Shown: one piece after another, positions 1-64,000 of the stretch | Layout of the letters: each line of letters opens with the position of its first letter | Numbering within the stretch: the stretch's first letter is position 1 | Program-made: the position numbers and the translations under genes | The notes under the pieces: model-generated | The model's database searches: none | Seen by the model: the letters and a program-made list of their open reading frames with translations, nothing else | What the model was told of the DNA's origin: nothing | DNA from: a virus | Lineage: Duplodnaviria; Heunggongvirae; Uroviricota; Caudoviricetes | Virus record (IMG/VR): IMGVR_UViG_2744054962_000001 | Length of the DNA stretch: 64,000 nt | Reading direction: 5' to 3' (one strand)

Positions 1-933
1 ATCGCTGCCAATCCATTTCACCGAATACGGCGGGTTAGAAACGATGGCATCAAACGGTTTTTCATCTCTGAAGTGCGGTTCAGTCAGCGTATTACCCAGC
101 TTGATATCAAACTTGTCGTAGTTGATGTTGTGCAAAAACATGTTCATACGCGCCAGGTTATAGGTCGTATGGTTGATTTCCTGACCGAAAAAGCCTTCTT
201 CGATGATATGGTTATCAAACTGTTTTTTCGCCTGCAACAACAGTGAGCCGGAACCCGCTGCCGGGTCGTAGATTTTGTTAACGCTGGTCTGCCCGTGCAT
301 AGCCAGTTGTGCAATCAGCTTGGAGACGTGCTGCGGTGTAAAGAACTCACCGCCTGACTTACCGGCATTTGCCGCATAGTTAGAAATCAGGAACTCATAG
401 GCATCACCGAACAGGTCAATCTGATGTTCGTTAAAGTCACCAAGTTTTAACCCTTCAACCCCTTTCAGAACCGCAGCCAGGCGGGCATTTTTATCTTTAA
501 CGGTGTTACCCAGGCGGTTACTGGTGGTATCGAAATCAGCAAACAAACCTTTGATGTCAGCTTCTGAAGGATAACCGTAAGCAGAACTTTCGATAGCAAC
601 GAAGATACTGTTTAAATCTGCATTCAATCTGTCATTGGTATTTGCTTTCGCAGCTACGTTGCAGAAAAGCTGGCTTGGGTAGATGAAGTAGCCTTTGGTT
701 TTGATGGCATCGTCTTTAATGTCATCAGTAATTACGCTGTCATCCAGTTTCGCATAACAGATACTGTCATCACCGGCTTCAATATAACTGGAAAAATTTT
801 CGCTGATAAAACGGTAGAAAAGTGCGCCCAGAACGTATTGCTTAAAATCCCATCCGTCAACAGAACCTCTGACATCATTGGCAATTTGCCAGATCTGGCG
901 ATGAAGCTCTGCACGTTGTTGAATACTTGTCAT
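1..933 (-). CDS. hsdM: Type I restriction-modification DNA methyltransferase subunit (HsdM-like), N-terminal 311 codons only; gene continues beyond window start
   Basis: Minus-strand frame open to position 1, ATG at 933 ([15 protein letters not shown]..); HsdM-type N-terminal region ([19 protein letters not shown]), AdoMet motif [11 protein letters not shown] and NPPY motif at the window edge; absent from ORF track because truncated. Confidence 0.85.
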
Positions 934-1361
934 TTTCATCCACTTATTTCAGGTTTAAGTAATTGGATGTGATTCTACAGCAACTTGGATGCTTTAGCAG
1001 TTCGGACATTAGGTAACGAATGACCTAATTAGAGCTTTTTGGAAAAGCGGTATTGTCGGTGCGATGATAGCTATGTTTGGGTGCGCGATGGTGCAATACA
1101 ATGACGGTGAAAAGGTAAGCATCCAGTTCGATGGCTGGTATTGGCTTGGATAGCCTGCCAAAAAACGCAGATAAAGCCTGTCAGCAATACGGAAAGTCTA
1201 AAGCTGTATATCTGCATAGCGCGAACGCTAACCCTCATCTTGCGCCTGGTACGGGTGTTCAGAATACCATCTGGAAATGTGAGCCTTAAACATGAGCAAC
1301 TGGAACATAGCAGCCAAAAGCCAGGAAGAAAGGAATAAAGTTAACGTTGACCTGGCTGCCA

Positions 1362-1370
1362 GGGGGGGGG
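1362..1370. repeat. G9 homopolymeric tract in hsdM / umuD-like intergenic region
   Basis: Nine consecutive G read directly; lies within fragmented short ORFs. Confidence 0.9.
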
Positions 1371-1605
1371 TGCCTACAAAGAGCGATTGAACATACCCGT
1401 CATAGCGGAACAGGTAGCCCGTGAGCAACCTGAGAACCTGCGCACATATTTCATGGAACGGCTACGGCACTACCGGCAGTTAAGCCTCCTGCTGCCAAAA
1501 GGAAACGATCCGGTATATCAGAAAGAAGATATAGCCAAAAAATAACGCGCCACCAGACGAGCGCAAAGCATCGCGCTATTGCACACTTCAAGCATCTTTA
1601 ATGTA

Positions 1606-1625
1606 TACTGTATGGATGAACAGTA
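1606..1625 (+). promoter_or_regulatory. LexA (SOS) box TACTGTATGGATGAACAGTA
   Basis: Fits TACTGT-N8-ACAGTA consensus; 18 nt upstream of ATG at 1644. Confidence 0.7.
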
Positions 1626-1643
1626 CTCTGAGGTGAAAACGCT

Positions 1644-2033
1644 ATGGGCTTCCCTTCTCCTGCGGCGGATTATGCTGAGAGCCGTATTTCTCTTGATCAG
1701 CAGATAATTAGACATCCTTCAGCGACCTACTTCTTGAGGGCAGCTGATAGCCATCATCGTGAGGGAATATTGCAGGGTGCATTGCTGGTGGTCGATTCCT
1801 CACTCACCCCGGTTGATGGTTCTCTGCTTGTATGCGCTCTGGATGGGGAATATCGCGTAAAAAGATACCGGAAGTATCCACGTCAGCATCTGGAGGATTT
1901 AAGAACCGGTAAGAAGGAAGCATTGCCAAAGGATGACGATGGATGCACGGGCAGCAATGCCGTGTTTGGTGTGATCACTCACATTATCAACGACGCAAGA
2001 AGTGGCGAGTTTGATGATTGTCCCGTGATGTAG
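1644..2033 (+). CDS. UmuD-like S24 peptidase lacking the N-terminal arm (UmuD'-like), no adjacent umuC
   Basis: 129 aa starting MGFPSPAADY, colinear with UmuD from Gly25; Ser (ADSH) and Lys (RVKRY) dyad positions retained; GAGG RBS; LexA box upstream. Confidence 0.75.
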   Translation: MGFPSPAADYAESRISLDQQIIRHPSATYFLRAADSHHREGILQGALLVVDSSLTPVDGSLLVCALDGEYRVKRYRKYPRQHLEDLRTGKKEALPKDDDGCTGSNAVFGVITHIINDARSGEFDDCPVM

Positions 2034-2046
2034 GAGAACTGATTAG

Positions 2047-2071
2047 GCGGTGCAATGCACCGCCTTTTTAT
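2047..2071. terminator. Rho-independent terminator between convergent umuD-like and apbC
   Basis: Palindrome GGCGGTGCA-A-TGCACCGCC followed by TTTTTA. Confidence 0.65.
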
Positions 2072-3171
2072 CACACTGCGCGGAATGCGATTTCGCCAGG
2101 TATTACTTCACCTTGCCAATACATTTGGGCAGCAACGTGATCTGCGAGGTCACGATAAATAGCCGTAAATTCGCTATCTGGACGACTAATAACGGTTGGT
2201 GTTCCGTTATCCAGATCTTCACGAAGAGAGATATGAAGTGGCATTTGGCCTAACAACTGCGTGTTGTATTTCTCGGCCAGTTTCTGTGCGCCACCGGTGC
2301 CAAAAATTGGCTCGTGATGACCGCAGTTACTGCAAATATGCACACTCATGTTTTCGACGATACCCAGTACCGGCACTTCGACTTTTTCGAACATCACAAT
2401 GCCTTTCTTCGCATCGATCAGCGCGATGTCTTGCGGCGTAGTTACCACAACCGCACCAGTTACAGGAATGTTCTGCGCCAGCGTCAACTGAATATCACCA
2501 GTGCCCGGCGGCATATCGAGAACGAGATAGTCCAGATCAGGCCACAGTGTTTCCTGCAACATCTGCATCAGCGCCTTGCTGGCCATCGGTCCACGCCACA
2601 CCATCGCATTGTCGTCAGTGACCAGATAACCAATTGAATTGGTTGCCAGGCCATGAGACATGATAGGTGCCATGTGAGTACCGTCAGGTGAGGTTGGACG
2701 TTGGTTTTCCGCGCCCAGCATGGTTGGAATTGATGGCCCGTAGATATCGGCATCCAAAATACCAACTTTCGCACCTTCAGCCGCCAGCGCCAGCGCCAGG
2801 TTTACCGCCGTGGAGGATTTACCCACGCCGCCTTTACCGGAGCTGACCGCAATGATGTTCTTCACGCCATTAATGCCTGGTTGGTTTTTGACGCGCTTAA
2901 GCGTGGCAATGTTGTACGACAGCTTCCAGTCAATAGCCTTTGCGCCAGTGATACGGAGCAGATCACCACTACATTGCTCTTTCAGATCTTCAAAAGGCTT
3001 ATTCCACACGAAAGGCATGATTAGTTCGACATGCAGTGTGTCATCCATCAACGCAACATGGTGTAACGCTTTAAGCGTAGTCAGGTTGTGTTTCAGGGTT
3101 GGGTGCTGAAAATTAGCCAGCGTACCGGCTACCATTGCTCTCAGGGCATCCGGCGATTTGGACTCGCTCAT
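2071..3171 (-). CDS. apbC: Iron-sulfur cluster carrier ATPase ApbC/Mrp
   Basis: 366 aa; P-loop SSGKGGVGKSS; near-identity to enterobacterial Mrp as recalled; divergent from metG. Confidence 0.95.
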   Translation of the reverse strand: MSESKSPDALRAMVAGTLANFQHPTLKHNLTTLKALHHVALMDDTLHVELIMPFVWNKPFEDLKEQCSGDLLRITGAKAIDWKLSYNIATLKRVKNQPGINGVKNIIAVSSGKGGVGKSSTAVNLALALAAEGAKVGILDADIYGPSIPTMLGAENQRPTSPDGTHMAPIMSHGLATNSIGYLVTDDNAMVWRGPMASKALMQMLQETLWPDLDYLVLDMPPGTGDIQLTLAQNIPVTGAVVVTTPQDIALIDAKKGIVMFEKVEVPVLGIVENMSVHICSNCGHHEPIFGTGGAQKLAEKYNTQLLGQMPLHISLREDLDNGTPTVISRPDSEFTAIYRDLADHVAAQMYWQGEVIPGEIAFRAV

Positions 3172-3328
3172 CCCGTCTCCTTTATTTTAATTTGCGCAAT
3201 TGTCGCCTTGTAGTGTACTCCAGCTACGACATTTAATCATTTATGAGAAATGCTGTTATCACATGGCAGACATAAGGCCATTTTGTTACTATCAAGCCCC
3301 TTTTCACTACAAAGAAGTAATGCCTACT

Positions 3329-5362
3329 ATGACCCAAGTCGCGAAGAAAATTCTGGTGACGTGCGCGCTGCCGTACGCTAACGGCTCAATCCACCTCGGC
3401 CATATGCTGGAGCACATCCAGGCTGATGTCTGGGTTCGTTACCAGCGAATGCGCGGCCACGAGGTTAATTTCATCTGTGCCGACGATGCCCACGGTACGC
3501 CGATCATGCTGAAAGCGCAGCAGCTTGGTATCACACCGGAGCAGATGATTGGCGAAATGAGTCAGGAACACCAGACTGATTTCGCAGGCTTTAACATCAG
3601 CTATGACAACTATCACTCGACGCACAGCGAAGAGAACCGTCAGTTGTCTGAGCTTATCTATACTCGCCTGAAAGAGAACGGTTTTATTAAAAACCGCACT
3701 ATCTCTCAGTTGTACGACCCGGAAAAAGGCATGTTCCTGCCGGATCGTTTTGTAAAAGGCACCTGCCCGAAATGTAAAGCGCCAGATCAATACGGCGATA
3801 ACTGTGAAGTCTGCGGCGCAACATATAGCCCGACTGAATTGATCGAGCCGAAATCGGTGGTTTCTGGCGCTACCCCGGTAATGCGTGATTCCGAACACTT
3901 CTTCTTTGATCTGCCTTCTTTCAGCGAAATGTTGCAGGCATGGACCCGCAGCGGCGCGTTGCAGGAGCAGGTGGCGAACAAAATGCAGGAATGGTTTGAA
4001 TCCGGCCTGCAACAGTGGGATATCTCCCGAGATGCGCCTTACTTCGGTTTTGAAATTCCGAACGCGCCGGGCAAATATTTCTACGTCTGGCTGGACGCGC
4101 CGATTGGCTACATGGGTTCCTTCAAGAATCTGTGCGACAAGCGCGGCGATACCACCAGCTTCGATGAATACTGGAAGAAAGACTCCACCGCCGAGCTGTA
4201 CCACTTCATCGGTAAAGATATTGTTTACTTCCACAGCCTGTTCTGGCCTGCCATGCTGGAAGGCAGCAACTTCCGCAAGCCGACCAACCTGTTTGTTCAC
4301 GGCTATGTGACGGTGAACGGCGCGAAGATGTCCAAGTCTCGCGGCACCTTTATTAAAGCCAGCACCTGGCTGAATCATTTTGACGCCGACAGCCTGCGTT
4401 ACTACTACACTGCGAAACTCTCTTCGCGCATTGATGATATCGATCTCAACCTGGAGGATTTCGTTCAGCGCGTGAATGCCGATATCGTGAACAAAGTGGT
4501 TAACCTGGCCTCCCGTAATGCAGGCTTTATCAACAAGCGTTTTGACGGCGTGCTGGCAAGCGAACTGGCTGACCCGCAACTGTACAAAACCTTTACTGAT
4601 GCCGCTGAAGTGATTGGCGAAGCATGGGAAAGCCGCGAATTTGGTAAAGCTATCCGTGAAATCATGGCATTGGCTGACCTGGCTAACCGCTATGTCGATG
4701 AACAGGCTCCGTGGGTGGTGGCGAAGCAGGAAGGACGCGATGCCGATCTGCAGGCGATTTGCTCTATGGGCATTAACCTGTTCCGCGTGCTGATGACGTA
4801 CCTGAAGCCGGTACTGCCGAAACTGACTGAACGTGCAGAAGCATTCCTGAATACAGAACTGACCTGGGATGGTATCCAGCAACCGCTGCTGGGCCATAAA
4901 GTAAATCCGTTCAAGGCACTGTATAACCGCATCGATATGAAGCAGGTTGAAGCACTGGTGGAAGCATCCAAAGAAGAAGTGAAAGCCACAGCCGCACCGG
5001 TAACTGGCCCACTGGCTGACGACCCGATTCAGGAAACTATCACCTTTGACGACTTCGCCAAAGTTGACCTGCGCGTGGCGCTGATTGAAAACGCAGAGTT
5101 TGTAGAAGGTTCTGACAAACTGCTTCGCCTGACGCTGGATCTCGGTGGTGAAAAGCGTAATGTCTTCTCAGGCATCCGTTCCGCTTATCCAGATCCACAG
5201 GCACTGATTGGTCGTCACACCATTATGGTGGCTAACCTGGCACCACGTAAAATGCGCTTCGGTATCTCCGAAGGCATGGTGATGGCTGCTGGCCCTGGCG
5301 GAAAAGATATCTTCCTGTTAAGCCCGGATACCGGTGCTAAACCTGGCCACCAGGTTAAGTAA
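3329..5362 (+). CDS. metG: Methionyl-tRNA synthetase
   Basis: ORF track starts at 3200 but conserved N-terminus [25 protein letters not shown] begins at ATG 3329; 677 aa; C-terminal tRNA-binding domain present. Confidence 0.97.
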
Positions 5363-5382
5363 TTAAACAACCTCTGTTCGCA

Positions 5383-5409
5383 ATGCCCGGCAACACGCTG
5401 GGCATTTTC
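5383..5409 (+). terminator. metG terminator
   Basis: ATGCCCGG...CTGGGCAT inverted repeat followed by TTTT. Confidence 0.55.
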
Positions 5410-5445
5410 ATATAGACACAATCCCTCCTGATTTACACAAGCCCT

Positions 5446-5460
5446 AAAACAATTTGTTTT
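5446..5460. promoter_or_regulatory. Palindromic operator-like site AAAACAATTTGTTTT
   Basis: Perfect 15-bp palindrome; first copy of the repeated AAACAAnTTGTTT family. Confidence 0.5.
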
Positions 5461-5478
5461 CTACCTTTTGTTGATTGA

Positions 5479-5510
5479 GATAATAAGCCACATAAGAAAA
5501 CAAATTGTTT
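5479..5510 (+). promoter_or_regulatory. Early promoter/operator motif (GATAAT..ACA..GAAAACAAATTGTTT)
   Basis: Palindrome AAACAA-A-TTGTTT immediately upstream of RBS AGGAG and ATG 5516. Confidence 0.5.
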
Positions 5511-5515
5511 AGGAG

Positions 5516-5764
5516 ATGAAGATGTTTGGAACAGCAAAAGAAATCATCGAGAAACTGAAAAACTATCCAGAAGACGAACCCTTACTCATGGTTATGTGGC
5601 ACAAAGAAGATATTGCTGAAGTAAGGACAGATCTCACTGATGAACAATGCGTACAGGTGATGCAAAAAATCAGACAATGCCATAACGCTGATGTCGGCGT
5701 TAATTGGGAGGTTATATCAACTACGGCGAATGAGTTGTTTCCGAACGAGGTGGTAAAATGCTGA
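5516..5764 (+). CDS. Hypothetical early protein (82 aa)
   Basis: ORF with AGGAG RBS; start 5516 or 5522. Confidence 0.5.
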   Translation: MKMFGTAKEIIEKLKNYPEDEPLLMVMWHKEDIAEVRTDLTDEQCVQVMQKIRQCHNADVGVNWEVISTTANELFPNEVVKC

Positions 5765-5946
5765 AACTCACCAAATTGTATAAGACGACAGTTAGTAGCC
5801 CTACCCTCGTTACACAGCATGACTCTGAGTGTCTACCAAATATCTGTTTCGAGCACCATACGATCTCGGACTCAATTGGGTACAGAAACGGAGTATGGGG
5901 GAGTCAGGGGAGGGAAGAAAAGCTGCGTGATTACGGTGTCACATAG
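5758..5946 (+). CDS. Hypothetical small protein (62 aa)
   Basis: ATG overlaps upstream stop (ATGCTGA), suggesting translational coupling; no recognised domain. Confidence 0.3.
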   Translation: MLKLTKLYKTTVSSPTLVTQHDSECLPNICFEHHTISDSIGYRNGVWGSQGREEKLRDYGVT

Positions 5947-6058
5947 CAAACCATCAAGAACATTCGAAAGGTGCTCGATGTAGGATTTGATGCGGTACAA
6001 TTCCACCCTGACGCTGAAATAGACGATGGTCTGGAAAATTGGAAATTGTGAGGGATAA

Positions 6059-6457
6059 ATGAAATATGCACCATTGGCACTAATATTTTTTGTGCTTTCT
6101 GCTAATGCCACGCCAGTTGAAGAGCCTAACACTATCGTGTACCCACGATGCATGAAAATAGATCCGGAAACACACAAGCAATTACCTGGTTACAATATTG
6201 TTATGGATATAGGGAATAAATTTAAAATCGTTTCCCCAAATGGGAATTCGGTGATATCCATCTCGCTTGCCCAAAGTGAAAAAGATAGGAACATGTTCGA
6301 CGCCTCAGTCGGCGATGTTTACTTCTCTCGTTACCATGTTCAACCTGATGGGAACTTTCTATACTCAGCCTGGAGTGAAAAGGCGAAAGTTACAGTGCTG
6401 TGTAATGGTAAAAGCGGTGAGCGGCATTACGTTGACCCTATTCATTTCGAGAACTGA
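6059..6457 (+). CDS. Hypothetical exported protein with N-terminal signal peptide
   Basis: MKYAPLALIFFVLSANA-TPVEE signal-peptide-like N-terminus; GAGGG RBS. Confidence 0.6.
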   Translation: MKYAPLALIFFVLSANATPVEEPNTIVYPRCMKIDPETHKQLPGYNIVMDIGNKFKIVSPNGNSVISISLAQSEKDRNMFDASVGDVYFSRYHVQPDGNFLYSAWSEKAKVTVLCNGKSGERHYVDPIHFEN

Positions 6458-6589
6458 CTACACAAGTAAACAAATCAATCAGTTGATAATGGCGGTCACA
6501 ATTTGATTCTTTTCTATAAGAATCCGTTGATCGCCACTACTCCCCTTCCATACCTGCAATCACATCCTTAAATATCAATAAGTTATGGT

Positions 6590-7370
6590 TGTTTATACAA
6601 ACAAGAAAACAACTGAATAACAGATCAACGAAACGTCAATGCTTTCTCCCGATTTGGTCTAAAAAATTGACGTTTTCACACATCACTTCTTATACCCGTA
6701 ATTCTACGCAGCATATAGCGCCACAGCGTCCAAATTTCACCACAGACGACCCAACACACTACCAACAAAAACACACGCTCAAAATCGCTCCCGTTGCGTT
6801 ACACAACCATATAAACAACTTATTTTCAGGCATAACAAAACAACTAAATAACACACATGCCATTCCCCAAAACAACCAACCTCTTTATGGCAGGCTACCG
6901 AAAAGACCCACCTCTTCTCCCCAGGCTACCGGACAACCAACCTAACTTTCACAGGCAATCCGAAAACATTCATACGCGCGATACCCACGACACGCCATTC
7001 CCCAAACAGCGAAGAAACACCAGAATCACTGAAACCCCAACGAAGCCTGTAACAGCAAGGTTTCTCTCAATCCCAAAAGACACGAAACATAACAATCACG
7101 GGAAACGCCATTACCCAATACACGAATAACTACAAAAGCCCTTCACACTACAGACAAACAACTCAAACACAATAACGAAAGGAATCGCCCACCTGCCATT
7201 ACTCCATACACGGAGAAGAACAATCACCAAAACGACGAGAACACCCCATAGAAGAACCACCGCAAAACTAACGAAACCACATACACCGACAGGGAAAACA
7301 ACACACCCAATTCACCAACAGAAATAGTCGCCGTATAGAACGTTCTGGAAGGAGTGAGCATTAACGCCTA
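6590..7370 (+). other. A+C-rich, G-depleted stretch with no credible ORF (candidate untranslated RNA / Rho-loading region)
   Basis: Top strand dominated by A and C with CAA/ACA/CCAAC motifs; ORF-track ORFs here translate to low-complexity P/T/Q/N-rich peptides. Confidence 0.55.
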
Positions 7371-7537
7371 TAGAGAGGTTGAGACAGATAAAACACGAAG
7401 AAAACACAACATGTATAGCGAAGAAGCCAGGTATGTATAAGTGGGGAGGGAAGGAGGGGTGTCGCCTCCTTTTTCGTATTTATTCAACTCCTGATTTTAT
7501 CCCCCGTAACACCCCTACGGTCAGCCTTCGGTCCATA

Positions 7538-7676
7538 CAGGGAAAAGGTTGCATCCCGCTACAGAAACGGCTGGGTTGCCTTCGGGGAACGGCTGGAGGT
7601 TTTCAGGGAAACGGTCGAGTTGCCTGTGTGGATTTCGGGAAAAGGCTCGATGCCGGTTCAGGAACGGCGGCGTACC
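7538..7676 (+). repeat. Array of six direct repeats (iterons), consensus approx GGGAAACGGCTGGGTTGCC
   Basis: Six copies at roughly 21-32 bp spacing: 7538, 7562, 7583, 7604, 7636, 7659. Confidence 0.7.
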
Positions 7677-7987
7677 GGTATAGCGTGAGGGAGAGTTGCG
7701 GCTACCCACCTGTAATGTGCGGGAAGAAGAGAGGCGCTCACGTGCAGGCGAACTTACTTACCGCTGGATTCCCTCTGAATGCCCAGCTACAGCGTAATTG
7801 TGCCAGACAGCCAACGGGTCACAATCGATTTCAGTAGGTTTTCGGGGAGAGGATTATTCTGCCCACCAGCCACCTTCGGCCACTAAATCAGAATAATGTA
7901 AAAAGTGTACTCGATACTGAACCTGAAAACTCACTGCCAAAACAACATTCACCGGAATAAAATCCTTTTTCGCCTGTGCGTTATTGC

Positions 7988-8019
7988 GATAATAACACCA
8001 ACGAGAAAACAAGTTGTTT
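7988..8019 (+). promoter_or_regulatory. Conserved early promoter/operator (GATAATAACACCAACGAGAAAACAAGTTGTTT)
   Basis: One of four near-identical 32-bp copies (7988, 8471, 10126, 10610) ending in the AAACAAnTTGTTT palindrome; upstream of ATG 8032. Confidence 0.6.
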
Positions 8020-8031
8020 AAGGATTGCTTT

Positions 8032-8361
8032 ATGTTTGCAAATATCGACATCAACCAAATCAAGAAATTAACTCAAAAAGAGTTTGATCAGTTTTATGAG
8101 TTAGAAGGTTGGTCTTCCACTCTGATTAATTCAAGATGGGTGCTGGAGCTGATGACTCGTGATGACGCACCTGCTTTGATGATTTGCGACATGGGTGAAG
8201 ATGCTGACTTTATGGATATGAGCGAATTTTGTGTGGACACATACAACCGCAGCCAGAAGTACTACTTCACATGCGATAGCGAAAATGACGTGATTTCTAA
8301 GGTCTATCTTCACCTCGTCCAGCATTGGGACGTTCAGGAGTTTCTTGAGGTATTCGCGTAA
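8032..8361 (+). CDS. Hypothetical early protein (109 aa)
   Basis: ORF track 8014..8361; ATG 8032 preferred (AAGGA RBS, downstream of operator). Confidence 0.55.
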   Translation: MFANIDINQIKKLTQKEFDQFYELEGWSSTLINSRWVLELMTRDDAPALMICDMGEDADFMDMSEFCVDTYNRSQKYYFTCDSENDVISKVYLHLVQHWDVQEFLEVFA

Positions 8362-8470
8362 TCCCAACCAAAGCCAGCAATGCTGGCTTAATTTCTCTAT
8401 AGCCGCAGGGAGGAACCTGCATATCGATCATGCACCTGATCATTATGCTTTGTAGCCGTTTTCTTACTGG

Positions 8471-8503
8471 TATTATTTACGCCATTGAGAAAACAAGTTG
8501 TTT
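8471..8503 (+). promoter_or_regulatory. Conserved early promoter/operator copy
   Basis: TATTATTTACGCCATTGAGAAAACAAGTTGTTT upstream of ATG 8515. Confidence 0.6.
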
Positions 8504-8514
8504 ACGGAGTTGTG

Positions 8515-8826
8515 ATGAAAAAATCATTGGTTCTTGGTCTGGACAAAGACCAGAAGAGAAAAGAGAAGCCTGCGCTGGTTGCTCAATTAACTTTGCTGGA
8601 CATCGTTGCCAATGGAACCTCTATTCGTCTGTTCCGTGAAACAGCGGTGTCTTTCGATAAAAACACCTTTACTCGTTATGTAATGAATGTTCGTCGCCAG
8701 CGTGGAAAAGGCTGGATGGCATTTCAAAGAATGTGGCCGGAACATCAGCTCGAACTGGCTTTGATGGAAGTTAACCGCGTGGCCCAGCAAGAAATTCAGA
8801 GAGCATCAGTGATGGCAATAGCCTGA
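8515..8826 (+). CDS. Hypothetical early protein (103 aa)
   Basis: ORF track 8485..8826; ATG 8515 lies after the operator. Confidence 0.55.
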   Translation: MKKSLVLGLDKDQKRKEKPALVAQLTLLDIVANGTSIRLFRETAVSFDKNTFTRYVMNVRRQRGKGWMAFQRMWPEHQLELALMEVNRVAQQEIQRASVMAIA

Positions 8827-8861
8827 TAATGTGCAAGTGGTAATTAGTCGACCGTACGACA

Positions 8862-8889
8862 GCCCCGCCATCCTTACGGGGCTTTTTTT
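8862..8889 (+). terminator. Rho-independent terminator
   Basis: GCCCCG..CGGGGC stem followed by TTTTTTT. Confidence 0.6.
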
Positions 8890-8953
8890 GTATTGTAAGT
8901 ACATACTTACGATCATAGAATATAAAAATAACCAATACACTACGGAGAGTGAA

Positions 8954-9349
8954 ATGACCGTTAAACGCGAAAAACTGACAGTTGATGTTTACTATGCCTC
9001 TGAAACCGCCGAAGGTAAGAATGTGGCAAAAATCACCGTTGTTACGTACAACACCGAAACTGGTGCCGAAGTCCAGGCCAGTACGATCGTGCGTAAAGGT
9101 GATGCCTCCGGCGGCGAGTACGCGACTCAATACCAGTCCATTCTCGATGCAACTGACCCGCTGCTGCTGAAAATCGAGAACTACTTCCGCCAGGTTGATG
9201 AGGAGGTGTTTGAAACCATGATGAATATGGTTAACACCGTATTCGCCTCCAGCCTGAATACCAACACTACCTGGATTGGTCAGTACGGCCTGCGCATTAC
9301 CTCCGGCATTCCTGCTGACACCTTAATCCCTGAAAGCGTATTCGCTTAA
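8954..9349 (+). CDS. Hypothetical protein (131 aa)
   Basis: ATG 8954 with GGAGAG RBS; upstream part of track ORF 8831..9349 overlaps the terminator. Confidence 0.55.
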   Translation: MTVKREKLTVDVYYASETAEGKNVAKITVVTYNTETGAEVQASTIVRKGDASGGEYATQYQSILDATDPLLLKIENYFRQVDEEVFETMMNMVNTVFASSLNTNTTWIGQYGLRITSGIPADTLIPESVFA

Positions 9350-9361
9350 TCCTCTTTGAAT

Positions 9362-9385
9362 GGCGCGTAAACCGCGCCATTTTCT
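9362..9385 (+). terminator. Rho-independent terminator
   Basis: GGCGCGTAAACCGCGCC hairpin followed by ATTTTCTT. Confidence 0.55.
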
Positions 9386-9392
9386 TATGCCC

Positions 9393-9408
9393 GATAACAA
9401 TTTGTTTT
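9393..9408. promoter_or_regulatory. Operator-like palindrome (GATAACAATTTGTTTT)
   Basis: Near-perfect member of the AAACAAnTTGTTT family. Confidence 0.45.
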
Positions 9409-9466
9409 CTGCCTTATCTGATTTGTGAAAATGATTTCACTGAAGCAACTTAATAAGGAAACCATC

Positions 9467-9841
9467 ATGGGACTTGATATCTATATCGAGACACAGCCTA
9501 AAAACGATCTGAATAACGAGGCATCCAGAAAGCAGGTTGCTTACTTCCGTAAGTTCAATGCGCTCGTTGGGTGGATGGAGCGCAACGTAGGTGAAGTCGA
9601 AAATTGTGAGCTTTTAGAATTAACGATGAATGACATTTGTTTTCTGAAGGCTCATTTGATGCACATAAACGAAAGTAATTGCGAAGAGTACTTGCCTACC
9701 CGGGAAGGTTTTTTCTTCGGCAGTCAGGAGTACGATGAAGGTTACTGGCATGATGTGGGGCAGTTGAAAGAGCTTGTGGAAGATCTGATTAAGAACCACG
9801 ACTTTCACAATAACAGACTGACCTTCTGCGCCTGGTGGTAA
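9467..9841 (+). CDS. Hypothetical protein (124 aa)
   Basis: ATG 9467 with AAGGA RBS (track ORF starts 9425). Confidence 0.5.
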   Translation: MGLDIYIETQPKNDLNNEASRKQVAYFRKFNALVGWMERNVGEVENCELLELTMNDICFLKAHLMHINESNCEEYLPTREGFFFGSQEYDEGYWHDVGQLKELVEDLIKNHDFHNNRLTFCAWW

Positions 9842-9844
9842 ATA

Positions 9845-9988
9845 TGGGCGATTTCAAGAAACGCCTGAAGGAAAGAGCCGAGATGGTCAGAAAGCAAAAC
9901 GCCTCTTCTGTCATCAGATACGCAAGGCAGTTTAGTCGCAACAACAAATCAGTTGAGGAAAAGATCCTTAGCGTAATCGGTCGATAAT
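9845..9988 (+). CDS. Possible small protein (47 aa)
   Basis: ATG 4 nt after upstream stop; below track size cut-off; no other support. Confidence 0.25.
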
Positions 9989-9992
9989 TATT

Positions 9993-10016
9993 AAGGCCAC
10001 CAGCATTGGTGGTCTT
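9993..10016 (+). terminator. Hairpin, copy 1 of repeated ATTAAGGCCACC..GGTGGCCTTAAATGAC element
   Basis: Inverted repeat AAGGCCACCAGCATTGGTGGTCTT; near-identical copy at 10464. Confidence 0.45.
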
Positions 10017-10125
10017 AAATGACTTTTAATAACCGAAGGTTAGTTTGAAACCTGGCTATCAACTTCCAGAACCTTTCTTGTGTATTCAGCCTGTATTAAC
10101 TTCTTTTATGCCTTATCTACACTGC

Positions 10126-10157
10126 GATAATTACACCAACAAGAAAACAACATGTTT
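10126..10157 (+). promoter_or_regulatory. Conserved early promoter/operator copy
   Basis: GATAATTACACCAACAAGAAAACAACATGTTT; lies inside track ORF 10045..10458, so the true start is downstream. Confidence 0.6.
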
Positions 10158-10176
10158 ACGCAGTGAGGATATGCTC

Positions 10177-10458
10177 ATGACTGATTTCACCATTACCCCT
10201 AAAGCACAAAATGTATTCCTTGAATCATGGCTGGACTTGCCGGAAACAGAACAGCAAGAAATGGATCATGTGGATTATGACGAGCAGGTAAGCACGCGAT
10301 TCTTCCACTTTGAGGGATGCGTTTACGACATTGCCGACTTCATGCGAGATGACCGCTTCCCTGAATGGCACGCAAGCTATCCACTAAACGCCTTTGCCAT
10401 GCTGATGATCCGTGTGGATGATTCAGGGGATACCATCGACATCGGTCTGCTCCACTAA
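10177..10458 (+). CDS. Hypothetical early protein (93 aa)
   Basis: GAGGA RBS 7 nt before ATG 10177. Confidence 0.5.
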   Translation: MTDFTITPKAQNVFLESWLDLPETEQQEMDHVDYDEQVSTRFFHFEGCVYDIADFMRDDRFPEWHASYPLNAFAMLMIRVDDSGDTIDIGLLH

Positions 10459-10463
10459 AGATT

Positions 10464-10487
10464 AAGGCCACCAATGCTGGTGGCCTT
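10464..10487 (+). terminator. Hairpin, copy 2 of repeated element
   Basis: Perfect palindrome AAGGCCACCAATGCTGGTGGCCTT followed by AAATGAC. Confidence 0.5.
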
Positions 10488-10497
10488 AAATGACCAT

Positions 10498-10572
10498 CCT
10501 GTTTCCCGCAGGCTAAAAACACCAACCTCTTACCTCCAGGCAACCGACAAACCCACCTGTTCCCGTCCGGCT
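10498..10572 (-). repeat. Iteron-like repeats in reverse orientation (CCTGTTTCCCG..)
   Basis: CCTGTTTCCCGCAGGC and CCTGTTCCCGTCCGGC contain the reverse complement of the GGGAAAC core; CAGGCTACCG-type motifs shared with 6893-6960. Confidence 0.45.
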
Positions 10573-10609
10573 ACCGCAACTTTCCACTTTGACGCCTTAT
10601 TCGTACAAC

Positions 10610-10641
10610 GATAATTAACACCAACAAGAAAACAATATGTT
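10610..10641 (+). promoter_or_regulatory. Conserved early promoter/operator copy (degenerate palindrome)
   Basis: GATAATTAACACCAACAAGAAAACAATATGTT upstream of ATG 10663. Confidence 0.5.
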
Positions 10642-10662
10642 ATTTACGATAAGGAATTAATC

Positions 10663-11145
10663 ATGAATTTTATCGCTACTGTAAACGCACCCGCACATGG
10701 CAATATCGCTGTAACGTTCTCTGACATTGAAAAACGAGTACTTGGTGCATGGCGCGACAATGAGACGGTAGAACTGTCAGCACAAGAAAAATGCATTATT
10801 GCACGCGACATCATTGGCAATCGTCGTTACTCGCGGGTATTTGAGAAAGCGTATGTGGTAAATTCTGGATTCGGAACGTTCGTCTTTCCGGTGCGCTCCG
10901 GGCGATTCTGCCAGTCCAAGCTGATTGAGTTCGCTACGCAGATTTCTGTCTGGATTAAAACTCAATCGTCGTTCAAATTTTCCGACGATGAAGCAGTATC
11001 GCAGGGGATGCGGATCGCCAACAATGCGATTAAATGCAAAAACATTACGTATACCGCTGGCGTTGATACATGGAAACTGTTTTGCGCTAACTTTATGCTG
11101 AATGTATACGCAAGCAACCGCATCCACATCCTTGATGGCGTGTAA
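10663..11145 (+). CDS. Hypothetical protein (160 aa)
   Basis: ORF with AAGGA RBS; followed by hairpin GGGCCAGAAACGGCCC. Confidence 0.55.
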   Translation: MNFIATVNAPAHGNIAVTFSDIEKRVLGAWRDNETVELSAQEKCIIARDIIGNRRYSRVFEKAYVVNSGFGTFVFPVRSGRFCQSKLIEFATQISVWIKTQSSFKFSDDEAVSQGMRIANNAIKCKNITYTAGVDTWKLFCANFMLNVYASNRIHILDGV

Positions 11146-11154
11146 CTGAGAAGA

Positions 11155-11275
11155 GGGCCAGAAACGGCCCTTTCTCTATAGCCACCAGCTGCCTCAGGGA
11201 AATTTTCAGAAACGGCGAGGAACGTATTCATAAGCCGACGGGAAACGGCCAGGATTTTTTCGGGAAACGGCTGCA
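11155..11275 (+). repeat. Second iteron cluster (GAAACGGC core, at least 4 copies)
   Basis: CAGAAACGGCCC, CAGAAACGGCGAGG, GGGAAACGGCCAGG, GGGAAACGGCTGCA. Confidence 0.55.
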
Positions 11276-11724
11276 TTCGCCTTTATGTAGAAAAAACATC
11301 GGGAAGCTGGTGGAATCCAACCAGCGGTTGTCGGACAGGTGAGCGGGGAAAATTATGATGACTTTCGTCACCTGAGACATCCAGATTTCTTTCGTAGCGT
11401 AATCACATACGTGATTAAGTGGTGTGATTATGTGAAAAATCACGCGCACATAATACGCGAGCGGATACAGAACAACACAAAATGCCGATCCGCGCCGACA
11501 AATAAACGCGGATCACATAGCAAGAATAAAAGCCAATGATTAGCCATACACCATAACGCAATATAACGCGATTTAAGCGCGTTAATGCGCTAAGTAATGG
11601 GTATGTACTGGTAAGGATATAAAAGCGCGTCTATGGCGTTATTTTGGCGCTTATTTTTATGTTGTTGGTGTGAGTCAAAGACAATAAAAAACGCGCTAAT
11701 GATGGCGCGTTATGGTGGGAGTAT

Positions 11725-11755
11725 TGGAAACGAAAAAAGCGCCCATAGTGGGCGC
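11725..11755 (-). terminator. Rho-independent terminator (hairpin GCGCCCATAGTGGGCGC, copy 1)
   Basis: 17-bp palindrome at 11739-11755 followed on minus strand by T-run; just after stop of 11762..11992. Confidence 0.65.
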
Positions 11756-11761
11756 TCGATT

Positions 11762-11992
11762 TTATTTATGTAAACTGATTTCAAATCCCATTTCTACAAA
11801 CGCTTTTAACATTAAAAATATATCAGCGTCATTCACGTCTGCTTTTTTTCGCTCCTGGTCGCTCAATAAGTCAATTTTGCGCGTCGTTTCATCTATAAGC
11901 TCGACTGCGCGCCCAGCGTAACCAGCGATCCCAGCGATGCGATTAACAAAATATTCATTGCGCACGTTAACGCCAGCGATAAGAATAAACAT
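11762..11992 (-). CDS. Hypothetical small protein (76 aa) bracketed by identical terminator hairpins
   Basis: AAGGAG RBS 7 nt before ATG; identical 17-bp hairpins on both sides. Confidence 0.55.
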   Translation of the reverse strand: MFILIAGVNVRNEYFVNRIAGIAGYAGRAVELIDETTRKIDLLSDQERKKADVNDADIFLMLKAFVEMGFEISLHK

Positions 11993-12005
11993 GATTAAGC
12001 TCCTT

Positions 12006-12026
12006 AAAAGCGCCCATAGTGGGCGC
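12006..12026 (-). terminator. Rho-independent terminator (hairpin GCGCCCATAGTGGGCGC, copy 2)
   Basis: Identical hairpin at 12010-12026 plus T-run, after stop of 12040..12690. Confidence 0.6.
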
Positions 12027-12039
12027 CAGATTCCATTAA

Positions 12040-12690
12040 TTACGCTTTGAAAGCATCAGCCAGATAGTTATAGAAATCATTTTTAATAAAGCGATATTGC
12101 TGCGTACCAGCTTTTGCGCTTCCCATTCCTTTGACTTTCTCAACAAGTCCAAGACGTTCGCAAAGATTGATAAGCTGGTTGGCTTGAGTGTATCCTGCGT
12201 CTAATTTTATTTCGTTGGCTTTTTTCGCTTCATTCATTAAATCGAAAACAGCTCCATTTGTGAACGTCTCGATCTCGTCGTTAATCATATCGATTAATGC
12301 GAATACACGAGATCCGGACATATCAGCGACGGAATAAACACACTTTCCAGCTTTAATGGATTTAACCAGATAAACCAGTTTTTCCAGAGAATAACTATTA
12401 GTCATTGCATCACGGAAAAATACTTCTGGCGCTTGTTTGCTTGCTTTGATCGCATAGTAGAAAACAGAGCATAATTTTTCGTCTTCTACTGCGTTTACGA
12501 CGTTGTTGATGAAGTAAGCAAGTTTGGTGGTTGCAGCTTGCATATTTGCTTTGTCTGCTTTTGTGTGCGTACCATTTTTATAATGTTCGTTATATGTTTG
12601 AGTTGCCAGATCTGCTTTTTCGCGCAGCTCGTCGGATACAATGGCAGCAGCTTCAATGATGGACTTTTTAGAAATGATAATGTTAGCCAT
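12040..12690 (-). CDS. Hypothetical protein (216 aa), AT-rich island
   Basis: Start moved to ATG 12690 (AAGGA RBS, 8-nt spacer) from track start 12699. Confidence 0.6.
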   Translation of the reverse strand: MANIIISKKSIIEAAAIVSDELREKADLATQTYNEHYKNGTHTKADKANMQAATTKLAYFINNVVNAVEDEKLCSVFYYAIKASKQAPEVFFRDAMTNSYSLEKLVYLVKSIKAGKCVYSVADMSGSRVFALIDMINDEIETFTNGAVFDLMNEAKKANEIKLDAGYTQANQLINLCERLGLVEKVKGMGSAKAGTQQYRFIKNDFYNYLADAFKA

Positions 12691-12985
12691 GATGGACATC
12701 CTTACGAAAAATTAAAATGAATTTATTTTTTACTGTCGTTAGCCAGCTCGCTTTCGACGAGTTCAATTATCAATACGTGAAAAAAGATTGCAAGTGTTTT
12801 TTTTAAATATTCTGCAGGGATGAAAGTCCTAGAAATAAAAGCGAGATCGTCGAAGGTGTTCCCTAAATAAATAATCAATTCGGGCCTTTAACCTTATATA
12901 TTTATACGGGGTGGCATTGAAAGAGTTTTAAATGAATGGCATGTAAAATAATAACCGGACTTAGCCGGTTATTACCCTTATAGAT

Positions 12986-13510
12986 TTAAAATGGAAGGAT
13001 TCGTTCAACCCAATCGAAGAAAACAAGTATTTTTCTGCCGTCTTCTAACTTAAGAGTGACCTGGCAAGCATCAACGCCTCTTGACACCCCTTCTATTTCA
13101 CGACCGTCTGTCATGTAGACCCTTATAGATTGGTCGTTTTGATAAGCCTTGCGACATATCGCAAAAAAGTCACGGCGTGATGGCTGATTGTCAACATAGT
13201 CTGGATGTATTGTTAGCCTACCTTTGAACTCGCGAGCAATGCCATCGATTACACCTGATTCAATTGTGCTAATGCGCTCAAGTGGGAGTCTTATACGATT
13301 TTCTTTATCATATGGAATCGGGCATAAATCTAGCTTATTGCGTGAAGGCATTGTCCCCTGAACGTACATGCAAAACACCTGACCGTCTTCAAGCGTGACT
13401 CTTACAGGAATGTTGTTCTTCCGCCAGAACATAAGTATGTTCTCAGCATGTTCGTAGTCTCGCGGCCAGACTTCAGCCGGTATGCCGTAGGTGATGTCCA
13501 ATGTTCTCAT
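12986..13510 (-). CDS. Hypothetical protein (174 aa), AT-rich island
   Basis: Stop overlaps upstream gene by 4 nt (coupled); no recognised motif. Confidence 0.55.
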   Translation of the reverse strand: MRTLDITYGIPAEVWPRDYEHAENILMFWRKNNIPVRVTLEDGQVFCMYVQGTMPSRNKLDLCPIPYDKENRIRLPLERISTIESGVIDGIAREFKGRLTIHPDYVDNQPSRRDFFAICRKAYQNDQSIRVYMTDGREIEGVSRGVDACQVTLKLEDGRKILVFFDWVERILPF

Positions 13511-14106
13511 TCTGATACTCTTAGAGGTGTTTTCAGCAACCCAAATTTAAATTCTTTGTTACCAACGACAAAGAAGGGAACCTCAACATAGATTTTTTTA
13601 TCGACGGATTTAGAGTTAGCTGTTTTCTGTATGTCACGAACGATACGTTTTGAGATATTTTCATCGATAAACAATACCTTTCCACTTGTATTCCCTTCAG
13701 CCTTGGCGTAAGTAACGATAGGCTCTTCATTGCCAACCCTAATGTTTACTTGGCAACCTGTTGTAGCCATTTCATCACAGTAAAGTGTGCCGTCTTGAAC
13801 TTCTAAAACAATTCCAGATGGCTTCATGGCTTCGTCAGAGCTTACATTAACGTTTTCTGGTACAGCGGTCCCGTTAATTTGCAACCGTAATCTTTCTTTT
13901 CCTCCATTAAGTATTGTTTCTTCTGCGTTGTCTGAGAATCTGAACCAAACTGGCTGATTCAGACCTCGTGATTTGTATTCTACTACGTCTTCGGAGGTAA
14001 ACATGCTGTACGTTTTTTGCATGTCATAGACGAAATCTGATAATGCGTTGGCGGAAAACGCCGGGAGGTATATACAAGCAAGGAGTAACGAAAGTTTCAT
14101 TTTCAT
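13507..14106 (-). CDS. Hypothetical exported protein (signal peptide), AT-rich island
   Basis: Track start 14121 is TTG; ATG 14106 gives MKMKLSLLLACIYLPAFSANA, a signal-peptide-like N-terminus. Confidence 0.5.
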   Translation of the reverse strand: MKMKLSLLLACIYLPAFSANALSDFVYDMQKTYSMFTSEDVVEYKSRGLNQPVWFRFSDNAEETILNGGKERLRLQINGTAVPENVNVSSDEAMKPSGIVLEVQDGTLYCDEMATTGCQVNIRVGNEEPIVTYAKAEGNTSGKVLFIDENISKRIVRDIQKTANSKSVDKKIYVEVPFFVVGNKEFKFGLLKTPLRVSE

Positions 14107-14121
14107 ATCATGATAATCCAA

Positions 14122-14610
14122 TTATTTAACATCACACTTTCTAAGTTTTTCTATTTGTTCTAATTTTTCATGATCATCATTTAGATTTCCTTCGACTATC
14201 TCCGTTTCAAGTTTGCTGATTAGCATGTTAAGTGCGTTGTAGTTATTGCATTTTACTTTGTAGGCGTAGTATGACCTTGTCCCTGGTTTTTGTACACCCA
14301 TATCATTAAAGTTAGAGCTTAAAGTATAACCTTCAAGTTCAACCCCTTTTATTGTAGGAAGAATTATATTTAATGGTTCTAATTTAAATGGGTAGATATA
14401 AATATGTGATATGAAGTACTCTTCTGAAGAGATTTTCTTCATGTCTTTTGTGATTGAAACTGAATATTTACGGTTCCGAGTGATATAAAATTTTGTACAT
14501 TTGTACGGCTCTAAGTTGAATAGATAATATTTTTCTTTAAAAAGAACATCTTTTCCATGTGATATTTTATGTCGTAAAGAGTTAATTATTTTGTTTATAG
14601 AAATACTCAT
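14122..14610 (-). CDS. Hypothetical protein (162 aa), strongly AT-rich
   Basis: K/N/I/Y-rich composition; abuts downstream gene. Confidence 0.5.
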   Translation of the reverse strand: MSISINKIINSLRHKISHGKDVLFKEKYYLFNLEPYKCTKFYITRNRKYSVSITKDMKKISSEEYFISHIYIYPFKLEPLNIILPTIKGVELEGYTLSSNFNDMGVQKPGTRSYYAYKVKCNNYNALNMLISKLETEIVEGNLNDDHEKLEQIEKLRKCDVK

Positions 14611-14720
14611 CTACAGTATCCGACCTTAGTTATCAATTGAAAAGCCTACAAATATCGTTCAGCCAATCAAGAAATTTTTTCAGCCGGAGGTGTGTGCTTC
14701 AAAAAATGTGATGAATGTCA

Positions 14721-14748
14721 CATGCAGGTGCTCTCATACACCTGCATG
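14721..14748 (-). terminator. Hairpin terminator separating two minus-strand operons
   Basis: Perfect palindrome CATGCAGGTG-N8-CACCTGCATG; T-run on minus strand nearby. Confidence 0.5.
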
Positions 14749-14755
14749 TAGACTA

Positions 14756-15322
14756 TTAATCATTCAATAATCTATATTTTCTTTTGATTAAATCTTCACC
14801 TTTTTTGGTGAACACAAAACCAAATTGCGATTTTTTGTTCAGCCTAAGGACTCTGTTATCCAACGCATCGGTTGATGGAATCAATGTTTGATCATCTATC
14901 CAATTTAGTAGCGTAAGAAAGTTCAGCAGCCTCAACGTTGTTGTGCGAAGCTCTTTCGATATATTTTCAATGCTGGCAATTCGTCTTTCTTTTTTCTCAG
15001 GTGGTACAGACAATTGTTCTTGAGGTTTCGTGGATAGATAATCAATTTCGTTTGCAGCATCGAATGATATGTGTGGCGTTATTTTGCTAAAAAAGCCTTT
15101 CGCTGACTCACTTGATAATAAACCAGACCTATTCATATCGTTTGTTATTCTGTACAGGAGTGGACTGTGTTTCATTTCAGGATAACGTTGATAAAAGTTA
15201 AGCAATTCAAAAGCAGCATTAGCGCCAACAAGAAAATCAGAAGGATCGCTGACTTTCCAGAAAGAATGATTTTTCTTAGCGCCAGTGGTGTCAACAAATG
15301 ATAATTCTTTTAACCAACTCAT
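14756..15322 (-). CDS. Hypothetical protein (188 aa)
   Basis: Start moved to ATG 15322 (AAGGAG RBS, 6-nt spacer) from track start 15355. Confidence 0.55.
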   Translation of the reverse strand: MSWLKELSFVDTTGAKKNHSFWKVSDPSDFLVGANAAFELLNFYQRYPEMKHSPLLYRITNDMNRSGLLSSESAKGFFSKITPHISFDAANEIDYLSTKPQEQLSVPPEKKERRIASIENISKELRTTTLRLLNFLTLLNWIDDQTLIPSTDALDNRVLRLNKKSQFGFVFTKKGEDLIKRKYRLLND

Positions 15323-15387
15323 GATGTGCTCCTTTCTAACAAGTGAGCACATCATAGAATTAGTAGATAGGGGGTAAATATGAAATG

Positions 15388-15666
15388 TTACGGCAACCTG
15401 CTCAGTATTTCCTCTAAATCTTTTTTTGTCATATTGGAGTTTTCATAGATGCGCATGATTTTCTCACGCGTCTTAGCGGAAACCCCAACAGCAGATGTGA
15501 CTTTGTCAAATTCAGCCATAGTCATCGTCTCCAGAATGGCATTGATAACTTCAGCTTTAGACATCTTGATTTTTTTCTCTTTGAGTTTTATTTGAAATTT
15601 TCCAAGTTTTTCATTGGCCTTATCAGACAATGCCACTTGGCAATAAGTTGTTTTCTTTTCGCTCAT
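15388..15666 (-). CDS. Hypothetical protein (92 aa)
   Basis: ORF begins 2 nt after helicase stop; K/E-rich. Confidence 0.5.
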   Translation of the reverse strand: MSEKKTTYCQVALSDKANEKLGKFQIKLKEKKIKMSKAEVINAILETMTMAEFDKVTSAVGVSAKTREKIMRIYENSNMTKKDLEEILSRLP

Positions 15667-15668
15667 AA

Positions 15669-17228
15669 CTAATCTCGTTTCAGAACTCCAAAATCGAATG
15701 CGCCATCAATAGGCAATACACCTTCTGCAAAGCCAGGTGTGGTGTCGATGATGTGTTTTCGCTCATAAGAGTGAGACAACAGGTATTTGTTGCTAATGTC
15801 AATGAAATCAGTGATAAAACACACGTTTGCCTGATTCTTCTTGGCTCGTAAGCCACGACCGACACGCTGTCTCATTTCAACTTCTGCTTTCCCACCACCA
15901 GCAAGAATGACCGCACCAACGCTTGGCACATCAACACCAACATCCAGAATAGTCGAGCCTATTAAAACATCTATTTCACCAGACGCTAAACTGTTCAGCT
16001 TTGCTTGCCTTGTCGACTGGTTCGATTCCCCATAAATGAAGTCAACTCTAAGGCCGGACTCTTTCATCATTTCCATCAGGATTTGCCCGTGGCGTTTAAG
16101 ACGAACCAGAGTCATACAATTGAGAGAATGTTGCTTATAGAGCAATGCTTCGCGAACAATGGCCTCATTACGTCCCAAATTATACACGATCCCCAACTGA
16201 TAAGCCTTTTGGTAGGCTGTGCTCATACCTACTCTAAAATTAAGGTGTTTGTTGGCAAGTTCCGCCTTGATTCTGACCTCGTCTGGCTTGTAAGCAACTT
16301 TATGATAAAGGAAGTACGGTTTTGCCAGAATGCCTCGATCAATCAGGTACTTTTCTGTGACTTTAATTTCAATTCGACCGGCCACAGCCATCAGACGCAT
16401 GTTGGCTTCTGTAGAATCCTTCATGAACGGCGTGGCCGTAAGCGCCAGACGATAGTCTGCGTTCACACATAATCTGGCAATGTCATAGAAATTAGAGCCT
16501 GAAGACTCATGCGCTTCTTCCAGAATAAGCAGAGACACACTTGAAAGGAAGCGTTTCACTAGCTCCCGACGTTTGAGGTGGTAGCTCTTTTTATCTGGTG
16601 TTGCATCGCGTGGTGGTTCTTCAAGGAAACTTGCCAGAGTTTGAACTGTAGCGACGTTGATATGTCGTGATACCTGGAACTCACCCGAGCCAATGACTCC
16701 AACCTTTTGGTCTTTTAACCACGGTTCGCCATTTTTGGCGCGGTAGTCGATGGATCTCTGGAAGTTTTCGGCCATTTGAAACATCAGAACAGAGCGGGTT
16801 GTTAAAAATAATGTCATTCGACCGATACGTGCAGCTGCTTTGCAGGCAACATTAGATTTCCCGCCACCAGTAGCGATCTGCGCAATCATCATTCCCTCTC
16901 GAACCAGTGTTTCCACAGTCTGATCCTGATACGCATAATCAGGATTGTATGGGAATGGGTTAACCGCCGGATTTGGTTTTCCAAGCGCCGGGGCTTTGTC
17001 TTTGCGGATATGAACACATTTGATGCCCGCCTTGTTCAAGTTCGCCGCTACAGGCTTGGCAAAGCCTGCAGGGAACGAGTTTTTACTCCAGTTGAACATT
17101 GTGCTTGTGCCCTTCCAGTCGCCAGTCTCGACTTCGTAGCTCAACATCTGTTGCACCAGTTGCTTTACCTTGTCATCTGCGCCAGAAATAAGCGCATTAA
17201 CTGCGTTAGATACAATCCGAACAGTCAT
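15669..17228 (-). CDS. Superfamily 2 (DEAD/DEAH-type) DNA helicase
   Basis: Walker A ATGGGKS, motif II LEEAHE, motif III TATP, motif VI QRVGRGLR. Confidence 0.85.
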   Translation of the reverse strand: MTVRIVSNAVNALISGADDKVKQLVQQMLSYEVETGDWKGTSTMFNWSKNSFPAGFAKPVAANLNKAGIKCVHIRKDKAPALGKPNPAVNPFPYNPDYAYQDQTVETLVREGMMIAQIATGGGKSNVACKAAARIGRMTLFLTTRSVLMFQMAENFQRSIDYRAKNGEPWLKDQKVGVIGSGEFQVSRHINVATVQTLASFLEEPPRDATPDKKSYHLKRRELVKRFLSSVSLLILEEAHESSGSNFYDIARLCVNADYRLALTATPFMKDSTEANMRLMAVAGRIEIKVTEKYLIDRGILAKPYFLYHKVAYKPDEVRIKAELANKHLNFRVGMSTAYQKAYQLGIVYNLGRNEAIVREALLYKQHSLNCMTLVRLKRHGQILMEMMKESGLRVDFIYGESNQSTRQAKLNSLASGEIDVLIGSTILDVGVDVPSVGAVILAGGGKAEVEMRQRVGRGLRAKKNQANVCFITDFIDISNKYLLSHSYERKHIIDTTPGFAEGVLPIDGAFDFGVLKRD

Positions 17229-17270
17229 AAACCTCTTTCCTTAGTGCCTTTTGTATGTTATTTGGCTATT

Positions 17271-17293
17271 ATAATAAGTAAGTGATTACTTAG
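17271..17293. promoter_or_regulatory. ATAAGTA-family motif (palindromic TAAGTAA-GTGA-TTACTTA) in divergent promoter region
   Basis: Between helicase (-) and ParB-like operon (+); member of repeated ATAAGTA motif family. Confidence 0.5.
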
Positions 17294-17310
17294 TGGATTG
17301 TAGCAATAAA

Positions 17311-17991
17311 ATGGATGTAAAAATCACGATTTTGCAGGTTGATGTTGCCAACCTTCGCCCGAATACCTGGAACACCAATTCGGTTGGTGCGCAGAATTTT
17401 GAAAAACTGAAAGGTTCTATCGAAAAATTGGGCTTTTTTAAGCCAATTTTGGCTCGTGAACTTGAAGATGGATTTTTTGAAATCCTCGGCGGCGAACATC
17501 GCTGGCGTGCCGCTATTGAGCAAGGAATTTCAACGGTTCCAGTGCTTTCTGTGGGCAAAATTAGCGATGTCGTAGCTAAACAGATGTCACTGGTGGACAA
17601 CGAGCGATACGGTGAAGACGACCAAATCGCATTGCAACGCTTCATTGAAGAAATTCAGTCAGAACTTGACTATCAACTGTCTGAAATCGCCCCGTATGAC
17701 GACGAAATCTCGATGGTTTTAGCAAAAGAGGCGGCAATCGACCTTGAAGCACTGGAGGCGTTGTCTCGTGGTAGTGATGAGCCTGTCGATACCGACAAAC
17801 GAGAGAAAACCGAACGTGTGGGGGCGGAACATCAGACCATGCGCTTCAAAGTAACTTTCGATGCGTCAGATCGCGTTGCAGAAACCATAAAAAACATCAT
17901 CAAAGAGCAGGCTATTAACACCGGTAATGAAATGGAGAACGCTGGTGAGGCTCTGGTGTGGCTGGTCGACTACTACAAGGAGCGTATGTAA
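17311..17991 (+). CDS. ParB-like nuclease-domain protein 1
   Basis: ParB/Srx-type N-terminal domain (GGEHRWRAA); ATG 17311 preferred over track GTG 17293. Confidence 0.65.
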   Translation: MDVKITILQVDVANLRPNTWNTNSVGAQNFEKLKGSIEKLGFFKPILARELEDGFFEILGGEHRWRAAIEQGISTVPVLSVGKISDVVAKQMSLVDNERYGEDDQIALQRFIEEIQSELDYQLSEIAPYDDEISMVLAKEAAIDLEALEALSRGSDEPVDTDKREKTERVGAEHQTMRFKVTFDASDRVAETIKNIIKEQAINTGNEMENAGEALVWLVDYYKERM

Positions 17992-18659
17992 TGACCAAAA
18001 AGTTTGAAATCGTATATCGCGACCCGGCAGATCTTATTCCCTATGAGATGAATGCCAAAAAGCATGATGAACAGCAGATCCGAGATCTAGCCGCAGCCAT
18101 TAAAAAGCGCGGATTTGACCAGCCAATTACGGTCGATAAGAACGACGTAATTATTACTGGCCACGGCCGCCGTGAGGCTGCAATTTTTGCTGGACTTGAG
18201 CGCGTACCGGTTATTGTTCGCGATGATCTCAGTGATGACGAGGTTCGTGCGAAGCGCCTTGAAGATAACCGACTTGCCAGCATTGATTACGATGCAATTA
18301 AGCTACAGAAAGAGCTTGAGTCGCTTGTTCTGGACGATATCGAGGTTTTCGGCTTTGAAGAGCGTGAGTTGAATGTTCTCGTTGGCAGCATGACAGAAGA
18401 AATGGACACCGACTCGCTAGTTATCGATCTTGGCGAAGAAACTAAACGACAGAAGGATGAACACACCGAGATCAGTCGTGAAGTTGCAGCGGAAGAAGTA
18501 CGTGTTGTCGACGTATTGGGCTTTAAAACGCTTCCTGCTGGCTCTGCCATTGTTGTTGGTGATTTGCTTGCCCACATGGAAGAAATGACGGGAGAAAGCG
18601 GGGTAGACGCATTTGTGGCATATGCGGAGAAGATCTCTTCCGGGGAGATGGCTGCATGA
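17958..18659 (+). CDS. ParB-like nuclease-domain protein 2
   Basis: Second ParB-type N-terminal domain (ITGHGRREAA); overlaps upstream gene by 34 nt; acidic C-terminal half. Confidence 0.6.
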   Translation: MAGRLLQGAYVMTKKFEIVYRDPADLIPYEMNAKKHDEQQIRDLAAAIKKRGFDQPITVDKNDVIITGHGRREAAIFAGLERVPVIVRDDLSDDEVRAKRLEDNRLASIDYDAIKLQKELESLVLDDIEVFGFEERELNVLVGSMTEEMDTDSLVIDLGEETKRQKDEHTEISREVAAEEVRVVDVLGFKTLPAGSAIVVGDLLAHMEEMTGESGVDAFVAYAEKISSGEMAA

Positions 18660-19321
18660 GCAAATACATCATCAACGTATCGTTTCAGACACGCGTAAAT
18701 AAAACCACGCGCACGTTGGAAATCGCTGAGTCGTTCGGGCTTGGCCTGGACGAAAAAGAGTGGACGCTTTACGACAATCTGGAGCTGGAAGTGAAGCAGG
18801 GCGATGTGGTGTACATCACCGGCCAATCCGGTTCCGGCAAATCAGTTGTGCTGCGCGAGTTGCAACGACAGATGAAGGATGAAGGGCTGTCTGTAGCCTC
18901 CATCGATGATTTTACCTTCGATAATGAGGTTAACGTCATCGATCAGTTGGGCAAAACGACCAGCGATGCGCTTGGGTTGTTATCTATGGCTGGTCTGAAC
19001 GATGCATATCTGTTTGTTCGCAAGCCTTCTGAAATGTCAGACGGTCAGAAATATCGTCTCAAGATTGCCAAACTGATTGAGTCAGGCGCTAAAGTGTGGG
19101 CTGCTGACGAGTTCGGTGCTGTTCTAGACCGTGTAACCGCTCAGGTTGTGGCATCTAACCTCCAGCGTGCCGCTCGAAAGGTTGGTGCAACGGTAATGGT
19201 GGCGACGACTCACGAAGACCTGAAGAACGCGCTGCGCCCGGATATGCAGATCACCAAGCACTACAAAGAACGCGTGAAGGTGGAATATCACAATGGTAGT
19301 CATGATGAGGTTCATTTATGA
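18656..19321 (+). CDS. Stand-alone ABC-type ATPase domain protein
   Basis: Walker A GQSGSGKS, signature MSDGQKYRL, Walker B VWAADEF, H-loop TTHEDL; ATGA overlap with neighbours. Confidence 0.75.
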   Translation: MSKYIINVSFQTRVNKTTRTLEIAESFGLGLDEKEWTLYDNLELEVKQGDVVYITGQSGSGKSVVLRELQRQMKDEGLSVASIDDFTFDNEVNVIDQLGKTTSDALGLLSMAGLNDAYLFVRKPSEMSDGQKYRLKIAKLIESGAKVWAADEFGAVLDRVTAQVVASNLQRAARKVGATVMVATTHEDLKNALRPDMQITKHYKERVKVEYHNGSHDEVHL

Positions 19322-20208
19322 CGGACATCATCATTAAACGCTACCGCCCTGAAGAGTTTCCGCGTCATCTGGACTTTCTGGAGCGAATGACTGTCACAAA
19401 GGGAACTGTAGAGGACTGGTACGCTCTTAAGTCGCTTCACTACAAAACAGACGGCAAACCTTTCGCGCCAACTTACTATCGCTGCGAACTTGATGACCGT
19501 CTGGTGGGCGTCGTGGTTATGGCTTACCCGAAACTACTGCTGGCACCTCGCCACCGCATGTTTCCTAAGTTGAAACCAACCACTAATACCACCGTGGCTA
19601 ACCAGTACTGGGGTCGGTACGTGAATAACAACTTTGCGGTGATCAGTCGCTCAGTTGTGGATACTCAGTATCGTGGCGTAGGCGTCTCTTATCGAATGAT
19701 TAACCTGGTTAGCAGGATGCATGACCGGCCAATCATTGAGATCCAGTCCTCGATGAGCAAATACAATCCCTTCGCCATGAAAGCAGGGTTTAAGTTCATC
19801 CGCCCTGAGCGACCGAAGAGCTATGAAAGTGCACTGCGTGTATTCCAGCGCCATTTCCGTTCCGACCCGGGTGATAACGAGGCGATCGTCAAAGAGTTGT
19901 TCGCAATGAGCGAGTCTCGTCGTCGCCGTGCACTGCGTGATCTGGTGGCGGACTACCACAAGAACAGTTCCCTGGCAAAAGCTGGGCGGAATCGTGGCAC
20001 GACGATTCAGGACATTGCCGACAGTCTGGTGGACGAGGCCAGCATTGTGAAGCTGCTCAAGGACATTCACAACCTGAGCTTTACGTCTCCGTTGTATGGT
20101 GTGTACCGAAACCCTGACTTTGGTCGTCGACTGCCTGACACGCTGCCACTGCTGGCATTCGACAAACAACCTTTGGATAAACCGTTAGAAATTGCTTTAC
20201 CGGCATAA
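19318..20208 (+). CDS. Hypothetical protein with weak GNAT-like motif (296 aa)
   Basis: YRGVGVSYRMINLV resembles GNAT motif A; ATGA overlap with ABC ATPase gene. Confidence 0.45.
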   Translation: MTDIIIKRYRPEEFPRHLDFLERMTVTKGTVEDWYALKSLHYKTDGKPFAPTYYRCELDDRLVGVVVMAYPKLLLAPRHRMFPKLKPTTNTTVANQYWGRYVNNNFAVISRSVVDTQYRGVGVSYRMINLVSRMHDRPIIEIQSSMSKYNPFAMKAGFKFIRPERPKSYESALRVFQRHFRSDPGDNEAIVKELFAMSESRRRRALRDLVADYHKNSSLAKAGRNRGTTIQDIADSLVDEASIVKLLKDIHNLSFTSPLYGVYRNPDFGRRLPDTLPLLAFDKQPLDKPLEIALPA

Positions 20209-20217
20209 GGATTTGCC

Positions 20218-20484
20218 ATGACGTTAACCGATAAACAAAAGGACATCATCAAAACGCTCAATCTCGGTTATGAGCGAGGTCATTTACTTGATCTGGACGA
20301 ATTGCTTGAAGTTTTGCCGTACAAGACAACCAAGCAAAGTATCCAGTTCTCAATTCGCGCTCTGATAAAAAAGGGGCTGGTGGAGAAAGGGCATACGCGC
20401 CAACGCAGTGACAATCGCTATCACCGCCGAACTCTTGGGTTAACCACTTTAGGTCGAGCCAAAGCGAAGTTACTGGTGATGTAA
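20218..20484 (+). CDS. Small basic protein, possible winged-helix DNA binder (88 aa)
   Basis: AAGGA RBS; K/R-rich; fold assignment tentative. Confidence 0.4.
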   Translation: MTLTDKQKDIIKTLNLGYERGHLLDLDELLEVLPYKTTKQSIQFSIRALIKKGLVEKGHTRQRSDNRYHRRTLGLTTLGRAKAKLLVM

Positions 20485-20508
20485 TCGGTCTGGGAGCTTA
20501 TTTAAAGA

Positions 20509-20565
20509 CCTGCTTCTGTATATATAAATAATAAGTAACTTATTAAATATATATACGGAAGCAGG
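20509..20565. repeat. ~57-bp AT-rich imperfect palindrome, copy A
   Basis: CCTGCTTC arms (rc GAAGCAGG) flank core AATAAGTAACTTATT; ~95% identical copy in opposite orientation at 51170-51224. Confidence 0.8.
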
Positions 20566-20601
20566 CTTAATAAGACATGCCAGACCTAATTAAACACCCC
20601 A

Positions 20602-20642
20602 GAAAACAAGTTGGTTAGCAGATGCAGTAAACAAGTTGTTTT
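20602..20642 (+). promoter_or_regulatory. Two tandem operator palindromes upstream of terminase genes
   Basis: GAAAACAAGTTGGTT at 20602 and AAACAAGTTGTTT (perfect) at 20629. Confidence 0.55.
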
Positions 20643-20681
20643 AGAGCGCATGGACGCGCTCTGTGTGTTTTAGAGGGATCT

Positions 20682-21314
20682 ATGACGGTCGAAAAAGACG
20701 AGGTAAAAACTCGCCTGACACCAGCGGAGTGGGCCGAAGCTGAAGCCAAATGGACGTCAGGCGAATATACACTCTCAAAGCTGGAGGAAGAGTACGGCAT
20801 TCGTCGTGAAACACTCTCCAGACATTTCAAAAAGCGAGGATTAGAGAAAGGCGCGGACTCTGTTGGGAAGATGGTTCGTGAGTCTCTTAAATCTGACGCA
20901 GAGCTTCGCGCTAAAGCCCGTGCGGAAAAGATAGAAGAACGTCGTACACGTTATGACGGCTGGGCGTATGCGTTGGGGCAGATGGTGATGGTCGAAGTCA
21001 CTACGGCCAAACGTGAGGGTAAGCCTTTAGGGGCGATTGAGGATTCTCTCAAGAGCTTACAGAGAGCCAGTAATACCCTTGCAAAATGCTTTGAAGTTTC
21101 GTCCAAAGCATTGGGCATGGATCATGCGGAAAATGACGAGGAAGAAATTCCGAACCTGGTATTTGGTGAGCTTACGCCTTCCCAGGTGGCGAAATTACGT
21201 CAGGAAGACGACGAGCCTGAAATCATCGATGACGAATTGCTTGAGACGTTGGAAGAAGAAGCTCTAAGCGAATTTGATGCGACAGATGATGGAAGTGAAG
21301 GGGAGGACGAATAA
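20682..21314 (+). CDS. Terminase small subunit (putative)
   Basis: N-terminal HTH-like segment, acidic C-terminus, directly upstream of TerL with overlapping stop/start. Confidence 0.55.
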   Translation: MTVEKDEVKTRLTPAEWAEAEAKWTSGEYTLSKLEEEYGIRRETLSRHFKKRGLEKGADSVGKMVRESLKSDAELRAKARAEKIEERRTRYDGWAYALGQMVMVEVTTAKREGKPLGAIEDSLKSLQRASNTLAKCFEVSSKALGMDHAENDEEEIPNLVFGELTPSQVAKLRQEDDEPEIIDDELLETLEEEALSEFDATDDGSEGEDE

Positions 21315-22570
21315 TGGCAATCCCGTCCTCGCTCAGTCTTGTGCAACTGCATTCTGGACAGATGAAAGTCTTCCAGTCTCCGCATCGATTTAAAGTTGTT
21401 TGTGCTGGTCGACGCTGGGGAAAATCCCGGTTGTCGATCTCCACTATTATTCGTGCGGCGGCAAAGGAAAAAAAGCAAAGAGTCTGGTATGTCGCTCCTA
21501 CTTACCAGATGGCTCGCCAGATTTTGTGGGACGATCTACAGGAAGTTCTGCCTCGTAAGTGGGTTAGGAAAAAGAACGACACCACGATGACAATCGTGTT
21601 GAAGAACGGTTCGGAGATCGCCCTCAAAGGTGCTGATAAGCCTGACACTCTGCGCGGCGTAGCGTTGCATTTTGTAGTGCTTGATGAATTTCAGGATATG
21701 AAGGCTGACACCTGGTACAAGGTGTTACGACCTACTCTTTCATCGACACGCGGCGGTGCGCTGATCATTGGTACGCCAAAAGGCTTCTCGGAATTTCACA
21801 AACTGTGGACTATAGGCCAGAACGTAGAGCTGCAAAGAAAGGGACAGTGGAAGAGCTGGCAGTTTGTAACTGCCGATTCTCCGTTTGTACCTACGGCGGA
21901 AATTGAAGCTGCTAAGAACGATATGGACCCCAAATCGTTCGCTCAGGAGTACCTGGCGAGCTTTGAGAACATGTCCGGGCGCGTTTACTACCCGTTCGAT
22001 CGTAACGTGCATGTAAAACCGCTTCAGTTCAACCCTCGGTTGCCTATATGGGTAGGGCAGGACTTCAACATTGACCCGATGTCTTCCGTAATTTTGCAAC
22101 CTCAGCCAAATGGTGAGCTATGGGCAATTGATGAATTGGTGCTCTTTTCCTCTAACACGGCAGAGGTTTGTGATGAGCTTGAGAGACGCTTCTGGCGCTG
22201 GAAATCACAGATAACGGTATTTCCAGATCCGGCAGGTGCTTATCGCCAACATGCTCGCGGGGAGTCTGACGTCGACATATTCAAAGAGAAGGGATTCTTA
22301 CGTGTCGATTATTCGAAAAAGCACCCGCCAATTGCGGATCGTGTTAATGCTGTTAACCGAATGCTGATGACCGCATCTGGAGATATCCGGCTGTATATCG
22401 ATCCGAAGTGCAAGCATTTGATTGATTCACTGGAAAAAGTCATCTACAAGCCTGGAACACGAGATATGGATAAGACAGGTGGCATTGAGCATAGTGCAGA
22501 CGCATTGGGCTATCCAGTACATCGTAGGTATCCAGTCAAAAACCGTGTTATTCTTGGTGGTTCTCGATAG
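21314..22570 (+). CDS. Terminase large subunit
   Basis: 418 aa; Walker A CAGRRWGKSR, Walker B-like VVLDEF; position before portal. Confidence 0.85.
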   Translation: MAIPSSLSLVQLHSGQMKVFQSPHRFKVVCAGRRWGKSRLSISTIIRAAAKEKKQRVWYVAPTYQMARQILWDDLQEVLPRKWVRKKNDTTMTIVLKNGSEIALKGADKPDTLRGVALHFVVLDEFQDMKADTWYKVLRPTLSSTRGGALIIGTPKGFSEFHKLWTIGQNVELQRKGQWKSWQFVTADSPFVPTAEIEAAKNDMDPKSFAQEYLASFENMSGRVYYPFDRNVHVKPLQFNPRLPIWVGQDFNIDPMSSVILQPQPNGELWAIDELVLFSSNTAEVCDELERRFWRWKSQITVFPDPAGAYRQHARGESDVDIFKEKGFLRVDYSKKHPPIADRVNAVNRMLMTASGDIRLYIDPKCKHLIDSLEKVIYKPGTRDMDKTGGIEHSADALGYPVHRRYPVKNRVILGGSR

Positions 22571-22583
22571 GTAAGTAATTATC
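22566..22583 (+). promoter_or_regulatory. ATAAGTA-family promoter-like motif
   Basis: GATAGGTAAGTAATTATC, 14 nt upstream of portal ATG. Confidence 0.45.
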
Positions 22584-22596
22584 TAAGGTTATTCAA

Positions 22597-24171
22597 ATGG
22601 AATTGAACGACAAACAAATTAAGGATCTGGTGGCGCGACGCCACCCGGAATACGAAAAGAAAAAAGAACATTGGGACTTCCTCGCCAGCACTTACGCTGG
22701 CGGGCGTGGTTGGTTTACAGACAATATCTTTCGTTACTTTAAAGAGGGAGATCAGGAGTTTAAGGAGCGAGTTGAACGTGCTTATCGCTTCAACCACACT
22801 CGTGAGGTGGTAAACCTCATCAACAAATATCTCTTTAAAGAAGACATTCATAGAAATATCGAAGAGGCACCAGAGCAGATCCGCAATTTCTGGAAACGTG
22901 CGACTCGCCAGAATGCCTCTATTGACTCATTTATGGCCGCTATTGATTTGCAGTCGTCTATTTACGGTCGCATATGGGTTGTTGTCGATAGCACGATGAG
23001 TGGTGATGTTGAGTCAGTAGCTGACGAGAAAAAGAAAGATGCTCGCGCCTACGCCTACTGGATTTCACCTCAGCAAATGCTGGATGTGGCATGGGACGAC
23101 GACGGGAATATGTTATGGGCGTTAATTGTGGAAGTCGCTCGCGATGACGCAGATCCTTTTACTTCTACAGGTCAGGAATACCAACGTTATCGTCTGTGGA
23201 CACAAAACGAGTGGTATCTGTTCCGTGAGGAAGTGAAGAAGGGCGCTGGTGGAGCAGGTCGCCGTCAGGCAAAAGTTATTTTAGAGGATAGCGGTGAGCA
23301 TAATCTCGGCGTAGTTCCTGTGTTTCCTGTTGATTGTATTGGAGAAAGTGAATCACCGTATTTCAGCCCATCGTTGATCGATGATATCGCTTATCTTGAT
23401 CGTGCGGTTGCAAACTATCTGTCAAACCTTGATGCCATTATTCAGGATCAGACATTTAGCCAGTTGGCTATACCAGTACAGTCGCTTTTACCTGGTGATG
23501 AAAACCACACTAAAGTGCTTGAAATGGGCACAAAGCGAGTCTTCACCTACGATTCTGAAGGTGGAAACCAGCCGTTTTATCTGTCACCAGACCCGAAACA
23601 AGCTCAGATGATCATCACTACGATTAAGACGGTGATTAACGAAATCTACCATTCAGTTGGTGTAGCTGGTGAGCGAACGAAGCAGGACAACGCACAGGGA
23701 ATCGATAACTCATCTGGTGCCGCAAAAATGTATGACTTCCAGCGTGTAAATAGCTTGCTTGTCACAAAAGCAGAGCGTCTGGAAAGGGCTGAACGCCAAA
23801 TCATGCTACTGGTTGCGAAATGGATGGGGGTAGATCTGGACGAAGACCACTCTTTAATTGCGTATCCAGAAAGTTTCGATATTCGTGGCCTTACTGATGA
23901 ATTTTCTGTTGCCGAGAAACTGTCATTACTTCAGGCACCGGACTCTGTACGTCGTCACCAGATGGAAATGCTTATTGAGAAGATTTTCCCGAACATTACT
24001 GAGGCGATGAAAAAGGAATTTGATAAAGATCTCTTGAATTTTCCGCCAAAAAATGATCTAAATACTCTTGAAAATAAGTCAGTACTTACTTATGATCAAG
24101 GCGCAGCCCAAGAAAGCGGGCAAGATCAACCCCGAGGGAATGGGGACTCATCTACTCAAGAGAACGAGTGA
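22597..24171 (+). CDS. Portal protein
   Basis: 524 aa immediately after TerL; AAGG RBS. Confidence 0.75.
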   Translation: MELNDKQIKDLVARRHPEYEKKKEHWDFLASTYAGGRGWFTDNIFRYFKEGDQEFKERVERAYRFNHTREVVNLINKYLFKEDIHRNIEEAPEQIRNFWKRATRQNASIDSFMAAIDLQSSIYGRIWVVVDSTMSGDVESVADEKKKDARAYAYWISPQQMLDVAWDDDGNMLWALIVEVARDDADPFTSTGQEYQRYRLWTQNEWYLFREEVKKGAGGAGRRQAKVILEDSGEHNLGVVPVFPVDCIGESESPYFSPSLIDDIAYLDRAVANYLSNLDAIIQDQTFSQLAIPVQSLLPGDENHTKVLEMGTKRVFTYDSEGGNQPFYLSPDPKQAQMIITTIKTVINEIYHSVGVAGERTKQDNAQGIDNSSGAAKMYDFQRVNSLLVTKAERLERAERQIMLLVAKWMGVDLDEDHSLIAYPESFDIRGLTDEFSVAEKLSLLQAPDSVRRHQMEMLIEKIFPNITEAMKKEFDKDLLNFPPKNDLNTLENKSVLTYDQGAAQESGQDQPRGNGDSSTQENE

Positions 24172-24192
24172 TAAGTAACAAAGGGAATTTTT

Positions 24193-25080
24193 ATGCAACT
24201 GTGGCAAATGCTTTTGGCCCGTCGTGGTCTGATGGATGTTGCTGAAGCGCATGAGCGTGGAGGCGCTGGCGGTGTAGCTGCTGATAATGAGCAGAGTACA
24301 CAAGATCCTGACAAACAGGGTGAACAAAAAGAGCAGCCGAAGGGTGATGACGAATACGCTGGCATGACTCATGAAGAGTTACTGGCCGAACTTCGCAAAA
24401 CCAAGAAAGCTGGTGCTGAACTGCTGAAAGAGAACATGAAGCGCAAAGAGAAAGAGCGCACATTGACCGATCAGCTTGCTCAGTACGGTGACATCGACCC
24501 GGCGCGTGCTCGCCAGCTTTTAGAAGCTGAACAGGCCGCAGAAAACGCACGTCGTGAGGCGGAGCAAGCTGAACTGGAGCGTCGTGGTGAGTTCGATGCT
24601 GTTAAAAAACAGATGATCGAAGCACACCAGGCAGAGCTGGCACAGCGTGACGAACGTTATGCAGCACTGGAAAGTGAAAACGCATCACTGAAATCTCAAT
24701 TAGTCGAGATGACCGTGGGCGCTTCCTTCAGTAACTCTCTCTTCCTACGTGACAAAGTTCTGATGACTCCGGCAAAAGCCCGCGTGATCTACGGTTCTCA
24801 TTTTGAAGTGGGTGAAGACGGTAGCGTAGTGGGTTATGACAAACCGGCAGGTTATAAAGAACGAGCTGTTCTGGTTGACGGTGAAGGTAAGCCGTTGCCG
24901 TTTGAATCCGCGATTGAACGCATTGTGCGGGCAGATCCGGAAGCTGACGCATTGATGCGTAGCGAAGCCAAGCAGGGTGTAGGCTCACATTCCAAATCGA
25001 CCTACACAATATCCCAACCGAAGAACAAGTCGACTATGGATAAGTTGGCCTCCGGTCTGGGGAAAATTGGACTTAAGTAA
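24193..25080 (+). CDS. Scaffolding protein (putative)
   Basis: Charged, coiled-coil-like middle region; between portal and major capsid. Confidence 0.5.
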   Translation: MQLWQMLLARRGLMDVAEAHERGGAGGVAADNEQSTQDPDKQGEQKEQPKGDDEYAGMTHEELLAELRKTKKAGAELLKENMKRKEKERTLTDQLAQYGDIDPARARQLLEAEQAAENARREAEQAELERRGEFDAVKKQMIEAHQAELAQRDERYAALESENASLKSQLVEMTVGASFSNSLFLRDKVLMTPAKARVIYGSHFEVGEDGSVVGYDKPAGYKERAVLVDGEGKPLPFESAIERIVRADPEADALMRSEAKQGVGSHSKSTYTISQPKNKSTMDKLASGLGKIGLK

Positions 25081-25105
25081 CATCTAAATCAAAGGGAATT
25101 GATAG

Positions 25106-25981
25106 ATGCCATTACTTCGTGAAGAAGCTGAAAAGCTGTCTAACAACGAACTTGAACAGGGCGTGATTGAAACCATCATCGATCGCGATGACCTGTTTGC
25201 CATCCTGCCTTTTATGAAAATTAATTCAAAGGCATATCTGTACAACCGTGAAAAAACGCTGAGTGAAGCTACCTTCATCGACGTTAACGACACCATCCCT
25301 GAAGGTGCAGCAACCTTCGAAGAATGCGTTGCGAAACTGCGTATTCTGGCTGGTGACGTAGACGTTGATAAATTCCTGGCGACCACTATGGCCGACACCA
25401 ACAACCAGTTGGCTATTCAGGTTCGTCAGAAAGTTAAAGGTCTGGCTCGTGCGTTCCGTCGCAACCTGATTTTGGGTGACTCCAGCTCCAACAACAAGGC
25501 GTTTGACGGCATTCCACGCCTGATGCACGCAGATCAGAAGATCGATATCGCCGGTGCATCTATGACTTTCTCTATGTTCGACGAACTGGTCGATGCGGTG
25601 AAAGATCTTGGTGCTGACTGCATCATGATGCGTTCAGAGCACCTGCGTGCTTACCGTGCGCTGCTGCGTACAGTAAACGTAGGCCCGTCTGAAATCATGA
25701 TGGAGAACTTCGGTCGTCCGATGCTGTGTCATAACGGCGTTCCGTTCATCATCAACGACTTCATCCCGACCGATTCTGGCAAAGCAAGCATCTACTGCCT
25801 GCACCTGTCAGAAGAGAACGGCGTTACTGGTCTGTATGGCGGCGACAACGCAGGTATCGTTGTTGAAAACATTGGCACTGTACAGAACAAAGACGCAGTA
25901 CGTACCCGTGTGAAGTGGTACTGCTCTCTGGCGAATAAGCACGATAAGGCTATCGCTGCACTGACCAATGTAAAAATTTAA
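25106..25981 (+). CDS. Major capsid protein
   Basis: 291 aa, follows scaffold, strong terminator after it. Confidence 0.75.
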   Translation: MPLLREEAEKLSNNELEQGVIETIIDRDDLFAILPFMKINSKAYLYNREKTLSEATFIDVNDTIPEGAATFEECVAKLRILAGDVDVDKFLATTMADTNNQLAIQVRQKVKGLARAFRRNLILGDSSSNNKAFDGIPRLMHADQKIDIAGASMTFSMFDELVDAVKDLGADCIMMRSEHLRAYRALLRTVNVGPSEIMMENFGRPMLCHNGVPFIINDFIPTDSGKASIYCLHLSEENGVTGLYGGDNAGIVVENIGTVQNKDAVRTRVKWYCSLANKHDKAIAALTNVKI

Positions 25982-25991
25982 TCAGTGCAGT

Positions 25992-26009
25992 AGATAAGTA
26001 ATTATCTAT
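25992..26009 (+). promoter_or_regulatory. ATAAGTA-family motif (TAGATAAGTAATTATCTA)
   Basis: Palindromic copy of motif between capsid stop and terminator. Confidence 0.45.
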
Positions 26010-26013
26010 GTTA

Positions 26014-26042
26014 AAGGGTGGGCTATACGCCCACCCTTTTTG
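26014..26042 (+). terminator. Rho-independent terminator after major capsid gene
   Basis: GGGTGGGC-TATAC-GCCCACCC followed by TTTTT. Confidence 0.75.
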
Positions 26043-26054
26043 TAGGAGCAAGAA

Positions 26055-26975
26055 ATGCCAGAACAAAAGATGAAGATTACGGAAGAGGCATTTTCGGATT
26101 TTACGGGGCATATGTGCCGCGCCGGATTTACCAATTCTATCTCCGATGAACCTTTAACCGAGCGGCAACAAAGTCAGCTATCTGCTTGTTTGCAGGCGGT
26201 TCCCCTCTCCCAATCCGTAAACATAACCCCGGCTTCACCGTCAGTTTTGGTTGGGAAAACTGTTCAACTTAGTGCAGGTATTAGTATGGGTAAGAGTGCC
26301 AGTTCATTCACCTGGAAGTCAGCGAATGATCAAATTGCAACCGTTAACGGCACTGGATTAGTAACTGGTGTAGCACCAGGCAAAGTAAAAATTACTGCAA
26401 CTGATCAGGAAACCCAGCTTTCCGCGTCAGTGGAAGTCACCGTAAATCCGGTAGCCGTTCAATCCGTAACGGTAACGCCAGACTCAACCTCTGTTGAGAA
26501 AGGGAAATCAGTCAGTCTGAAAGCGAATGTTCAGCCGTCAAATGCGACGAATAAGGCTGTTACCTGGTCTTCAAAAAATGAAGATAAGGCAACGGTAGAC
26601 CAGAGCGGGAACGTTACTGGTGTAGAAGTTGGCACTGCGACGATTGAGATCGTTTCCCAAGATGGCAGCAAAAAGGCAACTGCAACGGTGGAAGTAACTG
26701 CGCCTGTTGTGGCTGTTACCGCCGTCGAAATCGACCCAAATAGCACAACCGTTGAGGCAAACAAAACTGTTCAGCTGACCGCAAATGTCGAGCCGGCAGG
26801 AGCCACAAATAAAACCGTTACTTGGGAATCCAAAAATACCGAGTTTGCAACGGTTGACAGCGAAACCGGTGTTGTAACTGGTGTTGCGGCTGGTACTGCC
26901 ACAATCGAGGTTACTACCCAAGATGGTAGCCACAAAGCGACAGCAACTGTAGAAGTTACTGCCGCACAGGAATAA
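26055..26975 (+). CDS. Ig-like (BIG2-type) repeat protein, likely head decoration protein
   Basis: Three ~85-aa repeats of type VTVTPDSTSV..KAVTWSSKNEDKATVDQSGNVTGV. Confidence 0.65.
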   Translation: MPEQKMKITEEAFSDFTGHMCRAGFTNSISDEPLTERQQSQLSACLQAVPLSQSVNITPASPSVLVGKTVQLSAGISMGKSASSFTWKSANDQIATVNGTGLVTGVAPGKVKITATDQETQLSASVEVTVNPVAVQSVTVTPDSTSVEKGKSVSLKANVQPSNATNKAVTWSSKNEDKATVDQSGNVTGVEVGTATIEIVSQDGSKKATATVEVTAPVVAVTAVEIDPNSTTVEANKTVQLTANVEPAGATNKTVTWESKNTEFATVDSETGVVTGVAAGTATIEVTTQDGSHKATATVEVTAAQE

Positions 26976-27019
26976 CCGATATTGGGCGGCTTTCGCCGCC
27001 CAAGTGGAGAGAAAGCGTT

Positions 27020-27454
27020 ATGAAACCAGCAAAAATTGTTTTATTAGAACCGCAATTTTCCGGTTATTCGGGAATGCTGTGTGGCGTTCAGTTCGAGAAC
27101 GGGGTATCCGTAGCGGAGTTGCCTTTTATCGATCAGCAGAGGATTTGTGCTTCAATGCGAGCGTCAACAGTAGAGGGCAAAAATGTTTCTCCGTCTGCCG
27201 CATACAGTGATCGTGGTGAATTGACAGCAGACCTGATTACCGAGCCAGCAGCACCTGACATTGTGCCAATGAAACGTGGGACACCAGATGAACCGGCCAA
27301 ACAGATCCAGACTTTCACACGAGAAGAGTTGGAGTCAATTGCAGACAATGAAGGCATTGCCGGTCTACGTGTGATTGGTAATCAGGTTGGTGTCAAAGCG
27401 AAAGGAATTGTCGAGATGATTGAAGGCATCCTGAAAGCACAAGGCGGTGAGTAA
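27020..27454 (+). CDS. Head-tail joining region protein (hypothetical)
   Basis: GGAGAG RBS; position in head-completion block. Confidence 0.45.
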   Translation: MKPAKIVLLEPQFSGYSGMLCGVQFENGVSVAELPFIDQQRICASMRASTVEGKNVSPSAAYSDRGELTADLITEPAAPDIVPMKRGTPDEPAKQIQTFTREELESIADNEGIAGLRVIGNQVGVKAKGIVEMIEGILKAQGGE

Positions 27455-28287
27455 TGGCGCAGATCGACTCGTATCGTAGCGGTGAAGCTGTTTCCCTTTC
27501 ATTTGCCTTCAACGTGCTGGATATCGAATCTGCTACCTACACAGTAAAGGACAGCACCGGGGCTATTCTCGTTGATGGCGAGCCGCTAGAAATTACCAGC
27601 GGTCAAATGTCGATTCCGGTTGTCGTGTCGGCTGAATATAACCAGCTCTCTGAGAAAGAGCGAGATCTGCGGTACGTCATTGTGAAGGCTGTTGCATCGG
27701 GTCTGACGCATGAAGAGCGGCAAATGTATGTTCTGCTGAATAGTTTTGAACTGTCGATACCAGAACAGTCGTTTGCAACTGTCGCTGATGCTCAAATGCA
27801 GGCGATCGATATGCTGAATGGGGACACTTTGCTGTCGGATGGTGAAGGCTTAATGCGCAAGCGTCTCATTGAGGCTACCAGACGAATTAAAACTTTACCG
27901 TTCTCAATCCGCAAAATTCTACGTATCGACTTTGACCGATACGATCGCCCTCAAAATATGCTGAATGTGTATGACATTCCGTGGGGAGCAGATGGAGCGT
28001 ACCGGCATGATTTAGTCGATTGGGAAAAGATGGCGCAGGAGAAGTTTGAAGAGTTCCCTGACTACTTCAAAGAAGCGTTGATGCTTGCCGTTGTCAACGA
28101 AGCGTGTGAGATCGCAAATGGCAATGATGTAGCCGCAGCACGAGAGGATGGCATTTTGTCAGAGTCCATCGGTGAAACAACCAACATGTACCGTACCGGT
28201 AAAGCTGCAAACGTGCATGTGGCTCGTAGTACCTGGCGCTTGCTGGTCAGTTACATCAACAACCGTATGATTGTTCGCCGTGCGTAA
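27454..28287 (+). CDS. Head-tail joining region protein (hypothetical)
   Basis: ATG overlaps upstream stop (TAATGG). Confidence 0.45.
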   Translation: MAQIDSYRSGEAVSLSFAFNVLDIESATYTVKDSTGAILVDGEPLEITSGQMSIPVVVSAEYNQLSEKERDLRYVIVKAVASGLTHEERQMYVLLNSFELSIPEQSFATVADAQMQAIDMLNGDTLLSDGEGLMRKRLIEATRRIKTLPFSIRKILRIDFDRYDRPQNMLNVYDIPWGADGAYRHDLVDWEKMAQEKFEEFPDYFKEALMLAVVNEACEIANGNDVAAAREDGILSESIGETTNMYRTGKAANVHVARSTWRLLVSYINNRMIVRRA

Positions 28288-28366
28288 CGCCAGTCGCATT
28301 ATTTACTTTTGGTCTAAAGGGTTTTTGGCCAGTAATGAGAGCGACCGACAACAACAGGGAGAGAGC

Positions 28367-28711
28367 ATGAATATTTCATGGCAAACAGAAATTGCGATCT
28401 ACCGCTTTGGCGCAAAGAACGTTTACGGTGAGGCGCAATTACAATTCGTCAGGAAGACGAATGTCGGCGTGGTTAAGTTCGAACAGAGTAATGAGAAATC
28501 GTCAGTTCGTGCTGATAGCTCTGGTAGTCGTGGTAAGGCGAGTCTGGAGCTGTTTGATGCTGTGTTAGTTGTCCCTTTAGAAGCGGCTGTACAACTTGAT
28601 GATGTACTGATCCTTGAAGGTCAAAAATTAAAGGTGTCCAGTGTTCATCGCCGCTGGGGGCTACGAGGAAGACCTGGGCATCTTGAAGTAGGGGCGAATA
28701 TATGGGTCTGA
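28367..28711 (+). CDS. Head-tail joining region protein (hypothetical)
   Basis: ATG 28367 with GGGAGAGAG RBS (track start 28271). Confidence 0.45.
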   Translation: MNISWQTEIAIYRFGAKNVYGEAQLQFVRKTNVGVVKFEQSNEKSSVRADSSGSRGKASLELFDAVLVVPLEAAVQLDDVLILEGQKLKVSSVHRRWGLRGRPGHLEVGANIWV

Positions 28712-29175
28712 AATACGATGCGCATCAGTTCAAACGTGCGGGGAATCGACTCAACAACAGCCAGAAAGCATTTAAGCGATATCTTATTCGGGACATGGAA
28801 AAGCTGGCGCGTTTGGTTGAGCGTCTCAGCCGTGCAATGGCCCCGCTGGAAACCGGATCTCTGGAGACAGCCATCTTTGCCAGGGTGATTAAAGAAGGTT
28901 ATTCAGGGCTGCGCATTGAGCTTTCTGTGTCTGGAGCAAAACCACGTCAGGGGCATCCGGGCGTAGAAGTAGGTGACTATGCTAAGTACATGGAGCTGGG
29001 TAAATACCGACTCGGTTATCTTTCTCGAATGAAGAACGTGACCAACCCACCAATTGCCGGTGTTAAACCTCGTGTTGGGCCGCACTTTCTGGAAAGAGCG
29101 GTGGAAATTAGCGAGAAGCAGTTCTCAGAAGCGATTCTTGAGGCTGCCAGAAAAGCCGGTTTTACGAGAGGTTAA
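28702..29175 (+). CDS. Head-tail joining region protein (hypothetical)
   Basis: ORF overlapping upstream gene end. Confidence 0.45.
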   Translation: MGLKYDAHQFKRAGNRLNNSQKAFKRYLIRDMEKLARLVERLSRAMAPLETGSLETAIFARVIKEGYSGLRIELSVSGAKPRQGHPGVEVGDYAKYMELGKYRLGYLSRMKNVTNPPIAGVKPRVGPHFLERAVEISEKQFSEAILEAARKAGFTRG

Positions 29176-29176
29176 T

Positions 29177-29560
29177 GTGTTTATTGAAGCGTTTGCAAGT
29201 TTGATGCAGAAGGCAAAGATTGGCACGGTCGGGACTGACATTTTCTGTCACTACTTGCCTGCCAATGTGAAATCTGGCGTCCTGCTTATTAACCCAAATA
29301 CCGGTATCAGCATCGATCATGAGCTACAGGGCTTTTACCACGAATCATTCACAATAATTGTGCGTGGTTCGTCAATTACTACGACGGTTGAGAAAGCCAA
29401 TAAAATCATTGAGATGTTTCCAGTAGAGGAAACGGAATCTGGTGGTGTTTATTTTCGACTTGTACGACCGATGGCGATGCCAATCATTTATCCCAAAAAT
29501 GATGGGGCATTAATAGAAGCAGGCATTCCTGTTGAATTTGCTGGCTATTTATTGAATTAA
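29177..29560 (+). CDS. Tail completion protein (hypothetical), GTG start
   Basis: GAGAGG RBS 5 nt before GTG 29177; track start 29054 overlaps preceding gene. Confidence 0.4.
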   Translation: MFIEAFASLMQKAKIGTVGTDIFCHYLPANVKSGVLLINPNTGISIDHELQGFYHESFTIIVRGSSITTTVEKANKIIEMFPVEETESGGVYFRLVRPMAMPIIYPKNDGALIEAGIPVEFAGYLLN

Positions 29561-29567
29561 CTCAATT

Positions 29568-29584
29568 GGTAAGTATATACTTAC
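29568..29584 (+). promoter_or_regulatory. ATAAGTA-family motif (GGTAAGTATATACTTAC palindrome)
   Basis: Upstream of major tail gene. Confidence 0.45.
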
Positions 29585-29634
29585 TATTAGCGCAATAAAT
29601 GCGTAGAATTAACGGAAAAAGGAGTTTTCCATCA

Positions 29635-30381
29635 ATGTCTAATACCCATGTAAAAAACATCAAACTTGGTGCCTGTAAGGTGTCGTTTGGTGGTGTGGAT
29701 TTGGGTTACACCAAAGGTGGTGTTCAGGTTGAAGTAGCCACTGAAACGCTGAAAGTCACCGTCGATCAGTTGGGGCAGACCGTAATTTCCGAATTAGTTC
29801 AGGGGCGCAACATTACCATCACCGCGCCTCTGGCTGAGTCTGTACTCCAAAACATGGTTGACCTGATGCCTGGTTCTACTCTGAGCGAAGATGACAACTC
29901 TGTCACGATCACATCTGCACAGGGCGTTAACCTGATTGATGTGGCGAAGGAGCTGGTTCTGACTCCGCAGGACACCACCGACTATGTGTTGACCATCCCG
30001 AAAGCGGCAACCGCGGGCAACTTCACTATGACCTACCAGTCTGATGATGTTCGTGTGTTCTCTGTTCAGTTCAGCGCATACCCGGATGATGAAGGCGTTC
30101 TGGGCAAAATGAGCGGTCCTAAACCGGTAAAAACTGTGTCGATCTCACCGGAATCTCCAACCGTAAAAGCTGGAGAAACTGTGCAACTGACAGCCGAAAT
30201 CACTCCAGCTGATGCCGCAGACAAAACCGGTGTTTGGGAATCCGAAGACCAGGAAAAGGCCACGGTAGATCAAACGGGTCTGGTACGTGGTGTGGCGCAG
30301 GGTTCTACAAATATCTCCTTCACCAGCAATAGCGGTGGTAAGAAGGCAACTAAGTCAGTAACGATTAACCCCGCAGATTAA
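29635..30381 (+). CDS. Major tail protein with C-terminal Ig-like (BIG2) domain
   Basis: AGGAG RBS before ATG 29635; C-terminal domain similar to the repeats at 26055..26975; position before chaperone and tape measure genes. Confidence 0.7.
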   Translation: MSNTHVKNIKLGACKVSFGGVDLGYTKGGVQVEVATETLKVTVDQLGQTVISELVQGRNITITAPLAESVLQNMVDLMPGSTLSEDDNSVTITSAQGVNLIDVAKELVLTPQDTTDYVLTIPKAATAGNFTMTYQSDDVRVFSVQFSAYPDDEGVLGKMSGPKPVKTVSISPESPTVKAGETVQLTAEITPADAADKTGVWESEDQEKATVDQTGLVRGVAQGSTNISFTSNSGGKKATKSVTINPAD

Positions 30382-30436
30382 TCAGTAATTAAGCAGAGGC
30401 TCAGGATGGGCCTCTCTTTTAAAAGGATTTTAACCA

Positions 30437-30754
30437 ATGACCAAATTACTCGATCTCGATTCCATTCTGCCTCCGAAGAAAAGCATCAAATTTGGCGGTC
30501 AGGAATATCCCATCGTTGAAATGACGGTAGGTCTGTTCGTTTCCATCAAGCAGATGGAAGGCAAAGATCTCATGAACATGTCTCCTGTTGAGCAAGTGAC
30601 AGCTTATGCAGATCTGGTTCGTAAGGTTATCCCTTCAGTACCTGACGAAGTTCTTGAAAAACTGACTGTTCCGCAACTCCAGCAGATCTTCACCTTCGCT
30701 ATGGAAGTGATTGATGAAGAAAACGAAAAAGCGGCTGGCGAAGGGGCAAAGTAA
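30437..30754 (+). CDS. Tail assembly chaperone (lambda gpG-like)
   Basis: 105-aa acidic protein immediately upstream of tape measure gene. Confidence 0.6.
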   Translation: MTKLLDLDSILPPKKSIKFGGQEYPIVEMTVGLFVSIKQMEGKDLMNMSPVEQVTAYADLVRKVIPSVPDEVLEKLTVPQLQQIFTFAMEVIDEENEKAAGEGAK

Positions 30755-31104
30755 TTTCCCGCGATGAATCCGGGACAAGGACCGTCTCAATAGATCTCGG
30801 ATTCTATTTCAGTCGTGTAGTTGCTCACTACGCCGTGTCGCCATTAGAGCTACTGAACGTTCCTCTCACGATGTTCTGGATGCTCAGTCGCAATATAGAC
30901 CGTCTGCGTGCGGAAGAGGATGTCCGCAACTTACAAGTCGCTCGTGCGTCCCAGGCGGATGGCGAGGCTGTGAAGGCGTTCATGGAGGGTTTGCAACTCA
31001 GGATTGGAAGACCAGTCGTAACAGATAAAGTCTACGATCCAAGCCAGGATAAGGCAGACCCTGACGCCAAAGAGCAACTGATGCAAATATTTGGCAGAGG
31101 ATGA
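30712..31104 (+). CDS. -1 frame extension of tail assembly chaperone (gpGT-like frameshift product)
   Basis: Frame -1 relative to 30437..30754 is open from 30712 to 31104 with no ATG start; canonical slippery heptamer not identified. Confidence 0.4.
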
Positions 31105-31111
31105 CAAGGGA

Positions 31112-34100
31112 ATGTCACAAAACGTAGAGTTTATCCTGTCGCTGGAAGACAAACAGTTTACAGCGTCAATCGATCGTGCGGGGAAACTGCTTACTCGATT
31201 TGGTGAGCAGGTAACAAAGCCTGCTCAAAAAATCCAAACCTTTGAACGCTCTTTGGGTTCGGTCGCCCGTATCATTGGCGTTCTGGAAAGCAAGCTCGAT
31301 TCTACGGCAGATAAACTACAGGATGTAGCTGCCGGTTTTGAGCTTGCTTCAGATGCTACGCGTAAAATGCGTGGCAACATCACCAGCCTCAATTCTGGTC
31401 TTAAAGCCCTGATTGAGCGCGTCGATACGACAACTTCTTCAGTAGATAAACTCACCGCGTCATTACGTAAAGTGCAATCAGAGCTAAATGATTTCTCTGA
31501 TTGGGCGACCTATGCAAGCAAAAGCGCAAGCCGCTTTGGTACGGAGGCCAAAGAAGCCTCTGCGTCCGTGAGTGGCATGAATACGCGCCTTAATACCACG
31601 ACGAAGCGACTCAGTAATTGGGGTGTCACAACGAGTCAGGCTGCCGAGGGACTGAAAAAGGTTCGTGAGCAGATGGACGAAGTTATCGGACGTCAGCAAC
31701 TGATTAGCAAGCCGGTACGCGTTCGTACATCTGGAAGTGGCGATGGTGGTAGCGGGCGGCGTAGCGGCGCTTCTGGCCATAGCGGTAAAAGTAACGAAGG
31801 AGGTATGTTCTCTGGCCTTCGTGGCAACATTTTCCTGCTTGGCGAGATCGGAGATGCAGCCAGAACGGTTACTGACATCATGTTTGGGTGGCAGAAGCCT
31901 ATTGTTGAAGCTGCGGCCGAAATGGAACGTATGCGGGTGATGCTTCGAGGGTTGAATAAGGAGAAGTCCAACCCGGGCCAGGCTGCCGCTGATGATATGA
32001 AGTACATCGTAGACATGGCGCAAAATGCGCCGTTCGCGATGCAGGCGTTAACAGATTCCTTCGTGAAGTTTCGTTCTGCTGGCTTAGATCCAACCGATGG
32101 TTCTCTGAAGGCGCTGGTGGACTCCGTTGCTCGTTTTGGTGGTGATAGTGAGCTGTTGAAACGTGCGGCTGTGGCCGTTCAGCAGATGTCCGGTAAGGGC
32201 GTTGTGTCAATGGAAGAGCTACGTCAGCAATTAGGTGAAGCCGTTCCTAACGCGATGCAGGCAATGGCAGACGCCGCAGGCATCACTATGGGGGAACTGA
32301 CTAAAGCCGTTGCCAGCGGTACGGTTGAGGCAAAACAGGCGTTGTCTCTGATGTTTGTTGGTCTGCGTGCGGAGAATGAGAACGCAGCGAAAGACATGAT
32401 GCAAACCTACACAGGTGCGCTGGCGCAACTTCAGACGTCATTCACGTTATTTGCTGATCGGGTTGGTCAGGCCGGATATCTGGATTCTCTATCGAAGGGG
32501 ATGAAAGAACTGGCTTCAATCATGAATAGCGCCGAAGGGATTTCGTTTGCCAATTCTTTAGGCTCGGGGTTAACGACGGCAATCGATGGGTTGCGTCAGC
32601 TTGCTCAATGGTTAGCAAAGAACCAAGAGCTGGTGATTAATCTCGGTAAGGTCGTGGCCGCGATGGTTGCGTTCAAACTGATGCGAGCAGGGATCATGGG
32701 GGTAGTTGGCGCAGGCAGCCAGATGGTTAGCACCTTTGCCACGATGGCGACCGCCATACAGACTCCATTTAACCTCGGCGCTACAGCAGTAACCCGATTC
32801 AATCGTGCGGCACGTATGGGGCTGGCTCCGATCCCCTCTCTTATTTTCGCCATCCGTGGGGCGATTACGGGGCTTAAAGGCGCTTTTGCTGGATTAACGG
32901 CGTTCATTGCAGCAAACCCTATAGGGGCAGCATTTACAGTTGCCACTGTAGCTGTTGCTGGCCTAATCACGTACATGACCATGCTCCGCAGCGAAACTTC
33001 AAAGGTCGTTGACGAGATTAGGAAAATACCAGAGGCGATGACGGCGGCCAAACGTGCACAGATGGCGGAGTATAAAGCGCGTCTTGAGCAACAAATCACG
33101 CAAAAGGAACAAGAGTTAAAATCTGGCGAAAAGGTGGTTTATGGGCCGGGTATGGCCGGAACTACAGTAAAGATTAATCAGGATGAACGTAAGCGTATAG
33201 AAAATGAGCTAAATGACCTTCGTAAGAAACGCGATAAAACTACTGGGGCAATTGAACGCGGAGACATTGCTGTAGCCAAACGTCTTGCAAAAGATGCGGC
33301 AGAATCACAGATAGAGAAAATACGGGAAGAGAATAGAGACTTTGCGGCAACATTCGTGAAAGCCCGGCAGGAGGCTCTGGATAAGATCCAGAAAATCAAT
33401 GATGACGGTTCACTTTCAGATGACGAAAAGAACAAGCTATTGGCACCGTTACGTGAAACGGTAAACAAAAGCTATCTGGAGCCTGCGCAAAAACTGGTTG
33501 ATTCACTTTCTTCTCGTAAGAATGCTGTCGAGGGGCAAATAGCCACTCTTAATGATCAGCTTGAAAAAGCGAAAAAGGAAGGAAACACCGAGCAGATCAA
33601 GAAACTGCAAGGCAGTATTCGTGGTTATCAGGAGAATTTGGAAGTCGTCGCTCAGGAACTGACTCAGGCAGAGTTCGAGAGAGATAACGCTGCCAAAACT
33701 GGTAAGGGCGTAATGTCAAACCAGGGGACTGTTCTGGGGTTAGGTACAACTGATAAAGCTGCTCAGAAGGCGCTGGCGCAATATATGCGAAACCAGATGG
33801 ATTCTGCGACTTATCAACGTACTTTGCCTGACGGCACTCCGATGATGGACTTCGAAGGTAAGCCGATTATTGGGCCTAAACAACTCAAGACGCAGCTTAA
33901 TTTGCAGAAAGCATCCAGTGCCAGCTCTCTGGAGAAAATGAGCGATGAAGAGCGTGCCGCAGCCATTGCCGCACTTACTAAAGCTCGTGAACAGGATGCC
34001 GCAGCCGCCGAGAAAGCAGCCCAACGATCAGCTAATGCCTCGCAGCGTGCGGCCAAGAAAGAACAGGCAGCGCAACAGAAACTGGCGGCCGGATATCAGA

Positions 34101-35689
34101 AGGCTCTGGATAAAGCCGATCAGCTTATGGGGCAAATGGGTGAAAGCTCTAAGGCTACGGTATCGTTTGATCAGTCTCTTCGCGATACAACAAAATCGCT
34201 AACTGATTTGGCTAATGCGATTCCTAACGAGTTCATCACTCAAGAGATGATCGACAAGGCGAAAAAACGTCTTGAAGACCTCAAAAATGCGACACCTGAA
34301 TATCGCGAGATGTTTAATCGCCGCAATGTTGAGCAGATGATCTCCACTTGGGCACCGAAGGCGGATTCCATTATTAGTGCTGGCTATACGCCGTCTCGCG
34401 AAGATAAAGTTGCTGATTTCGAAGACACCTACAACCGCAATCTCAAAGCGTTGATAGAACTTCGTGATAAGGCGTCTGATCCTAAAGTTGTGGCGCTTTA
34501 TACAAAGAAAATCAATCAACTGATTGCTGCTGGCAATACCGCGCTTATTAAAGAGACGGGGACTGCGACGCAGAAGTTGGCACTGGAATACGAAAACCTG
34601 GCAGAGCAGATCGAAAGCACCTGGACTGATTTGTTTAGTGGCTTAACTGATGTCCTGACTGATTTCGTTATTAACGGGAAGATGAGCTTCTCCAGCCTGT
34701 CTCAGTCCATTTTGAAAGATATCACCAATATGGTCGTGAAGTCGCAAATCACGCTGCCTCTAATGAACATGTTGGGGATGGGAGCCACCGCAGCTGGTAG
34801 TTCACAGAGTGGTAATTTGCTCACCGGGGTTGCTTCCGCAGTTGCCAATCAAGGTGTGCGCATAAGCAACACTGTTAATGGCGACAAGTCGGTAGGAGAA
34901 GCCACGAAGGAGACGTCCAGTTCGGTAACTGGATTGGGGCAAACAACACAGCAGACCACCAGCGCAATTGGCACTGCAACAAATGCGATTGGTAGCTGGG
35001 TATCAGGGCTATTTGATAGCACTGAAGCCAAAGATGCCGAGACAAAAGCCGTGAAGGACTCCATCTTCTCGATGCAGAACCTCAGCTCTGTTACCGGCGC
35101 TCTGTCTGCCGCGTTTGCAATGCTTGGAGCTAATGCTTCCGGCTCTGGTAATAAGTGGTTGAATTTCGGCGCGACAGTTGCATCTGGTTTGGTTTCAGTA
35201 TGGGCTGGTGGTGGATTCGATGGATTGATGTCCGGTTCTTCTGGCTCAACTTCCGGGTTCAACAATCTGACCAGTTCTGCTGCCGATGGCACGAATGGTA
35301 TTCCTGCAATTCCGAAGTTTGCAAATGGTGGCATATTCGGAAAAGACGGCGTGATCCCGCTCCGGGCATACCAGAAAGGCGGTATCGCCAACTCACCTCA
35401 ATTGGCGTTGTTTGGGGAAGGCGATATGAATGAGGCGTATGTTCCATTGCCTGATGGTCGAACAATCCCTGTAACGCTCAGTACCGATGGTATGAGTGGA
35501 GGAGGAAATGTTCTTTCTCCGGTATCAATTGAGATCAACGTCCATAGTGACGGTAGCACAACTGAATCCGGCGATACAGAAAGCATATGGAACAATGCCG
35601 CTCAACGGATGAAAGCAATCGCGCTTGAGACTATCGCTCAAGAGAAACGCCCTGGCGGATCACTCAACCCAAACACTCAACGTAACTAA
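31112..35689 (+). CDS. Tail tape measure protein
   Basis: ~1525 aa, coiled-coil and Gly/Ala-rich segments; ATG 31112 (track start 31091 is TTG). Confidence 0.9.
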   Translation: MSQNVEFILSLEDKQFTASIDRAGKLLTRFGEQVTKPAQKIQTFERSLGSVARIIGVLESKLDSTADKLQDVAAGFELASDATRKMRGNITSLNSGLKALIERVDTTTSSVDKLTASLRKVQSELNDFSDWATYASKSASRFGTEAKEASASVSGMNTRLNTTTKRLSNWGVTTSQAAEGLKKVREQMDEVIGRQQLISKPVRVRTSGSGDGGSGRRSGASGHSGKSNEGGMFSGLRGNIFLLGEIGDAARTVTDIMFGWQKPIVEAAAEMERMRVMLRGLNKEKSNPGQAAADDMKYIVDMAQNAPFAMQALTDSFVKFRSAGLDPTDGSLKALVDSVARFGGDSELLKRAAVAVQQMSGKGVVSMEELRQQLGEAVPNAMQAMADAAGITMGELTKAVASGTVEAKQALSLMFVGLRAENENAAKDMMQTYTGALAQLQTSFTLFADRVGQAGYLDSLSKGMKELASIMNSAEGISFANSLGSGLTTAIDGLRQLAQWLAKNQELVINLGKVVAAMVAFKLMRAGIMGVVGAGSQMVSTFATMATAIQTPFNLGATAVTRFNRAARMGLAPIPSLIFAIRGAITGLKGAFAGLTAFIAANPIGAAFTVATVAVAGLITYMTMLRSETSKVVDEIRKIPEAMTAAKRAQMAEYKARLEQQITQKEQELKSGEKVVYGPGMAGTTVKINQDERKRIENELNDLRKKRDKTTGAIERGDIAVAKRLAKDAAESQIEKIREENRDFAATFVKARQEALDKIQKINDDGSLSDDEKNKLLAPLRETVNKSYLEPAQKLVDSLSSRKNAVEGQIATLNDQLEKAKKEGNTEQIKKLQGSIRGYQENLEVVAQELTQAEFERDNAAKTGKGVMSNQGTVLGLGTTDKAAQKALAQYMRNQMDSATYQRTLPDGTPMMDFEGKPIIGPKQLKTQLNLQKASSASSLEKMSDEERAAAIAALTKAREQDAAAAEKAAQRSANASQRAAKKEQAAQQKLAAGYQKALDKADQLMGQMGESSKATVSFDQSLRDTTKSLTDLANAIPNEFITQEMIDKAKKRLEDLKNATPEYREMFNRRNVEQMISTWAPKADSIISAGYTPSREDKVADFEDTYNRNLKALIELRDKASDPKVVALYTKKINQLIAAGNTALIKETGTATQKLALEYENLAEQIESTWTDLFSGLTDVLTDFVINGKMSFSSLSQSILKDITNMVVKSQITLPLMNMLGMGATAAGSSQSGNLLTGVASAVANQGVRISNTVNGDKSVGEATKETSSSVTGLGQTTQQTTSAIGTATNAIGSWVSGLFDSTEAKDAETKAVKDSIFSMQNLSSVTGALSAAFAMLGANASGSGNKWLNFGATVASGLVSVWAGGGFDGLMSGSSGSTSGFNNLTSSAADGTNGIPAIPKFANGGIFGKDGVIPLRAYQKGGIANSPQLALFGEGDMNEAYVPLPDGRTIPVTLSTDGMSGGGNVLSPVSIEINVHSDGSTTESGDTESIWNNAAQRMKAIALETIAQEKRPGGSLNPNTQRN

Positions 35690-35731
35690 CTATCGACTGC
35701 CCCGACCGGGGCAGTCTCACAAGGATGTGAG

Positions 35732-36067
35732 ATGGAAAGACAAACGTTTAATTGGTATCCAGATTACGAATCTGAAAAAAGCGTAAAACCGAATGTAACG
35801 GTACTTAATTTTGGTGATGACTACGAGCAGCGACAGGCTCAAGGTCTTAATCGTATTAAAGAAGAATGGTCGTTAACCTTTACCAGATCATACAACGAAA
35901 TTAATGCAATCGATGACTTCCTGACTGAGCGAGCAGGCGTTGAGTCGTTCTATTGGGTTAATCCAAGAGGAAAACGGATTGTAGTTGTATGTGACAGTCA
36001 TACGGTCAAGCGATATCAGGGGTACTGTGTCTTAACTGCTACATTCAGACAAGTATTTGAGGCTTAA
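35732..36067 (+). CDS. Minor tail protein (lambda gpM-like)
   Basis: 111 aa; FGDDYEQR and SFYW segments match gpM pattern; synteny. Confidence 0.75.
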   Translation: MERQTFNWYPDYESEKSVKPNVTVLNFGDDYEQRQAQGLNRIKEEWSLTFTRSYNEINAIDDFLTERAGVESFYWVNPRGKRIVVVCDSHTVKRYQGYCVLTATFRQVFEA

Positions 36068-36073
36068 GTATCT

Positions 36074-36096
36074 GGATAAGTAAGTACTAATTTACT
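36074..36096 (+). promoter_or_regulatory. ATAAGTA-family motif
   Basis: GGATAAGTAAGTACTAATTTACT upstream of gpL-like gene. Confidence 0.45.
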
Positions 36097-36149
36097 ATCA
36101 TTGTGGCGCTGACAGGATGCTAGCGCCTACTTATTTCAAGGATGAAACA

Positions 36150-36848
36150 ATGGGAATTAAAGCTGATATTCAGAGCTTATCTCCCTCTGCACTCATTGAG
36201 TTGTTCGTACTGGATATGTCGAACACAACTTCAGGGGGGAAGTTATTCTTCCACGCCGGAACAAACGAACTGATGCAACCGGTCGTCTGGCAAGGAGTGA
36301 CATACGAGCCGTGGCCAATCAAAGCATCAGGCTTTGACAAAACTGGCCAGGGAACGTTGCCACGTCCAAAAATTCAGGTATCGAACTTTGCCGGAACCGT
36401 CTCTGCGGAAGTTCAGGCGAACGACGATCTTGTTGGCTGCCGCATTATTCGCAAGATGACGCTGGCTCGCTTCCTCGATGCCGTTAATTTTAAAGACGGC
36501 AACCCAACAGCAGATCCAAACCAACATTTCCCGGATGAAATGTGGTTTATCGAACAGAAAACTCTCGAAACTCATCAGGTTGTCGAGTTTGAATTGTCCA
36601 GTGTGTTCGATTTGATGGGGGTGCAACTGCCGTATCGTCAGATCATTAAAAACACCTGCCCGTGGAAATACCGAGGGCCAGAATGCGGCTATACCGGTCC
36701 ATATTTCGACAAAAATAACCAGCAGACGTCTATGTCTGGTGCTGATTACTGCACAAAACGTTATGACGCCTGTAATGCGCGTCGGAATTATTTTGCCAAC
36801 GGAGTGATCCATTTTGGCGGGTTTATTGGAGCTACGCGATATGGGTAA
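36150..36848 (+). CDS. Minor tail protein (lambda gpL-like)
   Basis: C-terminal Cys cluster CPWKYRGPECGY..C..C; ATG 36150 with AAGGA RBS. Confidence 0.85.
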   Translation: MGIKADIQSLSPSALIELFVLDMSNTTSGGKLFFHAGTNELMQPVVWQGVTYEPWPIKASGFDKTGQGTLPRPKIQVSNFAGTVSAEVQANDDLVGCRIIRKMTLARFLDAVNFKDGNPTADPNQHFPDEMWFIEQKTLETHQVVEFELSSVFDLMGVQLPYRQIIKNTCPWKYRGPECGYTGPYFDKNNQQTSMSGADYCTKRYDACNARRNYFANGVIHFGGFIGATRYG

Positions 36849-37638
36849 TAAAGCAATCCCTGAGCTTGGCTCTGATGTTATGCAGCAAATCTATCTCTGC
36901 GCCATAAATCGCTACCCTAATGAAGCGTGTGGCTTTCTGGTGAGAACTAATGGCGACAAATATCGCTTTATGGAAGCGCGAAATGTTTCGGAGAACCCGC
37001 AGAACACTTTTGTAATGCACGTTGACGACATTATGGCGGCAGAGGATGCGGGTGATGTTATCGCAATCTGGCATTCACATACTGATGAATCAGCAGAAGC
37101 ATCTGATGCCGATCGTGCAGGCTGCGAAGCGACGGAAGTTCCGTGGATGATTCTGGCTATTCGCAAGAATGTTGAGGGAGATGCCCCTTTCCATTTTAGC
37201 GAGATGAATGTGATCACTCCTGATGGTTTCGAAATGCCATACCTGGGTAGACCGTATGTATTTGGCGTATTCGATTGCTGGATGTTGTGTCGGGACTATT
37301 TGAAGCGTGAGTTTAACGTCGAGCTTAACCCGAACGCACACCTGCATATTCCATCGTGGTACACCGGCGATAACGACATTCTCGACCAGAACTACCGAAA
37401 CGAGGGATTGGTACGGCTTGCGCCTGGAACAAAGCCTCAACGTGGGGACGTCTTCTTTATTCAATACGGGAAAATGCCAGATCACTGCGCGGTTTATATC
37501 GGCGATGGAATGATTCTTCATCACCAGATCGACCGTCTTAGTTGTCGTGCTTATTACGGCGGAATGTATCAGAAACATACGACGCATCACTTGCGTCACA
37601 GAGACTTGCTCAAGGGAGATGAGACGTGTCTGAGTTAG
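36841..37638 (+). CDS. Tail assembly protein (lambda gpK-like; JAB/MPN plus NlpC/P60 domains)
   Basis: JAMM-like HSHTDESAEASDAD and NlpC/P60 Cys-His region (DCWMLCRDYL..H); start overlaps gpL stop. Confidence 0.85.
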   Translation: MGNKAIPELGSDVMQQIYLCAINRYPNEACGFLVRTNGDKYRFMEARNVSENPQNTFVMHVDDIMAAEDAGDVIAIWHSHTDESAEASDADRAGCEATEVPWMILAIRKNVEGDAPFHFSEMNVITPDGFEMPYLGRPYVFGVFDCWMLCRDYLKREFNVELNPNAHLHIPSWYTGDNDILDQNYRNEGLVRLAPGTKPQRGDVFFIQYGKMPDHCAVYIGDGMILHHQIDRLSCRAYYGGMYQKHTTHHLRHRDLLKGDETCLS

Positions 37639-38219
37639 TTCATGTGCAGCTTGGCGGCCCTATGGCCAAACATTTTGGCCGCCACTGGCATCTAAAGGTG
37701 CGCAATACAAAACAGGCTCTGGATTTAATTGAGGCCAACAAGCCTGGGTTTAAAGCATGGATGAAGCGCAATATCAAAACCTATGACCGTTACCACATCC
37801 AGATCACCAATAAACAGGGCCACAAGTGGTCTGTTGACGAAAGTGAATATCAGATGATGGGGCAGTCTGACAACATTGCCAAAATCCGCATTACACCTGT
37901 TCCGCGAGGAAGCGGTGGATCTGCTTTTGGGTGGTTTCAGACGGTAGTAGGGGCCGCTTTGTTGGTTGTATCGGCGGTAGTGATGCCTGCTTTAGCACCT
38001 CTCGGTTTGTCACTGATGATGGGCGGCATATCACAAATCATATCGCCGCAAGCCACTAACGAAAGTGTGAGACAGGCAGATAACTCGAACTCTTATTATT
38101 TCGACGGCCCTCAAAATACAGAAAACCAGGGCAACCCAGTACAACTTATCTATGGCGAGGAAATTCTGGTTGGCTCACAGGTTGTGAGTTCTTCAATCAC
38201 GATTGACCAGCTAATGTAA
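37626..38219 (+). CDS. Tail assembly protein (lambda gpI-like)
   Basis: GTG start with GGGAGA RBS; hydrophobic central segment; synteny. Confidence 0.75.
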   Translation: MSELVHVQLGGPMAKHFGRHWHLKVRNTKQALDLIEANKPGFKAWMKRNIKTYDRYHIQITNKQGHKWSVDESEYQMMGQSDNIAKIRITPVPRGSGGSAFGWFQTVVGAALLVVSAVVMPALAPLGLSLMMGGISQIISPQATNESVRQADNSNSYYFDGPQNTENQGNPVQLIYGEEILVGSQVVSSSITIDQLM

Positions 38220-38236
38220 ACAAGGATTTTTTGAAC

Positions 38237-41200
38237 ATGGAACAGTTCAAGAAGAAAAAGCTACCGCTGTTTATTGCCGGTGCGGGTGGTAAAAAAAGCA
38301 GCAAAAGCTCCAGCCGTACACCGGTTGAAGCCGACGATACCGTAAATTCTCGTGCAATGGCCGCTATCCTCGATCTTCTTGGGGAAGGGGTAATTGGCGG
38401 CTTAGTAAATGGCGCAAGATCTATTTTTATCGACGATCTGCCGATTGTAAATGAAGACGGTTCCTCCAACTTCAGCGGAATCACATGGGATTTTCGCGAC
38501 GGTTCACAAGACCAGACTCCAATGTCTGGCTTTGATTTCGTTGAAACGCCTAAATCCGTCAATATCCAGTTAAAAAAAACACATTATGTAACGGTTTCAA
38601 TCGATAACGATGAAGCTGATCGGGTTCGTGTCATCATGAAGTTTCCTTCTTTGCGAAGCATAGATAAAAAAACTGGTGACACGAACGGTACGACTGTTGA
38701 GTACAAGTTCCAGATAGCAAATGGCGACTCAACATTTGTAGATGTGGTCGCTGAAGGTGAAAAAAGCGTTGGCATTAAGCTAACAGCAAAGAAGACCGGC
38801 GTTTATTACCGTAGCTATGAGCTGAAGCTGCCTAAGCCTGGACGAGCATACAAGGTTCGTGTGGTCCGTATTACCGATGATAACAGCAGCCAGTATCTCT
38901 ATAACGATACATGGGTGGACTCAATAGGTGAGATTGTAGATACACCGATGAACTACCCAAACTCTGTGCTGGTGGGTCTGAAGGTTAATTCTGAGCAGTT
39001 TGGTAGCACCATGCCATCTCGTTCGTATTTGGTACGTGGATTAAAAATTCGCGTGCCGTCAAACTACAACGAGGCCAGCAACACTTATGATGGTGTATGG
39101 GATGGCACTTTTAAGCTGTTGTCTTCTTCAAACCCCGCGTGGATTCTCTTTGATTTGCTGACCAATGCTCGATATGGCCTTGGTCAGTATGTGTCGGAAT
39201 CTATGATTGACCTTGGCCAGTTGTACCAGATTGGTCGATATTGTGACGAAGAGGTCGATGATGGCTTTGGTGGCAAAGAGAAACGCTTTGCAATCAATAC
39301 GCAGATCACCAGTCGACAGGACGCATACCGGCTAATTCAGGATATTGCCGGAGCATTCCGCGGCATGGTGTTTTGGGCTGGTGGGATGGTTAACATCATG
39401 CAGGATAGCCCATCAGATCCGGTAATGATGTTTACCAACTCTAACGTCAAAGATGGATTGTTTACCTATAAAGGTTCTGCGCGTAAAGATCGCCCATCCG
39501 TTGCGCTCGTAACCTACAACAACAAGGAGGACGGTTATAAGCAAAACATCGAGTACGTTGAAGATCAGGACGCAATGCGCCGTTATGGTGAGCGTAAGAC
39601 AGAAGTCGTAGCATTTGGCTGTACAAGCCGAGGCCAGGCCCACCGAGTTGGTTTATGGCTTTTGTATACAGCCAGAATGGAGTCGGATGTAATTACATTT
39701 ACTGCCGGCTTAGATGCGTCATTCCTGATGCCTGGTGAAACCGTTCTGATTCAGAACAAATATCGCGCAGGCAAACGTAACTCAGGTCGAATTGTGGCGT
39801 TTACCAAAAACAGCGTCACACTCGATGCGCCTGTGTCGTTAGCCAAAGGCGGCTGCTTTATTCGAATACTGAATCAGGAAGGCAAAATCGTTGAACGCGA
39901 TGTTCTTGAAACTGGCGAAAATATAACAAAAGTTACGTTTTCAAAAGCCCTGTCTTCTGCTGAAACGCCTGTTTTGAACGGCGTCTGGACTATTACAGAA
40001 CCAGATCTCGAACCTATGCGCGTTCGCATTGTTAACATAGCACAGGGGGAAACGCCGGGTAGCTTTGACATCACCGCTGTTGAGAACAATCCGTCTAAAT
40101 ATGAGGCGATCGATAATGGTGCAACGCTTATCCCGCAGAATACGACGGTATTGGACCCGACTTATTCCAAGCCGTCTAATTTGCAAATCACTGAAGGGAC
40201 TTATCTCTCAAGCCCGGGCAACCTGTCAGTAAAACTGACTGCAACATGGGAAGGGAAATCTCCAGAGTATTGGATCAGTTGGCGACGTTCTGATGCAAAC
40301 AATGTATCGAACTGGCAATCGGCGCGTGTAACCGAAGAGCAATACGAAATCGTTAATGTCGCGGAGAATGGACGCTACGACTTCCAGCTGTATGCGGTTT
40401 CATTCAACGGTAAAAAAACAGAGATTATCAGTACCGTTTATCAGGTGCTGGGCACAATGACACCGCCAGATGCCCCAACGTCATTAACGGCCGTTGGAGA
40501 CTATCGTAATGTGATACTGAATTGGGTTAATCCAGATTCGGTAGACCTTGATCACATTAATGTTTACGCATCCCAGACCAACAATCTGGATACAGCGAAA
40601 CTGATCGCAGAGTCTGCAAGCACCACCTTTACACATGCTGGTCTTGGGGATAGCGAAACGTGGTATTACTGGGTTCGTGCGTCAAACAAGCGCGGTATGT
40701 TGAGTCCTCCGAACTCAAACTTGGGTACAGAGGCGACGACTCGCGATGTGCTGTCGTTCCTGACAGGCAAAATTACGTCTTCTGAACTTGGCCAGACTTT
40801 ACTTGAGGAAATCGACTCAAAAGTATCTCAGGAGGCGGTGGATTCCATCTATCAACAGATGGAAGAAAGTCTGAAAATCCTCGATGACAAATTTACAGAT
40901 GCCGATCAGCGGCTTGAAGAAGCTCAAAACAATCTTAAAACGGAAGTTTCCGGTACTGTCAGCAAGGTGGAAGACGCACTTAAGGAGGTTGCAAACTCTA
41001 ACGCTGCCTTAATTCAGTTGCAGGAAACTGTATCAGAGCAGGGTAAAGCTGTAGCTGGAGCTGTTGAGGCGGCAAATGCAGCACTTGACAATTCATCGGC
41101 TTTAATTGCGGAGGAGCGTGAAGCACGAGTTGAGGGTGACTTGGCAAACGCGAAAGAAATCGAGGCGATGAAGTCAACTGTAGATAGCAGTTTAGCCACC

Positions 41201-42397
41201 ATTGAAGAAATGAAAAAAACCGTGGCTGAAGTTGAACGTTCTAGTGCCGAAGTTACGACAAACATTGAGGCATTGGCTAAAACAAACATCGATCTTGCTT
41301 TGCGTCAGGATGAAGATCAGCACAAGCAGATGGTGAGTAATGCGAAGATCACCACAACTCAGAAGGCTTTTGCAGACGATATATCTGCAATGGCTACGAA
41401 AATGGAGGAAATTCGCGCTGAAATAAATGAGGATATCAGAGCTTCAATCACTGAAGAAACAACGGCTCGTGTAGATGCTGATAATGCTATTGCAAGCAGA
41501 ATCACCAAACTTGAATCAAAGATTAACGATGATATTTCTGCCGCAATTGTGAGTGAACAAGAGGCACGAGCTAGTGCCGATGAAGCACTTTCAAAAGAAA
41601 TACTATCGTTACAAGCCAAAATTGAAGGCGATATTAGTGCAGCTATATCTGAAGAAAAAATTGCCCGAGCAACTGCTGATGAATCTTTAGCACAACAGAT
41701 AACCACATTGAAGAGCCAGACGGGTAAAGATATTAAGGCGGCTGTAGCAGAAGAGACGAAAGCCAGAACTGACGCTGATTCGGCTTTGGCTTCTAGCATC
41801 ACTAATCTACAGGCGCAAACGAGCAAAGATATTAATGCCGCGATTACGTCTGAGGCGACTGTGCGCACAAACGCCGACAATGCTCTAAGTGGACGAATTG
41901 ACACCTTAAAAGCATCAGTTGATGGAAATACAGCGACAATTCAAGAGCAGGCAACTGCTATTGCTGATACTAACAAAAAGGTTTCAACCGCGTGGACGTT
42001 GAAGATGGAAACGTCAACAAGTGGTGGGCAAAAATATGTCGCAGGTATTGCGCTTGGAATTGACACCACGGGGCTTTCCCAGTTTTTGGTGCAAGCAGAT
42101 CGATTTGGTCTAGTTAACTCAGTTAACGGAAAGATCACCACACCATTTGTTATCGAAAACAGCGTTGCATACATGAATGGTGCGTATATTAAGGATGGTA
42201 CTATCACAAATGCAAAGGTAGGTGACTTGCAATCAACAAACTTCGTAAGCGGACGAGCCGGATGGCGATTTGGTAAAAATGGAACGCTTGAGATCAACGG
42301 CAATAGTGGCGGCAATGGGAGATTGGTTATAAATGGTCAGAGGATTGACGTTTATGATGACAATAATGTCCTTCGAGTGAGGATTGGTCGGCTTTGA
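38237..42397 (+). CDS. Host specificity / central tail fibre protein (lambda gpJ-like)
   Basis: ~1386 aa after K/I genes; C-terminal ~20-aa coiled-coil repeat series. Confidence 0.9.
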   Translation: MEQFKKKKLPLFIAGAGGKKSSKSSSRTPVEADDTVNSRAMAAILDLLGEGVIGGLVNGARSIFIDDLPIVNEDGSSNFSGITWDFRDGSQDQTPMSGFDFVETPKSVNIQLKKTHYVTVSIDNDEADRVRVIMKFPSLRSIDKKTGDTNGTTVEYKFQIANGDSTFVDVVAEGEKSVGIKLTAKKTGVYYRSYELKLPKPGRAYKVRVVRITDDNSSQYLYNDTWVDSIGEIVDTPMNYPNSVLVGLKVNSEQFGSTMPSRSYLVRGLKIRVPSNYNEASNTYDGVWDGTFKLLSSSNPAWILFDLLTNARYGLGQYVSESMIDLGQLYQIGRYCDEEVDDGFGGKEKRFAINTQITSRQDAYRLIQDIAGAFRGMVFWAGGMVNIMQDSPSDPVMMFTNSNVKDGLFTYKGSARKDRPSVALVTYNNKEDGYKQNIEYVEDQDAMRRYGERKTEVVAFGCTSRGQAHRVGLWLLYTARMESDVITFTAGLDASFLMPGETVLIQNKYRAGKRNSGRIVAFTKNSVTLDAPVSLAKGGCFIRILNQEGKIVERDVLETGENITKVTFSKALSSAETPVLNGVWTITEPDLEPMRVRIVNIAQGETPGSFDITAVENNPSKYEAIDNGATLIPQNTTVLDPTYSKPSNLQITEGTYLSSPGNLSVKLTATWEGKSPEYWISWRRSDANNVSNWQSARVTEEQYEIVNVAENGRYDFQLYAVSFNGKKTEIISTVYQVLGTMTPPDAPTSLTAVGDYRNVILNWVNPDSVDLDHINVYASQTNNLDTAKLIAESASTTFTHAGLGDSETWYYWVRASNKRGMLSPPNSNLGTEATTRDVLSFLTGKITSSELGQTLLEEIDSKVSQEAVDSIYQQMEESLKILDDKFTDADQRLEEAQNNLKTEVSGTVSKVEDALKEVANSNAALIQLQETVSEQGKAVAGAVEAANAALDNSSALIAEEREARVEGDLANAKEIEAMKSTVDSSLATIEEMKKTVAEVERSSAEVTTNIEALAKTNIDLALRQDEDQHKQMVSNAKITTTQKAFADDISAMATKMEEIRAEINEDIRASITEETTARVDADNAIASRITKLESKINDDISAAIVSEQEARASADEALSKEILSLQAKIEGDISAAISEEKIARATADESLAQQITTLKSQTGKDIKAAVAEETKARTDADSALASSITNLQAQTSKDINAAITSEATVRTNADNALSGRIDTLKASVDGNTATIQEQATAIADTNKKVSTAWTLKMETSTSGGQKYVAGIALGIDTTGLSQFLVQADRFGLVNSVNGKITTPFVIENSVAYMNGAYIKDGTITNAKVGDLQSTNFVSGRAGWRFGKNGTLEINGNSGGNGRLVINGQRIDVYDDNNVLRVRIGRL

Positions 42398-42427
42398 TTG
42401 TGGAAAAAAATAATCATTTCTGTAAAA

Positions 42428-42469
42428 ATAGGTAGGTACTAACTTAATGGTGGGCATGGAACGCCCACC
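42428..42469 (+). promoter_or_regulatory. ATAAGTA-family motif plus hairpin upstream of tail fibre gene
   Basis: ATAGGTAGGTACTAACTTA followed by hairpin GGTGGGC..GCCCACC. Confidence 0.45.
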
Positions 42470-42490
42470 ATATCTAGGAGCAAAGGATAA

Positions 42491-44878
42491 ATGTGGTACA
42501 GAGAAGGTACAATAAATCTCACTAAAGGAAATAAAACTGTAGTGGGAACAGGCACAGCCTGGGGAGTGACGGCGAACGGCGTCCTTCCAGGTATGATATT
42601 GATTGGCCCCGATAATAAGTTATATGAAATAAAATCAATCGAGAGTGACACTTCGTTAACTCTTGTTGAAGCCTACGGTGGCAGCACCCAAACAAATGTT
42701 CCGTGCAGAATAATTACGACCTATGAAGGTGATTTGACCCAATTTAGTGCTCGTTTTACTGCGCTTATGTCTCGCATGTCAGCCGATTCAAAAATGATGC
42801 GTAGTTGGCTGACTGCTGTGGATGAAATAACAATTGAGCGTGAAGATGGCACGGAATTAACCGTAAAATCCCTTACGCAGATCGTTAATGAGCACAATGA
42901 GAACCTAGAATGGTATAAAGAAAATACTCCCATAATTAACACCGCTGCACAAAAAGCTAAAGAGGCGGCAGCGAGCGCAACAGCGGCCAAAAAATCAGAA
43001 ACTAACTCAAAAGCGAGTGAGACAGCTTCAAAGACTAGCGAAACTAATGCGAAAAATAGCGAGGTAGCTGCAAAATCGAGTCAGAGTGCTGCCGCAAACT
43101 CCGCTACCGCAGCAAAAAACAGCCAGGATGCAGCAGCCGAAAGCGAGAGTGCTGCAGCTGGTTCTGCGACTTCAGCAGCTGGATCAGCAACTGCTGCGGC
43201 TAACAGCCAGAAAGCCGCGAAGACGAGCGAAACTAACGCAAAGTCCAGCCAGACGGCAGCGAAGACCAGCGAAACAAATGCCAAAGCCAGCGAAACTGCG
43301 GCGAAAAACAGTCAGGATGCAGCAGCCCAAAGCGAGAGTGCCGCAGCTGGTTCTGCAAGTGCGGCGGCTTCTTCTGCCTCTGCATCAGCCAACAGTCAAA
43401 AAGCTGCAAAAACCAGTGAAACCAACGCAAAGGCGAGCGAGACTGCGGCGGCTAACTCAGCGAAAGCATCGGCAGCAAGCCAGACGGCTGCAAAAGCAAG
43501 TGAAGACGCAGCCAGAGAGTATGCAAGCCAGGCTGCGGAGCCGTATAAACAAGTTTTGCAGCCGCTTCCCGATGTGTGGATACCGTTTAACGATTCACTG
43601 GATATGATTACGGGCTTTTCGCCGTCATATAAAAAGATTGTTATTGGTGATGATGAAATAACGATGCCTGGCGATAAGGTTGTAAAGTTTAAACGCGCAT
43701 CAACTGCCACATATATCAATAAATCAGGCGTATTTAGTGTTGCTAAAATTGATGAGCCACGATTTGAAAAAGAAGGTTTATTGATTGAAGGACAGCGCAC
43801 TAACTATTTTGTTAAATCCAATATCCCCGCTGAATGGACGAGTACCAGCAATATCGATAAAACTAATAATGGTGTTGATGAATTTGGTTTTTCATATGCC
43901 AAAATGCGAACAAAAGATAATATGACAGGACAATCATCTGCACTTAGTCTGCATACATGCAGTGCATCCCGGGGGATTGATGTTAGTGGCGATAATAAGT
44001 ATTGCACTGTTTCATGCAGGGTTAAAGCTCCTGATGGTCTTCGTTGTCGTTTGCGTTTTGAAAAATACGATGGGTCGGTTTATACATTTTTAGGAGATGC
44101 TTATTTAACTTTCGGAACTCTGATAATAGAAAAAACTGGCGGAGCAGCCAATAGAATAGCAGCTACTGCAACTAAAGATCCGGTTACAGGGTGGATTTTC
44201 TATGAGGCAACTATAGAAGCTGTTGAAGGTGAAACCTTAATTGGCGCAATGATTCAGTATGCGCCGAAAAAAGGTGGTGTAACTGAAGCGGGAGATTATA
44301 TTTACCTTGCAACACCACAATTTGAAAACGGCGGATGTGCTTCATCTTTTGTTATTACGACAACTGTACCCGCAACCCGCTCCAGTGATATGGTGACGAT
44401 CCCAACTGAAAATAATATCTATAATAGACCGCTTACGTGCCTGGTCGAGGTTAATAGAAATTGGGGCGATATTCCTCCTAATGTAGCACCGCGTATTTTT
44501 GATTTTTCTGGTGTGCCACCTATTGAGTCAATTACATACGCTTTTAACACAACTGAGAAATATTACGGTCAGCTTTATATGCAAACTTATAAAGCGTCGA
44601 CAAGTACTTACGTTTCTAGTGTGTTTGCTGGTCGAACTGATGTTCGAAAATTCATTGGTGGTTTTAATATTTATTCTGATGGTACTAAACGAGTAGTTTC
44701 TAACGGTGAGGCTACTAAAACCATGAAAACGGAGTGGACGGGCGTAAAAACACGGACCTTTATTCGAATTGGAGGTCAAGCCACATCGGGAACTCGTCAT
44801 CTATTCGGCCATTTGAGAAATCTTCGTCTCTGGCATAAAGAATTAACTGATGCGCAAATGGGGGAGAGTATTAAATGA
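42491..44878 (+). CDS. Tail fibre protein with Ala/Ser/Lys-rich tandem repeats
   Basis: 795 aa; repeated AAKNSQDAAAESESAAAGSA / KTSETNAK units. Confidence 0.8.
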   Translation: MWYREGTINLTKGNKTVVGTGTAWGVTANGVLPGMILIGPDNKLYEIKSIESDTSLTLVEAYGGSTQTNVPCRIITTYEGDLTQFSARFTALMSRMSADSKMMRSWLTAVDEITIEREDGTELTVKSLTQIVNEHNENLEWYKENTPIINTAAQKAKEAAASATAAKKSETNSKASETASKTSETNAKNSEVAAKSSQSAAANSATAAKNSQDAAAESESAAAGSATSAAGSATAAANSQKAAKTSETNAKSSQTAAKTSETNAKASETAAKNSQDAAAQSESAAAGSASAAASSASASANSQKAAKTSETNAKASETAAANSAKASAASQTAAKASEDAAREYASQAAEPYKQVLQPLPDVWIPFNDSLDMITGFSPSYKKIVIGDDEITMPGDKVVKFKRASTATYINKSGVFSVAKIDEPRFEKEGLLIEGQRTNYFVKSNIPAEWTSTSNIDKTNNGVDEFGFSYAKMRTKDNMTGQSSALSLHTCSASRGIDVSGDNKYCTVSCRVKAPDGLRCRLRFEKYDGSVYTFLGDAYLTFGTLIIEKTGGAANRIAATATKDPVTGWIFYEATIEAVEGETLIGAMIQYAPKKGGVTEAGDYIYLATPQFENGGCASSFVITTTVPATRSSDMVTIPTENNIYNRPLTCLVEVNRNWGDIPPNVAPRIFDFSGVPPIESITYAFNTTEKYYGQLYMQTYKASTSTYVSSVFAGRTDVRKFIGGFNIYSDGTKRVVSNGEATKTMKTEWTGVKTRTFIRIGGQATSGTRHLFGHLRNLRLWHKELTDAQMGESIK

Positions 44879-45156
44879 AAGATTTAACGCTCAAATTTGC
44901 AGACAGGGCCGACTTTTCGGCCTTTATGGAGAGTATTGGCTATTATGATGACGAGTCGATGCAGGGTGATATTCTTATTGACGTGATAGGTAACGTGTAC
45001 AAAGAAACCGGAGAACTGACTGAAGATGGCGAACCGGTATGTGTTAAGGAGGACGGATATTTTGTAAACGTGCGCATCATTAATGATGCAAAAAAATCGT
45101 CAATATTCGATAAATACGCGATTGTTGTTGAGCATCAACTTCGTGGCTGGATGTGA
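44875..45156 (+). CDS. Hypothetical protein (93 aa), possibly fibre-associated
   Basis: ATGA overlap with tail fibre stop. Confidence 0.45.
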   Translation: MKDLTLKFADRADFSAFMESIGYYDDESMQGDILIDVIGNVYKETGELTEDGEPVCVKEDGYFVNVRIINDAKKSSIFDKYAIVVEHQLRGWM

Positions 45157-45165
45157 GGGAGACAA

Positions 45166-45870
45166 ATGGCTACATCGACAGTAATTCCAGGAGACATCAC
45201 CACGTTAAAGGGAGATGTCAGTAAAGCCAAGGAAGATATTTCCTCAATTAACGGAAAAGTATCAACGCTTCAGACTGATATGACCAGTGCAAAGCAGGAT
45301 ATCAGCACCAGATACACAAAAACTGAAGTTGATAATAAGCTGAAAAACAAAGTGGAAGTGAACGATCTGGAAAGTGGTCGTTATGGTGGAGATTTTTACC
45401 CGCTGACTGGTCGTGAAGCGTTTTATTTGTGGGGATTGGGCACGACTACAGCGGCGGCAAACCTTTATCTTAATCCTGACCCCGCAATTTCGTCTGTACT
45501 GCGGTCCACATCGTCTATCCGCTATAAACATTCAGTAGAGACGATAGATTCGGAGCACGCCGATCTCATTTTCAAGATGCGCCCTGTGTGGTACAGGTCG
45601 CAATGCGAAAATGACAGGCGCGATTGGGGATTCTATGGATTGATTGCCGAGGAAGTAGGAGAAATTGCCCCTCAGTTTGTTCACTGGCGACCAGCTAACG
45701 AGAATGATGCTCCTGAAGCTATTTCCAGCAATGGCCTTGTTGCCGAAGGTGTAATGTACGAACGTCTGGTTGTTCCACTGATTCACCATATCCAGAAACT
45801 GACTGAAAGAGTTGATGAACTTGAGTCAGAATTAAAGTTGTTATCAACTTCCCGAAGCGATATTGGATAA
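45166..45870 (+). CDS. Fibre-like protein with C-terminal intramolecular chaperone (peptidase S74-like) domain
   Basis: N-terminal coiled coil; C-terminus SSIRYKHSVETIDSEHADLIFKMRPVWYRS..GLIAEEVGEIAPQFVHW resembles the autoproteolytic chaperone domain of phage fibres. Confidence 0.55.
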   Translation: MATSTVIPGDITTLKGDVSKAKEDISSINGKVSTLQTDMTSAKQDISTRYTKTEVDNKLKNKVEVNDLESGRYGGDFYPLTGREAFYLWGLGTTTAAANLYLNPDPAISSVLRSTSSIRYKHSVETIDSEHADLIFKMRPVWYRSQCENDRRDWGFYGLIAEEVGEIAPQFVHWRPANENDAPEAISSNGLVAEGVMYERLVVPLIHHIQKLTERVDELESELKLLSTSRSDIG

Positions 45871-45880
45871 AGGAGGAGTA

Positions 45881-46165
45881 ATGGATATAACACCTTTCCT
45901 TCATGCACTTTGTGCTGTGGCTGCGCAGGTACTGGTTGGTCTTTTTACCGGAAACTGGGCTTACGGGGCGATAGCCGGTTGTACGTTCTTCATTGCTCGT
46001 GAACATACCCAGGCAGAATATCGCTGGATTGAAATATTCGGGCATGGCAAGCGAATGAATATGCCGTGGTGGGGCGGTTTTGATCCGCGCGCGTGGGATG
46101 TAGCAAGTCTGATGGATTTTGCGATTCCACTTTTAGCGTGCACATTATTATATATTTTTATTTAA
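45881..46165 (+). CDS. Small membrane protein (94 aa)
   Basis: AGGAGG RBS; two hydrophobic segments. Confidence 0.5.
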   Translation: MDITPFLHALCAVAAQVLVGLFTGNWAYGAIAGCTFFIAREHTQAEYRWIEIFGHGKRMNMPWWGGFDPRAWDVASLMDFAIPLLACTLLYIFI

Positions 46166-46263
46166 TATAAGATTAACTGAGATATAGCTTACGCAAAGAA
46201 GGTAATAAATATAAAGAGAGATGTTCTGAGGTAATTTATTGTTGGTGTTTAAGGTTATTTACA

Positions 46264-46286
46264 GATAGGTAAGTGCATACCTATAT
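46264..46286 (+). promoter_or_regulatory. ATAAGTA-family motif (ATAGGTA..TACCTAT inverted repeat)
   Basis: Upstream of lysis cassette. Confidence 0.45.
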
Positions 46287-46346
46287 AAAAAAGATAAAAT
46301 GTGATATAAATCCGCCATCCCGATTTGACTTTTCATGGAGGAAAAT

Positions 46347-46670
46347 ATGTCGAACGAGATGGCGGGCGTAACAACAGAGCAAGTTGAGCGCATTGCCGCG
46401 ATCGTTGCTCGGGAGGTTGTCGGCAAATTAGGTAAAGAGCTACGTGAAGAAATTGGCCAGGAGGTCAACGATCAGCTGAAAACCTACTTTGGTGATATGA
46501 CCCCGGCGCAACATAGTATTCAACACTCCAACCTGGACAAACTCCTTAACCGGTTAGATTCCATCTCCAGTGGGTTCTTTGGCGGCATTGTTTCTAAAAT
46601 AACGTCGTTCATTATTACCGCACTGCTTTTGGGGTTAGCCGCGTATGGCGTGAAAAATGGACTGCAATAA
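46347..46670 (+). CDS. Putative holin or lysis regulator (C-terminal transmembrane helix)
   Basis: GGAGGA RBS; hydrophobic C-terminus; first gene of lysis block. Confidence 0.4.
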   Translation: MSNEMAGVTTEQVERIAAIVAREVVGKLGKELREEIGQEVNDQLKTYFGDMTPAQHSIQHSNLDKLLNRLDSISSGFFGGIVSKITSFIITALLLGLAAYGVKNGLQ

Positions 46671-46683
46671 CAGGAGATCAAGG

Positions 46684-47376
46684 ATGAAGACTCCGAGAGG
46701 CATTCGTAACAATAACCCCGGTAATCTTGATAAAGGATCGCCGTGGCAAGGTCTGGTTGCTAATCCAGACGAACCCCGCTTTTGCACGTTTAAAGACCCT
46801 GTTTGGGGGATTCGTGCGCTGGCGGTGACTCTAATTACCTACCACGACAAACGTCGCGCAAAAGACGGCTCAAGTATCGATACCATTCGTGAAGTTATTG
46901 AACGCTGGGCACCGCCGAACGAAAATAACACTGACGCCTATATTAATGAGGTGTCCAAAGCAGTTGGTGTAACCGCAGACATGATTATCGATCTGCATGA
47001 TTACGACATCCTTCGACCTTTAGTTGAGGCAATCATTCGCCACGAGAATGGCCGAGGCCCGCTAAAAACGCTGAACACCTGGTATGCGGCAGAAGTTATT
47101 GAGGAAGGTCTGCGTCGAGCTGGCGTCGTTAAGCCGGTGAAAACGGTGAAGGCTGTTCCTGTAACGAAAGAAACCGCAGGCGCAACTGTTACAGCAGGTA
47201 TTGGTCTGGCGCAGCTTGCCGATGTTATGCCGCAGATTTCCGCTGCTATGGATAAAGCACAAGGTCATATCTCTAGCGGGGATACAGTACGCATCATCTT
47301 CGGTATTGCCACTATTGTTGTGGCAGGATTCATTGCCTGGTCGCAGGTAAGAAAACACCAGAAAGGGATGGTCTAA
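46684..47376 (+). CDS. Putative endolysin (by position), with C-terminal hydrophobic helix
   Basis: Between holin-like gene and spanin pair; AGGAG RBS; catalytic family not assigned. Confidence 0.4.
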   Translation: MKTPRGIRNNNPGNLDKGSPWQGLVANPDEPRFCTFKDPVWGIRALAVTLITYHDKRRAKDGSSIDTIREVIERWAPPNENNTDAYINEVSKAVGVTADMIIDLHDYDILRPLVEAIIRHENGRGPLKTLNTWYAAEVIEEGLRRAGVVKPVKTVKAVPVTKETAGATVTAGIGLAQLADVMPQISAAMDKAQGHISSGDTVRIIFGIATIVVAGFIAWSQVRKHQKGMV

Positions 47377-47377
47377 T

Positions 47378-47629
47378 ATGCTAGGCAGCCTGATGACAAA
47401 GCTAAAAGTTGCTTTGATTACGCTGGCTGCCGTTCTTTTCGTTCTTGTCGGCGCTTACACGATGGGCGGGAATGCGGCGCGACGAGCAATGGAAGAGAAG
47501 GCAAAACAGGAAGACAGAAAACGACTTCAAAACACAGTGAAAGTGGTGAATGAGACGAGCAGTAAAATACGTCAGAAAGATGCTTCTGCCGTTCATCGTG
47601 AGTTGTATGATAAGTGGGTGCGTCATTAA
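47378..47629 (+). CDS. i-spanin (Rz-like)
   Basis: N-terminal TM helix then charged coiled coil; o-spanin-like gene embedded in +1 frame. Confidence 0.6.
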   Translation: MLGSLMTKLKVALITLAAVLFVLVGAYTMGGNAARRAMEEKAKQEDRKRLQNTVKVVNETSSKIRQKDASAVHRELYDKWVRH

Positions 47630-47765
47630 ACCACAAACAGCCAGCGTGTTGTTCTGCGATGGGGCTGAGCCTATCTATATCAGCAATAATGATGTAATGA
47701 CTGAAGAAACCGAACGCCAAATCCTTTTTCACAATACGATGGGAGAGAGGGTTTGTGGTTGGTGA
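47550..47765 (+). CDS. o-spanin (Rz1-like lipoprotein)
   Basis: Lipobox ISGC after short hydrophobic leader (real start possibly ATG 47580); overlaps i-spanin 3' end. Confidence 0.55.
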   Translation: MRRAVKYVRKMLLPFIVSCMISGCVIKPQTASVLFCDGAEPIYISNNDVMTEETERQILFHNTMGERVCGW

Positions 47766-47772
47766 TGTCGAA

Positions 47773-47794
47773 GTTCCCCTCAAATGAGGGGAAC
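47773..47794. terminator. Bidirectional hairpin between lysis genes and toxin gene
   Basis: GTTCCCCTC-AAAT-GAGGGGAAC. Confidence 0.55.
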
Positions 47795-47797
47795 ACA

Positions 47798-48319
47798 TTA
47801 TTCTTCGAACAATTTTTCGATAGATTTTGTAGGATAGAACAAAGAACGCTCGTTGTTACCAACCAGCTGGATAAAGCCTAAACTTTTATAAAACGCCTTG
47901 GCTTTGTCATTTAACGCCTCAACGAAAAGTCCATGAATGCCTACAGCAAGAGATGCATTGTACACAACGCGCATTGCATGTGTTACAAGCATTGAGCCAA
48001 ATCCTTGACCTTGAAGGGACTTGTCCAAAGCCAGCCTACCCAAAGTAACACTTGGAACATTCCGATAAGGAACCTTCTTTTGTTTGCTTCTTGAAGGTAA
48101 GGACTCCTTTTCAAAACAACTACCTGACAAAGTGTAATATCCTAACACTTTTGGCCTTTCTTCTTGAGTGCAAAGCACATAAGCACGAAGAATTTTTCCC
48201 TCATGCTGCCTTTTTAAGTGGTTGGCTAAAAAGGCGTTTAGTGACTCTTCGCCGCAATCAAAACCGTTTAGATCATAATCTTTCTCTCCAGAGAAAATCT
48301 CTATCGTTGTATTGCTCAC
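47798..48319 (-). CDS. GNAT-family acetyltransferase toxin (TacT/AtaT-like)
   Basis: GNAT motif LQGQGFGSML; GTG start 7 nt after antitoxin stop. Confidence 0.75.
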   Translation of the reverse strand: MSNTTIEIFSGEKDYDLNGFDCGEESLNAFLANHLKRQHEGKILRAYVLCTQEERPKVLGYYTLSGSCFEKESLPSRSKQKKVPYRNVPSVTLGRLALDKSLQGQGFGSMLVTHAMRVVYNASLAVGIHGLFVEALNDKAKAFYKSLGFIQLVGNNERSLFYPTKSIEKLFEE

Positions 48320-48326
48320 GAGTAAA

Positions 48327-48596
48327 CTACTCCATGCTTTTCAGACGATCAGCAGCTCGTTTCAGCTTGTCGTTCGGTGCCGGAGGATTGCTTATAGCGT
48401 CCATAACCAGATTCCAGGATTCTTCATTCAGAACTAGTCTACGGTGTTGCTCTATAACTTTCACGGCACGTTCAGATGCACTGCTAACCATAAACTGAGT
48501 AATGCTCTGGTTAGACATTGCGGCAGCTTCCTCGATGATGCTTTTATCGTCATCGGTTAATCTCAAATCGATGCGCTGCTTTTTTAGTGCTGACAT
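48327..48596 (-). CDS. RHH antitoxin (DUF1778/TacA-like)
   Basis: 89 aa from ATG 48596 (AGGAGG RBS); immediately upstream of GNAT toxin. Confidence 0.7.
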   Translation of the reverse strand: MSALKKQRIDLRLTDDDKSIIEEAAAMSNQSITQFMVSSASERAVKVIEQHRRLVLNEESWNLVMDAISNPPAPNDKLKRAADRLKSME

Positions 48597-48864
48597 GTAT
48601 TCCTCCTGATGGCCGTGATGTAGGAAGGCCATCAATCTCCTCTGTTCAAACTGAGTTTTCGACTCAAAAATTACTTTAAAAGGCTATAGCCCATTACGTG
48701 TGCATTATCAAATTGTGTACGGCATATCACCGTACTTGTAATATAGAGGTCATTGTTACTTTTTTCAACAGACAAATACAAGCTATGATTGCCAATTGTT
48801 AATCACAACCTACCATTTAACCTTTACACCGCAGCCGTAGGCATTTAGGCTATATCACATATAA

Positions 48865-48879
48865 GAAAACAAGTTGTTT
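48865..48879. promoter_or_regulatory. Operator palindrome GAAAACAAGTTGTTT upstream of parA
   Basis: Perfect AAACAAGTTGTTT core 36 nt before parA ATG. Confidence 0.55.
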
Positions 48880-48914
48880 CAGACGATAATTATATACGCA
48901 AAGGGAACTCTCCA

Positions 48915-49583
48915 ATGACCAAGATCTTTGTGGTTGGCGGCACAAAGGGCGGGCCTGGCAAATCCACCGTTGCCCAGCAAATTGCCGTTTGCCTGAAAGT
49001 CAAAAAGAAGAAGAAGGTTTATATTACCGATATAGATATTCAGCGCACGACAACGAGCTGGTGTGAAGACCGTCGACAGAACGAAGACCTTGAGCTGATT
49101 CCTTTTGCATACGTTCAGGATGACATCATTAAGCACCTAAAATCGCTTCAGGGTAGAGCTGAGTTTGTAGTGGTAGATGCTGGTGGCTTCGACTCCGAAA
49201 TTCAGCGACAAGCGATGCTGATGGCTGACGTTATCATTATCCCGCTGCGTCCTAAGCGTCGTGATTTGAAATCTTTACGTGACATCGATCCTATTATCGA
49301 CAATGTTCGCAATGTAAACGATAAAGTGAAGGTCCGCGCGGTCATGAACCAGTGCCCGGCTTTGCCATCACAAGTGTCTCGCATTCTGGCGGCTAAAGAG
49401 ATTGTTGAGACGTTTGGAATCGAGTCTGCGCCAGTCAATCTATATAACCGCAACGTCTATGATGATGCGGAAGAGTCTGGTCGTTCTATCTTTGAAATGA
49501 CCGGTAGCGAGCGCGACAAAAAGGCGGAAGCCGAGTTTGAAGAATTTGTAGATTATCTGTTGAGTCTGGAGGAAGAAGAATAA
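48915..49583 (+). CDS. parA: ParA-family partition ATPase (small, type Ib-like)
   Basis: Deviant Walker A GGTKGGPGKST; 222 aa. Confidence 0.85.
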   Translation: MTKIFVVGGTKGGPGKSTVAQQIAVCLKVKKKKKVYITDIDIQRTTTSWCEDRRQNEDLELIPFAYVQDDIIKHLKSLQGRAEFVVVDAGGFDSEIQRQAMLMADVIIIPLRPKRRDLKSLRDIDPIIDNVRNVNDKVKVRAVMNQCPALPSQVSRILAAKEIVETFGIESAPVNLYNRNVYDDAEESGRSIFEMTGSERDKKAEAEFEEFVDYLLSLEEEE

Positions 49584-49942
49584 TGTCCATGAAAATGGGT
49601 GACCTAGCAAAGCGCAAAGAGCCTGATGCACCGGCTAAGAACACAACTCCTTTGCGCCAACCAGTCAGACCACAAGGACGCCCGACTCGTGGCAAAGAGA
49701 AAATTAAAAGCCGCACTATGTCACTGGAAGACGAATACTTCGAGCTTCTGGAAATGATGAAGTTTATCCCTCGTTTCGAGAAGTTCACCCGCTCTGATGT
49801 GATTCGTGCTGCTATTTTCCATCTGGCAGAGAAGTCACCGCAGGAAATCGAGGACATCGTAAAGCTGAACGAGGCGATCACAGCTGCCGATGTCACGATG
49901 CGTACCGATGAAATTAAACGCGAGTTGATGAAGAAAGGTTAA
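49583..49942 (+). CDS. Small partition partner protein (RHH/ParG-like, putative)
   Basis: TAATG overlap with parA; basic N-terminal tail then RHH-like segment. Confidence 0.5.
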   Translation: MSMKMGDLAKRKEPDAPAKNTTPLRQPVRPQGRPTRGKEKIKSRTMSLEDEYFELLEMMKFIPRFEKFTRSDVIRAAIFHLAEKSPQEIEDIVKLNEAITAADVTMRTDEIKRELMKKG

Positions 49943-49945
49943 TAA

Positions 49946-49978
49946 TGTGGGCTGTCTAGCCCACATTATTTTAATTAA
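49946..49978 (+). terminator. Rho-independent terminator
   Basis: TAATGTGGGC-TGTC-TAGCCCACATTA followed by TTTTAATT. Confidence 0.6.
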
Positions 49979-49993
49979 AGTGGAGTGATAATT

Positions 49994-50746
49994 ATGCATT
50001 CGTTAGTATTTGCATTTAAAAACATACTCAAGAATGTTATAAACATACTAGGGATGTTAAATATTTTTTTGTCTGTGAGGGTGAGGAGAAAAGATATAAA
50101 AGATAAATTAAAGGAACTTAACAAAGAAAAAGAACAATTAAAAAGCGAAGAAATTATTATTGATTTATACAAGAAAAAACTCGCATCTAGCAAGGGGAAA
50201 GCTAATGATAAAATCAAAGGAAAAATAATTCACTATATTATTGCTAGAGAGTTGGGGAATGATCCTGATAATGAAGATTTGCGACATAATCTTTTTACAA
50301 AGATAAAAGAATCAGAAGAACAGGTTGAAGTTCTGGTTCATCAAAGAGAAGTAAGTGAGCAGGCGAACAAAAAAGAAACGGTTGTCAATTTGTTTTTATT
50401 GTATGAAAAAAATAAATTGTTTAAAGCTAAGGGGTTGGCTGTGTTTCTTATAGTTATAAACTTAATTATAGTTGCGACTCTCGATCTTCCAGCTTGGTCA
50501 TTGATTATAAGTTTTTTTATTCTCTCTTTGATTATGTTGAAAGATCAGATACTTACTATTCGTGTCTCTAAAGGATATTTTGGCACAAGTGCGTATGAAG
50601 CGGTTCAATTGCTTAAATTCATCAGAGAAAATTCAGACAAATTTGACTCAGATGATAATGACGGTAGCCCACGACGGATATTGAATCCGAAGGGAACAAC
50701 AAAAAAATCAGACAACCTATTCGATAAAGGGTGGCAAAATGTTTGA
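49994..50746 (+). CDS. Hypothetical membrane protein (250 aa), AT-rich
   Basis: GGAG RBS; K/E-rich N-terminal region then two hydrophobic segments. Confidence 0.5.
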   Translation: MHSLVFAFKNILKNVINILGMLNIFLSVRVRRKDIKDKLKELNKEKEQLKSEEIIIDLYKKKLASSKGKANDKIKGKIIHYIIARELGNDPDNEDLRHNLFTKIKESEEQVEVLVHQREVSEQANKKETVVNLFLLYEKNKLFKAKGLAVFLIVINLIIVATLDLPAWSLIISFFILSLIMLKDQILTIRVSKGYFGTSAYEAVQLLKFIRENSDKFDSDDNDGSPRRILNPKGTTKKSDNLFDKGWQNV

Positions 50747-51161
50747 CCTTGACGCCATCACTAAGTTCTTAAATCAGTGTTTTGATCTACTTTTGCTCAA
50801 GCAGCCTTTAAGAACTGTTTTCGGAATACTGATTGGTTTCATTATTTTTGTTTTTGTTTACACGTTTAGGTTTGCGATAGCTCAAGATTTTTATGAAATA
50901 GATGGTGTGCATTACGCTGCATGTTTCGTCATCGGTGTTTTAGTTGTTCACACAAGAACATTTTTTGACGTTATCAAGGGCACCGCAGTTGATGAAGAAA
51001 TAGATAGTATGATCAGAGTTATTACGAAGCAGCCACACCTATCTAACCATCAAAAAAACATAATGATTGCTGAAATACTTCAAAAAGAAATTGCAGCCAT
51101 AAGTCAAAAGAGATTGGATAAAGTTGCACAAGAAATAACGGAGAAAAAGACAACTGATTAA
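50739..51161 (+). CDS. Hypothetical membrane protein (140 aa), AT-rich
   Basis: Start overlaps upstream stop; two predicted TM helices. Confidence 0.5.
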   Translation: MFDLDAITKFLNQCFDLLLLKQPLRTVFGILIGFIIFVFVYTFRFAIAQDFYEIDGVHYAACFVIGVLVVHTRTFFDVIKGTAVDEEIDSMIRVITKQPHLSNHQKNIMIAEILQKEIAAISQKRLDKVAQEITEKKTTD

Positions 51162-51169
51162 TTTAATTA

Positions 51170-51224
51170 CCTGTTTCTGTATATAAATAATAAGTAACTT
51201 ATTAAATATATATACGGAAGCAGG
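51170..51224. repeat. ~55-bp AT-rich imperfect palindrome, copy B
   Basis: CCTGTTTCTGTATATAAATAATAAGTAACTTATTAAATATATATACGGAAGCAGG; flanking TTAAAGAC indicates inverted orientation relative to copy A. Confidence 0.8.
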
Positions 51225-51307
51225 TCTTTTAAAAGACACCCACCAGAACAACTCCCTTCCGTTTCCACTTCCAAAAACTGCCACCAGTCGCTATCATCCG
51301 CTCATTG

Positions 51308-51330
51308 TGATAAGTAAGTAACTACCTACC
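51308..51330 (+). promoter_or_regulatory. ATAAGTA-family motif
   Basis: TGATAAGTAAGTAACTACCTACC upstream of 51342 gene. Confidence 0.45.
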
Positions 51331-51341
51331 AGGTGAGCCAC

Positions 51342-52082
51342 ATGAGCCAAATCTTTTTCGATACCATCGACAACAACCAGTACGACTTCATGACAGAGTG
51401 GAATACCGCTGTTATGGACAAGTGGGTTGCTGAAAACATTGGTTTGTCGCGCTGTAAAGACGAGGCTGAACTCTTCGAGACGAAGTGGTTTGATTATCGC
51501 GACATGCATCCTCTCATGGCCACCTGTCTTTTTACGGAGGCATACAAACGTCAGTACTCAAATATCATGCTGACGCACGGTCGCGAACACTTTGAAACAG
51601 CTCCGTTCACCACCGGGTTAAAACGTCTGCCTTATCAGGAGTTGTCGACTGCCAACAAAACGTCGCTATGGAAAGCACGCCAGTTTGCGGATCGCTATTG
51701 CTGCTCATACGACTACTTTATCTCCACCGTTCTTTCCGCAGCTGCACGACGGCTGTGGGACAAGCTGCCGCGCCCACAGCATTTGTGGCAGCCAGAACTG
51801 ATTGAGATATTTGAAGAGAAATTAGCCAGACGCGCAACAACCCGTCTGGATGACTCTCTGGTTAGCTTTAAGCATATGGGAGACATGCAGTTCAACCCGA
51901 TTCAGGAAAGCTATTTTGAGTGGATTCTGGAGCGTTTGCGCACCATCCCTCGCAGTAAGCGCATACGCGCAATTTTCTCCGCTATCTGGCTAATGGAAAT
52001 CGTTCCAGAGCGCCTTATTTCCGCCCACTTTCCAGAAGAACTGGAAGAAGCACGGCGGTTTATTGATCCCCTATCTAATTAA
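51342..52082 (+). CDS. Hypothetical protein (246 aa), possible replication initiation or helicase-loading factor by position
   Basis: AGGTG RBS; precedes DnaB-like helicase. Confidence 0.45.
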   Translation: MSQIFFDTIDNNQYDFMTEWNTAVMDKWVAENIGLSRCKDEAELFETKWFDYRDMHPLMATCLFTEAYKRQYSNIMLTHGREHFETAPFTTGLKRLPYQELSTANKTSLWKARQFADRYCCSYDYFISTVLSAAARRLWDKLPRPQHLWQPELIEIFEEKLARRATTRLDDSLVSFKHMGDMQFNPIQESYFEWILERLRTIPRSKRIRAIFSAIWLMEIVPERLISAHFPEELEEARRFIDPLSN

Positions 52083-52091
52083 CTAATACTA

Positions 52092-52106
52092 GAAAACAAT
52101 TTGTTT
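52092..52106. promoter_or_regulatory. Operator palindrome GAAAACAATTTGTTT upstream of helicase gene
   Basis: Member of AAACAAnTTGTTT family, 20 nt before ATG 52126. Confidence 0.55.
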
Positions 52107-52125
52107 AAAAAACAAAGGAAAGCAC

Positions 52126-53466
52126 ATGACCGAACTTTGCCATACAGGACGCGGGCTGTCCGAAGAGTTTGATGAAGATTTCCAGAACAGACTGACGGCA
52201 TATTTTTGTCGTGATCACGAGTTTCTTACTCGTGCGGGAGATCTGGTTGTGCCTAGCCAATTTGCCAATGCGGCCAATGCCATATTGGTTAATATGGTTT
52301 CGGGCTATTACCGTATGTACAAGAGCGCGCCCTCTTCATCTGCAATTCTGGATATGCTTAAGCGTGCGAAACGCGATAAGACTATCCGTGAGGAACTATT
52401 CGCCGATGTTGTTGCTGCGTTTAAGCGCATCCTTGCAGAAAAATTGTCCGATACCTCGTACATGGTTGACCAGGTATCAACCTTCGCAAAAAGCGTAGCG
52501 TTTGATGATGCTCTGATTAAGGCTGCTGAACTGAAAGAGAAAGGCGACTTTCAGGGGGCGATGGCAATCATGGCCAAGGTTCAGCAGATTGGATCGAACG
52601 AAGCGACCGGAATCTATGACTACTACACCTCCGCAAGTGAGCGATTGAAAGCGCGTGAATATGAGGCTTCAGAGGAGTATGTACCAAACAGTATTACAAC
52701 TGGACTCCCTCTTCTCGATAGGTTGCTGTACCAAAAAGGCTGGGCAAAGCGCGAAATGGTGCTCTTCATGGGGTTCGCTAAATCCGGTAAATCGACCGCA
52801 ATGGGTGAGTTTTCCATAAACGCAACGCTTGCTGGCTACAATGTTCTGTATCTCTCGCTGGAGGTTCACACCACCATTTTATCCGACCGTTTTGATGCAA
52901 GATTGTCGGAGACGGAAATGTCCAAGCTGGTGGAACGGCGCGATGAGGTTCATCGTAAGTTGGCAGAGTTGGGAGCCACGAAGGGGATTGGTAGTTTGTG
53001 GGTTGTTGAGCGTCCGTCAGGAAGTATGTCACCGGCAGACCTGGATCGTATGCTTAACAGCATGAAAGCCAATGGCATGGTGCCTGACATGGTTGTTGTC
53101 GACTACGCAGATTTGATGCGTGCCAGTTATGACCTTCGTGATGATCGCGCCAACATTCGTAGTATCTACACCGATTTACGTGCTCTTTATGACAAGCATA
53201 ACGTTGCTGGTATCACGGCGTCGCAAACAAACCGTGAAGGTGGCGCGTCAGAAGTTGCCACAATGATGCACGCTGCCGACAACATCGAAAAAGTACGTAT
53301 TGCTGACCTGGTAATAACGATCAACAAAACCGAAGAAGAAGAAGCGAAAGGAGAGGCTCGTCTCTACTTTGCTGGTTCGCGTAACCAGCAGGGAGGGATC
53401 AGCATTCGCGTTAAACAAAACCTCGAACAAATGCGCTTCATTGAGCGAATCTTAGACGTTACCTAA
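52126..53466 (+). CDS. DnaB-family replicative helicase
   Basis: Walker A GFAKSGKST, Walker B VVVDYADL, SQTNR motif; 446 aa. Confidence 0.8.
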   Translation: MTELCHTGRGLSEEFDEDFQNRLTAYFCRDHEFLTRAGDLVVPSQFANAANAILVNMVSGYYRMYKSAPSSSAILDMLKRAKRDKTIREELFADVVAAFKRILAEKLSDTSYMVDQVSTFAKSVAFDDALIKAAELKEKGDFQGAMAIMAKVQQIGSNEATGIYDYYTSASERLKAREYEASEEYVPNSITTGLPLLDRLLYQKGWAKREMVLFMGFAKSGKSTAMGEFSINATLAGYNVLYLSLEVHTTILSDRFDARLSETEMSKLVERRDEVHRKLAELGATKGIGSLWVVERPSGSMSPADLDRMLNSMKANGMVPDMVVVDYADLMRASYDLRDDRANIRSIYTDLRALYDKHNVAGITASQTNREGGASEVATMMHAADNIEKVRIADLVITINKTEEEEAKGEARLYFAGSRNQQGGISIRVKQNLEQMRFIERILDVT

Positions 53467-53473
53467 AAAATAA

Positions 53474-53494
53474 GCGTGGAGAACACCTCCACGC
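53474..53494 (+). terminator. Hairpin after helicase gene
   Basis: GCGTGGAG-AACAC-CTCCACGC; lies inside the N-terminal extension of track ORF 53476. Confidence 0.5.
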
Positions 53495-53547
53495 TTGATT
53501 CATTGGTGAAACAACTTTTCTTTTGCCAAACCACAAAAGAAAAACAC

Positions 53548-54729
53548 ATGAGCCTTTATGTTATATCAACATTTAGGTTGGTCACAATATTGCCTGTTAA
53601 AAGTGGAATTATCGTGAGCGAGCTGAAAGAGCTAATTACCGAATTAGATTTTGAACAATGGTTGGATACTGAAGGTATCGTTTATCGACGTGGAGGCGTG
53701 AGTACTCGCGGTCGTGAAGTGAATATCAAGGAGTGTCCGGTATGCGGCAGCTCCAACTGGAAGGTATATTTCAATCTGACCAGTGGCGTCGGTAAATGCT
53801 TCGCTGGTGATCATCCCGAAGAGATTCAGTTCAATAAGCTGGTCTTCCTCAAGCACTACAGCGGTAAATCACGACGACAGTTCGAGGAATATGTGCAGAA
53901 CGCTCTTCTTTCCCAGGGGTGGGCACCAAAGAAAGAAGAGATAGTGCTTGCAAGCACAGTCGAGTTAGAGGGACCAGTTGCACTCCCTCGTCATTACGAT
54001 CTTCCTATAGATGGCCATCTTCCAGACTATCTGGTTGAACGAAATATATCGCCTGAAATGGCAAAGTATTTTGACCTACGATACTGCGTCGAAGGCAAGC
54101 ACGCTTATGTAGATCCGTATACAGATCAGGTTAAAGGACAGATTTTCGATATGCGAATACTGATACCGGTTTACGATCTGGATGGGGTAATGAAGACATT
54201 TCAAGGACGAGACATTACCGGTACAGCAGAACGCCGCTACCTCTTCCCTATGCAGCTGCCGGCGTCGGGTAAGTTTCTCTACAACGGCCACAACGCAGTC
54301 GGGAAACAAACAGTCGTTGTGTGTGAAGGGGCATTTGACGTAATGGGCGTGAAGCGAGCCATCTTCGACGAAAAGACGCTGAGGGATTATGTAGAGCCAA
54401 TTGGCACGTTCGGGATGCACTTGTCCGGAAATATGAATGAGGACGCTGAAGATCAGTTGGGCGCGTTCCTGACGCTCAAGGCGCGTGGATTACGCAACGT
54501 CATCATGATGTGGGATAGCGAGAAGCAAGCGATCCGCAACACCATGTCGGCGGCCAAACGCCTCACCAGCATCGGACTAAATGTCAAAGTGGCCTGTCTG
54601 GGCGAAGAAGGTCTCGACCCCGGCGACGCGACGCCAGAGCAGATCCTCAAAGCCTATTATCGTGCCAAGCCTTACTCCAAACAGCTGGAGTTAAAATGCA
54701 AAGTGCTCGGTATCAAGTCACTCGTGTAG
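53548..54729 (+). CDS. DNA primase (zinc-ribbon plus TOPRIM)
   Basis: Zn ribbon CPVCGSSNWKVYFNLTSGVGKCF; TOPRIM-like VCEGAFD and MWDSE; start uncertain (53476 GTG or 53548 ATG). Confidence 0.75.
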   Translation: MSLYVISTFRLVTILPVKSGIIVSELKELITELDFEQWLDTEGIVYRRGGVSTRGREVNIKECPVCGSSNWKVYFNLTSGVGKCFAGDHPEEIQFNKLVFLKHYSGKSRRQFEEYVQNALLSQGWAPKKEEIVLASTVELEGPVALPRHYDLPIDGHLPDYLVERNISPEMAKYFDLRYCVEGKHAYVDPYTDQVKGQIFDMRILIPVYDLDGVMKTFQGRDITGTAERRYLFPMQLPASGKFLYNGHNAVGKQTVVVCEGAFDVMGVKRAIFDEKTLRDYVEPIGTFGMHLSGNMNEDAEDQLGAFLTLKARGLRNVIMMWDSEKQAIRNTMSAAKRLTSIGLNVKVACLGEEGLDPGDATPEQILKAYYRAKPYSKQLELKCKVLGIKSLV

Positions 54730-54730
54730 T

Positions 54731-55828
54731 TTAAGTTGTGGGAGACAGACGGTTCAGGACAAACGCTGCGATATTATTTAGTGCTATATTTAGCAAACTT
54801 GCATCATATGTTTGGTCGTTATCCTTAGGTTTAAAATTGCTGATACTGACTGTCTCACTGTGCTCATTTTCATAGAAACGTTTACTGCTTGAATCTAGGC
54901 GTTTGAGGACGTAAATTTGCCCAAATTCAATCCACTCACCTTCACCATTGAGTCCGCTCCCTGTTTTGACTGAGATGAAGTACTTTGCCAGCTTGGTTGT
55001 AATGCAGTCTTCATTTTTTTCTATGCAAACCTTAATGCCGGCGGCTTTCAAACTACGATAAATGCTGTTTGGATATGCCCCACTATAGATTTCGCTGCTT
55101 TCAATGATAATGACGTCGTATTCTTCCTTTGGCTCAATAGATAAAGCTTCAGGCTCCAAATCATCCTTGTGAAAAATAAATCCTAAAAGACGCTCAAGTT
55201 CATCTGTTAATTTGAACATGGGGTTCGCTTGGATCTCGCCAGCCCTGTCTTCGTAGACGAGCCCCGAGGTTATGAGCTTATTTAGCGATCTCAGAGCCAT
55301 TCCACTTTTTTGTGATGTGAGGCTAACTTGGGCTAATACAGTTGATTTATAGCCTTTTATTGGCGAGCTTGTTGTGATGTAAAGTTTGCGCGCATATTCA
55401 ATATCAAAGCAGGTTAACCCACTCAGTATGTGGATAAAAAATAGTTTTTCATCGTCGTTAAGGCTGCTGCGGGCTAGGCTTACCGTCAAGCGAATGTAGT
55501 ATTCTGTTTTCTTGTCTTCATCATCAAGCACGAGCTTTTTGACTAACGCCGAAAAGTGTTCTCTTGAGATATCGACCTCATCGTCGCAAATTTCACCAAT
55601 GCCCATAATGTAACGGTTGAATCGATCACGACAAGTCGTCGCATTTATCTCTGAGAACAACGTGAACATTTTTTCCGCTGCCTCAATATGAGGTCCAACA
55701 AGCGGTATAGATTTGGCAAACGCCAAACCAGTTTCTTTCAATACCTTCCTGTGTTGCATCACGTTTTTGGACAACGTTGTCATAGACCTAAGCCTTGTGT
55801 GTTTAACGTATGAGTTAAGTGAAATCAT
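54731..55828 (-). CDS. Hypothetical protein (365 aa), AT-rich, convergent with primase
   Basis: Opposite orientation to flanking replication genes; stop 2 nt from primase stop; alternative start ATG 55783. Confidence 0.55.
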   Translation of the reverse strand: MISLNSYVKHTRLRSMTTLSKNVMQHRKVLKETGLAFAKSIPLVGPHIEAAEKMFTLFSEINATTCRDRFNRYIMGIGEICDDEVDISREHFSALVKKLVLDDEDKKTEYYIRLTVSLARSSLNDDEKLFFIHILSGLTCFDIEYARKLYITTSSPIKGYKSTVLAQVSLTSQKSGMALRSLNKLITSGLVYEDRAGEIQANPMFKLTDELERLLGFIFHKDDLEPEALSIEPKEEYDVIIIESSEIYSGAYPNSIYRSLKAAGIKVCIEKNEDCITTKLAKYFISVKTGSGLNGEGEWIEFGQIYVLKRLDSSSKRFYENEHSETVSISNFKPKDNDQTYDASLLNIALNNIAAFVLNRLSPTT

Positions 55829-55900
55829 ATAGAAGTGACCTGACAGCTACAACTGGACAAGATTAAGAGCATTTTTTATAAACGAAAATAAACGCCTACA

Positions 55901-55925
55901 TTGATAAGTAGATACATACTTATAT
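55901..55925 (+). promoter_or_regulatory. ATAAGTA-family motif (ATAAGTA..TACTTAT inverted repeat)
   Basis: TTGATAAGTAGATACATACTTATAT upstream of 55967. Confidence 0.45.
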
Positions 55926-55966
55926 TTCTGTAAGAATATGCTCGACGAAGGAATTGAGGAACCTTT

Positions 55967-56761
55967 ATGAAAGCAGATATTCAGAAGTCCGTTACCGAAA
56001 TCATCGACAAATCAGGCGTAGAAATTGATACAGAAGAGCGCCAGAAGATTATCGATGAGGCGATCCAGACTGCGCTGGAGCACATCGCCACGTCTGTGAG
56101 CACCGCACCTCTTTCGGAAGGCTCGAAATACATGCGGGTCTGGGTTCGTTTTGGGGAGTCCCCGGAGCTGCCTGGTGTTAAACAGAAACGCGCGGCACTC
56201 GTGGCGTTCACTCGCAAAATGAAGGACGCAACGGTCGAAGTACGCGCCGGTGCATGGTACGACGGTCGCGTTGTCTACACCAATCAGGCAGTGTGCGATG
56301 AAGGTGAACGGTTTGAGGAAATTGTCGACGCGACTCTTCGCGCGATCAAAGGCAGGGCTGGCGTAGAGGATGATCCTTCTATCGCGGCGTTCCTGAGCAT
56401 TGTCGAACTGCCTGAAGTTACCGAACGCGTTACAGATCTGACAACCCCACCTGGTTTGCTGGAGTTGGTGGTCAGTGGCGATACCAAAAAAGCCGTTGAG
56501 CGCATTCGTGAGGTGGAATACGGCATCATCTGCGATATGTGCCGCAGCGACTTAGACCTGGTGCGCATCATTGTCGACGCGGGTCAGACATGTGACGGTG
56601 TGCTCGCCAGTTTTGCAGGGCAGGTGGCACGCCTGGCCAACGAGCTGCCGATGATTAAACAGGAGGCAAAATCCTACGCCGTCCACCATGCCAACGATTT
56701 ACTGGAACCATACCGGTTCGAAGCCGCTCAGGACAAAATGACTGGCTGGGCTACCTGGTAA
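55967..56761 (+). CDS. Hypothetical protein (264 aa)
   Basis: GAGGA RBS; strong terminator follows. Confidence 0.55.
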   Translation: MKADIQKSVTEIIDKSGVEIDTEERQKIIDEAIQTALEHIATSVSTAPLSEGSKYMRVWVRFGESPELPGVKQKRAALVAFTRKMKDATVEVRAGAWYDGRVVYTNQAVCDEGERFEEIVDATLRAIKGRAGVEDDPSIAAFLSIVELPEVTERVTDLTTPPGLLELVVSGDTKKAVERIREVEYGIICDMCRSDLDLVRIIVDAGQTCDGVLASFAGQVARLANELPMIKQEAKSYAVHHANDLLEPYRFEAAQDKMTGWATW

Positions 56762-56779
56762 GCCTTGATAAACCATTTA

Positions 56780-56800
56780 GCCCCCTGGTGGGGCTTTTTT
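56780..56800 (+). terminator. Rho-independent terminator
   Basis: GCCCCC-TGGT-GGGGC followed by TTTTTT. Confidence 0.7.
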
Positions 56801-56810
56801 AAACTGCGCT

Positions 56811-56834
56811 CAATAAGTAAGTACACGACTACGG
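56811..56834 (+). promoter_or_regulatory. ATAAGTA-family motif
   Basis: CAATAAGTAAGTACACGACTACGG after terminator, before 56843. Confidence 0.45.
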
Positions 56835-56842
56835 TTAGAAGC

Positions 56843-57307
56843 ATGTCCACAAAAACAGATTTGTCGAAAATCCCGTCTATCTCCGGAAACAACGGTTATT
56901 CGCTGCGCTGTCAGGAAGTGAAGATCAACGGCCATGAGGCCCATTGCAGCTATACAGTCTGCCAGCACACCATCCTCGCCTACAAAGAGAAGCGTCTCCC
57001 AGCGACATCGTTCCAGTCCTGCGCTGCGGCCATTGCTGCTGGAAAATGCCAGGCGCTGAAGATGATGGTCGAAGAGATCCGCAAAGGCGAACAGCTCTAC
57101 TTCATCGATATGGCTACGCTTATCAAAGAAGTGGAAGAGCAAAACGACCACGCCAGAACGCTTACCCGGAAGCGCAACACCATGACGATTCAACGCACGA
57201 AGAAAACAGAACCAGCCAAACCCGAAACCACGTCCACCGATTCACTGGCGCCTGTCACTGACGTGTACGCGGCACTCATTGAAGAAGCAACCAAAGAAAA
57301 CACATGA
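56843..57307 (+). CDS. Hypothetical protein (154 aa) with Cys/His cluster
   Basis: HEAHCSYTVCQH segment; start after terminator and promoter motif (track start 56765). Confidence 0.45.
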   Translation: MSTKTDLSKIPSISGNNGYSLRCQEVKINGHEAHCSYTVCQHTILAYKEKRLPATSFQSCAAAIAAGKCQALKMMVEEIRKGEQLYFIDMATLIKEVEEQNDHARTLTRKRNTMTIQRTKKTEPAKPETTSTDSLAPVTDVYAALIEEATKENT

Positions 57308-57341
57308 AAACTCCCGAGCGACCGATGGAGGTTAAACACTA

Positions 57342-58664
57342 ATGGAAAAACTGATCGCCCTAAAGCACAAGCTGGATGCCATAAAAACGATGGGAACCAA
57401 CGCCAAAAAAGAGGCGCTGGCCAACCTTGATAAATTTGAGCAGAGCATGGTCTCGCTAATGCTCAACCCATTCATTCGATTCGGTGTGAAGAAGTACAAA
57501 GTGGTCGAGCCACTCGATACTTCCGTACCCATCGACCAGAAGGTAGTCGAGCTGCTGGAGAAGCTGGCGGCGCGCGAACTGACCGGGAACGCGGCCATTA
57601 CTGCTGTTGAGTCTATCGTGGCGTCAATGTGCGCCGATGGGCAGGACGTGTTCCGTCGTTTCCTCTTAAAAGACCCAAAAGCGGGTGTTGGGATTAGCCT
57701 ATGCAACAAGGTTTTTGAAAATCCCATTCCGAAATTCGAGGTGCAGCTGGCGTCACCGTATAAAGAAAAAGGCGACAAATACCCCTTCAAGCCAAACCCT
57801 AAAGCAAAATGGCCTATGATTGGCAGCCTTAAGCTCGATGGTTTGCGAGTAATTTGCGAGGTTATTGTTGACGAAGAAGAGGTTAACTTCCTTTCTCGTA
57901 CTGGTAATCCAATCACGTCTCTCGATCACCTAAAGCCAGCCATGCTCGAATTAGGCAAACTTTCAGGCCACAAACACATCTTCTTCGATGGTGAAGGAAC
58001 TGCCGGTTCATTTAACCAGTCCGTATCTGCATTGCGCAAAAAGAACGTGCAGGCAATTGGCGCTATTTATCATGTTTTCGACTTCTTCCTACCGGAATGG
58101 CGGGCACAGGCTAAATCCAAAGAGTATGCAAAGACAGGTATGAAGCTGAAAGAGCGCCTGGCTATTCTCGTGGCGTTGTTCAAAAACGATCGCAGTGAAG
58201 GCTACGCACAAGACATTCACCTGCATCCGTTCTATATCATCCATAGCCACGAAGACTTCATCGAACGCTTCATGAAACGCCTGGACGATAACGAAGAAGG
58301 GGAGATGGGCAAAGATCCGAACTCTGTTTACGAGTTTAAACGTACCCGCAGCTGGTGGAAGTTAAAAGACGAAGATTCAGAAGATGGTGAAATTATCGAT
58401 TTTGAGCCGGGCGATCCGGACTCTGGTTTTGCCAACACGCTTGGAAAAATTGTTATTCGTCTTGAAAACGGCGTCATCGTTCGTGCGAGCGGTATTAAGC
58501 ATAAATATCTGGACGAGATCTGGAACAACAAAGAGAAGTACCGTGGTCGTATTGTTGAGGTTCATTGTCACGAGAAAACACTGGATGGCAGCTTACGCCA
58601 CCCCCGACTGAAATGGCCGCGTTGCTTACGCGATACAGAAGATCGAATCGGAGATAAAGAATGA
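57342..58664 (+). CDS. ATP-dependent DNA ligase
   Basis: Adenylation motif I KLDGLR; motif III-like FFDGEG; GGAGG RBS. Confidence 0.8.
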   Translation: MEKLIALKHKLDAIKTMGTNAKKEALANLDKFEQSMVSLMLNPFIRFGVKKYKVVEPLDTSVPIDQKVVELLEKLAARELTGNAAITAVESIVASMCADGQDVFRRFLLKDPKAGVGISLCNKVFENPIPKFEVQLASPYKEKGDKYPFKPNPKAKWPMIGSLKLDGLRVICEVIVDEEEVNFLSRTGNPITSLDHLKPAMLELGKLSGHKHIFFDGEGTAGSFNQSVSALRKKNVQAIGAIYHVFDFFLPEWRAQAKSKEYAKTGMKLKERLAILVALFKNDRSEGYAQDIHLHPFYIIHSHEDFIERFMKRLDDNEEGEMGKDPNSVYEFKRTRSWWKLKDEDSEDGEIIDFEPGDPDSGFANTLGKIVIRLENGVIVRASGIKHKYLDEIWNNKEKYRGRIVEVHCHEKTLDGSLRHPRLKWPRCLRDTEDRIGDKE

Positions 58665-58840
58665 TGCTCGGCTGGATGATTGCATTTTTAGCAGTTGGTT
58701 TTTTCATAGGTATTGTGGTGATGTCCAGTTGCATTAATGACTACATTAAAAACGGTGTTATAGAAAGACGCGGTCGCATTTATCGCATTGTAGAAATAAC
58801 CAACACCGTGAAGGAGATTAAGGATGATCGTATTAAGTAA
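58661..58840 (+). CDS. Small single-pass membrane protein (59 aa)
   Basis: ATGA overlap with ligase stop; GGAG RBS; TM helix then RGRIYRIVEIT motif; paralogue at 59036. Confidence 0.45.
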   Translation: MMLGWMIAFLAVGFFIGIVVMSSCINDYIKNGVIERRGRIYRIVEITNTVKEIKDDRIK

Positions 58841-59039
58841 ACGGGAGAAGGAAACGCTTCATGAAATCAGTAAGTGGCCGGAGTTCCCTGAGTACTGGAA
58901 GCCTAAAACGCGAGCTAAGTTAGAGCGGTTAGGGTTGGTTGCAAACGTTTCTGAAACGAAGTGTTCGGCCAACTACCAGTTAACTGATAAAGGGAAAGTA
59001 TTGCTACAGCAATTAGTAGAATCAGGAGTGTTAAAATGA
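58824..59039 (+). CDS. Hypothetical protein (71 aa)
   Basis: AAGGAG RBS; overlaps 3' end of 58661..58840 in another frame. Confidence 0.45.
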   Translation: MIVLSKREKETLHEISKWPEFPEYWKPKTRAKLERLGLVANVSETKCSANYQLTDKGKVLLQQLVESGVLK

Positions 59040-59188
59040 TTCCATACATCTCATTAGCTTTTATGGGTGGCTTCCTTATCGGCTTCGGCATCTGTCGTGA
59101 TTTAATTAAGCAGGAACTTAAAACCAAAACACTGTGCATCGGAAAGCGTGTGTATCGGGTAGTTCATGAAACAAAGGTTAGAAAATGA
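59036..59188 (+). CDS. Small single-pass membrane protein (50 aa), paralogue of 58661..58840
   Basis: ATGA overlap with upstream stop; AGGAG RBS; TM helix then GKRVYRVVHET motif. Confidence 0.4.
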   Translation: MIPYISLAFMGGFLIGFGICRDLIKQELKTKTLCIGKRVYRVVHETKVRK

Positions 59189-59475
59189 GCAATTTAACTT
59201 CTTGGGACTGGTGGTTGGCCACCTATTTCTTAGCGGCCGGAGTCGCATTCGCCTTTTACGTAGGTCAGTTAGTCGTAAAACTGTTGCTGATTAAATTTGC
59301 CAGTCATAAACGTATCGATGATGGTCTGTGGCGTCTTGGCACCCTGGTGGAAACTCGCTACGGGCAACTTAAGGAGAACGAAACCATTACTATCCAAGCG
59401 AAACGATTCACTGCCACCATCACAAGAACACCTAGTCGTAGAGTGGCCTTGATCAAAAAAGTCACAACCGAATAA
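59185..59475 (+). CDS. Small membrane protein (96 aa)
   Basis: ATGA overlap with upstream gene; N-terminal TM helix. Confidence 0.45.
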   Translation: MSNLTSWDWWLATYFLAAGVAFAFYVGQLVVKLLLIKFASHKRIDDGLWRLGTLVETRYGQLKENETITIQAKRFTATITRTPSRRVALIKKVTTE

Positions 59476-59483
59476 AAACATAT

Positions 59484-59506
59484 CGATAAGTATTTACTTA
59501 CTTATC
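59484..59506 (+). promoter_or_regulatory. ATAAGTA-family motif (GATAAGTATTTACTTACTTATC)
   Basis: Palindromic copy at start of the non-coding leader that precedes the tRNA cluster. Confidence 0.45.
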
Positions 59507-59865
59507 CTTTGTGTATAAGATGACTTTGTTTTCGTTGAGACGCGACTGTTTGAACTTAAATACAAGTGCAAACGAAGAAGTCTATCTGGCAGTAGCCTAA
59601 TAAGCCAAACACCAGCGAGGTCAGTTTCCAGCCTCGTTACCGAAATGGGACACACTGAGCGAGTGTGATTGCAGAACGCAGGAGGGAACATTCATGTTCC
59701 CTCCGATGAAGTAACAGAATGGGCGGTTGGTATATTTTCAACTCCATATGACTCCCGGATTCTTAGCCACTGACCGCCCATCCTGTTACGTCATTTTGTT
59801 CAATTATGTCGTTTATACTGGGTTAAAAAGCGGCGACGTAGCCCGGCTGGTATGGTTAGCCAGCA

Positions 59866-59987
59866 CACAACGTTGAGGCCATTACATTTTTATCAATTCT
59901 AAGGTTCTATTCACAGAGATACCGGCGAGCGTTGATATGTAACATGTTGGGCAAACATTCAATCGGAGTAGTGGCCTCAACGTTGTG
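59866..59987. repeat. Perfect 16-bp inverted repeat pair (CACAACGTTGAGGCCA / TGGCCTCAACGTTGTG) separated by 90 nt
   Basis: Arms at 59866-59881 and 59972-59987 are exact reverse complements. Confidence 0.8.
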
Positions 59988-60253
59988 AAGACGGGATTGT
60001 TGTGTAGGTTTAACCACTGTTGCCATTGGTGCCTGTTTTCACAACAAATGATTCCATACATCACATTGTATAAATTACAAAGTAGGTGCTGTCCTCAGAA
60101 ACATCATCTACTTAAAGATTTTGCCTTCTACTATTGAGCGAAGTCGAAAGCGTCTGGCACTAACGAAAAGTGCAAGTAGCGGTGCGTTTCATGGCAGAAA
60201 CTAAACCGTCGCGATTGGCACTGTTGAGTAATAAATACTGGCAGTGCTGAATT

Positions 60254-60328
60254 GATGGTGTAGCTCAGCGGTAGAGCAGTTGGCTGTTAACCAACTGGTC
60301 GGTGGTTCGAATCCACCCACCATCGCCA
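60254..60328 (+). tRNA. tRNA-Asn (anticodon GTT)
   Basis: Cloverleaf: acceptor GATGGTG/CACCATC, D-arm GCTCAGCGGTAGAGC, anticodon loop CTGTTAA, T-loop TTCGAAT, encoded CCA. Confidence 0.85.
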
Positions 60329-60330
60329 AT

Positions 60331-60406
60331 GCCGGTTTAGCTCAGTTGGTAGAGCACCTGCCTTGTAAGCAGGATGTCAGCGGTTCGAATCCGTTAACCG
60401 GCACCA
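60331..60406 (+). tRNA. tRNA-Thr (anticodon TGT)
   Basis: Acceptor GCCGGTT/AACCGGC, anticodon stem CCTGC/GCAGG with loop CTTGTAA, T-loop TTCGAAT, encoded CCA. Confidence 0.85.
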
Positions 60407-60414
60407 ACACAATT

Positions 60415-60501
60415 GGAGAGTAGAGAGCATGGTGCTCAAGCGGTCTTGAAAGCCGTCCCATTGCGCAAGCGATGATGGTTCGATTCCATTACTCTCCGCC
60501 A
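60415..60501 (+). tRNA. tRNA-Ser (anticodon TGA), class II with long variable arm
   Basis: Acceptor GGAGAGT/ACTCTCC, anticodon loop CTTGAAA, variable arm with TTGCGCAA hairpin, T-loop TTCGATT, discriminator G plus CCA; anticodon stem has two G-U pairs. Confidence 0.65.
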
Positions 60502-60503
60502 GA

Positions 60504-60581
60504 CACAGCGTTGAGCGGTTTGGCCTATTAATCAACTCGATTAAGACTCCGCTAACATAAACCAGACCGCTCAACGCTGTG
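60504..60581. repeat. Perfect 16-bp inverted repeat (CACAGCGTTGAGCGGT / ACCGCTCAACGCTGTG) directly after tRNA-Ser
   Basis: Arms 60504-60519 and 60566-60581, 46-nt spacer; arm sequence related to the 59866 repeat. Confidence 0.8.
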
Positions 60582-60659
60582 ATAGACAATTACGGCAGAC
60601 GTTCTTAACCATAGCTTGCTAACATCATAGCAACACTTTTTTTCAGCGCAAAATTCAAA

Positions 60660-60679
60660 GGGGCTTCGGCCCCTTTTTT
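60660..60679 (+). terminator. Rho-independent terminator
   Basis: GGGGC-TTCG-GCCCC followed by TTTTTT. Confidence 0.75.
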
Positions 60680-60722
60680 GCAACTGAAAGAGTCAAGTCT
60701 ACGAACTTTGTAGGAAGAAATA

Positions 60723-61073
60723 ATGACCAGCAAAGAGAACACACCACTAAAAGTCACCTCTGAACACATTGAACAACTCATTCAAAGTGAACATTATTTC
60801 ACTGCATATGATGCCAGCCACGGGGATAACTTCATCTCTGTTTACAATTCAAAAACAGATATCGACAAAGGTCATGAGTCGTTAAAACTCTTAACGTTCT
60901 GCGTTATGGTTCTCAAAAATGGATATACCGTAACGGGAAAATCTGCGTGCGTAAGACCAGAAATCTTCAACTTTGATGTTGGTCGCGAGTACGCTCGAAA
61001 AGATGCTATCGATCAAATCTGGCCCCTGGAAGGCTATCTCCTGAAGCAAAAGTGGCATGAGGCAAAGCAATGA
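60723..61073 (+). CDS. Hypothetical protein (116 aa)
   Basis: ORF; ATGA overlap with downstream glutaredoxin-like gene. Confidence 0.5.
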   Translation: MTSKENTPLKVTSEHIEQLIQSEHYFTAYDASHGDNFISVYNSKTDIDKGHESLKLLTFCVMVLKNGYTVTGKSACVRPEIFNFDVGREYARKDAIDQIWPLEGYLLKQKWHEAKQ

Positions 61074-61315
61074 CGATCACTATCTACGGACGAGATAACT
61101 GCTCATACTGCAAACGTGCGGTCGAGCTGGCGAAGCAACTAAAGGGACATGGCTACGGTGATTATGAGTACATCGACATCACCACTGCCGGTATCGATAA
61201 GGAAAAACTTAGCGAAATTGTTGGAAAACCGGTAGAGACTATCCCCCAGGTGCTGATCGATGGCCAGCCGATTGGCGGATACACAGAGATGGCATCTTTC
61301 GTAAGTTTCTTATAA
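61070..61315 (+). CDS. Glutaredoxin-like protein (NrdH/Grx fold)
   Basis: 81 aa; redox motif CSYC near N-terminus; thioredoxin-fold length. Confidence 0.7.
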   Translation: MTITIYGRDNCSYCKRAVELAKQLKGHGYGDYEYIDITTAGIDKEKLSEIVGKPVETIPQVLIDGQPIGGYTEMASFVSFL

Positions 61316-61352
61316 GTAAAGGCCACATCTTTGTATATATAGTACATATAAC

Positions 61353-61377
61353 AAAAAAGGCCCATATGGGCCTTTTT
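61353..61377. terminator. Bidirectional rho-independent terminator
   Basis: AAAAAA-GGCCC-ATAT-GGGCC-TTTTT. Confidence 0.7.
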
Positions 61378-61499
61378 CATAACTTCTAGCTAATCACTAC
61401 AGAGGCTTAAAGACCACTTCACCCTTGCGTTCAGCTTCAGCTTTAGCAGTCATGAATCGTTTGATCATTTCGACTTTGCTAGCATGGATAGTTTTAAAA

Positions 61500-62054
61500 T
61501 CAATCTTCCCTTTGTTTTGGGTAGTGTTGTGTTCGTATCGCATAGGAAGCTCCGTCATTTAAATAAGTTAGGCCACGCTCTTGTGTAAATCTCTTCACAT
61601 ATCTCTTGTATGTGGCCATCAGTTCTTCGCGTTCTGCCGCAAAGAATAAAATCTGTATGCCTTCATTGTCGGCAACTTTGAGCATTAAGTCAACTAAAGT
61701 ACCGTAAAGGTATTGAAGTTCACCTAAAGTAAGATTAAAAGACCCTTCGGGTTTGGCAAATACGTTAATTGGCTCTTCCGCTCCAAGAGCAGCATTCTGG
61801 AGCTGTTCTTGCTGCCTGTCAAGTTGAATCATGTCCACAAAACTAACGACAGATACACACAACCCATAAACATCAGCACCTAACATATTATGCATAGTTT
61901 CTGCGGCAACAGGATCTAAAGAAGGAGGGCAAAAGACTAAACGGTATCTAGCCTTACGAGCTTCATTGCCAGAGAAAACAAAGTCTATATCTAAATATGA
62001 CAGATCACCCGGCAATGAAGCCAAACCAGGTGTAACCAACTTATGCAAGTGCAT
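61500..62054 (-). CDS. Hypothetical protein (184 aa)
   Basis: ORF divergent from integrase; no motif recognised. Confidence 0.5.
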   Translation of the reverse strand: MHLHKLVTPGLASLPGDLSYLDIDFVFSGNEARKARYRLVFCPPSLDPVAAETMHNMLGADVYGLCVSVVSFVDMIQLDRQQEQLQNAALGAEEPINVFAKPEGSFNLTLGELQYLYGTLVDLMLKVADNEGIQILFFAAEREELMATYKRYVKRFTQERGLTYLNDGASYAIRTQHYPKQRED

Positions 62055-62275
62055 CTGTCTCGAATCCCTCTTTATTAGTATAAGTTGTCTTATTGTACCC
62101 TACCAAACGTTTATATGCATTGTTATGTATTATTTTGATTTTCAATATTACCTCCTAGAACGAAGGGTAGATTTCAAAAAACGCATCCTTAATGATTCCA
62201 TACCTACTATGTATGGAATCATTGCCGAAAATGAGTTACTTTTACTCTTGATCCTATAAGAATCTATGCCTAATA

Positions 62276-62295
62276 TACTGTTTACTTATACAGTA
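62276..62295. promoter_or_regulatory. LexA-box-like site TACTGTTTACTTATACAGTA
   Basis: Fits TACTGT-N8-ACAGTA; 26 nt upstream of integrase ATG, in divergent promoter region. Confidence 0.5.
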
Positions 62296-62321
62296 CATCG
62301 GCGTAACTCGGTGATTGTCAT

Positions 62322-63425
62322 ATGAAAAATAGCTTTGACAGAGCACGCGCTGCGGAGAACACCTCAAAAGAGGCGATTGAGTATCTCGAAAGAGCATCTC
62401 AAATGCAGGCCGTTATGATCTCCCAGGTCAGCAATGACATGAGATTCTCGGACGCATTCATGTTATTCACTCGCTTATCTCTGCTGATAACCAGACGTCG
62501 GCCAGAGATCGCTGTTCATTGTATTTTGATACATGTTTTGCCGCACATTGCCGATGTAAAAGTAAGTGACATTAATAGGTTCATGGTGAACCAACTGGTC
62601 AACCCACTAATACTGGATGGCAAAATTGTTATGGGCCGCCGCGTTTTCTCTCTGATGAAGCAGTTCCTTAGCTGGTGCGCCTTCCAGGGGATGATAGACG
62701 TGTCACCGTTAAACGATATGTCACTTAACAAAGTTGCCGGTGGCGCAAAGCCCACACCTCGCGAGCGGAAGCTGACCGACGCAGAGGTATGGGTGTTCTG
62801 GAATATATGGGACTACTTCAATGTGTGTGCTGGTACAAAATGGGCGGCCAGGCTATGTCTTGTATCCGCAAGACGACCTGACGAAGTACTGCGGGCTAAA
62901 AAAAGTGAGTTCAATCTTAAGCGTGGGGTTTGGAATCAAGGCAAGAGGAACAAATCTGCCCGTGAGCATTCTCTGCCTTTAAGCTCATTAATGCGCACTT
63001 GTATTGAAGAGTTGTTCGAATATGGTAAAGACAGCCAGTGGCTCGTGCCTTCGAATAAAAAAATCGGGAAAGACCTTCCTATGTCTAAAGTGGCAATAGC
63101 CCAGGCATTACGTCGTATTCTGGAACGACCAGAACTGATGGAGCTTGAGCCATTTACACCCCGAGATTTGCGCCGTACTGCGCGTAGTTACTTCCCAGCA
63201 TTAGGCATAAGCCAGGAGGTATCACGTAAAATCATGAACCACAGTCTTGAGGGGATAGATCGGGTCTACGACCGGCACGATTATATGGACGAGATGCGAG
63301 ACGCCTTAGAAAGTTTCTCGACGTACATCGCATCAATCGTAGAGCAACCGGATTTAGACGAAATTGACCACAAATTCAAGGGAGATCGTCTATCAACAGA
63401 GCTTATTCGTGTAAATTTTTCATAG
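62322..63425 (+). CDS. int: Tyrosine recombinase / phage integrase
   Basis: C-terminal catalytic region with conserved Arg, RDLRRT and VYDRHDY tyrosine segment; N-terminal ~60 aa atypical, start uncertain. Confidence 0.7.
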   Translation: MKNSFDRARAAENTSKEAIEYLERASQMQAVMISQVSNDMRFSDAFMLFTRLSLLITRRRPEIAVHCILIHVLPHIADVKVSDINRFMVNQLVNPLILDGKIVMGRRVFSLMKQFLSWCAFQGMIDVSPLNDMSLNKVAGGAKPTPRERKLTDAEVWVFWNIWDYFNVCAGTKWAARLCLVSARRPDEVLRAKKSEFNLKRGVWNQGKRNKSAREHSLPLSSLMRTCIEELFEYGKDSQWLVPSNKKIGKDLPMSKVAIAQALRRILERPELMELEPFTPRDLRRTARSYFPALGISQEVSRKIMNHSLEGIDRVYDRHDYMDEMRDALESFSTYIASIVEQPDLDEIDHKFKGDRLSTELIRVNFS

Positions 63426-63806
63426 AGACTTTATGGCCTCAACAACCTTTTGTGATGCGCCTTTCTCTTTACCGAATCGCTCGTTATATGCAGCAAGAAC
63501 CTGTTTTTCGTCCTCGTTAAGAGGAGCAGTGCCTTCTTTGTATAAAAATGCTGCGAGTTCGGGTTGGCGTTCTTCCAGCACCATCATCATAAGACGACTT
63601 GGCTCAATACCCAGTGCCAGCGCCAGCGGACGAACCTTATCGATAGGCAAAGGAATTTTGCCGCTTTTAATTAAAGAAAGGTTGTTGGCGTTTTTATACC
63701 CAATTGTTTTGGCTATCTGGGCCTGGCTCATAGGTGAGGATTCAATCAACCCTGCGATAAAAGCAGCGTAGCGACTTTCTATAAATTCAATCTTGTTATC
63801 AGACAT
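63420..63806 (-). CDS. XRE-family HTH transcriptional regulator (repressor-like)
   Basis: HTH segment SQAQIAKTIGYKNANNLSLIKSG; convergent with integrase, overlapping by 6 nt. Confidence 0.7.
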   Translation of the reverse strand: MSDNKIEFIESRYAAFIAGLIESSPMSQAQIAKTIGYKNANNLSLIKSGKIPLPIDKVRPLALALGIEPSRLMMMVLEERQPELAAFLYKEGTAPLNEDEKQVLAAYNERFGKEKGASQKVVEAIKSL

Positions 63807-64000
63807 GGTTACAACCTTTGCGCGTTCAATTCTCTCTGGTAAGTGCTTACCGATATTACATCAAAGGTTATGGTTGTAAAGCTATTATCATTTTTTTCGA
63901 TAGGCACTTAAAAGACCGGTTAAAGGCCATTGCACGGAGAAAAATTAGCCAAAAATAGGTAAGAAAATCAACTTGCATATGATATGAATGTATTCAGTAT

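Follow-up and report, generated by a model that had tools for sequence, protein, structure and literature searches.

The DNA analyzed here, hereafter the window, is a 64,000-nucleotide stretch of an SSU5/pHCM2-like phage-plasmid. It was matched by about 249 E. coli plasmids, and the element is the well-known SSU5-type phage-plasmid of that species. Six consecutive minus-strand ORFs that had been predicted from the nucleotide sequence were confirmed, and pN was far below pS for all six when they were compared with their Citrobacter counterpart, so they are real coding genes. Reading of the sequence also bore out the predicted translational overlap (ATGA at positions 13507-13510) and the close junction with the helicase gene, the p92 gene starting 2 nt after the helicase stop codon. 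The order helicase, p92, slot A, FljA-family gene, slot B, p216 was found in 94 of 94 related loci, with pMT1 and a K. pneumoniae plasmid displaying an order identical to that of the window's block. Because this order is constant, and p216, the FljA-family gene, and p92 hold the same place throughout, these three are fixed parts of the element, even in the Klebsiella and Y. pestis plasmids. The helicase shows 82-100% amino acid identity across the relatives. The 76-aa gene, which lies outside the span of the original prediction yet belongs to the same conserved block, is present in most E. coli-type relatives and is replaced in some others by a 67-aa or a diverged 75-aa gene.

Table 1. Genes, hairpins, and candidate control elements of the leftward block in the window
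Feature	Coordinates	Strand	Description
Intrinsic terminator	11737..11757	-	9-bp GC-rich stem followed by U6; ends the leftward block behind the 76-aa gene; from terminator scan
p76 (phrog_1585)	11762..11992	-	76-aa ORF
Hairpin after 216-aa gene	12009..12027	-	nearly repeats the 11737-11757 terminator; U-tract weaker (UUUUAAGG)
p216/219 (phrog_1513)	12040..12699	-	core gene; 219-aa ORF, 216 aa from the likely start ATG 12690, which has a good SD
Interrupted palindrome / 5' stem-loop	12735..12758	-	GTCGAAAGCG-N4-6-CGCTAACGAC type; conserved in about 40 distinct leaders
p216 promoter candidate	12766..12793	-	sigma-70-like; TTGCAA, 16 nt, GATAAT; 9/12 matches in consensus scan
Terminator-like hairpin with U-rich tail	12945..12978	-	directly 3' of the FljA-family gene; fold -15.3 kcal/mol, z -3.3
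FljA-family gene	12986..13510	-	174 aa; universal in SSU5-like elements, allelically hypervariable
p204 (phrog_18942)	13507..14121	-	variable cargo; 204 aa, 197-200 aa from ATGs 14100/14106; ATGA-coupled to the FljA-family gene
p162 (phrog_25050)	14122..14610	-	rarest and most AT-rich cargo gene; 162 aa, basic, cytoplasmic
Very stable hairpin	14717..14753	-	right behind the p199 stop codon; fold -24.7 kcal/mol, z -5.2
p199 (phrog_13473)	14756..15355	-	variable cargo; 199 aa, 188 aa from ATG 15322 with AAGGA SD; basic, cytoplasmic
p92 (phrog_1466)	15388..15666	-	core gene; small, basic, 92 aa; present in 94/94 loci
SF2 helicase	15669..17228	-	DEAD/DEAH type; upstream anchor of the block; Pfam ResIII, DEAD, Helicase_C

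The terminator at 11737-11757 combines a GC-rich hairpin with a U-tract (RNA fold of -15.5 kcal/mol, z = -4.2), and the hairpin behind p216 folds at -14.1 kcal/mol (z = -1.6). Together they make up a direct repeat (D1; 35 nt, 86%) that represents a duplicated terminator hairpin and was the sole repeat found. Hairpin terminators had been proposed on both sides of the six genes. On the 3' side a hairpin is present at 12009-12027; the 5' side has no terminator, since the helicase is followed immediately by the 92-aa gene. Within the stretch, the hairpin at 12945-12978 is plausibly an intrinsic terminator, as judged from its predicted fold and tail, and the one at 14717-14753 has no adjacent U-tract. 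With these two internal structures, the stretch would comprise three or four transcription units at the least.

The GC content of positions 12040-15666 is 0.375, compared to 0.459 for the window, and only 0.2% of segments of the same length have a lower value. The predicted AT-richness thus holds for the stretch as a whole, but it is uneven: the 162-aa gene is extreme (0.288, z = -4.3), the 199-aa and 92-aa genes have values of 0.363 and 0.373, and the FljA-family gene (0.444, z = -0.6) resembles the rest of the phage. The core genes p216 and p92 match the cargo in AT-richness. In the Citrobacter counterpart, whose synonymous sites are saturated, GC is equally low (0.284 for its 162-aa gene), so the AT-richness is old and is no sign of recent transfer. 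Rather than marking recent acquisition, it would probably play a part in H-NS-type silencing and in expression that depends on conditions.

The presence of the remaining three genes differs from one close relative to the next. In a megablast comparison with the approximately 249 E. coli SSU5-like plasmids, the 204-aa gene occurs in 81, the 162-aa gene in 35, and the 199-aa gene in 87, and the slot breakpoints fall on gene boundaries. Counting a few short ORFs that are probably spurious, some 22 ORF families occupy the slots in about 24 architectures, with slot A ranging from empty (115-134 nt) up to 2.9 kb. The p199, p162, and p204 genes are one among roughly 20 alternative fillings of slot A, swapped as whole genes. 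Other relatives carry lipoproteins, small secreted proteins, and HNH, SMEK, and HEPN proteins in that slot (Pfam HNH, 3e-6; SMEK_N, 8e-30; HEPN_LA2681, 7e-37).

Searches of Pfam, NCBIfam, PDB, and PADLOC were negative for the cargo proteins p204, p162, and p199. The signal peptide that had been predicted for p204 is present (MK-LSLLLACIYLPAFSANA/LSD), with a basic n-region, a hydrophobic core, and an AxA cleavage motif, and the KD19 maximum lies at residue 10. An equivalent motif occurs in six of eight aligned homologues and is partly or wholly missing from P0012 and P0015, which are shorter at the N terminus; the homologues all retain C108 and C116. From these features and a structure model, p204 is predicted to be a Sec-exported periplasmic beta-sandwich protein. 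It bears a resemblance to, rather than membership in, the invasion-associated locus B protein IalB, a periplasmic beta-sandwich (PDB 3dtd; 12% identity, no Pfam IalB match), as the p204 model is of moderate confidence and the fold is generic. Homologues of p162 form only three clusters among 5.8 billion proteins. Comparison with family F12 by hhalign gave 93.7% probability (E = 2e-7), and F12 matched the N-terminal 180 residues of an HNH protein that occupies the corresponding place in the slot (blastp, 6e-6); by these profile and sequence matches p162 is distantly related to the N-domain of that protein. The p199 family is confined to SSU5-like contigs, and p199 yielded no Pfam or PDB match even with a nine-sequence profile.

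We propose that the slot cargo is accessory material expressed in lysogeny. The p204 protein would act on the envelope from the periplasm, with exclusion or receptor masking as its most likely role. A sister element has an HNH nuclease in place of p162, and p162 is akin to the N-domain of this nuclease; p199 and p162 may for that reason form a cytoplasmic, possibly nucleic-acid-directed conflict module.

The original prediction had gone further and read all six genes as one horizontally acquired accessory island with superinfection exclusion, abortive infection, or anti-defence functions. Accessory status does describe the 204-, 162-, and 199-aa genes, and the low GC, the variability of these three genes, and the nuclease, SMEK, HEPN, and many exported proteins in the slots of relatives fit such a reading, as does the report that SSU5-supergroup elements bear variable defence systems (bioRxiv 10.1101/2025.09.12.675607). 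It does not describe the 216-aa, FljA-family, and 92-aa genes, which are universal and syntenic. Conservation of homologues in all relatives, as core replication genes, had been named beforehand as evidence against acquisition, and these three genes are so conserved, though they are not replication genes. Against a six-gene island also stand the internal terminator-like hairpins that divide the region, the membership of one gene in a known regulator family, the occurrence of the same low GC in a counterpart with saturated synonymous sites, and the lack of mobility signatures, as near-identical records have no annotated integrase or transposase and no direct repeats flank the region. A search of all six proteins against PADLOC-DB 2.0 gave a single match, SspC for p199, at chance level (E = 0.007, 12 bits). 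We consider this reading improbable overall, and the conservation of p216, the FljA-family gene, and p92 rules out the six genes as one acquired unit. The region is best read as a fixed regulatory scaffold that holds a recombination slot.

None of the six proteins had been credited with a recognizable motif, a statement that fails for the 174-aa ORF. This ORF matches Pfam PF03614 (Flag1_repress; FljA, repressor of phase-1 flagellin) over the entire profile, with residues 5-171 aligned on positions 1-170 of 170 at 270.1 bits (cut-off 24; E = 9.1e-81), and it also matches phrog_1444 (E = 6e-98). The protein is 34-35% identical to bona fide Salmonella fljA (35% to our reference, the fljA gene of a hin-fljB-fljA locus), with 45 invariant columns across eight sequences and the motifs DI-YG-AE-WPRDY, PSRRD-F-IC, and FDWV-RI shared with true FljA. 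By sequence, the ORF is a full-length FljA-family protein. A hint of an Hfq/Sm-like relation stayed below threshold and was not significant by hhalign. The 835 plasmids that carry the family gene come from Klebsiella (345), Escherichia, Enterobacter, Yersinia (62), and Salmonella. Its match is full length and free of stop codons in 93 of the 94 loci, with pN/pS of 0.17-0.33. The gene is also strikingly polymorphic: in 787 locus pairs whose helicases share at least 98% identity, the median identity of FljA is 0.79, against 0.96 for p92 and 0.99 for p216.

One explanation is that the gene serves lysogenic conversion by shutting off host FliC, as do Salmonella FljA and E. coli FlkB, with the p216 leader not being a target. 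Lysogens would then be non-flagellated or altered in H antigen, which could protect them against flagellotropic phages or TLR5 recognition. Yet purifying selection has preserved an intact gene in 345 Klebsiella plasmids as well as in Y. pestis pMT1. Klebsiella and Y. pestis are classically non-flagellated hosts, and this conservation argues for a target that differs from, or is additional to, fliC. Moreover, true fljA adjoins fljB and hin, whereas the annotations of pLAU-OXA1, Cyrano, SSU5, pMT1, and a Klebsiella plasmid show neither a flagellin gene nor hin in the roughly 3-6 kb flanking the gene on each side, and strong allele diversification on near-identical backbones is hard to explain with a conserved host fliC leader as target. 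Support for FliC shutoff comes from full-length family membership with its invariant motifs, from the known FljA-like fliC repressors of E. coli (flkB, fljA54; PMC5422975, PMC3378880), and from expression of the orthologue in the Cyrano lysogen, where its log2 FPKM extends from 4.2 in LB to 8.1 in macrophages, an increase of about 16-fold in DMEM and macrophages (PMC9928086 S1 Table). A literature search found no paper that ties SSU5-like elements to motility. Taken as the main role, FliC shutoff seems to us rather unlikely.

A candidate target lies next to the gene. The modeled structure of the p216 protein joins a helical N-terminal domain to a winged-helix-like C-terminal one, so it is probably a DNA-binding protein. 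Its promoter-like site retains GATAAT in nearly all related leaders, and 8-9 nt downstream of this -10 box sits the interrupted palindrome, which is unique within the window and is followed by a variable AT-rich leader and then the SD TAAGGA. RNAalifold applied to the p216 leaders gave an 8-bp helix with compensatory changes in three pairs. It is just as conceivable that the palindrome serves p216 itself, or p92, as a DNA operator.

Allele type of FljA follows that of the adjacent leader, which suggests an allele-specific repressor-target pair. The AMI between the two was 0.95 for all loci and 0.89-1.00 for the 43 loci without an insertion at three thresholds, whereas values were 0.67-0.78 for the DNA physically between them and 0.52-0.76 for the p216 coding sequence. 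When the window was compared with plasmid D4, the divergent patches were the FljA interior and positions 12671-12790, and the DNA between them was 87-96% identical. Since the hairpin is nearly identical across many FljA alleles, any allele specificity would have to lie in the variable AT-rich part of the leader.

It is nevertheless possible, and we take it seriously as a minority view, that the covariation is pure linkage, with both elements swapped along with the slot cargo and the protein acting elsewhere, on the phage-plasmid or the host. The gene and the leader are only about 200 nt apart, FljA allele types (about 10-18, hence few independent switches) correlate with cargo type, and the intervening region holds a terminator that may be conserved or homogenized for that reason; the two could thus be fast-evolving markers of one recombination tract. 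Linkage does not readily account for intervening DNA that agrees less with either flank than the flanks do with each other at all three thresholds, nor for the 67 pairs in which that DNA is at least 90% identical and both flanks have diverged (FljA below 85% identity, leader median 0.80).

We therefore favor a repressor-target pair, in which the FljA-family protein would, as Salmonella FljA does, act on one particular mRNA leader. Here, that would chiefly be the leader of the neighboring p216 gene, so that p216 is kept silent in the lysogen in an allele-specific, immunity-like manner; in flagellated hosts, the protein may additionally repress host fliC. In the Cyrano lysogen, p216 is at or near the floor (2.3-2.8 in LB), p92 is high, and a neighboring lipoprotein is induced (PMC9928086 S1 Table); the low p216 expression is compatible with any repressor. 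That study lists the p92 orthologue, CYRAN_117, as a lysogeny-expressed "moron" at 12-fold over background and names a different gene, CYRAN_45, as putative master repressor (PMC9928086). FljA is described as post-transcriptional in the title of Yamamoto and Kutsukake 2006, as it appears in the references of PMC3378880, and another paper calls it a transcriptional repressor of fliC (PMC10399903).

The region is largely ordinary, and its one testable regulatory idea comes from FljA and p216. The explanation as a whole, to which we assign a probability of roughly 50%, is that helicase, p92, slot A, the FljA-family gene, slot B, p216, and p76 form a leftward block of an SSU5/pHCM2-type phage-plasmid, a regulatory scaffold with an internal recombination slot, an FljA-family repressor acting on the p216 leader, and lysogeny-expressed cargo. 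A bolder extension, which we advance as doubtful, is that across the SSU5 supercluster the FljA family and the p216 leader constitute an allele-specific, probably post-transcriptional pair serving as a second immunity or compatibility determinant, with the flanking slots as a source of envelope-acting and nucleic-acid-directed conflict genes, p199 and p162 included. If that were true, FljA-family proteins would be more than flagellar phase-variation repressors, and the slots would be a site to mine for new conflict genes such as the p199/p162 pair, of which p162 has its domain joined to HNH in a sister element.

Three known systems invite comparison. Salmonella FljA of the fljBA operon and the FlkB/FljA-like fliC repressors of E. 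coli belong over their full length to the same family as the window's gene (E = 9e-81), which, like Salmonella FljA, ends a short operon behind a gene for an exported or surface protein. Unlike Salmonella FljA, it adjoins no flagellin or invertase gene, is a fixed phage-plasmid component even in non-flagellated hosts, and is highly polymorphic on near-identical backbones; its proposed target is the p216 leader instead of fliC. The accessory moron or defence hotspots of temperate phages and of P1- and SSU5-group phage-plasmids likewise have fixed flanks with many alternative fillings, gene-boundary breakpoints, AT-rich cargo, neighbors expressed in lysogeny, and occasional nuclease or HEPN cargo. 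Here, in contrast, the slot is divided in two by a universal regulator gene that is itself hypervariable, most of the cargo consists of small exported proteins, and the window's cargo matches no known defence or anti-defence family. Finally, the lambdoid immunity regions and P1/P7 immI, compared from general knowledge, are present in all relatives yet occur as deeply divergent alleles on near-identical genomes, and their regulator covaries with an adjacent control region, as FljA does with the p216 leader. Unlike those systems, the FljA family has a characterized member that is described as post-transcriptional.

A 6-kb query around minus-strand positions 12040-15666 matched 249 E. coli plasmids and no chromosomes, with pLAU-OXA1 as the best match (98.5% over 100% of the query); the phages Cyrano, CMS-2020a and PhiR41_1 were also matched, as was Salmonella phage SSU5 at 79%. 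On the basis of these matches to plasmids and SSU5-like phages, the window is an SSU5/pHCM2-type phage-plasmid. Five of the six genes in the region are hypothetical proteins in near-identical RefSeq/GenBank records, the exception being the 174-aa gene, labeled "transcriptional regulator" there and "putative repressor of phase 1 flagellin" in SSU5. All six are contained in PHROGs.

The six predicted minus-strand ORFs are present, and their proposed sizes fit the likely starts: 216 aa from ATG 12690, 188 aa from ATG 15322 (preceded by AAGGA), and 197-200 aa for the exported protein. The proposed translational overlap was confirmed as ATGA at 13507-13510, and the last gene does abut the helicase, 2 nt separating it from the stop codon of the latter. 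The same block includes a seventh small ORF (76 aa, 11762-11992). Terminator scans and fold energies predicted four stable hairpins, each directly behind a stop codon, and because some of these are internal the region divides into several predicted transcription units. The suggestion that hairpin terminators bound the region held for the 3' side, where a hairpin was found, but not for the 5' side, where there was none. Rfam searches over 11000-17500 at E values up to 1 gave no match. The terminator hairpin GGCGCCCACTATGGGCGC is present twice, 271 nt apart, within a 35-nt direct repeat (86%; 11735-11769 and 12006-12040) that brackets the 76-aa gene. Some relatives have an extra 67-75-aa gene here, which suggests that the repeated hairpin may have mediated insertion or duplication.

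The GC content of 12040-15666 was 0.375 compared to 0.459 for the window, a value as low being found in only 0.2% of same-length windows. The predicted AT-richness thus applies to the region as a whole, but it is uneven when z scores are computed per gene against 42 other genes, and the 174-aa gene is no outlier. The conserved genes of 216 and 92 aa match the cargo in AT-richness, and the Citrobacter counterpart has equally low GC (0.284 for the 162-aa gene, 0.387 for its 179-aa gene, and 0.372 for the 216-aa gene); the low GC is therefore an old property of the block and no evidence of recent transfer. Comparison with the same counterpart gave saturated pS values (0.78-0.85) and low pN values (0.23-0.36), so that purifying selection acts on all of the genes, whose divergence is ancient. 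A second patch with a still higher AT content lies at 49985-51161 on the plus strand, where overlapping ORFs of 253 and 140 aa have GC contents of 0.31 and 0.35. Neither ORF had a Pfam match and PADLOC matches to the 253-aa ORF were at chance level only; this is probably another cargo site.

To six annotated relatives, Yersinia pestis pMT1, a K. pneumoniae plasmid, and a Citrobacter freundii contig, we added loci found by FljA alignment, 9 from species-representative genomes and 80 from IMG/VR. The order helicase, p92 (the 92-aa gene), slot A, FljA-family gene (174 aa), slot B, p216 (the 216-aa gene) was kept in 94/94 SSU5-like loci, and the FljA match was full-length and stop-free in all but one (93/94). 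The 216-, 174-, and 92-aa genes are therefore fixed parts of the element. The original prediction had taken all six genes as acquired accessory cargo and had named homologs conserved as core replication genes in all relatives as a finding that would count against this; conservation in all relatives was found for these three, although they are not replication genes, whereas the 204-, 162-, and 199-aa genes are indeed variable. By tblastn, the FljA-family gene occurred in 835 plasmids (Klebsiella 345, Escherichia 229, Enterobacter 92, Yersinia 62, Salmonella 60), while megablast found the cargo genes in 81 (204-aa), 35 (162-aa), and 87 (199-aa) of ∼249 E. coli relatives.

Slot A, which separates p92 from the FljA-family gene, is at its smallest empty, at 115-134 nt, and at its largest measures 2.9 kb. 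Slots A and B combined (the latter between the FljA-family gene and p216) contain ∼22 ORF families, of which a few are probably spurious short ORFs, arranged in ∼24 architectures. The filling seen in the window, p199-p162-p204, recurs in 10 loci and in Citrobacter. Breakpoints relative to other elements coincide with gene boundaries. The HNH, SMEK_N, and HEPN_LA2681 proteins of sister elements are recognizable parts of conflict systems. In slot B of relatives (e.g., the L004 6935-7186 region and L008 4023-4322) we observed two ∼100-aa secreted Cys-rich families that are distant kin (hhalign 83%); roughly one locus in three has such an insertion, and the window has none. Divergent from the helicase, a plus-strand cluster at 17293-20208 comprises two ParB_N-domain genes, an ABC-type ATPase, and a 296-aa gene with no Pfam match; this arrangement, unusual for a partition-like cluster, is kept in all relatives. 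Elsewhere, at 47418-48319 on the minus strand, a 126-aa ORF is directly followed by the gene of a 173-aa GNAT acetyltransferase (Pfam Acetyltransf_1/7). The two resemble the KacT-type toxin-antitoxin pair (CYRAN_26/27) reported among the morons that Cyrano expresses during lysogeny.

Features of the region and of its counterparts in related elements (coordinates with an L prefix refer to related loci; hairpins and the promoter-like site are predictions)
Feature	Position	Strand	Observation
Hairpin after 76-aa gene	11737-11757	-	-15.5 kcal/mol, U6
Hairpin after 216-aa gene	12009-12027	-	-14.1 kcal/mol; near-copy of 11737-11757 hairpin
219-aa gene (p216)	12040-12699	-	GC 0.391, z -1.9
Conserved interrupted palindrome/stem-loop	12735-12758	-	8-9 nt downstream of promoter-like site; unique in window
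p216 promoter-like site	12766-12793	-	TTGCAA, 16 nt, GATAAT; consensus scan
Hairpin after 174-aa gene	12945-12978	-	-15.3 kcal/mol
174-aa gene (FljA family)	12986-13510	-	GC 0.444, z -0.6 (not different)
204-aa gene (p204)	13507-14121	-	GC 0.393, z -1.8
162-aa gene (p162)	14122-14610	-	GC 0.288, z -4.3
Hairpin after 199-aa gene	14717-14753	-	-24.7 kcal/mol
199-aa gene (p199)	14756-15355	-	GC 0.363, z -2.5
92-aa gene (p92)	15388-15666	-	GC 0.373, z -2.3
Cyrano vs window	13498-14642		lipoprotein in place of p162 and p204
Plasmid D4 vs window	14107-15384		without p199 and p162
p48956_3 vs window	13498-15418		no similarity
Slot family, DUF2846-like lipoprotein			52 loci
Slot family, p199			29 loci
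Slot family, 100-aa secreted Cys-rich protein			22 loci
Slot family, related 99-aa protein			10 loci
Slot family, p204			21 loci
Slot family, p162			19 loci
Slot family, 266-aa lipoprotein			10 loci
Slot family, 118-aa secreted protein			9 loci
Rare slot family, 377-aa HNH protein	L029 3833-4966		Pfam HNH 3e-6; PADLOC mREase_IV 3e-5
Rare slot family, 343-aa SMEK_N protein	L098/L099 ~6631-7662		8e-30; also PADLOC Aga_REase
Rare slot family, 607-aa HEPN_LA2681 protein	L097 7988-9811		7e-37

No function could be assigned to p216, p204, p162, p199, or p92 from searches of Pfam, NCBIfam, PADLOC, and PHROGs, the PHROGs matches being to "unknown function" families only, and nothing significant was obtained for these five among PDB sequences by phmmer or profile hmmsearch, also when profiles built from 9 sequences were used for the p162 and p199 families. 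The cargo families are limited to Enterobacteriaceae SSU5-like elements (3, 15, and 10 clusters); 1.84 billion representatives yielded only 24 clusters for p216, and p162 is a near-orphan (3 clusters among 5.8 billion proteins). The p162 family matched a family of 180-190-aa proteins (hhalign probability 93.7%, E 2e-7), which in turn matched the N-terminal 180 residues of the HNH protein (blastp 6e-6, hhalign 65%), and the HNH protein directly follows p199 in its locus, the position of p162. In the surveyed loci p162 is always behind p199, which is also found alone. We infer that p199 and p162 form a nucleic-acid-directed accessory pair. RefSeq gives the 162-aa gene just 106 aa in pLAU-OXA1 (L001 5623-5943); homologs with identities of 80% and 57-58% retain all 162 residues, N-terminus included, and the longer ORF is therefore the real gene. 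p204 carries export signals and would act on the envelope. A lipoprotein assignment (LLAC) was rejected for it, and cleavage by SPase I is preferred, since conservation extends to the AxA site and the long hydrophobic core but not to the Cys. For p92, an RHH-type N-terminus suspected from the sequence pattern was dropped, as no Pfam RHH match was found. The p92 sequence changes fast from lineage to lineage, with 36-60% identity at helicase identities of 82-93%.

The statement that none of the genes has a recognizable motif was wrong for the 174-aa protein, which aligns along its full length with Pfam PF03614 (FljA, repressor of phase-1 flagellin; E 9.1e-81). FljA control is post-transcriptional according to the title of Yamamoto & Kutsukake 2006, as it appears in the references of PMC3378880, and FljA is called a transcriptional repressor elsewhere (PMC10399903). 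The idea of a tandem Sm/Hfq-like protein was dropped, the Pfam Hfq match (E 5.6e-4) being below threshold; hhalign of the FljA halves with each other and with Hfq was not significant.

Among 787 locus pairs with helicases at least 98% identical, median identity was 0.99 for p216, 0.96 for p92, and 0.79 (minimum 0.66) for the FljA-family protein, whose alleles form 14-18 clusters at 90% identity with pN/pS of 0.17-0.33 between them. Such diversity on near-identical backbones, combined with these pN/pS values, indicates that the alleles are old, functional, and shuffled among backbones. The p216 leader (100 nt upstream of the start codon) tracks the FljA allele: for pairs with p216 at least 95% identical, median leader identity was 0.98 with the same allele versus 0.79 with different alleles, and allele and leader types corresponded almost one to one (AMI 0.95 for all loci; 0.89-1.00 at three thresholds for the 43 loci without a slot-B insertion). 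Agreement with either was lower for the 193-225 nt between them (AMI 0.60-0.78) and likewise for the p216 coding sequence (0.51-0.79). Only a small number of independent allele switches underlies this covariation, which could reflect a shared recombination history with a homogenized terminator in between. In 67 pairs with intervening DNA at least 90% identical and FljA below 85%, median leader identity was 0.80. Between the window and D4, identity reaches 98-100% in the coding regions of p204 and p216, and the divergent patches in the FljA interior (13031-13470, 48-89%) and at 12671-12790 (60-82%) are separated by DNA that is 87-96% identical. The leader palindrome has three pairs with compensatory changes and is followed 3' by a variable AT-rich stretch, the Shine-Dalgarno sequence TAAGGA, and ATG.

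Cyrano, the phage-plasmid of LF82, shares the 216-, 174-, 199-, and 92-aa genes with the window at 99-100% amino-acid identity, and its expression in an E. coli LF82 lysogen is available from published RNA-seq (log2 FPKM, floor 2.32; PMC9928086, S1 Table). There, p216 stands at 2.3-2.8 in LB and reaches 5.6 only at 6 h in macrophages, the FljA-family gene at 4.2 in LB and 7-8 in DMEM and macrophages, the adjacent lipoprotein gene rises from 5 to 9.4, and p199 and the helicase show 2.3-5.9 and 5.0-8.4, respectively (PMC9928086). The small, basic p92 (CYRAN_117, 6.3-9.9) is the highest-expressed gene of the block and is listed as a moron, 12-fold over background (PMC9928086).

The analogy to FljA acting on fliC, the covariation, and a p216 gene that is almost silent in the Cyrano lysogen lead us to propose that the FljA-family protein may repress p216, itself a putative DNA-binding regulator, through the p216 leader in an allele-specific manner; we give this pairing of repressor and target a probability of about one in four. 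The protein may instead retain the classical role and repress host fliC in flagellated hosts. Klebsiella is a classically non-flagellated host, and repression of fliC leaves unexplained both the conservation of the gene in Klebsiella plasmids and its diversification against a conserved host target. A literature search found no link of SSU5/pHCM2/pMT1 elements to fljA function or motility.

The element, its genes, and the FljA-like name in the SSU5 annotation are already known, as are the variable accessory and defense regions documented for SSU5-group phage-plasmids (PMC7969092; bioRxiv 10.1101/2025.09.12.675607). In this known element the region combines an ordinary cargo slot with conserved regulators, and the FljA-leader pairing is a possible new point. 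Clinical E. coli, Shigella, Salmonella Typhi, Klebsiella, and Y. pestis commonly carry phage-plasmids of the SSU5/pHCM2/pMT1 type, the majority of whose genes have "hypothetical" annotations. Telling the fixed scaffold (helicase, p92, FljA-family gene, p216) apart from exchangeable cargo guides annotators and experimenters to core regulators versus strain-specific accessory genes. If the proposed control of p216 is false, the region reduces to an ordinary moron/cargo hotspot in an element that is already well sampled; if it is true, allele-specific control would provide a handle on life-cycle control or mutual exclusion of SSU5-type elements. Compared with FljA of a genuine hin-fljB-fljA locus, the protein of the window is 34-35% identical, with 45 invariant columns in common, and allele-specific control of its putative winged-helix neighbor would give a new role to a family whose only known context is flagellar phase variation.

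Follow-up and report, generated by a model that had tools for sequence, protein, structure and literature searches.

A dispersed palindrome as the predicted operator of the lysogeny repressor in an SSU5/pHCM2-type phage-plasmid

What reads the short word ATAAGTA that recurs at gene boundaries throughout a 64,000-nucleotide stretch of phage DNA (the whole stretch analysed, referred to as the window)? The window element is an SSU5/pHCM2-type phage-plasmid. The original prediction took the word to mark either a phage-specific promoter class or a binding site for a phage transcription factor upstream of middle and late transcription units.

ATAAGTA occurs 18 times in the window compared to 5.75 expected, and none of 100 shuffles reached 18. 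ATARGTARGTA with no more than one mismatch was seen 15 times (2.0 expected), and a 20-mer consensus with up to five mismatches gave 16 matches versus 0.37 in Markov shuffles. All 11 intergenic sites first listed were found at their coordinates. The word is thus real and enriched, but it was mis-delimited: it represents only the better-conserved upstream half of a 20–24-bp imperfect palindrome, (TG)ATARGTAAGT-ACTTACYTAT(CA), in whose copies the upstream and downstream halves carry 66 and 98 mismatches, respectively. PWM matches on opposite strands pair at a spacing of 19 nt, the palindrome centre is often GTAC, and information content reaches background within about 3 bp outside the palindrome. 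The palindrome is specific to the phage family of the window element. It occurs 12 times in the window, and relatives have about 22–28 copies per ~105-kb genome. The sites and the candidate binder are collected in Table 1.

Table 1. Predicted operators and repressor features in the window
Feature	Coordinates	Strand	Context
Operator palindrome ATAAGTAAGTGATTACTTAG	17274..17293	.	82-bp divergent region between UvsW-like helicase (minus) and first ParB-N gene (ATG 17311); 3 mismatches, left half perfect
Operator palindrome ATAGGTAAGTAATTATCTAA	22567..22586	.	terL–portal junction; contains terL stop codon TAG; ends 10 nt before portal ATG 22597
Near-perfect operator ATAAGTCAGTACTTACTTAT	24074..24093	.	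Within portal gene 3' end; absent from original prediction; occupies 17-bp spacer of σ70-like promoter TTGAAA-17-TATGAT (24068–24096) aimed at next gene (ATG 24193)
Operator variant, core AGATAAGTAATTATCT	25990..26009	.	9 nt past MCP stop codon; then intrinsic terminator (stem from 26016, T-run to about 26042) and decoration gene
Operator ATTGGTAAGTATATACTTAC	29565..29584	.	5 nt past tail-completion gene stop, 5' of major tail gene; overlaps σ70-like promoter TTGAAT-18-TATACT (29552–29581)
Operator ATAAGTAAGTACTAATTTAC	36076..36095	.	Between gpM (stop 36067) and gpL (ATG 36117); overlaps σ70-like promoter TGGATA-17-TATCAT (36073–36101)
Operator ATAGGTAGGTACTAACTTAA	42428..42447	.	Between gpJ (stop 42397) and tail fibre gene (ATG 42491); σ70 promoter not recognisable
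Operator ATAGGTAAGTGCATACCTAT	46265..46284	.	5' of holin/lysis cassette (ORF from 46335)
Operator ATAAGTAAGTAACTACCTAC	51310..51329	.	Ends 12 nt before ATG 51342, first gene of helicase/primase block
Operator ATAAGTAGATACATACTTAT	55904..55923	.	Divergent region, 5' of gene at 55967; -10-like TGTAAGAAT 8 nt downstream
Half-operator	56813..56832	.	After terminator (56779–56795 plus T-run) and 10 nt before ATG 56843; left half perfect, right half 5 mismatches
Operator ATAAGTATTTACTTACTTAT	59486..59505	.	11 nt past upstream stop codon; then -10-like TATAAGAT; next annotated genes are three tRNAs (60254–60501)
Predicted autoregulatory operator, core GGTAAGTGCTTACC (63838–63851)	63835..63854	.	Absent from original prediction
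Possible weak member ATTGTAAGTACATACTTACG	8891..8910	.	PWM 12.3
Candidate binder, 128-aa XRE/Cro-C1-type HTH repressor	63420..63806	-	CYRAN_45 orthologue
Predicted σ70 promoter of repressor gene, TTTACA-16-TAATAT	63853..63880	-	One of only two matches in scan of 62000–64000

Several look-alikes were set aside. The cores at 20531 and 51191, initially counted as members, belong to a separate ~57-bp AT-rich palindrome and score only about 10, compared to 25–29 for true sites. Lone ATAAGTA words at 13431, 43995, and 61312, all in coding or other sequence, fail to score as family members, and the one at 62283 sits within a LexA-box-like palindrome. A word similar to the weak member is present in SSU5 at 93165.

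The two half-sites match the consensus independently. Among 69 distinct 20-mers, mirrored positions form Watson–Crick pairs as often as independence predicts, and positions 4/17 are GC in 20, AT in 16, AC in 14, and GT in 13. Sense-strand G·U and A·C combinations number 50 and 40 across the site set. Orthologous sites are not independent, which makes the half-site p-values and the promoter-orientation p-value given below optimistic. Independent halves that lack covariation indicate a probable target for a protein dimer on double-stranded DNA rather than a hairpin. A hairpin in the mRNA would control processing, stability, or translation, and the FljA-family protein encoded at 12986–13510 (minus strand) might bind it. 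The sites are transcribed intercistronic palindromes, some abutting ribosome-binding sites, and the FljA-family protein (PF03614, E=9e-81) is conserved and lysogen-expressed; FljA proteins act post-transcriptionally on fliC mRNA (PMC2652032). This explanation is nevertheless highly improbable. Covariation and a sense-strand preference for G·U over A·C are both missing, the R/Y positions of near-perfect sites often form A·C, and the sequence itself is conserved rather than pairing alone. The start codon may be as little as 1 nt or as much as about 150 nt away, the sites match no Rfam family, and one copy is located at a promoter start instead of between cistrons.

No fixed-register -35 or -10 element was found in the site flanks. 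About a quarter to a third of the sites overlap a gene-oriented σ70-like promoter. Overlapping promoters with a score of at least 9 occur in the gene sense at 28 sites and in the antisense at 8, the corresponding numbers for a score of at least 10 are 10 and 0, and gene-sense scores exceed antisense scores (Wilcoxon p=0.003). The modal -10 starts at site position 17–18, which places the site centre near -19.5, and the spacers have a normal length of 16–18 bp. The near-perfect site in the portal gene is identical in sequence across Cyrano, SSU5, and pJN2-26. The promoter overlap at part of the sites means that the link to transcription-unit starts is real, and where a σ70-like promoter overlaps, the conserved word is an operator inside the promoter and not the promoter itself.

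The main option of the original prediction, a promoter class that a phage-specific sigma factor or RNA polymerase would recognise, is largely refuted by this architecture and retains almost no probability. As expected of such a class, the motif is enriched, lies between genes, and shares their orientation, and distant Acinetobacter relatives encode a σ70-family protein. However, the element is palindromic and has no partner element in fixed register, and neither annotation nor searches revealed a phage RNA polymerase or sigma factor in the window, Cyrano, or SSU5. Some sites run into stop codons or ribosome-binding sites, several leave only 1–12 nt to the next start codon, a terminator comes after one of them, and the motif changes between lineages that share the same host polymerase. 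The other proposal, a binding site for a phage transcription factor, is supported by a sequence-specific palindrome that has independent halves and is confined to one phage family. Portal, decoration, major tail, gpL, fibre, holin, and replication genes are preceded by sites as predicted, but "middle and late" was too narrow a description. The palindrome precedes replication and nucleotide-metabolism genes besides late genes, and complete relatives also have sites 5' of SSB, sbcD, nrdA, thyX, dam, and parB-like genes.

The candidate binder is the XRE/Cro-C1-type protein encoded close to the window end. Its Pfam HTH_19 match is below threshold; its structure model has a pLDDT of ~88 over residues 10–80, and the predicted XRE/Cro-C1 fold resembles P22 c2, 434, SinR, HigA, and Stl. 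The protein lacks a peptidase domain. A LexA box 5' of the convergent integrase gene provides one lead to the route of repressor inactivation. The repressor and portal genes co-occur at about 1:1 in PLSDB, and the 55 database homologues of the repressor, among contigs long enough to tell, are mostly on contigs of ~100–116 kb. The predicted repressor promoter is followed immediately by GGTAAGYRCTTACC, and the palindrome core covers the predicted transcription start. The view that the motif is distinct from the early operator is not supported by this arrangement. A six-lineage alignment shows that the block TGTAATATC-GGTAAGCACTTACC-AGAGA at this promoter is invariant or nearly so. Promoter and core are kept in E. 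coli, Klebsiella, S. Typhi pHCM2, Y. pestis pMT1, Cronobacter, and Enterobacter, despite only 56–69% identity among the repressor proteins.

Four diverged lineages have four different palindromes at the same junctions, each beside a diverged repressor allele. The Enterobacterales palindrome has TAAG-TAAG words, and the repressor HTH segment is nearly invariant across this order, which has the operator in common. The Aeromonas palindrome is TCAG-TAAG (19 sites versus 0.07 expected). Acinetobacter, where the HTH segment differs by K-N to K-R, has TCAG-TCAG in subgroup 1 (24 sites with up to four mismatches; 33 with up to six, versus 2.45 in shuffles) and TTAG-TAAGC in subgroup 2 (30 sites versus 0.4). 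The presence of two different motifs in one host species excludes a host factor as the binder. The UvsW/ParB-N junction holds the lineage-specific palindrome in Acinetobacter (69363, 12302) and Aeromonas (97522), and a site is present at the terL–portal junction of SSU5, Klebsiella, both Acinetobacter subgroups, and Aeromonas. Upstream of the subgroup 1 repressor are three full-length but degenerate copies. For the subgroup 2 repressor, a full site lies 770 bp upstream; two words resembling half-sites are closer, and the spacer of a candidate promoter contains one degenerate copy. In Aeromonas, the palindrome upstream of the CYRAN_45 homologue (27% identity) is only a weak one with 7 mismatches, and a good site is located 14 nt upstream of another HTH gene.

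Other DNA-binding proteins of the element also diverge, the ParB-like proteins among them, so the repressor is not alone in covarying with the motif. The two ParB-N proteins (17293–18659) could use the palindromes as a dispersed centromere, for KorB-like silencing, or for DNA packaging. Dispersed ParB-type sites are known to affect transcription in RK2 KorB and N15. The ParB_N domains are confirmed, the palindrome has a parS-like size, and a site is directly 5' of the ParB-like operon in all four lineages. We consider this role improbable. Lysogen counts for the two ParB-like genes are 5.0 and 9.5, which is background (median 9.8), and their products thus cannot silence genes or partition the plasmid there; the genes lie within the terminase-proximal late block, and the lysogen-expressed ParA has its own partner genes elsewhere. 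Between the Acinetobacter subgroups, where the motif changes, the ParB-like proteins are 52–64% identical compared to 26% for the repressor.

A DNA transaction apart from transcription, such as replication priming, recombination hot spots, or nicking/modification targets, would suit many dispersed copies with a frequent GTAC centre in an element that encodes T4-like recombination and replication proteins and several methyltransferases. It is very improbable in view of the strictly gene-boundary placement, with the same syntenic junctions used in elements whose portal proteins are only 52–56% identical. The conserved copy at the repressor promoter and the significant gene-sense promoter association also argue against it, and the central GTAC is not kept in Aeromonas or Acinetobacter subgroup 2.

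Published lysogen RNA-seq of Cyrano, a 97–98% identical relative, was used to examine expression (PMC9928086 S1 Table). The repressor is expressed (96 counts). Genes downstream of sites are silent, with a median of 8.5 compared to 10.5 for the others (one-sided MWU p=0.0095). More than 30 counts were recorded for 1 of 20 genes downstream of sites and 21 of 103 others, a modest contrast (Fisher p=0.084) given that most element genes are silent with or without a preceding site. Expression falls 8.8-, 5.0-, and 4.2-fold across sites that have an expressed upstream gene, the 8.8-fold fall being at the junction of site 51310..51329. CYRAN_34 has 44 counts despite a site upstream, and counts of 46–114 were recorded for the helicase operon, which runs divergently from site 17274.

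A phage lytic-growth factor, either an activator or Cro-like, could also bind the palindromes alone or in competition with the repressor. The candidates are a small wHTH protein (20218–20484), a 71-aa regulator (58824–59039), and the repressor-divergent gene just past the window end. SSU5, which was isolated as a phage, lacks the integrase–repressor module and retains about 28 good sites, many lytic units are headed by sites, and a subset of sites has a -10-like hexamer and a poor -35, as in activator-dependent promoters. The stronger conservation of the upstream half and the good Aeromonas site before a different HTH gene point the same way. High-quality sites in SSU5 likewise fit an essential lytic-phase function. 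On balance a lytic-growth factor is an unlikely explanation. The modal site centre within the promoter spacer is the position of a repressor and not of a class I/II activator, several sites leave too little space for transcription to start beyond them, and in one case a terminator comes next. Six lineages keep the copy that covers the promoter start of the repressor gene, which is expressed in the lysogen, and the candidate lytic regulators are silent there.

The best explanation, with a probability of roughly 0.6, is that the palindromes are dispersed operators of the element's lysogeny repressor that keep its lytic genes silent. The link between repressor and sites is circumstantial, and we infer binding by this particular protein, repression through binding, and the roadblock component. 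In the plasmid-prophage state, a repressor dimer would bind the palindromes. At a quarter to a third of the sites, repressor bound in the spacer or over the -10 would occlude host RNA polymerase. At sites with no recognisable promoter (such as terL–portal, J–fibre, and those abutting ribosome-binding sites), it would form a roadblock that stops read-through, or anchor cooperative binding. The order of site then terminator past the MCP gene is shared by SSU5, Klebsiella, and Acinetobacter, making four lineages; a site directly before a terminator has no obvious use for a simple repressor. The copy over the repressor promoter start would confer negative autoregulation, and all units would be released together if the repressor were lost or inactivated. 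Such a dispersed operator network appears to be undescribed for the SSU5/pHCM2-type family. SSU5, which has no repressor but keeps the sites, resembles D29, a lytic phage that lost its repressor (PMC6550527). The proposed network would work like the P1 C1 operators, the φC31 CIRs, and the L5 stoperators.

The window covers 64 kb of a phage-plasmid of the SSU5/pHCM2 type. It is 98% identical to Escherichia phage CMS-2020a and 97–98% identical to phage Cyrano, the plasmid prophage of E. coli LF82. Salmonella phage SSU5 is 81–84% identical and Klebsiella elements (e.g. pJN2-26) are ~78% identical. The gene map of the window was derived from annotated relatives. The left part carries a helicase operon on the minus strand, followed on the plus strand by the ParB-like genes, terminase, head, tail, fibre, lysis, ParA, helicase/primase, ligase and tRNA genes, and the right end holds the integrase and a convergent HTH "putative repressor".

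Coordinates of the features discussed (window positions)
Feature	Position	Strand	Description
LexA-box candidate	1608-1623		CTGTATGGATGAACAG; 21 nt upstream of the S24 peptidase gene
S24 peptidase gene	1644-2033		129 aa, S24 peptidase domain only, UmuD-like, Pfam E=4e-10
FljA-family "repressor of phase-1 flagellin"	12986–13510	minus	full-length, PF03614 E=9e-81
Large palindrome, first copy	20509–20565		upstream of terS
Promoter with embedded operator	24068–24096		TTGAAA-17-TATGAT
Operator 24074	24074–24093		near-perfect copy inside the portal gene 3′ end
Lone left half-site	24171-24180		(T)GATAAGTAAC; overlaps the portal stop codon
Large palindrome, second copy	~51168–51225		upstream of the helicase block
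Stretch lacking a convincing protein gene	59506-60253		~750 nt between operator 59486 and the tRNA cluster
tRNA-Asn/Thr/Ser cluster	60254–60501
CYRAN_43 orthologue	61500-62054	minus	184-aa hypothetical protein, no Pfam match
σ70-like promoter of the CYRAN_43 orthologue strand	62106–62077	minus	TTGGTA-18-TATACT
Strong LexA-box-like palindrome	62276-62295		TACTGTTTACTTATACAGTA; immediately ahead of the integrase gene
Integrase gene	62322–63425	plus	convergent with the repressor gene, which its 3′ end overlaps
Repressor gene	63420–63806	minus	128-aa HTH protein; orthologue CYRAN_45, 96 counts in the lysogen
Predicted repressor promoter	63880–63853	minus	TTTACA-16-TAATAT; scan tool, one of two matches in 2 kb
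Half-site-like words	63897-63911, 63955-63965		TTTCGATAGGCACTT and ATAGGTAAGAA; repressor-divergent region

The original prediction described an ATAAGTA-family motif ahead of most middle and late transcription units. All of the sites it listed were found, and ATAAGTA is enriched (18 copies against 5.75 expected). The extended form ATARGTARGTA occurs 15 times with at most one mismatch (2.0 expected), almost always between genes and on the gene strand. A position weight matrix (PWM) built from the sites gave plus- and minus-strand matches that pair 19 nt apart, and thus the true unit is a 20-bp imperfect palindrome (ATARGTAAGT-ACTTACYTAT) that is often longer (TGATA…TATCA). The motif is therefore real, but what had been seen is only the better-conserved upstream half of the palindrome; a better upstream half is only weakly favored (32 vs 20 sites). 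Allowing at most five mismatches, the window contains 16 matches, compared with 0.37 in Markov shuffles. Twelve of these are strong, and the remainder include two large palindromes and one core-only copy at 63835. Eleven of the 12 sites fall between genes, and from the remaining one it is ~100 nt to the next gene downstream. The near-perfect operator 24074 was absent from the original list. Complete relatives carry ~22 (Cyrano) and ~25–28 (SSU5) sites, some Klebsiella copies are perfect palindromes, and perfect copies in IMG/VR occur only in SSU5-like contigs. These elements thus carry a dispersed, genome-wide array of one short motif whose copy number is far above chance. The term "middle and late" is too narrow for this array because sites in the relatives also precede SSB, sbcD, nrdA, thyX, dam and the ParB-like operon. 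The lone half-site at the end of the portal gene follows operator 24074 at a distance of 78 nt, and the next ATG comes 13 nt after it.

The cores of the two large palindromes had been counted with the family, and they are removed from it by their low PWM scores and different architecture. They are ~57-bp AT-rich palindromes with GC clamps (CCTGCTTCTGTATATATAAATAATAAGT and ACTTATTAAATATATATACGGAAGCAGG) and 28-nt arms that are 89% complementary. Two or three copies occupy the same places in relatives. Possible roles are those of an origin, a bidirectional terminator or a site related to packaging.

Pairing across the dyad distinguishes a protein site from a folded nucleic acid. Among 69 distinct 20-mers, Watson–Crick pairs at all 10 mirrored positions occur at the independence expectation. 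The variable R/Y position has counts of GC 20, AT 16, AC 14 and GT 13, and on the sense strand G·U is not favored (50 vs 40 for A·C). Each half thus matches the consensus separately. Such independence is characteristic of double-stranded DNA sites bound by a protein dimer and would not be expected of a hairpin. The sites are transcribed palindromes between genes, which speaks for an RNA element, but compensatory changes are lacking, G·U is not preferred and an Rfam search of the palindrome matched no family; an RNA element is very improbable. A non-transcriptional function of the palindromes in the DNA is also improbable, and the DNA hairpin fails on the same missing covariation. Another idea was that (TAAG)n repeats act as a three-frame stop signal, with the R positions retaining TAA or TAG. 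It was discarded as the function because Acinetobacter TCAGTCAGT lacks this property at the same junctions and because the palindrome is left unexplained. Three-frame stops probably contribute to keeping the sites out of coding sequence.

The proposal that the motif defines a phage-specific promoter class is not supported, and of the readings weighed here it is the least probable. Information content falls to background within ~3 bp on either side in an alignment of 62 sites with their flanks, showing that there is no −35 or −10 element at a fixed register. Site 22567 contains the terL stop codon, and 10 nt separate its end from the portal ATG. The corresponding gap is 12 nt at site 51310 and, measured to annotated starts, 1–2 nt at sites in Cyrano. 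The site after the major capsid protein gene (25990) is followed directly by an intrinsic terminator and then by the decoration gene, an order shared with SSU5, Klebsiella and Acinetobacter. Judged from these annotated positions, several sites leave no room for a downstream transcription start. Neither Cyrano nor SSU5 has an annotated phage sigma factor or RNA polymerase, and tblastn with a σ70-family protein from Acinetobacter relatives found no homologue in the window, Cyrano, SSU5 or Aeromonas. The σ70-family genes of the Acinetobacter relatives adjoin MoxR/CobT genes (L057 23090-23755, which is NZ_CP059543.1 73090-73755, and L047 18130-18798), and the copies of the two subgroups are 27% identical to each other.

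σ70-like promoters do nevertheless overlap a subset of the sites. The antisense direction was used as the matched control for a promoter scan because the site is palindromic. Across 105 sites from six genomes, overlapping σ70-like −35/−10 pairs are better in the gene-sense direction, with a score of at least 9 in 28 vs 8 and of at least 10 in 10 vs 0 (Wilcoxon p=0.003; orthologous sites are non-independent, which makes the p-values of site statistics optimistic). The modal −10 starts at site position 17–18, and the σ70-like matches fall in several different registers. In promoter-embedded sites, such as operator 24074, the palindrome fills the spacer and is centered near −19.5, where a bound repressor would occlude the promoter. 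Promoter association holds for about a quarter to a third of the sites, and approximately two-thirds lack a good σ70 promoter. The latter, some of which are inside operons (terL|portal), are compatible with a roadblock to transcription.

Published RNA-seq counts of the Cyrano lysogen (PMC9928086 S1 Table) were used to compare genes with and without sites. The 20 genes directly downstream of sites have a median of 8.5 counts compared to 10.5 for the other 103 (one-sided Mann–Whitney p=0.0095), and 1 of 20 exceeds 30 counts compared to 21 of 103 (Fisher p=0.084). This contrast is modest because most of the element is silent anyway. Where the upstream gene is expressed, counts drop across the site by 8.8-fold (CYRAN_30 to 31), 5.0-fold (34 to 35) and 4.2-fold (64 to 65). 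The genes that are expressed in the lysogen, among them the toxin–antitoxin pairs, ParA, RepA, integrase and the S24 peptidase, have no site. The sites thus lie at lytic-gene and operon boundaries and are absent from prophage-expressed genes, the exceptions being the repressor itself and the helicase operon divergent from site 17274.

Two further lysogen transcripts were noted. CYRAN_43 is the top transcript by far, with ~7084 counts (723-fold above background), and a σ70-like promoter lies on the strand of its window orthologue. The region overlapping the tRNA genes, "CYRAN_40", has 151 counts. A −10-like TATAAGAT follows operator 59486, so the tRNAs may have an operator-controlled promoter.

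Three candidate binders were found in the window: the FljA-family protein, two ParB-N proteins and the 128-aa HTH protein. The FljA-family protein is conserved in Cyrano, SSU5 and Klebsiella relatives, and lysogen transcripts of its gene stand at log2 ~7–8 in four of five conditions. The protein was set aside as the binder because fliC mRNA is the target of FljA proteins (PMC2652032) and the sites behave as double-stranded DNA half-sites. It is probably a moron that lowers translation of host flagellin. The two ParB-N genes are directly downstream of site 17274, and dispersed palindromes would suit ParB-like loading sites. A parS or KorB-OB array has a cognate ParB expressed in the plasmid state; here the orthologues CYRAN_119 and CYRAN_120 have 5.0 and 9.5 counts in the LF82 lysogen against a median of 9.8 (PMC9928086 S1 Table). 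Expression at background means that these proteins are not the silencers in the plasmid state, and ParB-like loading is accordingly a poor explanation. A host factor site (Fur, LexA or IHF, compared by eye) is excluded by the presence of two different palindromes within A. baumannii elements, that is, two motifs in one host species, and by the confinement of perfect IMG/VR copies to SSU5-like contigs.

The 128-aa HTH protein is the remaining candidate. A core palindrome, GGTAAGTGCTTACC, lies upstream of its gene, and the core GGTAAGYRCTTACC directly follows the −10 of the predicted TTTACA-16-TAATAT promoter, a position that covers the predicted transcription start of the repressor. When the region is aligned across E. 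coli, Klebsiella, S. Typhi pHCM2, Y. pestis pMT1, Cronobacter and Enterobacter, conservation is highest in this block of promoter and palindrome; the repressor proteins of the six lineages are only 56–69% identical. A copy in the control region of the repressor gene is therefore present in the window; in Aeromonas the evidence is weak. The repressor and portal genes co-occur at about 1:1 in PLSDB, with counts of 348/341 in Klebsiella, 230/204 in Escherichia, 92/91 in Enterobacter, 63/62 in Yersinia, 49/49 in Salmonella and, with an Acinetobacter query, 154/145 in Acinetobacter. Where the contig is long enough, the 55 database homologues of the repressor are mostly on ~100–116 kb contigs.

The AlphaFold model of the repressor has a pLDDT of 86–90 (~88) for residues 10–80 and predicts a five-helix XRE/Cro-C1 domain. 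The model superposes on the P22 c2–operator complex, 434 repressor, SinR, C.AhdI and HigA (1.5–1.9 Å over ~62 residues for C.AhdI, 434 repressor, P22 c2 and SinR; 1.6–1.9 Å over ~61 residues for the P22 c2 and 434 repressor domains). By sequence, the repressor scores 19.7 bits against Pfam HTH_19, below the 30.2 cut-off, and a PDB search returned no sequence relative. The HTH segment GYKNxNNLSLIKSGKIPLP is nearly invariant across the Enterobacterales, which share a common operator. The protein lacks an S24 cleavage domain. In SSU5, which was isolated as a phage, the integrase–repressor module is absent and the sites are kept. This arrangement recalls lytic D29, which arose by repressor loss (PMC6550527).

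Several observations concern the surroundings of the repressor gene. Of the half-site-like words in the repressor-divergent region, TTTCGATAGGCACTT is conserved in five lineages and reads AAGTGCCTATCGAAA on the repressor strand. The two words may serve as auxiliary operators of the divergent early promoter; the gene behind that promoter begins a little past the window end. CTGT-N8-ACAG occurs four times against 0.76 expected. A LexA-box-like palindrome lies ahead of the integrase gene, and transcription of that gene under SOS control could continue antisense into the repressor gene, a possible induction route for a repressor with no cleavage domain. The second LexA-box candidate precedes the S24 peptidase gene, and the Cyrano orthologue of that protein is well expressed in the lysogen, with 148 counts.

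An unbiased search for recurring inverted repeats was carried out in syntenic, distant relatives. The half-site ATARGTAAGT of the window and the Enterobacterales is replaced in Aeromonas pNY4622-IMP (58% GC) by ATCAGTAAG, which has 19 copies against 0.07 expected and accompanies a repressor with 27% identity to that of the window. A. baumannii p107 (subgroup 1) has ATCAGTCAGT, with 24 copies at ≤4 mismatches and 33 at ≤6 (2.45 in shuffled sequence), and a repressor 40% identical to that of the window. A. baumannii p3E-011922 (subgroup 2) has TATTAGTAAGC, with 30 copies against 0.4 and a repressor 26% identical to that of subgroup 1. The same junctions are occupied in all lineages: terL|portal, helicase|ParB, around the major capsid protein gene, before the major tail gene, nrdA/nrdB and thy. 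In the repressor control region, subgroup 1 has three degenerate family-type copies, subgroup 2 has a full site together with half-sites, and Aeromonas has just one weak copy.

Four motif variants thus accompany four repressor alleles (58%, 40% and 27% identical to the window protein), the motif changes together with the allele, and no cross-type sites were found among the lineages compared. Of the proteins compared between the Acinetobacter subgroups, none has diverged further than the repressor (26%), which sits beside a 98%-identical integrase; identities are 52–64% for ParB-like proteins and 55–79% for structural and replication proteins. The predicted recognition helix starts with K-N in the TAAG lineages and K-R in the TCAG-TCAG lineage. 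This covariation supports the assignment of the sites to the repressor as judged from sequence comparison, and it is not exclusive to the repressor because other proteins diverge too.

The best explanation for the palindromes is a dispersed operator network of the element's XRE-type lysogeny repressor, with a probability of about 0.6. Repressor binding, repression and the roadblock component are inferred; for direct binding and for derepression on loss of the repressor, the indirect support is the lysogen RNA-seq of Cyrano. A palindrome inside a σ70 promoter would let the repressor occlude that promoter, a palindrome elsewhere would have a roadblock or cooperative role, and the copy at the repressor's own promoter would confer negative autoregulation. 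A lytic-phase transcription factor could share the palindromic sites; their positions ahead of many lytic units and their retention in SSU5, which lacks the repressor, would accommodate it, the conserved copy at the repressor promoter and the modal position in the promoter spacer point to the repressor, and such a factor is unlikely. It nevertheless ranks first among the alternatives, followed by ParB-like loading, a non-transcriptional DNA function, an RNA element and the promoter class.

A broader reading is offered tentatively. The SSU5 supergroup, which includes S. Typhi pHCM2, Y. pestis pMT1 and AMR-carrying Klebsiella, E. coli and Acinetobacter elements, may be silenced genome-wide by a dimeric XRE repressor at ~25 palindromes, mostly outside promoters. 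This would be a Gram-negative palindromic counterpart of the mycobacteriophage stoperator that blocks elongation or nucleates a repressive complex. The four dialects would be immunity groups, with the helix-3 Asn to Arg change contributing to the A-to-C switch. If this is true, the TAAG-TAAG, TCAG-TAAG, TCAG-TCAG and TTAG-TAAGC groups would govern superinfection and the coexistence of elements.

SSU5-type elements are among the commonest phage-plasmids of the Enterobacterales and Acinetobacter, with ~950–1000 in PLSDB, often with resistance genes. The reviews searched describe no lysis–lysogeny circuit for them, and the literature search, which covered sources outside subscription, returned no account of the palindrome or of an SSU5-group repressor circuit. 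The analysis supplies a candidate master repressor, a predicted regulon map (12 sites plus the autoregulatory site), a predicted autoregulated promoter and four natural specificity variants. Immunity, superinfection exclusion and induction of SSU5-type elements become directly testable, the site map sharpens the annotation of transcription-unit boundaries, and the operator type could be a simple typing marker for immunity groups.

Dispersed operators are already known from P1, φC31 and L5, and the network described here is another case, not a new principle. P1 is a plasmid prophage with C1 operators scattered over its ~94-kb genome as asymmetric 17-bp sites, some overlapping replication or lytic promoters and one set at the immunity region; its late structural genes depend on the Lpa activator and are outside C1 control. 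The SSU5-type elements resemble P1 as plasmid prophages with many scattered operators. Unlike in P1, replication genes and structural/lysis genes have one and the same type of site ahead of them, and the repressor shows no sequence relationship to C1. The closest architectural match is the conserved inverted repeats (CIRs) of the Streptomyces phage φC31: an inverted repeat of ~17 bp recurs ~17–18 times between genes, mainly in the early region, and is recognised by the phage repressor, with one copy serving autoregulation of the repressor gene. φC31 and its host are unrelated to those described here, its repressor belongs to another family, and in the SSU5-type elements late operons are covered as well. 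RK2 KorB OB and N15 SopB sites are a dozen or fewer dispersed palindromes at varying promoter distances that serve silencing and maintenance, and their binder is a ParB-family protein expressed in the plasmid state, unlike the lysogen-silent ParB-N proteins found here. Lambdoid and P22-type XRE pairs share the palindromic operators overlapping promoters, the autoregulated repressor promoter and a superposable fold. Their operators are confined to two or three immunity-region clusters, in contrast to ~25 over the whole genome, and the repressor described here has no S24 cleavage domain.

The Cluster A mycobacteriophages L5 and Bxb1 have 20–30 repressor sites genome-wide, some in promoters and most not, and the motif diverges with the repressor among heteroimmune relatives (PMC6550527). 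The SSU5-type elements correspond in several ways: each genome has ~22–30 sites, of which about a quarter to a third are promoter-associated, four motifs go with four alleles, and one relative, SSU5, lacks the repressor. L5-type sites are 13 bp long and asymmetric, follow the direction of transcription and bind a monomeric repressor (PMC9283540, PMC6550527). The operators described here are 20–24-bp palindromes, which implies a dimer, and because of this symmetry they are not stoperators in the strict sense of asymmetric ~13-bp, oriented sites for a monomeric repressor. They differ from the L5 system further in the XRE-type fold of the candidate repressor, in the Gram-negative hosts and in belonging to a plasmid prophage.

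Follow-up and report, generated by a model that had tools for sequence, protein, structure and literature searches.

COG2401-type proteins of viruses and archaea, in which an ABC-type ATPase and a GNAT-fold acyltransferase form one chain, are the closest described relatives of the operon analyzed here. Both of their halves are homologous to proteins of the operon, and their genes often lie beside a ParB gene and a terminase. In 2013, Iyer et al. predicted that phage GNAT proteins coupled to an ABC ATPase carry out an uncharacterized acyl modification of DNA bases, a prediction restated in a passage of PMC7824862. Phage pT24, the example phage of those authors, carries the same ABC subfamily as the operon (E 6e-35). 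For the split and the fused forms alike, acyl transfer to a DNA base is a prediction only, and our search of the literature on COG2401 and fused ABC-type ATPases found nothing relevant.

Other described cassettes resemble the operon in layout and differ in chemistry. TET/JBP (5mYOX) cassettes (CaiB genes 1–5) start with a ParB gene, continue with enzyme genes that overlap by 4 bp and lie directly upstream of the terminase, as is the case here; the CaiB ParB matches the ParB profiles of this study at E 1e-15 to 1e-18. Thymidine dioxygenase activity requires ParB (O'Toole et al.; PMC13229309). That system, however, has one ParB and uses Fe/2OG dioxygenase and kinase/transferase steps, whereas the present operon has two ParBs and an ABC-GNAT pair. 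The DpdA/DpdB system (Sour genes 1–7) places a ParB-like NTPase and a base-modifying enzyme in the same pre-terminase slot, and DpdB is described as a ParB-like ATPase needed together with DpdA (PMC10164549). Its chemistry is transglycosylation with preQ0 biosynthesis genes, and there is no acyl-CoA enzyme there. Mom of phage Mu is a GNAT-fold protein responsible for a carbamoylmethyl/acyl modification of adenine, but it has no ATPase or ParB partner; in sequence comparison with the GNAT protein of the operon, generic GNATs score as well as Mom, and no specific relationship is apparent. Canonical ParABS proteins (ParB/Spo0J/Noc/KorB) share with the operon ParBs the N-terminal ParB-CTPase fold and an arginine motif of the GxxRxxA type. 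In contrast, the operon ParBs have no sequence-detectable HTH centromere-binding domain, their C-terminal domain is different, and no ParA gene was found in the operon among the window ORFs or by Pfam.

Organization of the operon

The window, meaning the whole 64,000-nucleotide stretch of DNA analyzed, is an SSU5-type E. coli phage-plasmid. The operon comprises ParB-like 1, ParB-like 2, a stand-alone ABC ATPase, a GNAT-fold protein and a small fifth gene, in that order. It is flanked on one side by a divergent SF2 helicase (ResIII/DEAD plus Helicase_C; 15669–17228, − strand; Pfam ResIII 1.1e-14, DEAD 1.7e-14, Helicase_C 3.6e-13; phrog_16), which holds the same position throughout the SSU5/nickie/RHEph10-type lineage, including loci L121–L142. 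Between the helicase and ParB-like 1 is an 82-bp divergent control region (17229–17310). It contains an inverted repeat, TAAGTAA-gtga-TTACTTA (17275–17292), and scoring for sigma-70-like promoters gave no candidate within it.

The sequence-only reading had described four coupled genes, and all four ORFs, each on the + strand, were confirmed. ParB-like 1 (17311–17991; Pfam ParB_N 3.3e-13; phrog_723 2e-79) begins at ATG 17311 or at an alternative GTG, 17293. ParB-like 2 (17991–18659) matches Pfam ParB_N (1.5e-8), phrog_930 (1e-112) and phrog_498, annotated 'DNA methyltransferase' (5e-32). The 34-nt overlap that had been proposed between these two genes derives from an alternative start of ParB-like 2, GTG 17958, and is probably wrong. 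An ATG at 17991 has 1 nt in common with the TAA stop that closes the first ORF (gtaATGacc) and is preceded by AAGGAG 8 nt upstream; the PHROG alignment begins at residue 12 of the GTG 17958 ORF, and GenBank annotators place the start at 17991. From this combination, the junction is most likely TAATG, with a 1-nt overlap. Both of the ATGA overlaps that had been claimed are present. The ABC ATPase gene (18656–19321; Pfam ABC_tran 5.8e-13) shares ATGA with the stop of ParB-like 2 (18656–18659, gctgcATGAgc), and the gene for the GNAT-fold acyltransferase (19318–20208), the orthologue of the C-terminal half of ABC-GNAT fusions, shares ATGA with the ABC stop (19318–19321, tttATGAcgg).

The operon is longer than the four genes first counted. 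A gene of 88 aa (20218–20484, + strand; phrog_900 1.9e-45), overlooked in that count, starts 9 nt past the GNAT stop. It lies directly 3' of the GNAT gene across the whole lineage and is present in all loci L121–L142. Weak matches to Sta1/Lrs14 (E 0.003–0.004) and LexA_DNA_bind (0.07) suggest that the product is probably a winged-helix DNA-binding protein, an assignment we regard as weak. Small wHTH genes (PadR, HTH_45 and TrmB-like) also adjoin fused ABC-GNAT genes in archaeal proviruses.

A 197-bp gap separates the operon from the terminase genes and holds an AT-rich, near-perfect palindrome of 57 bp (20509–20565; 28-nt arms, 89% complementary), of which a second copy lies at 51170–51224. 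The core of the control-region inverted repeat, ATAATAAGTAA, is found again in both large palindromes. The idea that the module acts on this palindrome as a conserved target was rejected: the equivalent gap lacks it in seven distant relatives, so it is lineage-specific and probably an operon boundary (a terminator or an operator). Beyond the gap are a TerS-like DNA-binding protein (20682–21314, + strand; phrog_867 2e-100), the large terminase TerL (21314–22570, + strand; Terminase_6N 3e-9; phrog_2/10250) and, downstream of TerL, the portal (22597–24171). The separation of the operon from the terminase pair, as originally noted, is thus borne out. Conservation of the genes as a block also extends outside this genome, with gene order preserved in phages at ~40% protein identity, so the arrangement is no product of chance.

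ParB-like pair and split ABC-GNAT protein

The reading of two consecutive ParB N-terminal domains was upheld by Pfam ParB_N scores of 49.9 bits (ParB-like 1) and 35.0 bits (ParB-like 2) against a gathering cutoff of 26.3. ParB-like 1 consists of an N-domain of the ParB-CTPase fold, an acidic linker and a conserved C-terminal domain of ~55 aa. It carries the motifs NPWNTN, GGEHR..A and DN.RYG, residues of which are invariant in the family alignment (A3); ParB-like 2 carries PY..N.K.H, GHGRR.A and RL.DN. The arginine motif, in the forms GGEHRxxxA and GHGRRxAA, is invariant or nearly so in the family alignments. ParB-like 2 is a full-length paralogue of ParB-like 1 (hhalign of the two family alignments, A3 vs A4: 99%, E 2e-18, 207 columns). 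N-domains like that of ParB-like 2 also occur as fusions with phage DNA methyltransferases, and in PADLOC its own N-domain matches the N-terminus of MTase_II (2.9e-17). A profile search of the PDB with ParB-like 1 found ParB/Noc/Spo0J (1e-12) over the first ~100 residues only, and neither ParB-like protein had PDB matches past the N-domain. Sequence pattern suggested ribbon-helix-helix C-terminal domains for both ParBs; hhalign of these domains to Arc and CopG gave no match. An AF2 model of ParB-like 1, built from a shallow alignment, had a pLDDT of 39.6.

The ABC protein scored 50.1 bits with ABC_tran (cutoff 25) and has the full set of catalytic motifs, aligned with the fused family: Walker A (G56–S63), the signature MSDGQ (127–131), Walker B/E (147–152), the D-loop (155–158) and H186. 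No permease or transmembrane partner was found among the operon or flanking genes (ORFs, Pfam and PHROG), in agreement with the original description of a complete ABC domain that lacks a transporter partner. The label "ABC transporter", given in many records, was rejected on this basis and because relatives are fused to GNAT, ParB or PolB. The GNAT protein has a helical insertion of ~90 aa and an invariant YG.Y.NPD strand; a PDB search with its family profile returned only a spurious coiled-coil match.

The ABC protein is 45% identical over 211 aa (BLASTP, E 6e-63) to the N-terminal half of a 478-aa fused protein (L125) from an archaeal-virus-like contig, despite the TerL of that contig being barely alignable with that of the phage-plasmid. 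The GNAT protein is 25% identical to the same fused protein (BLASTP, E 2e-19). An N-terminal motif, F.T...T.R...AFGLG.DE, is common to the ABC protein and the fused-family alignment (A2), and split and fused versions share the LSDGQ signature, GNAT motifs A and B and a C-terminal Y..W.NP strand. Judged by these alignments, a widespread viral single-chain protein of the COG2401 type is represented here by two genes, ABC and GNAT, each corresponding to one of its halves. The single-polypeptide arrangement is absent here, and the split is common to the whole SSU5/nickie lineage.

Scanning viral contigs with the GNAT alignment gave only near-identical SSU5-type loci, and fused-family queries were used instead. 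A profile search yielded 959 representatives, the distant ones with ABC_tran ahead of a GNAT-like part. The proposal that the genes act as one functional unit is supported by fusion of ABC and GNAT in thousands of relatives and of ParB in some. The record of phage Cyrano names its gene [quoted passage not shown]. Further fusions, likewise centered on DNA, are PolB-ABC-GNAT and one with a TFIIB repeat, and a position between RecJ/DnaB and Pol III alpha is seen as well. Some copies are placed away from terminase, within replication modules or at the ends of proviruses.

Comparison with catalogued systems partly sustains the statement that the operon belongs to no nameable module. In PADLOC, the GNAT protein had no match, the ABC protein had partial matches to mad3/mad8 and generic ATPases, and the ParBs matched only the MTase_II N-terminus; NCBIfam gave no informative equivalog match for the operon proteins. 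On the other hand, a COG2401-type orthologous group had already been named.

ParB genes and the pre-terminase slot

ParB is linked to ABC-GNAT proteins in several ways. Single chains of 650–700 aa combine a ParB fold, a Zn ribbon, ABC and GNAT, and their ParB N-terminus aligns to ParB-like 2 (hhalign 97.5%, E 6e-12) and ParB-like 1 (97.0%, E 9e-11). In Gordonia phage Sisko and Leptospira phage LE4, a separate ParB gene precedes ABC-GNAT just upstream of the terminase. In Streptococcus prophage 315.4, a ParB gene is followed by a stand-alone ABC gene with no recognizable GNAT, and in archaeal proviruses ABC-GNAT adjoins TerL with no ParB detected. Among 109 fused-gene loci with at least 2.5 kb of upstream sequence, 62 had TerL at most 600 bp away, a count drawn from related metagenomic contigs and so from loci that are not independent events. 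With the profiles of this analysis, a separate ParB match was found in only one of 121 fused loci, and ParB is therefore an optional partner.

A ParB-led, translationally coupled set of enzymes immediately before the terminase is the layout of this operon and also of Sisko, Sour, CaiB and LE4, whose ParBs span a homology range of E 1e-7 to 1e-23. Sourvirus ParBs match the ParB-like 1 and ParB-like 2 profiles at E 1e-15 to 1e-23. Sourvirus is a single genus of Gordonia phages with terminase DNA that is 76–81% identical, and its members differ in the genes between the leading ParB and the terminase. The slot holds ABC-GNAT and a formyltransferase-like gene in Sisko, DpdA/QueC/QueD/QueE/FolE (7-deazaguanine pathway) in Sour, and a TET/JBP oxidoreductase with a kinase (thymidine pathway) in CaiB (PMC9302106). 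Elsewhere, ParB is fused to methyltransferases and acetyltransferases.

In prophage 315.4, an ASCH-domain gene follows ParB-ABC. ASCH proteins hydrolyze N4-acylcytosines (PMC6972931), and by this analogy the gene may be a hint at the target base.

Proposed function and alternatives

We assign a probability of roughly one half to the operon being a ParB-assisted, ATP-driven DNA acyl-modification cassette. It occupies the slot where related phages hold DNA-modification genes and so most likely places an acyl mark on phage DNA before packaging. Among the functions that the sequence-only reading had listed, "DNA modification or anti-restriction unit" is the best supported. Its suggestion of an undescribed system went too far, given the named ABC-ATPase/GNAT group and the published prediction of DNA-base acylation; the cassette is not categorically new, yet it is uncharacterized and directly testable in E. 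coli.

The genes of the cassette would be expressed together, immediately before those for packaging, with the ABC-type ATPase and the acyl-CoA-dependent GNAT-fold transferase as its catalytic core. The ABC domains may dimerize on ATP, engage duplex DNA and bring a nucleobase into the active site of the GNAT. There, an exocyclic amine on the base would receive an acetyl group, or another acyl group, from acyl-CoA, the obvious acceptors being N4 of cytosine and N6 of adenine. Both ParB paralogues, probably as a heterodimer, would associate with DNA and, switched by nucleotide, load or activate the enzyme, and the small wHTH protein could confer site or promoter specificity. DNA marked in this way would then be packaged and would resist host restriction or other DNA-sensing defenses. 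More tentatively, we propose that an N-acylated nucleobase (e.g., N4-acyl-deoxycytidine or N6-acyl-deoxyadenosine) would be a previously unseen class of DNA mark. An ATP-driven ABC-GNAT, loaded onto DNA by NTP-switched ParB clamps, would add it after replication and so protect packaged genomes against host nucleases. Such a system would be conserved across E. coli phage-plasmids, phages of Gram-positive bacteria, actinobacteria and spirochaetes, and tailed viruses of archaea.

Several observations count against DNA modification. No modified base is on record for SSU5-type phages, no ParB can be detected close to many of the fused ABC-GNAT genes, some copies lie away from terminase, and 315.4 lacks the GNAT. 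Accessory genes of any kind also tend to gather upstream of terminase. A hydroxymethyl-pyrimidine precursor route was considered separately and rejected; the "thymidylate synthase" of SSU5 scores as an ordinary ThyA (TIGR03284, 221 bits), which gives no indication of 5-hm-pyrimidine synthesis.

The tight TerL adjacency, repeated in unrelated virus lineages, and the conserved helicase neighbor would also suit an accessory of packaging or DNA maturation, in which a ParB-recruited ABC-GNAT acetylates proteins bound to DNA, on lysines or at the N-terminus (candidates being terminase, portal, capsid and host nucleoid proteins), and so clears or prepares the concatemer for terminase. One ABC-GNAT has an N-terminal extension with weak similarity to packaging-type P-loop ATPases (Pox_A32, E 0.016) and, after that part, a nuclease-like motif. 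We consider this role unlikely: the ABC half is very highly conserved (45% identity) from viruses of bacteria to those of archaea, which points to a universal substrate, whereas host chromatin proteins differ between the two domains; the cassette swaps with base-modification pathways and not with packaging factors; and the ParB partners documented so far serve DNA-base-modifying enzymes. The match of the ParB proteins to those that lead DNA-modification cassettes weighs against a counter-defense or host-takeover enzyme with a non-DNA target, such as RNA (tRNA cytidine), ribosomal components, aminoacyl-tRNA or a signaling nucleotide. There the ParB-fold proteins would be NTP-binding regulators and not DNA clamps, and ParB folds do bind ATP, GTP or CTP, also in non-DNA roles. 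TmcA and NAT10 are ATPase-coupled GNATs that acetylate tRNA, the target of TmcA being a tRNA cytidine. ASCH proteins act on tRNA ac4C (PMC6972931), and phage nickie has tRNA genes close to the module. The fusions with DNA polymerase B and with a TFIIB repeat, the replication and packaging neighbors, the failure of the GNAT protein to match PADLOC and a search of the anti-defense literature that found none make such a target quite improbable.

Partition is the function that existing annotation implies: RefSeq names ParB-like 1 a "ParB/RepB/Spo0J family partition protein", and in related phage-plasmids Pfeifer et al. assign a pair of ParB genes to partition. The pair would be centromere-binding or KorB-like clamps for plasmid maintenance or silencing, with the ABC ATPase in place of ParA. 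In the inspected 50-kb half of a near-identical plasmid, no separate canonical ParA or ParB is annotated, and copies of the palindrome core are found by the operon promoter as well as at each end of the late block. Yet ParB-ABC(-GNAT) also occurs in integrated prophages, proviruses and non-plasmid phages, the ParB proteins fall under the canonical model (TIGR00180, 43 bits against a cutoff of 58.45) with PDB matches confined to the N-domain, and a repeat scan of the window found no parS-like arrays. The ATPase is an ABC NBD and not a ParA-type Walker ATPase, and GNAT coupling has no place in partition. We regard this role as highly improbable.

If the cassette does acylate DNA, it would represent a new chemical class among phage DNA modifications, bear out a prediction standing since 2013, and explain a gene family found in thousands of bacterial and archaeal virus genomes, now mislabeled "ABC transporter" or "partition protein". 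It would also widen the emerging rule that ParB-fold NTPases are loaders or activators of DNA-modifying enzymes, and could yield a sequence-independent or programmable DNA-acylating tool. Such plasmids are common in clinical Enterobacteriaceae, so a function in restriction evasion would bear on their spread. The block was found in 247 of 5,426 complete E. coli genomes (~4.6%), plasmid-borne every time, and according to their records relatives were grown on E. coli K-12 and Salmonella LT2, which makes deletion, expression and nucleoside mass spectrometry straightforward. In Klebsiella relatives, the GNAT protein is 96% identical, whereas the DNA is only 80% identical.

A ParB, ABC and GNAT operon ahead of the terminase

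The sequence-only reading described four coupled genes (17311–20208) encoding two ParB-like proteins (ParB1 and ParB2), an ABC ATPase and a GNAT protein. All four ORFs are present on the plus strand, and the two ATGA overlaps were located at 18656–18659 and 19318–19321. The proposed 34-nt overlap between the ParB genes hinges on a GTG start at 17958 for ParB2, and ATG 17991 is favored on three grounds: it lies in a 1-base overlap with the TAA of the first gene, with AAGGAG 8 nt upstream; the PHROG alignment of ParB2 takes in the longer ORF only from residue 12 on; and GenBank annotations start the gene at 17991. For ParB1, ATG 17311 and GTG 17293 are both possible. A fifth gene (20218–20484), encoding an 88-aa probable wHTH protein, starts 9 nt past the GNAT gene. 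A 197-bp gap holding a 57-bp palindrome follows, and then the TerS-like, TerL and portal genes. The SF2 helicase gene is divergent from the operon, with an 82-bp control region between them.

The operon is real, and the unit is kept far beyond the window genome. All members of the SSU5/nickie/RHEph10/Stenotrophomonas/Xanthomonas lineage share one gene order: helicase, ParB, ParB, ABC, GNAT, wHTH, TerS-like, TerL, portal. Gene order is thus conserved, but the tight coupling is not obligatory: some members have small ORFs between the genes.

Split and fused ABC-GNAT proteins and their ParB partners

The third gene encodes a complete ABC nucleotide-binding domain that, as had been proposed, lacks a transporter partner, with no permease encoded nearby. 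Searched with a GNAT-family profile, 1.84 billion representatives yielded 959 relatives. Apart from the close ones, most are 450–500 aa long, with the GNAT-like part as the C-terminal half and ABC_tran ahead of it. The window ABC and GNAT proteins are 45% (E 6e-63) and 25% (E 2e-19) identical, respectively, to the N- and C-halves of a fused protein from an archaeal-virus-like contig, whose TerL is barely alignable with that of the window. Judged by this homology, the ABC and GNAT genes make up one enzyme, split in two here. The fused family is abundant (at least 120 matches, all 120 listed scoring >570 bits). Among the matches listed, nearly every named source is a MAG of Bathyarchaeia, Nitrososphaerota or Thermoproteota, and one is a bacterial genome, Heliorestis convoluta; a genome scan with the fused family added two Planctomycetota MAGs. 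The JGI label for many members, 'ABC-type ATPase with predicted acetyltransferase domain', agrees with the Cyrano annotation 'MK0520 ... ABC-type ATPase fused to a predicted acetyltransferase domain'.

The ABC-GNAT pairing has been predicted computationally to be a DNA-modification enzyme; that account (Iyer et al., PMC7824862) cites the authors' own 2013 NAR paper and names Tenacibaculum phage pT24. The system is thus not categorically new, contrary to the earlier proposal. Gene 038 of pT24 belongs to the window's ABC subfamily (E 6e-35); after it comes a fragment bearing the GNAT-like motif QGLGLG, and a helicase is nearby. At pT24 32066–33238, gene 038 and gene 037, the short ORF with this motif, are annotated separately, both as 'ABC transporter ATP-binding'; they are either naturally split or set apart by a frameshift in the sequencing. 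The literature searched yielded no experimental work on the ABC-GNAT cassette, which is uncharacterized and mis-annotated as transporter and partition proteins.

Both ParB-like proteins exceed the Pfam ParB_N cutoff and score under the canonical ParB model. Their likeness to solved ParB/Noc/Spo0J structures is confined to the first 100 residues, and an arginine-rich GxxRxxA-type motif is kept in relatives of roughly 26–44% identity. ParB1 and ParB2 are paralogous over their full length (hhalign 99%, E 2e-18, 207 columns), with 33% identity in the N-domain. Proteins of 650–700 aa carry an N-terminal extension ahead of ABC-GNAT that is homologous to ParB2 (97.5%, E 6e-12) and ParB1 (97.0%, E 9e-11) in profile-profile comparisons. 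ParB profiles also find this extension in three viral contigs, L253, L256 and L255, the last of which has TerL downstream. Among cultured phages, a stand-alone ParB gene sits immediately ahead of ABC-GNAT or ABC, shortly before the terminase. Leptospira phage LE4 encodes ParB (gp14), ABC+GNAT (gp15) and then TerL; Streptococcus prophage 315.4 has ParB_N, ABC, an 89-aa ORF, ASCH, a DUF5681 protein, TerL and portal; and Gordonia phage Sisko has ParB (gp1), ABC+Acetyltransf_7 (gp2), Formyl_trans_N (gp3) and terminase (gp4), with 4-bp overlaps. From these fusions and gene orders we infer that ParB belongs with ABC-GNAT.

Sisko gp3 (1814–2464), annotated 'tRNA-methyltransferase', is a Formyl_trans_N protein (Pfam E 4.5e-10) between ABC-GNAT and the terminase. 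The cassette may thus include a second enzyme of acyl/formyl transfer, a possible hint to its chemistry. Unusual ABC-GNAT architectures also occur outside the window (P0207/P0179, P0162, P0154). They comprise a 1260-aa protein, on 12 contigs, with a family B DNA polymerase ahead of ABC-GNAT; an intein with a LAGLIDADG domain inside the ABC domain; and, in Nitrososphaerota, a C-terminal TFIIB repeat. In P0189, P0201 and P0238 (~880–910 aa), a 400–470-aa N-terminal extension contains a P-loop (weak Pox_A32 packaging-ATPase match, E 0.016) and a PD-(D/E)xK-like motif (…PDI(I/V)…(I/V)(S/A)(V/I)KS), so that ABC-GNAT of some lineages may have a nuclease/ATPase partner.

Exchange with base-modification pathways and possible function

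Within genus Sourvirus, terminase DNA is 76–81% identical and the genes between the leading ParB and the terminase differ. Sisko-type phages carry ABC-GNAT and the formyltransferase-like gene in this slot. Sour has a TGT/DpdA homologue with QueC, QueD, QueE and GTP cyclohydrolase, a 7-deazaguanine DNA modification set. CaiB has a TET/JBP oxidoreductase, a kinase and other enzymes, described by its authors as nucleotide-modification enzymes ahead of the terminase, with 4-bp overlaps (PMC9302106). Since the three leading ParB proteins all match the window ParB profiles (E 1e-15 to 1e-23), ABC-GNAT stands where known pathways of DNA base modification otherwise follow this kind of ParB.

The most economical reading, to which we give a probability of about one half, is that of a cassette for ATP-driven, ParB-assisted acyl modification of DNA before packaging. 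It draws on demonstrated folds and motifs, split and fusion relationships, conserved placement and interchangeability with modification pathways. ABC-GNAT would transfer an acyl group to a DNA base, with substrate, group and target base all predicted; ParB1 and ParB2 would form a heterodimer with a loader role, and the cassette would protect phage DNA from restriction. ParB-like partners of modification enzymes have precedents: a phage thymidine dioxygenase subclass needs a ParB-like regulator (PMC13229309), DpdB is a ParB-like ATPase working with DpdA, and the ParB fold, which binds CTP, ATP or GTP, occurs in fusions with phage methyltransferases and with a bacterial acetyltransferase. In prophage 315.4, the ASCH gene (5613–5990) follows ParB and the ABC ATPase, in the usual place of GNAT. 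ASCH proteins hydrolyze N4-acylcytosines (PMC6972931), and this gene is a weak hint toward N4-acylcytosine as the mark. Members of the ASCH group are N4-acylcytosine amidohydrolases or readers of modified bases.

The main weaknesses of the acyl-modification reading are the generic structural matches of GNAT, the many ABC-GNAT genes with no detectable ParB and the GNAT-less variant in streptococcal prophages. TerL lies within 600 bp in 62 of 121 fused-gene loci, or 62 of the 109 with enough upstream sequence to judge, a count that is not of independent events because many contigs are related. A packaging accessory acetylating a protein is an unlikely alternative. A 98-kb phage has ABC-GNAT flanked by RecJ/DnaB and Pol III alpha; elsewhere the gene sits at the provirus end in Nitrososphaerota and Bathyarchaeota, and upstream of the terminase, beside methyltransferases, in a Heliorestis prophage, and some relatives are fusions with a family B DNA polymerase. 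All informative contexts are DNA-centered, and a target other than DNA, for example tRNA or components of the ribosome, is decidedly unlikely. Duplicated ParB genes are assigned partition functions in the phage-plasmid literature; a partition or silencing role is highly improbable here, where the ParB pair is linked to ABC-GNAT. The split, double-ParB version is carried by an element of E. coli in which the acyl-modification prediction is directly testable.

Host element and palindromes

At 17000–21400, DNA identity is 98–99% to Escherichia phages CMS-2020a, PhiR41_1 and Cyrano, 85% to Salmonella phage SSU5 and ~80% to Klebsiella phage-plasmids, which identifies the element as an SSU5-type phage-plasmid. 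Operon DNA occurs in 247 of 5,426 complete E. coli genomes and is plasmid-borne in every case. A near-identical E. coli plasmid (NZ_JBVDMJ010000004.1) encodes at 72377–72853, outside the window, a dihydrofolate reductase that is trimethoprim-resistant DfrA51 in RefSeq; it has a RepB-family initiator, and no ParA gene is annotated within the 50 kb inspected. Upstream of the helicase, window 12000–16000 has a GC content of 0.36–0.40 (0.46–0.50 elsewhere), and the family matches of its minus-strand ORFs are PHROGs of unknown function only. It is probably a variable accessory region, because the gene content of SSU5, Cyrano and PhiR41_1 differs there.

The 57-bp palindrome is AT-rich and near-perfect. 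Its two copies (20509–20565 and 51170–51224) bracket a ~30.6-kb block that starts with the TerS-like, TerL and portal genes; in distant relatives it is absent from the equivalent gap. Its core, ATAATAAGTAA, recurs within an inverted repeat (17271–17292) of the control region from which helicase and ParB diverge. There are three exact copies of the core, and six including 1-mismatch matches, against 1.1 expected. The GenBank records of SSU5 and Cyrano are linearized within the first palindrome copy (window ~20545).
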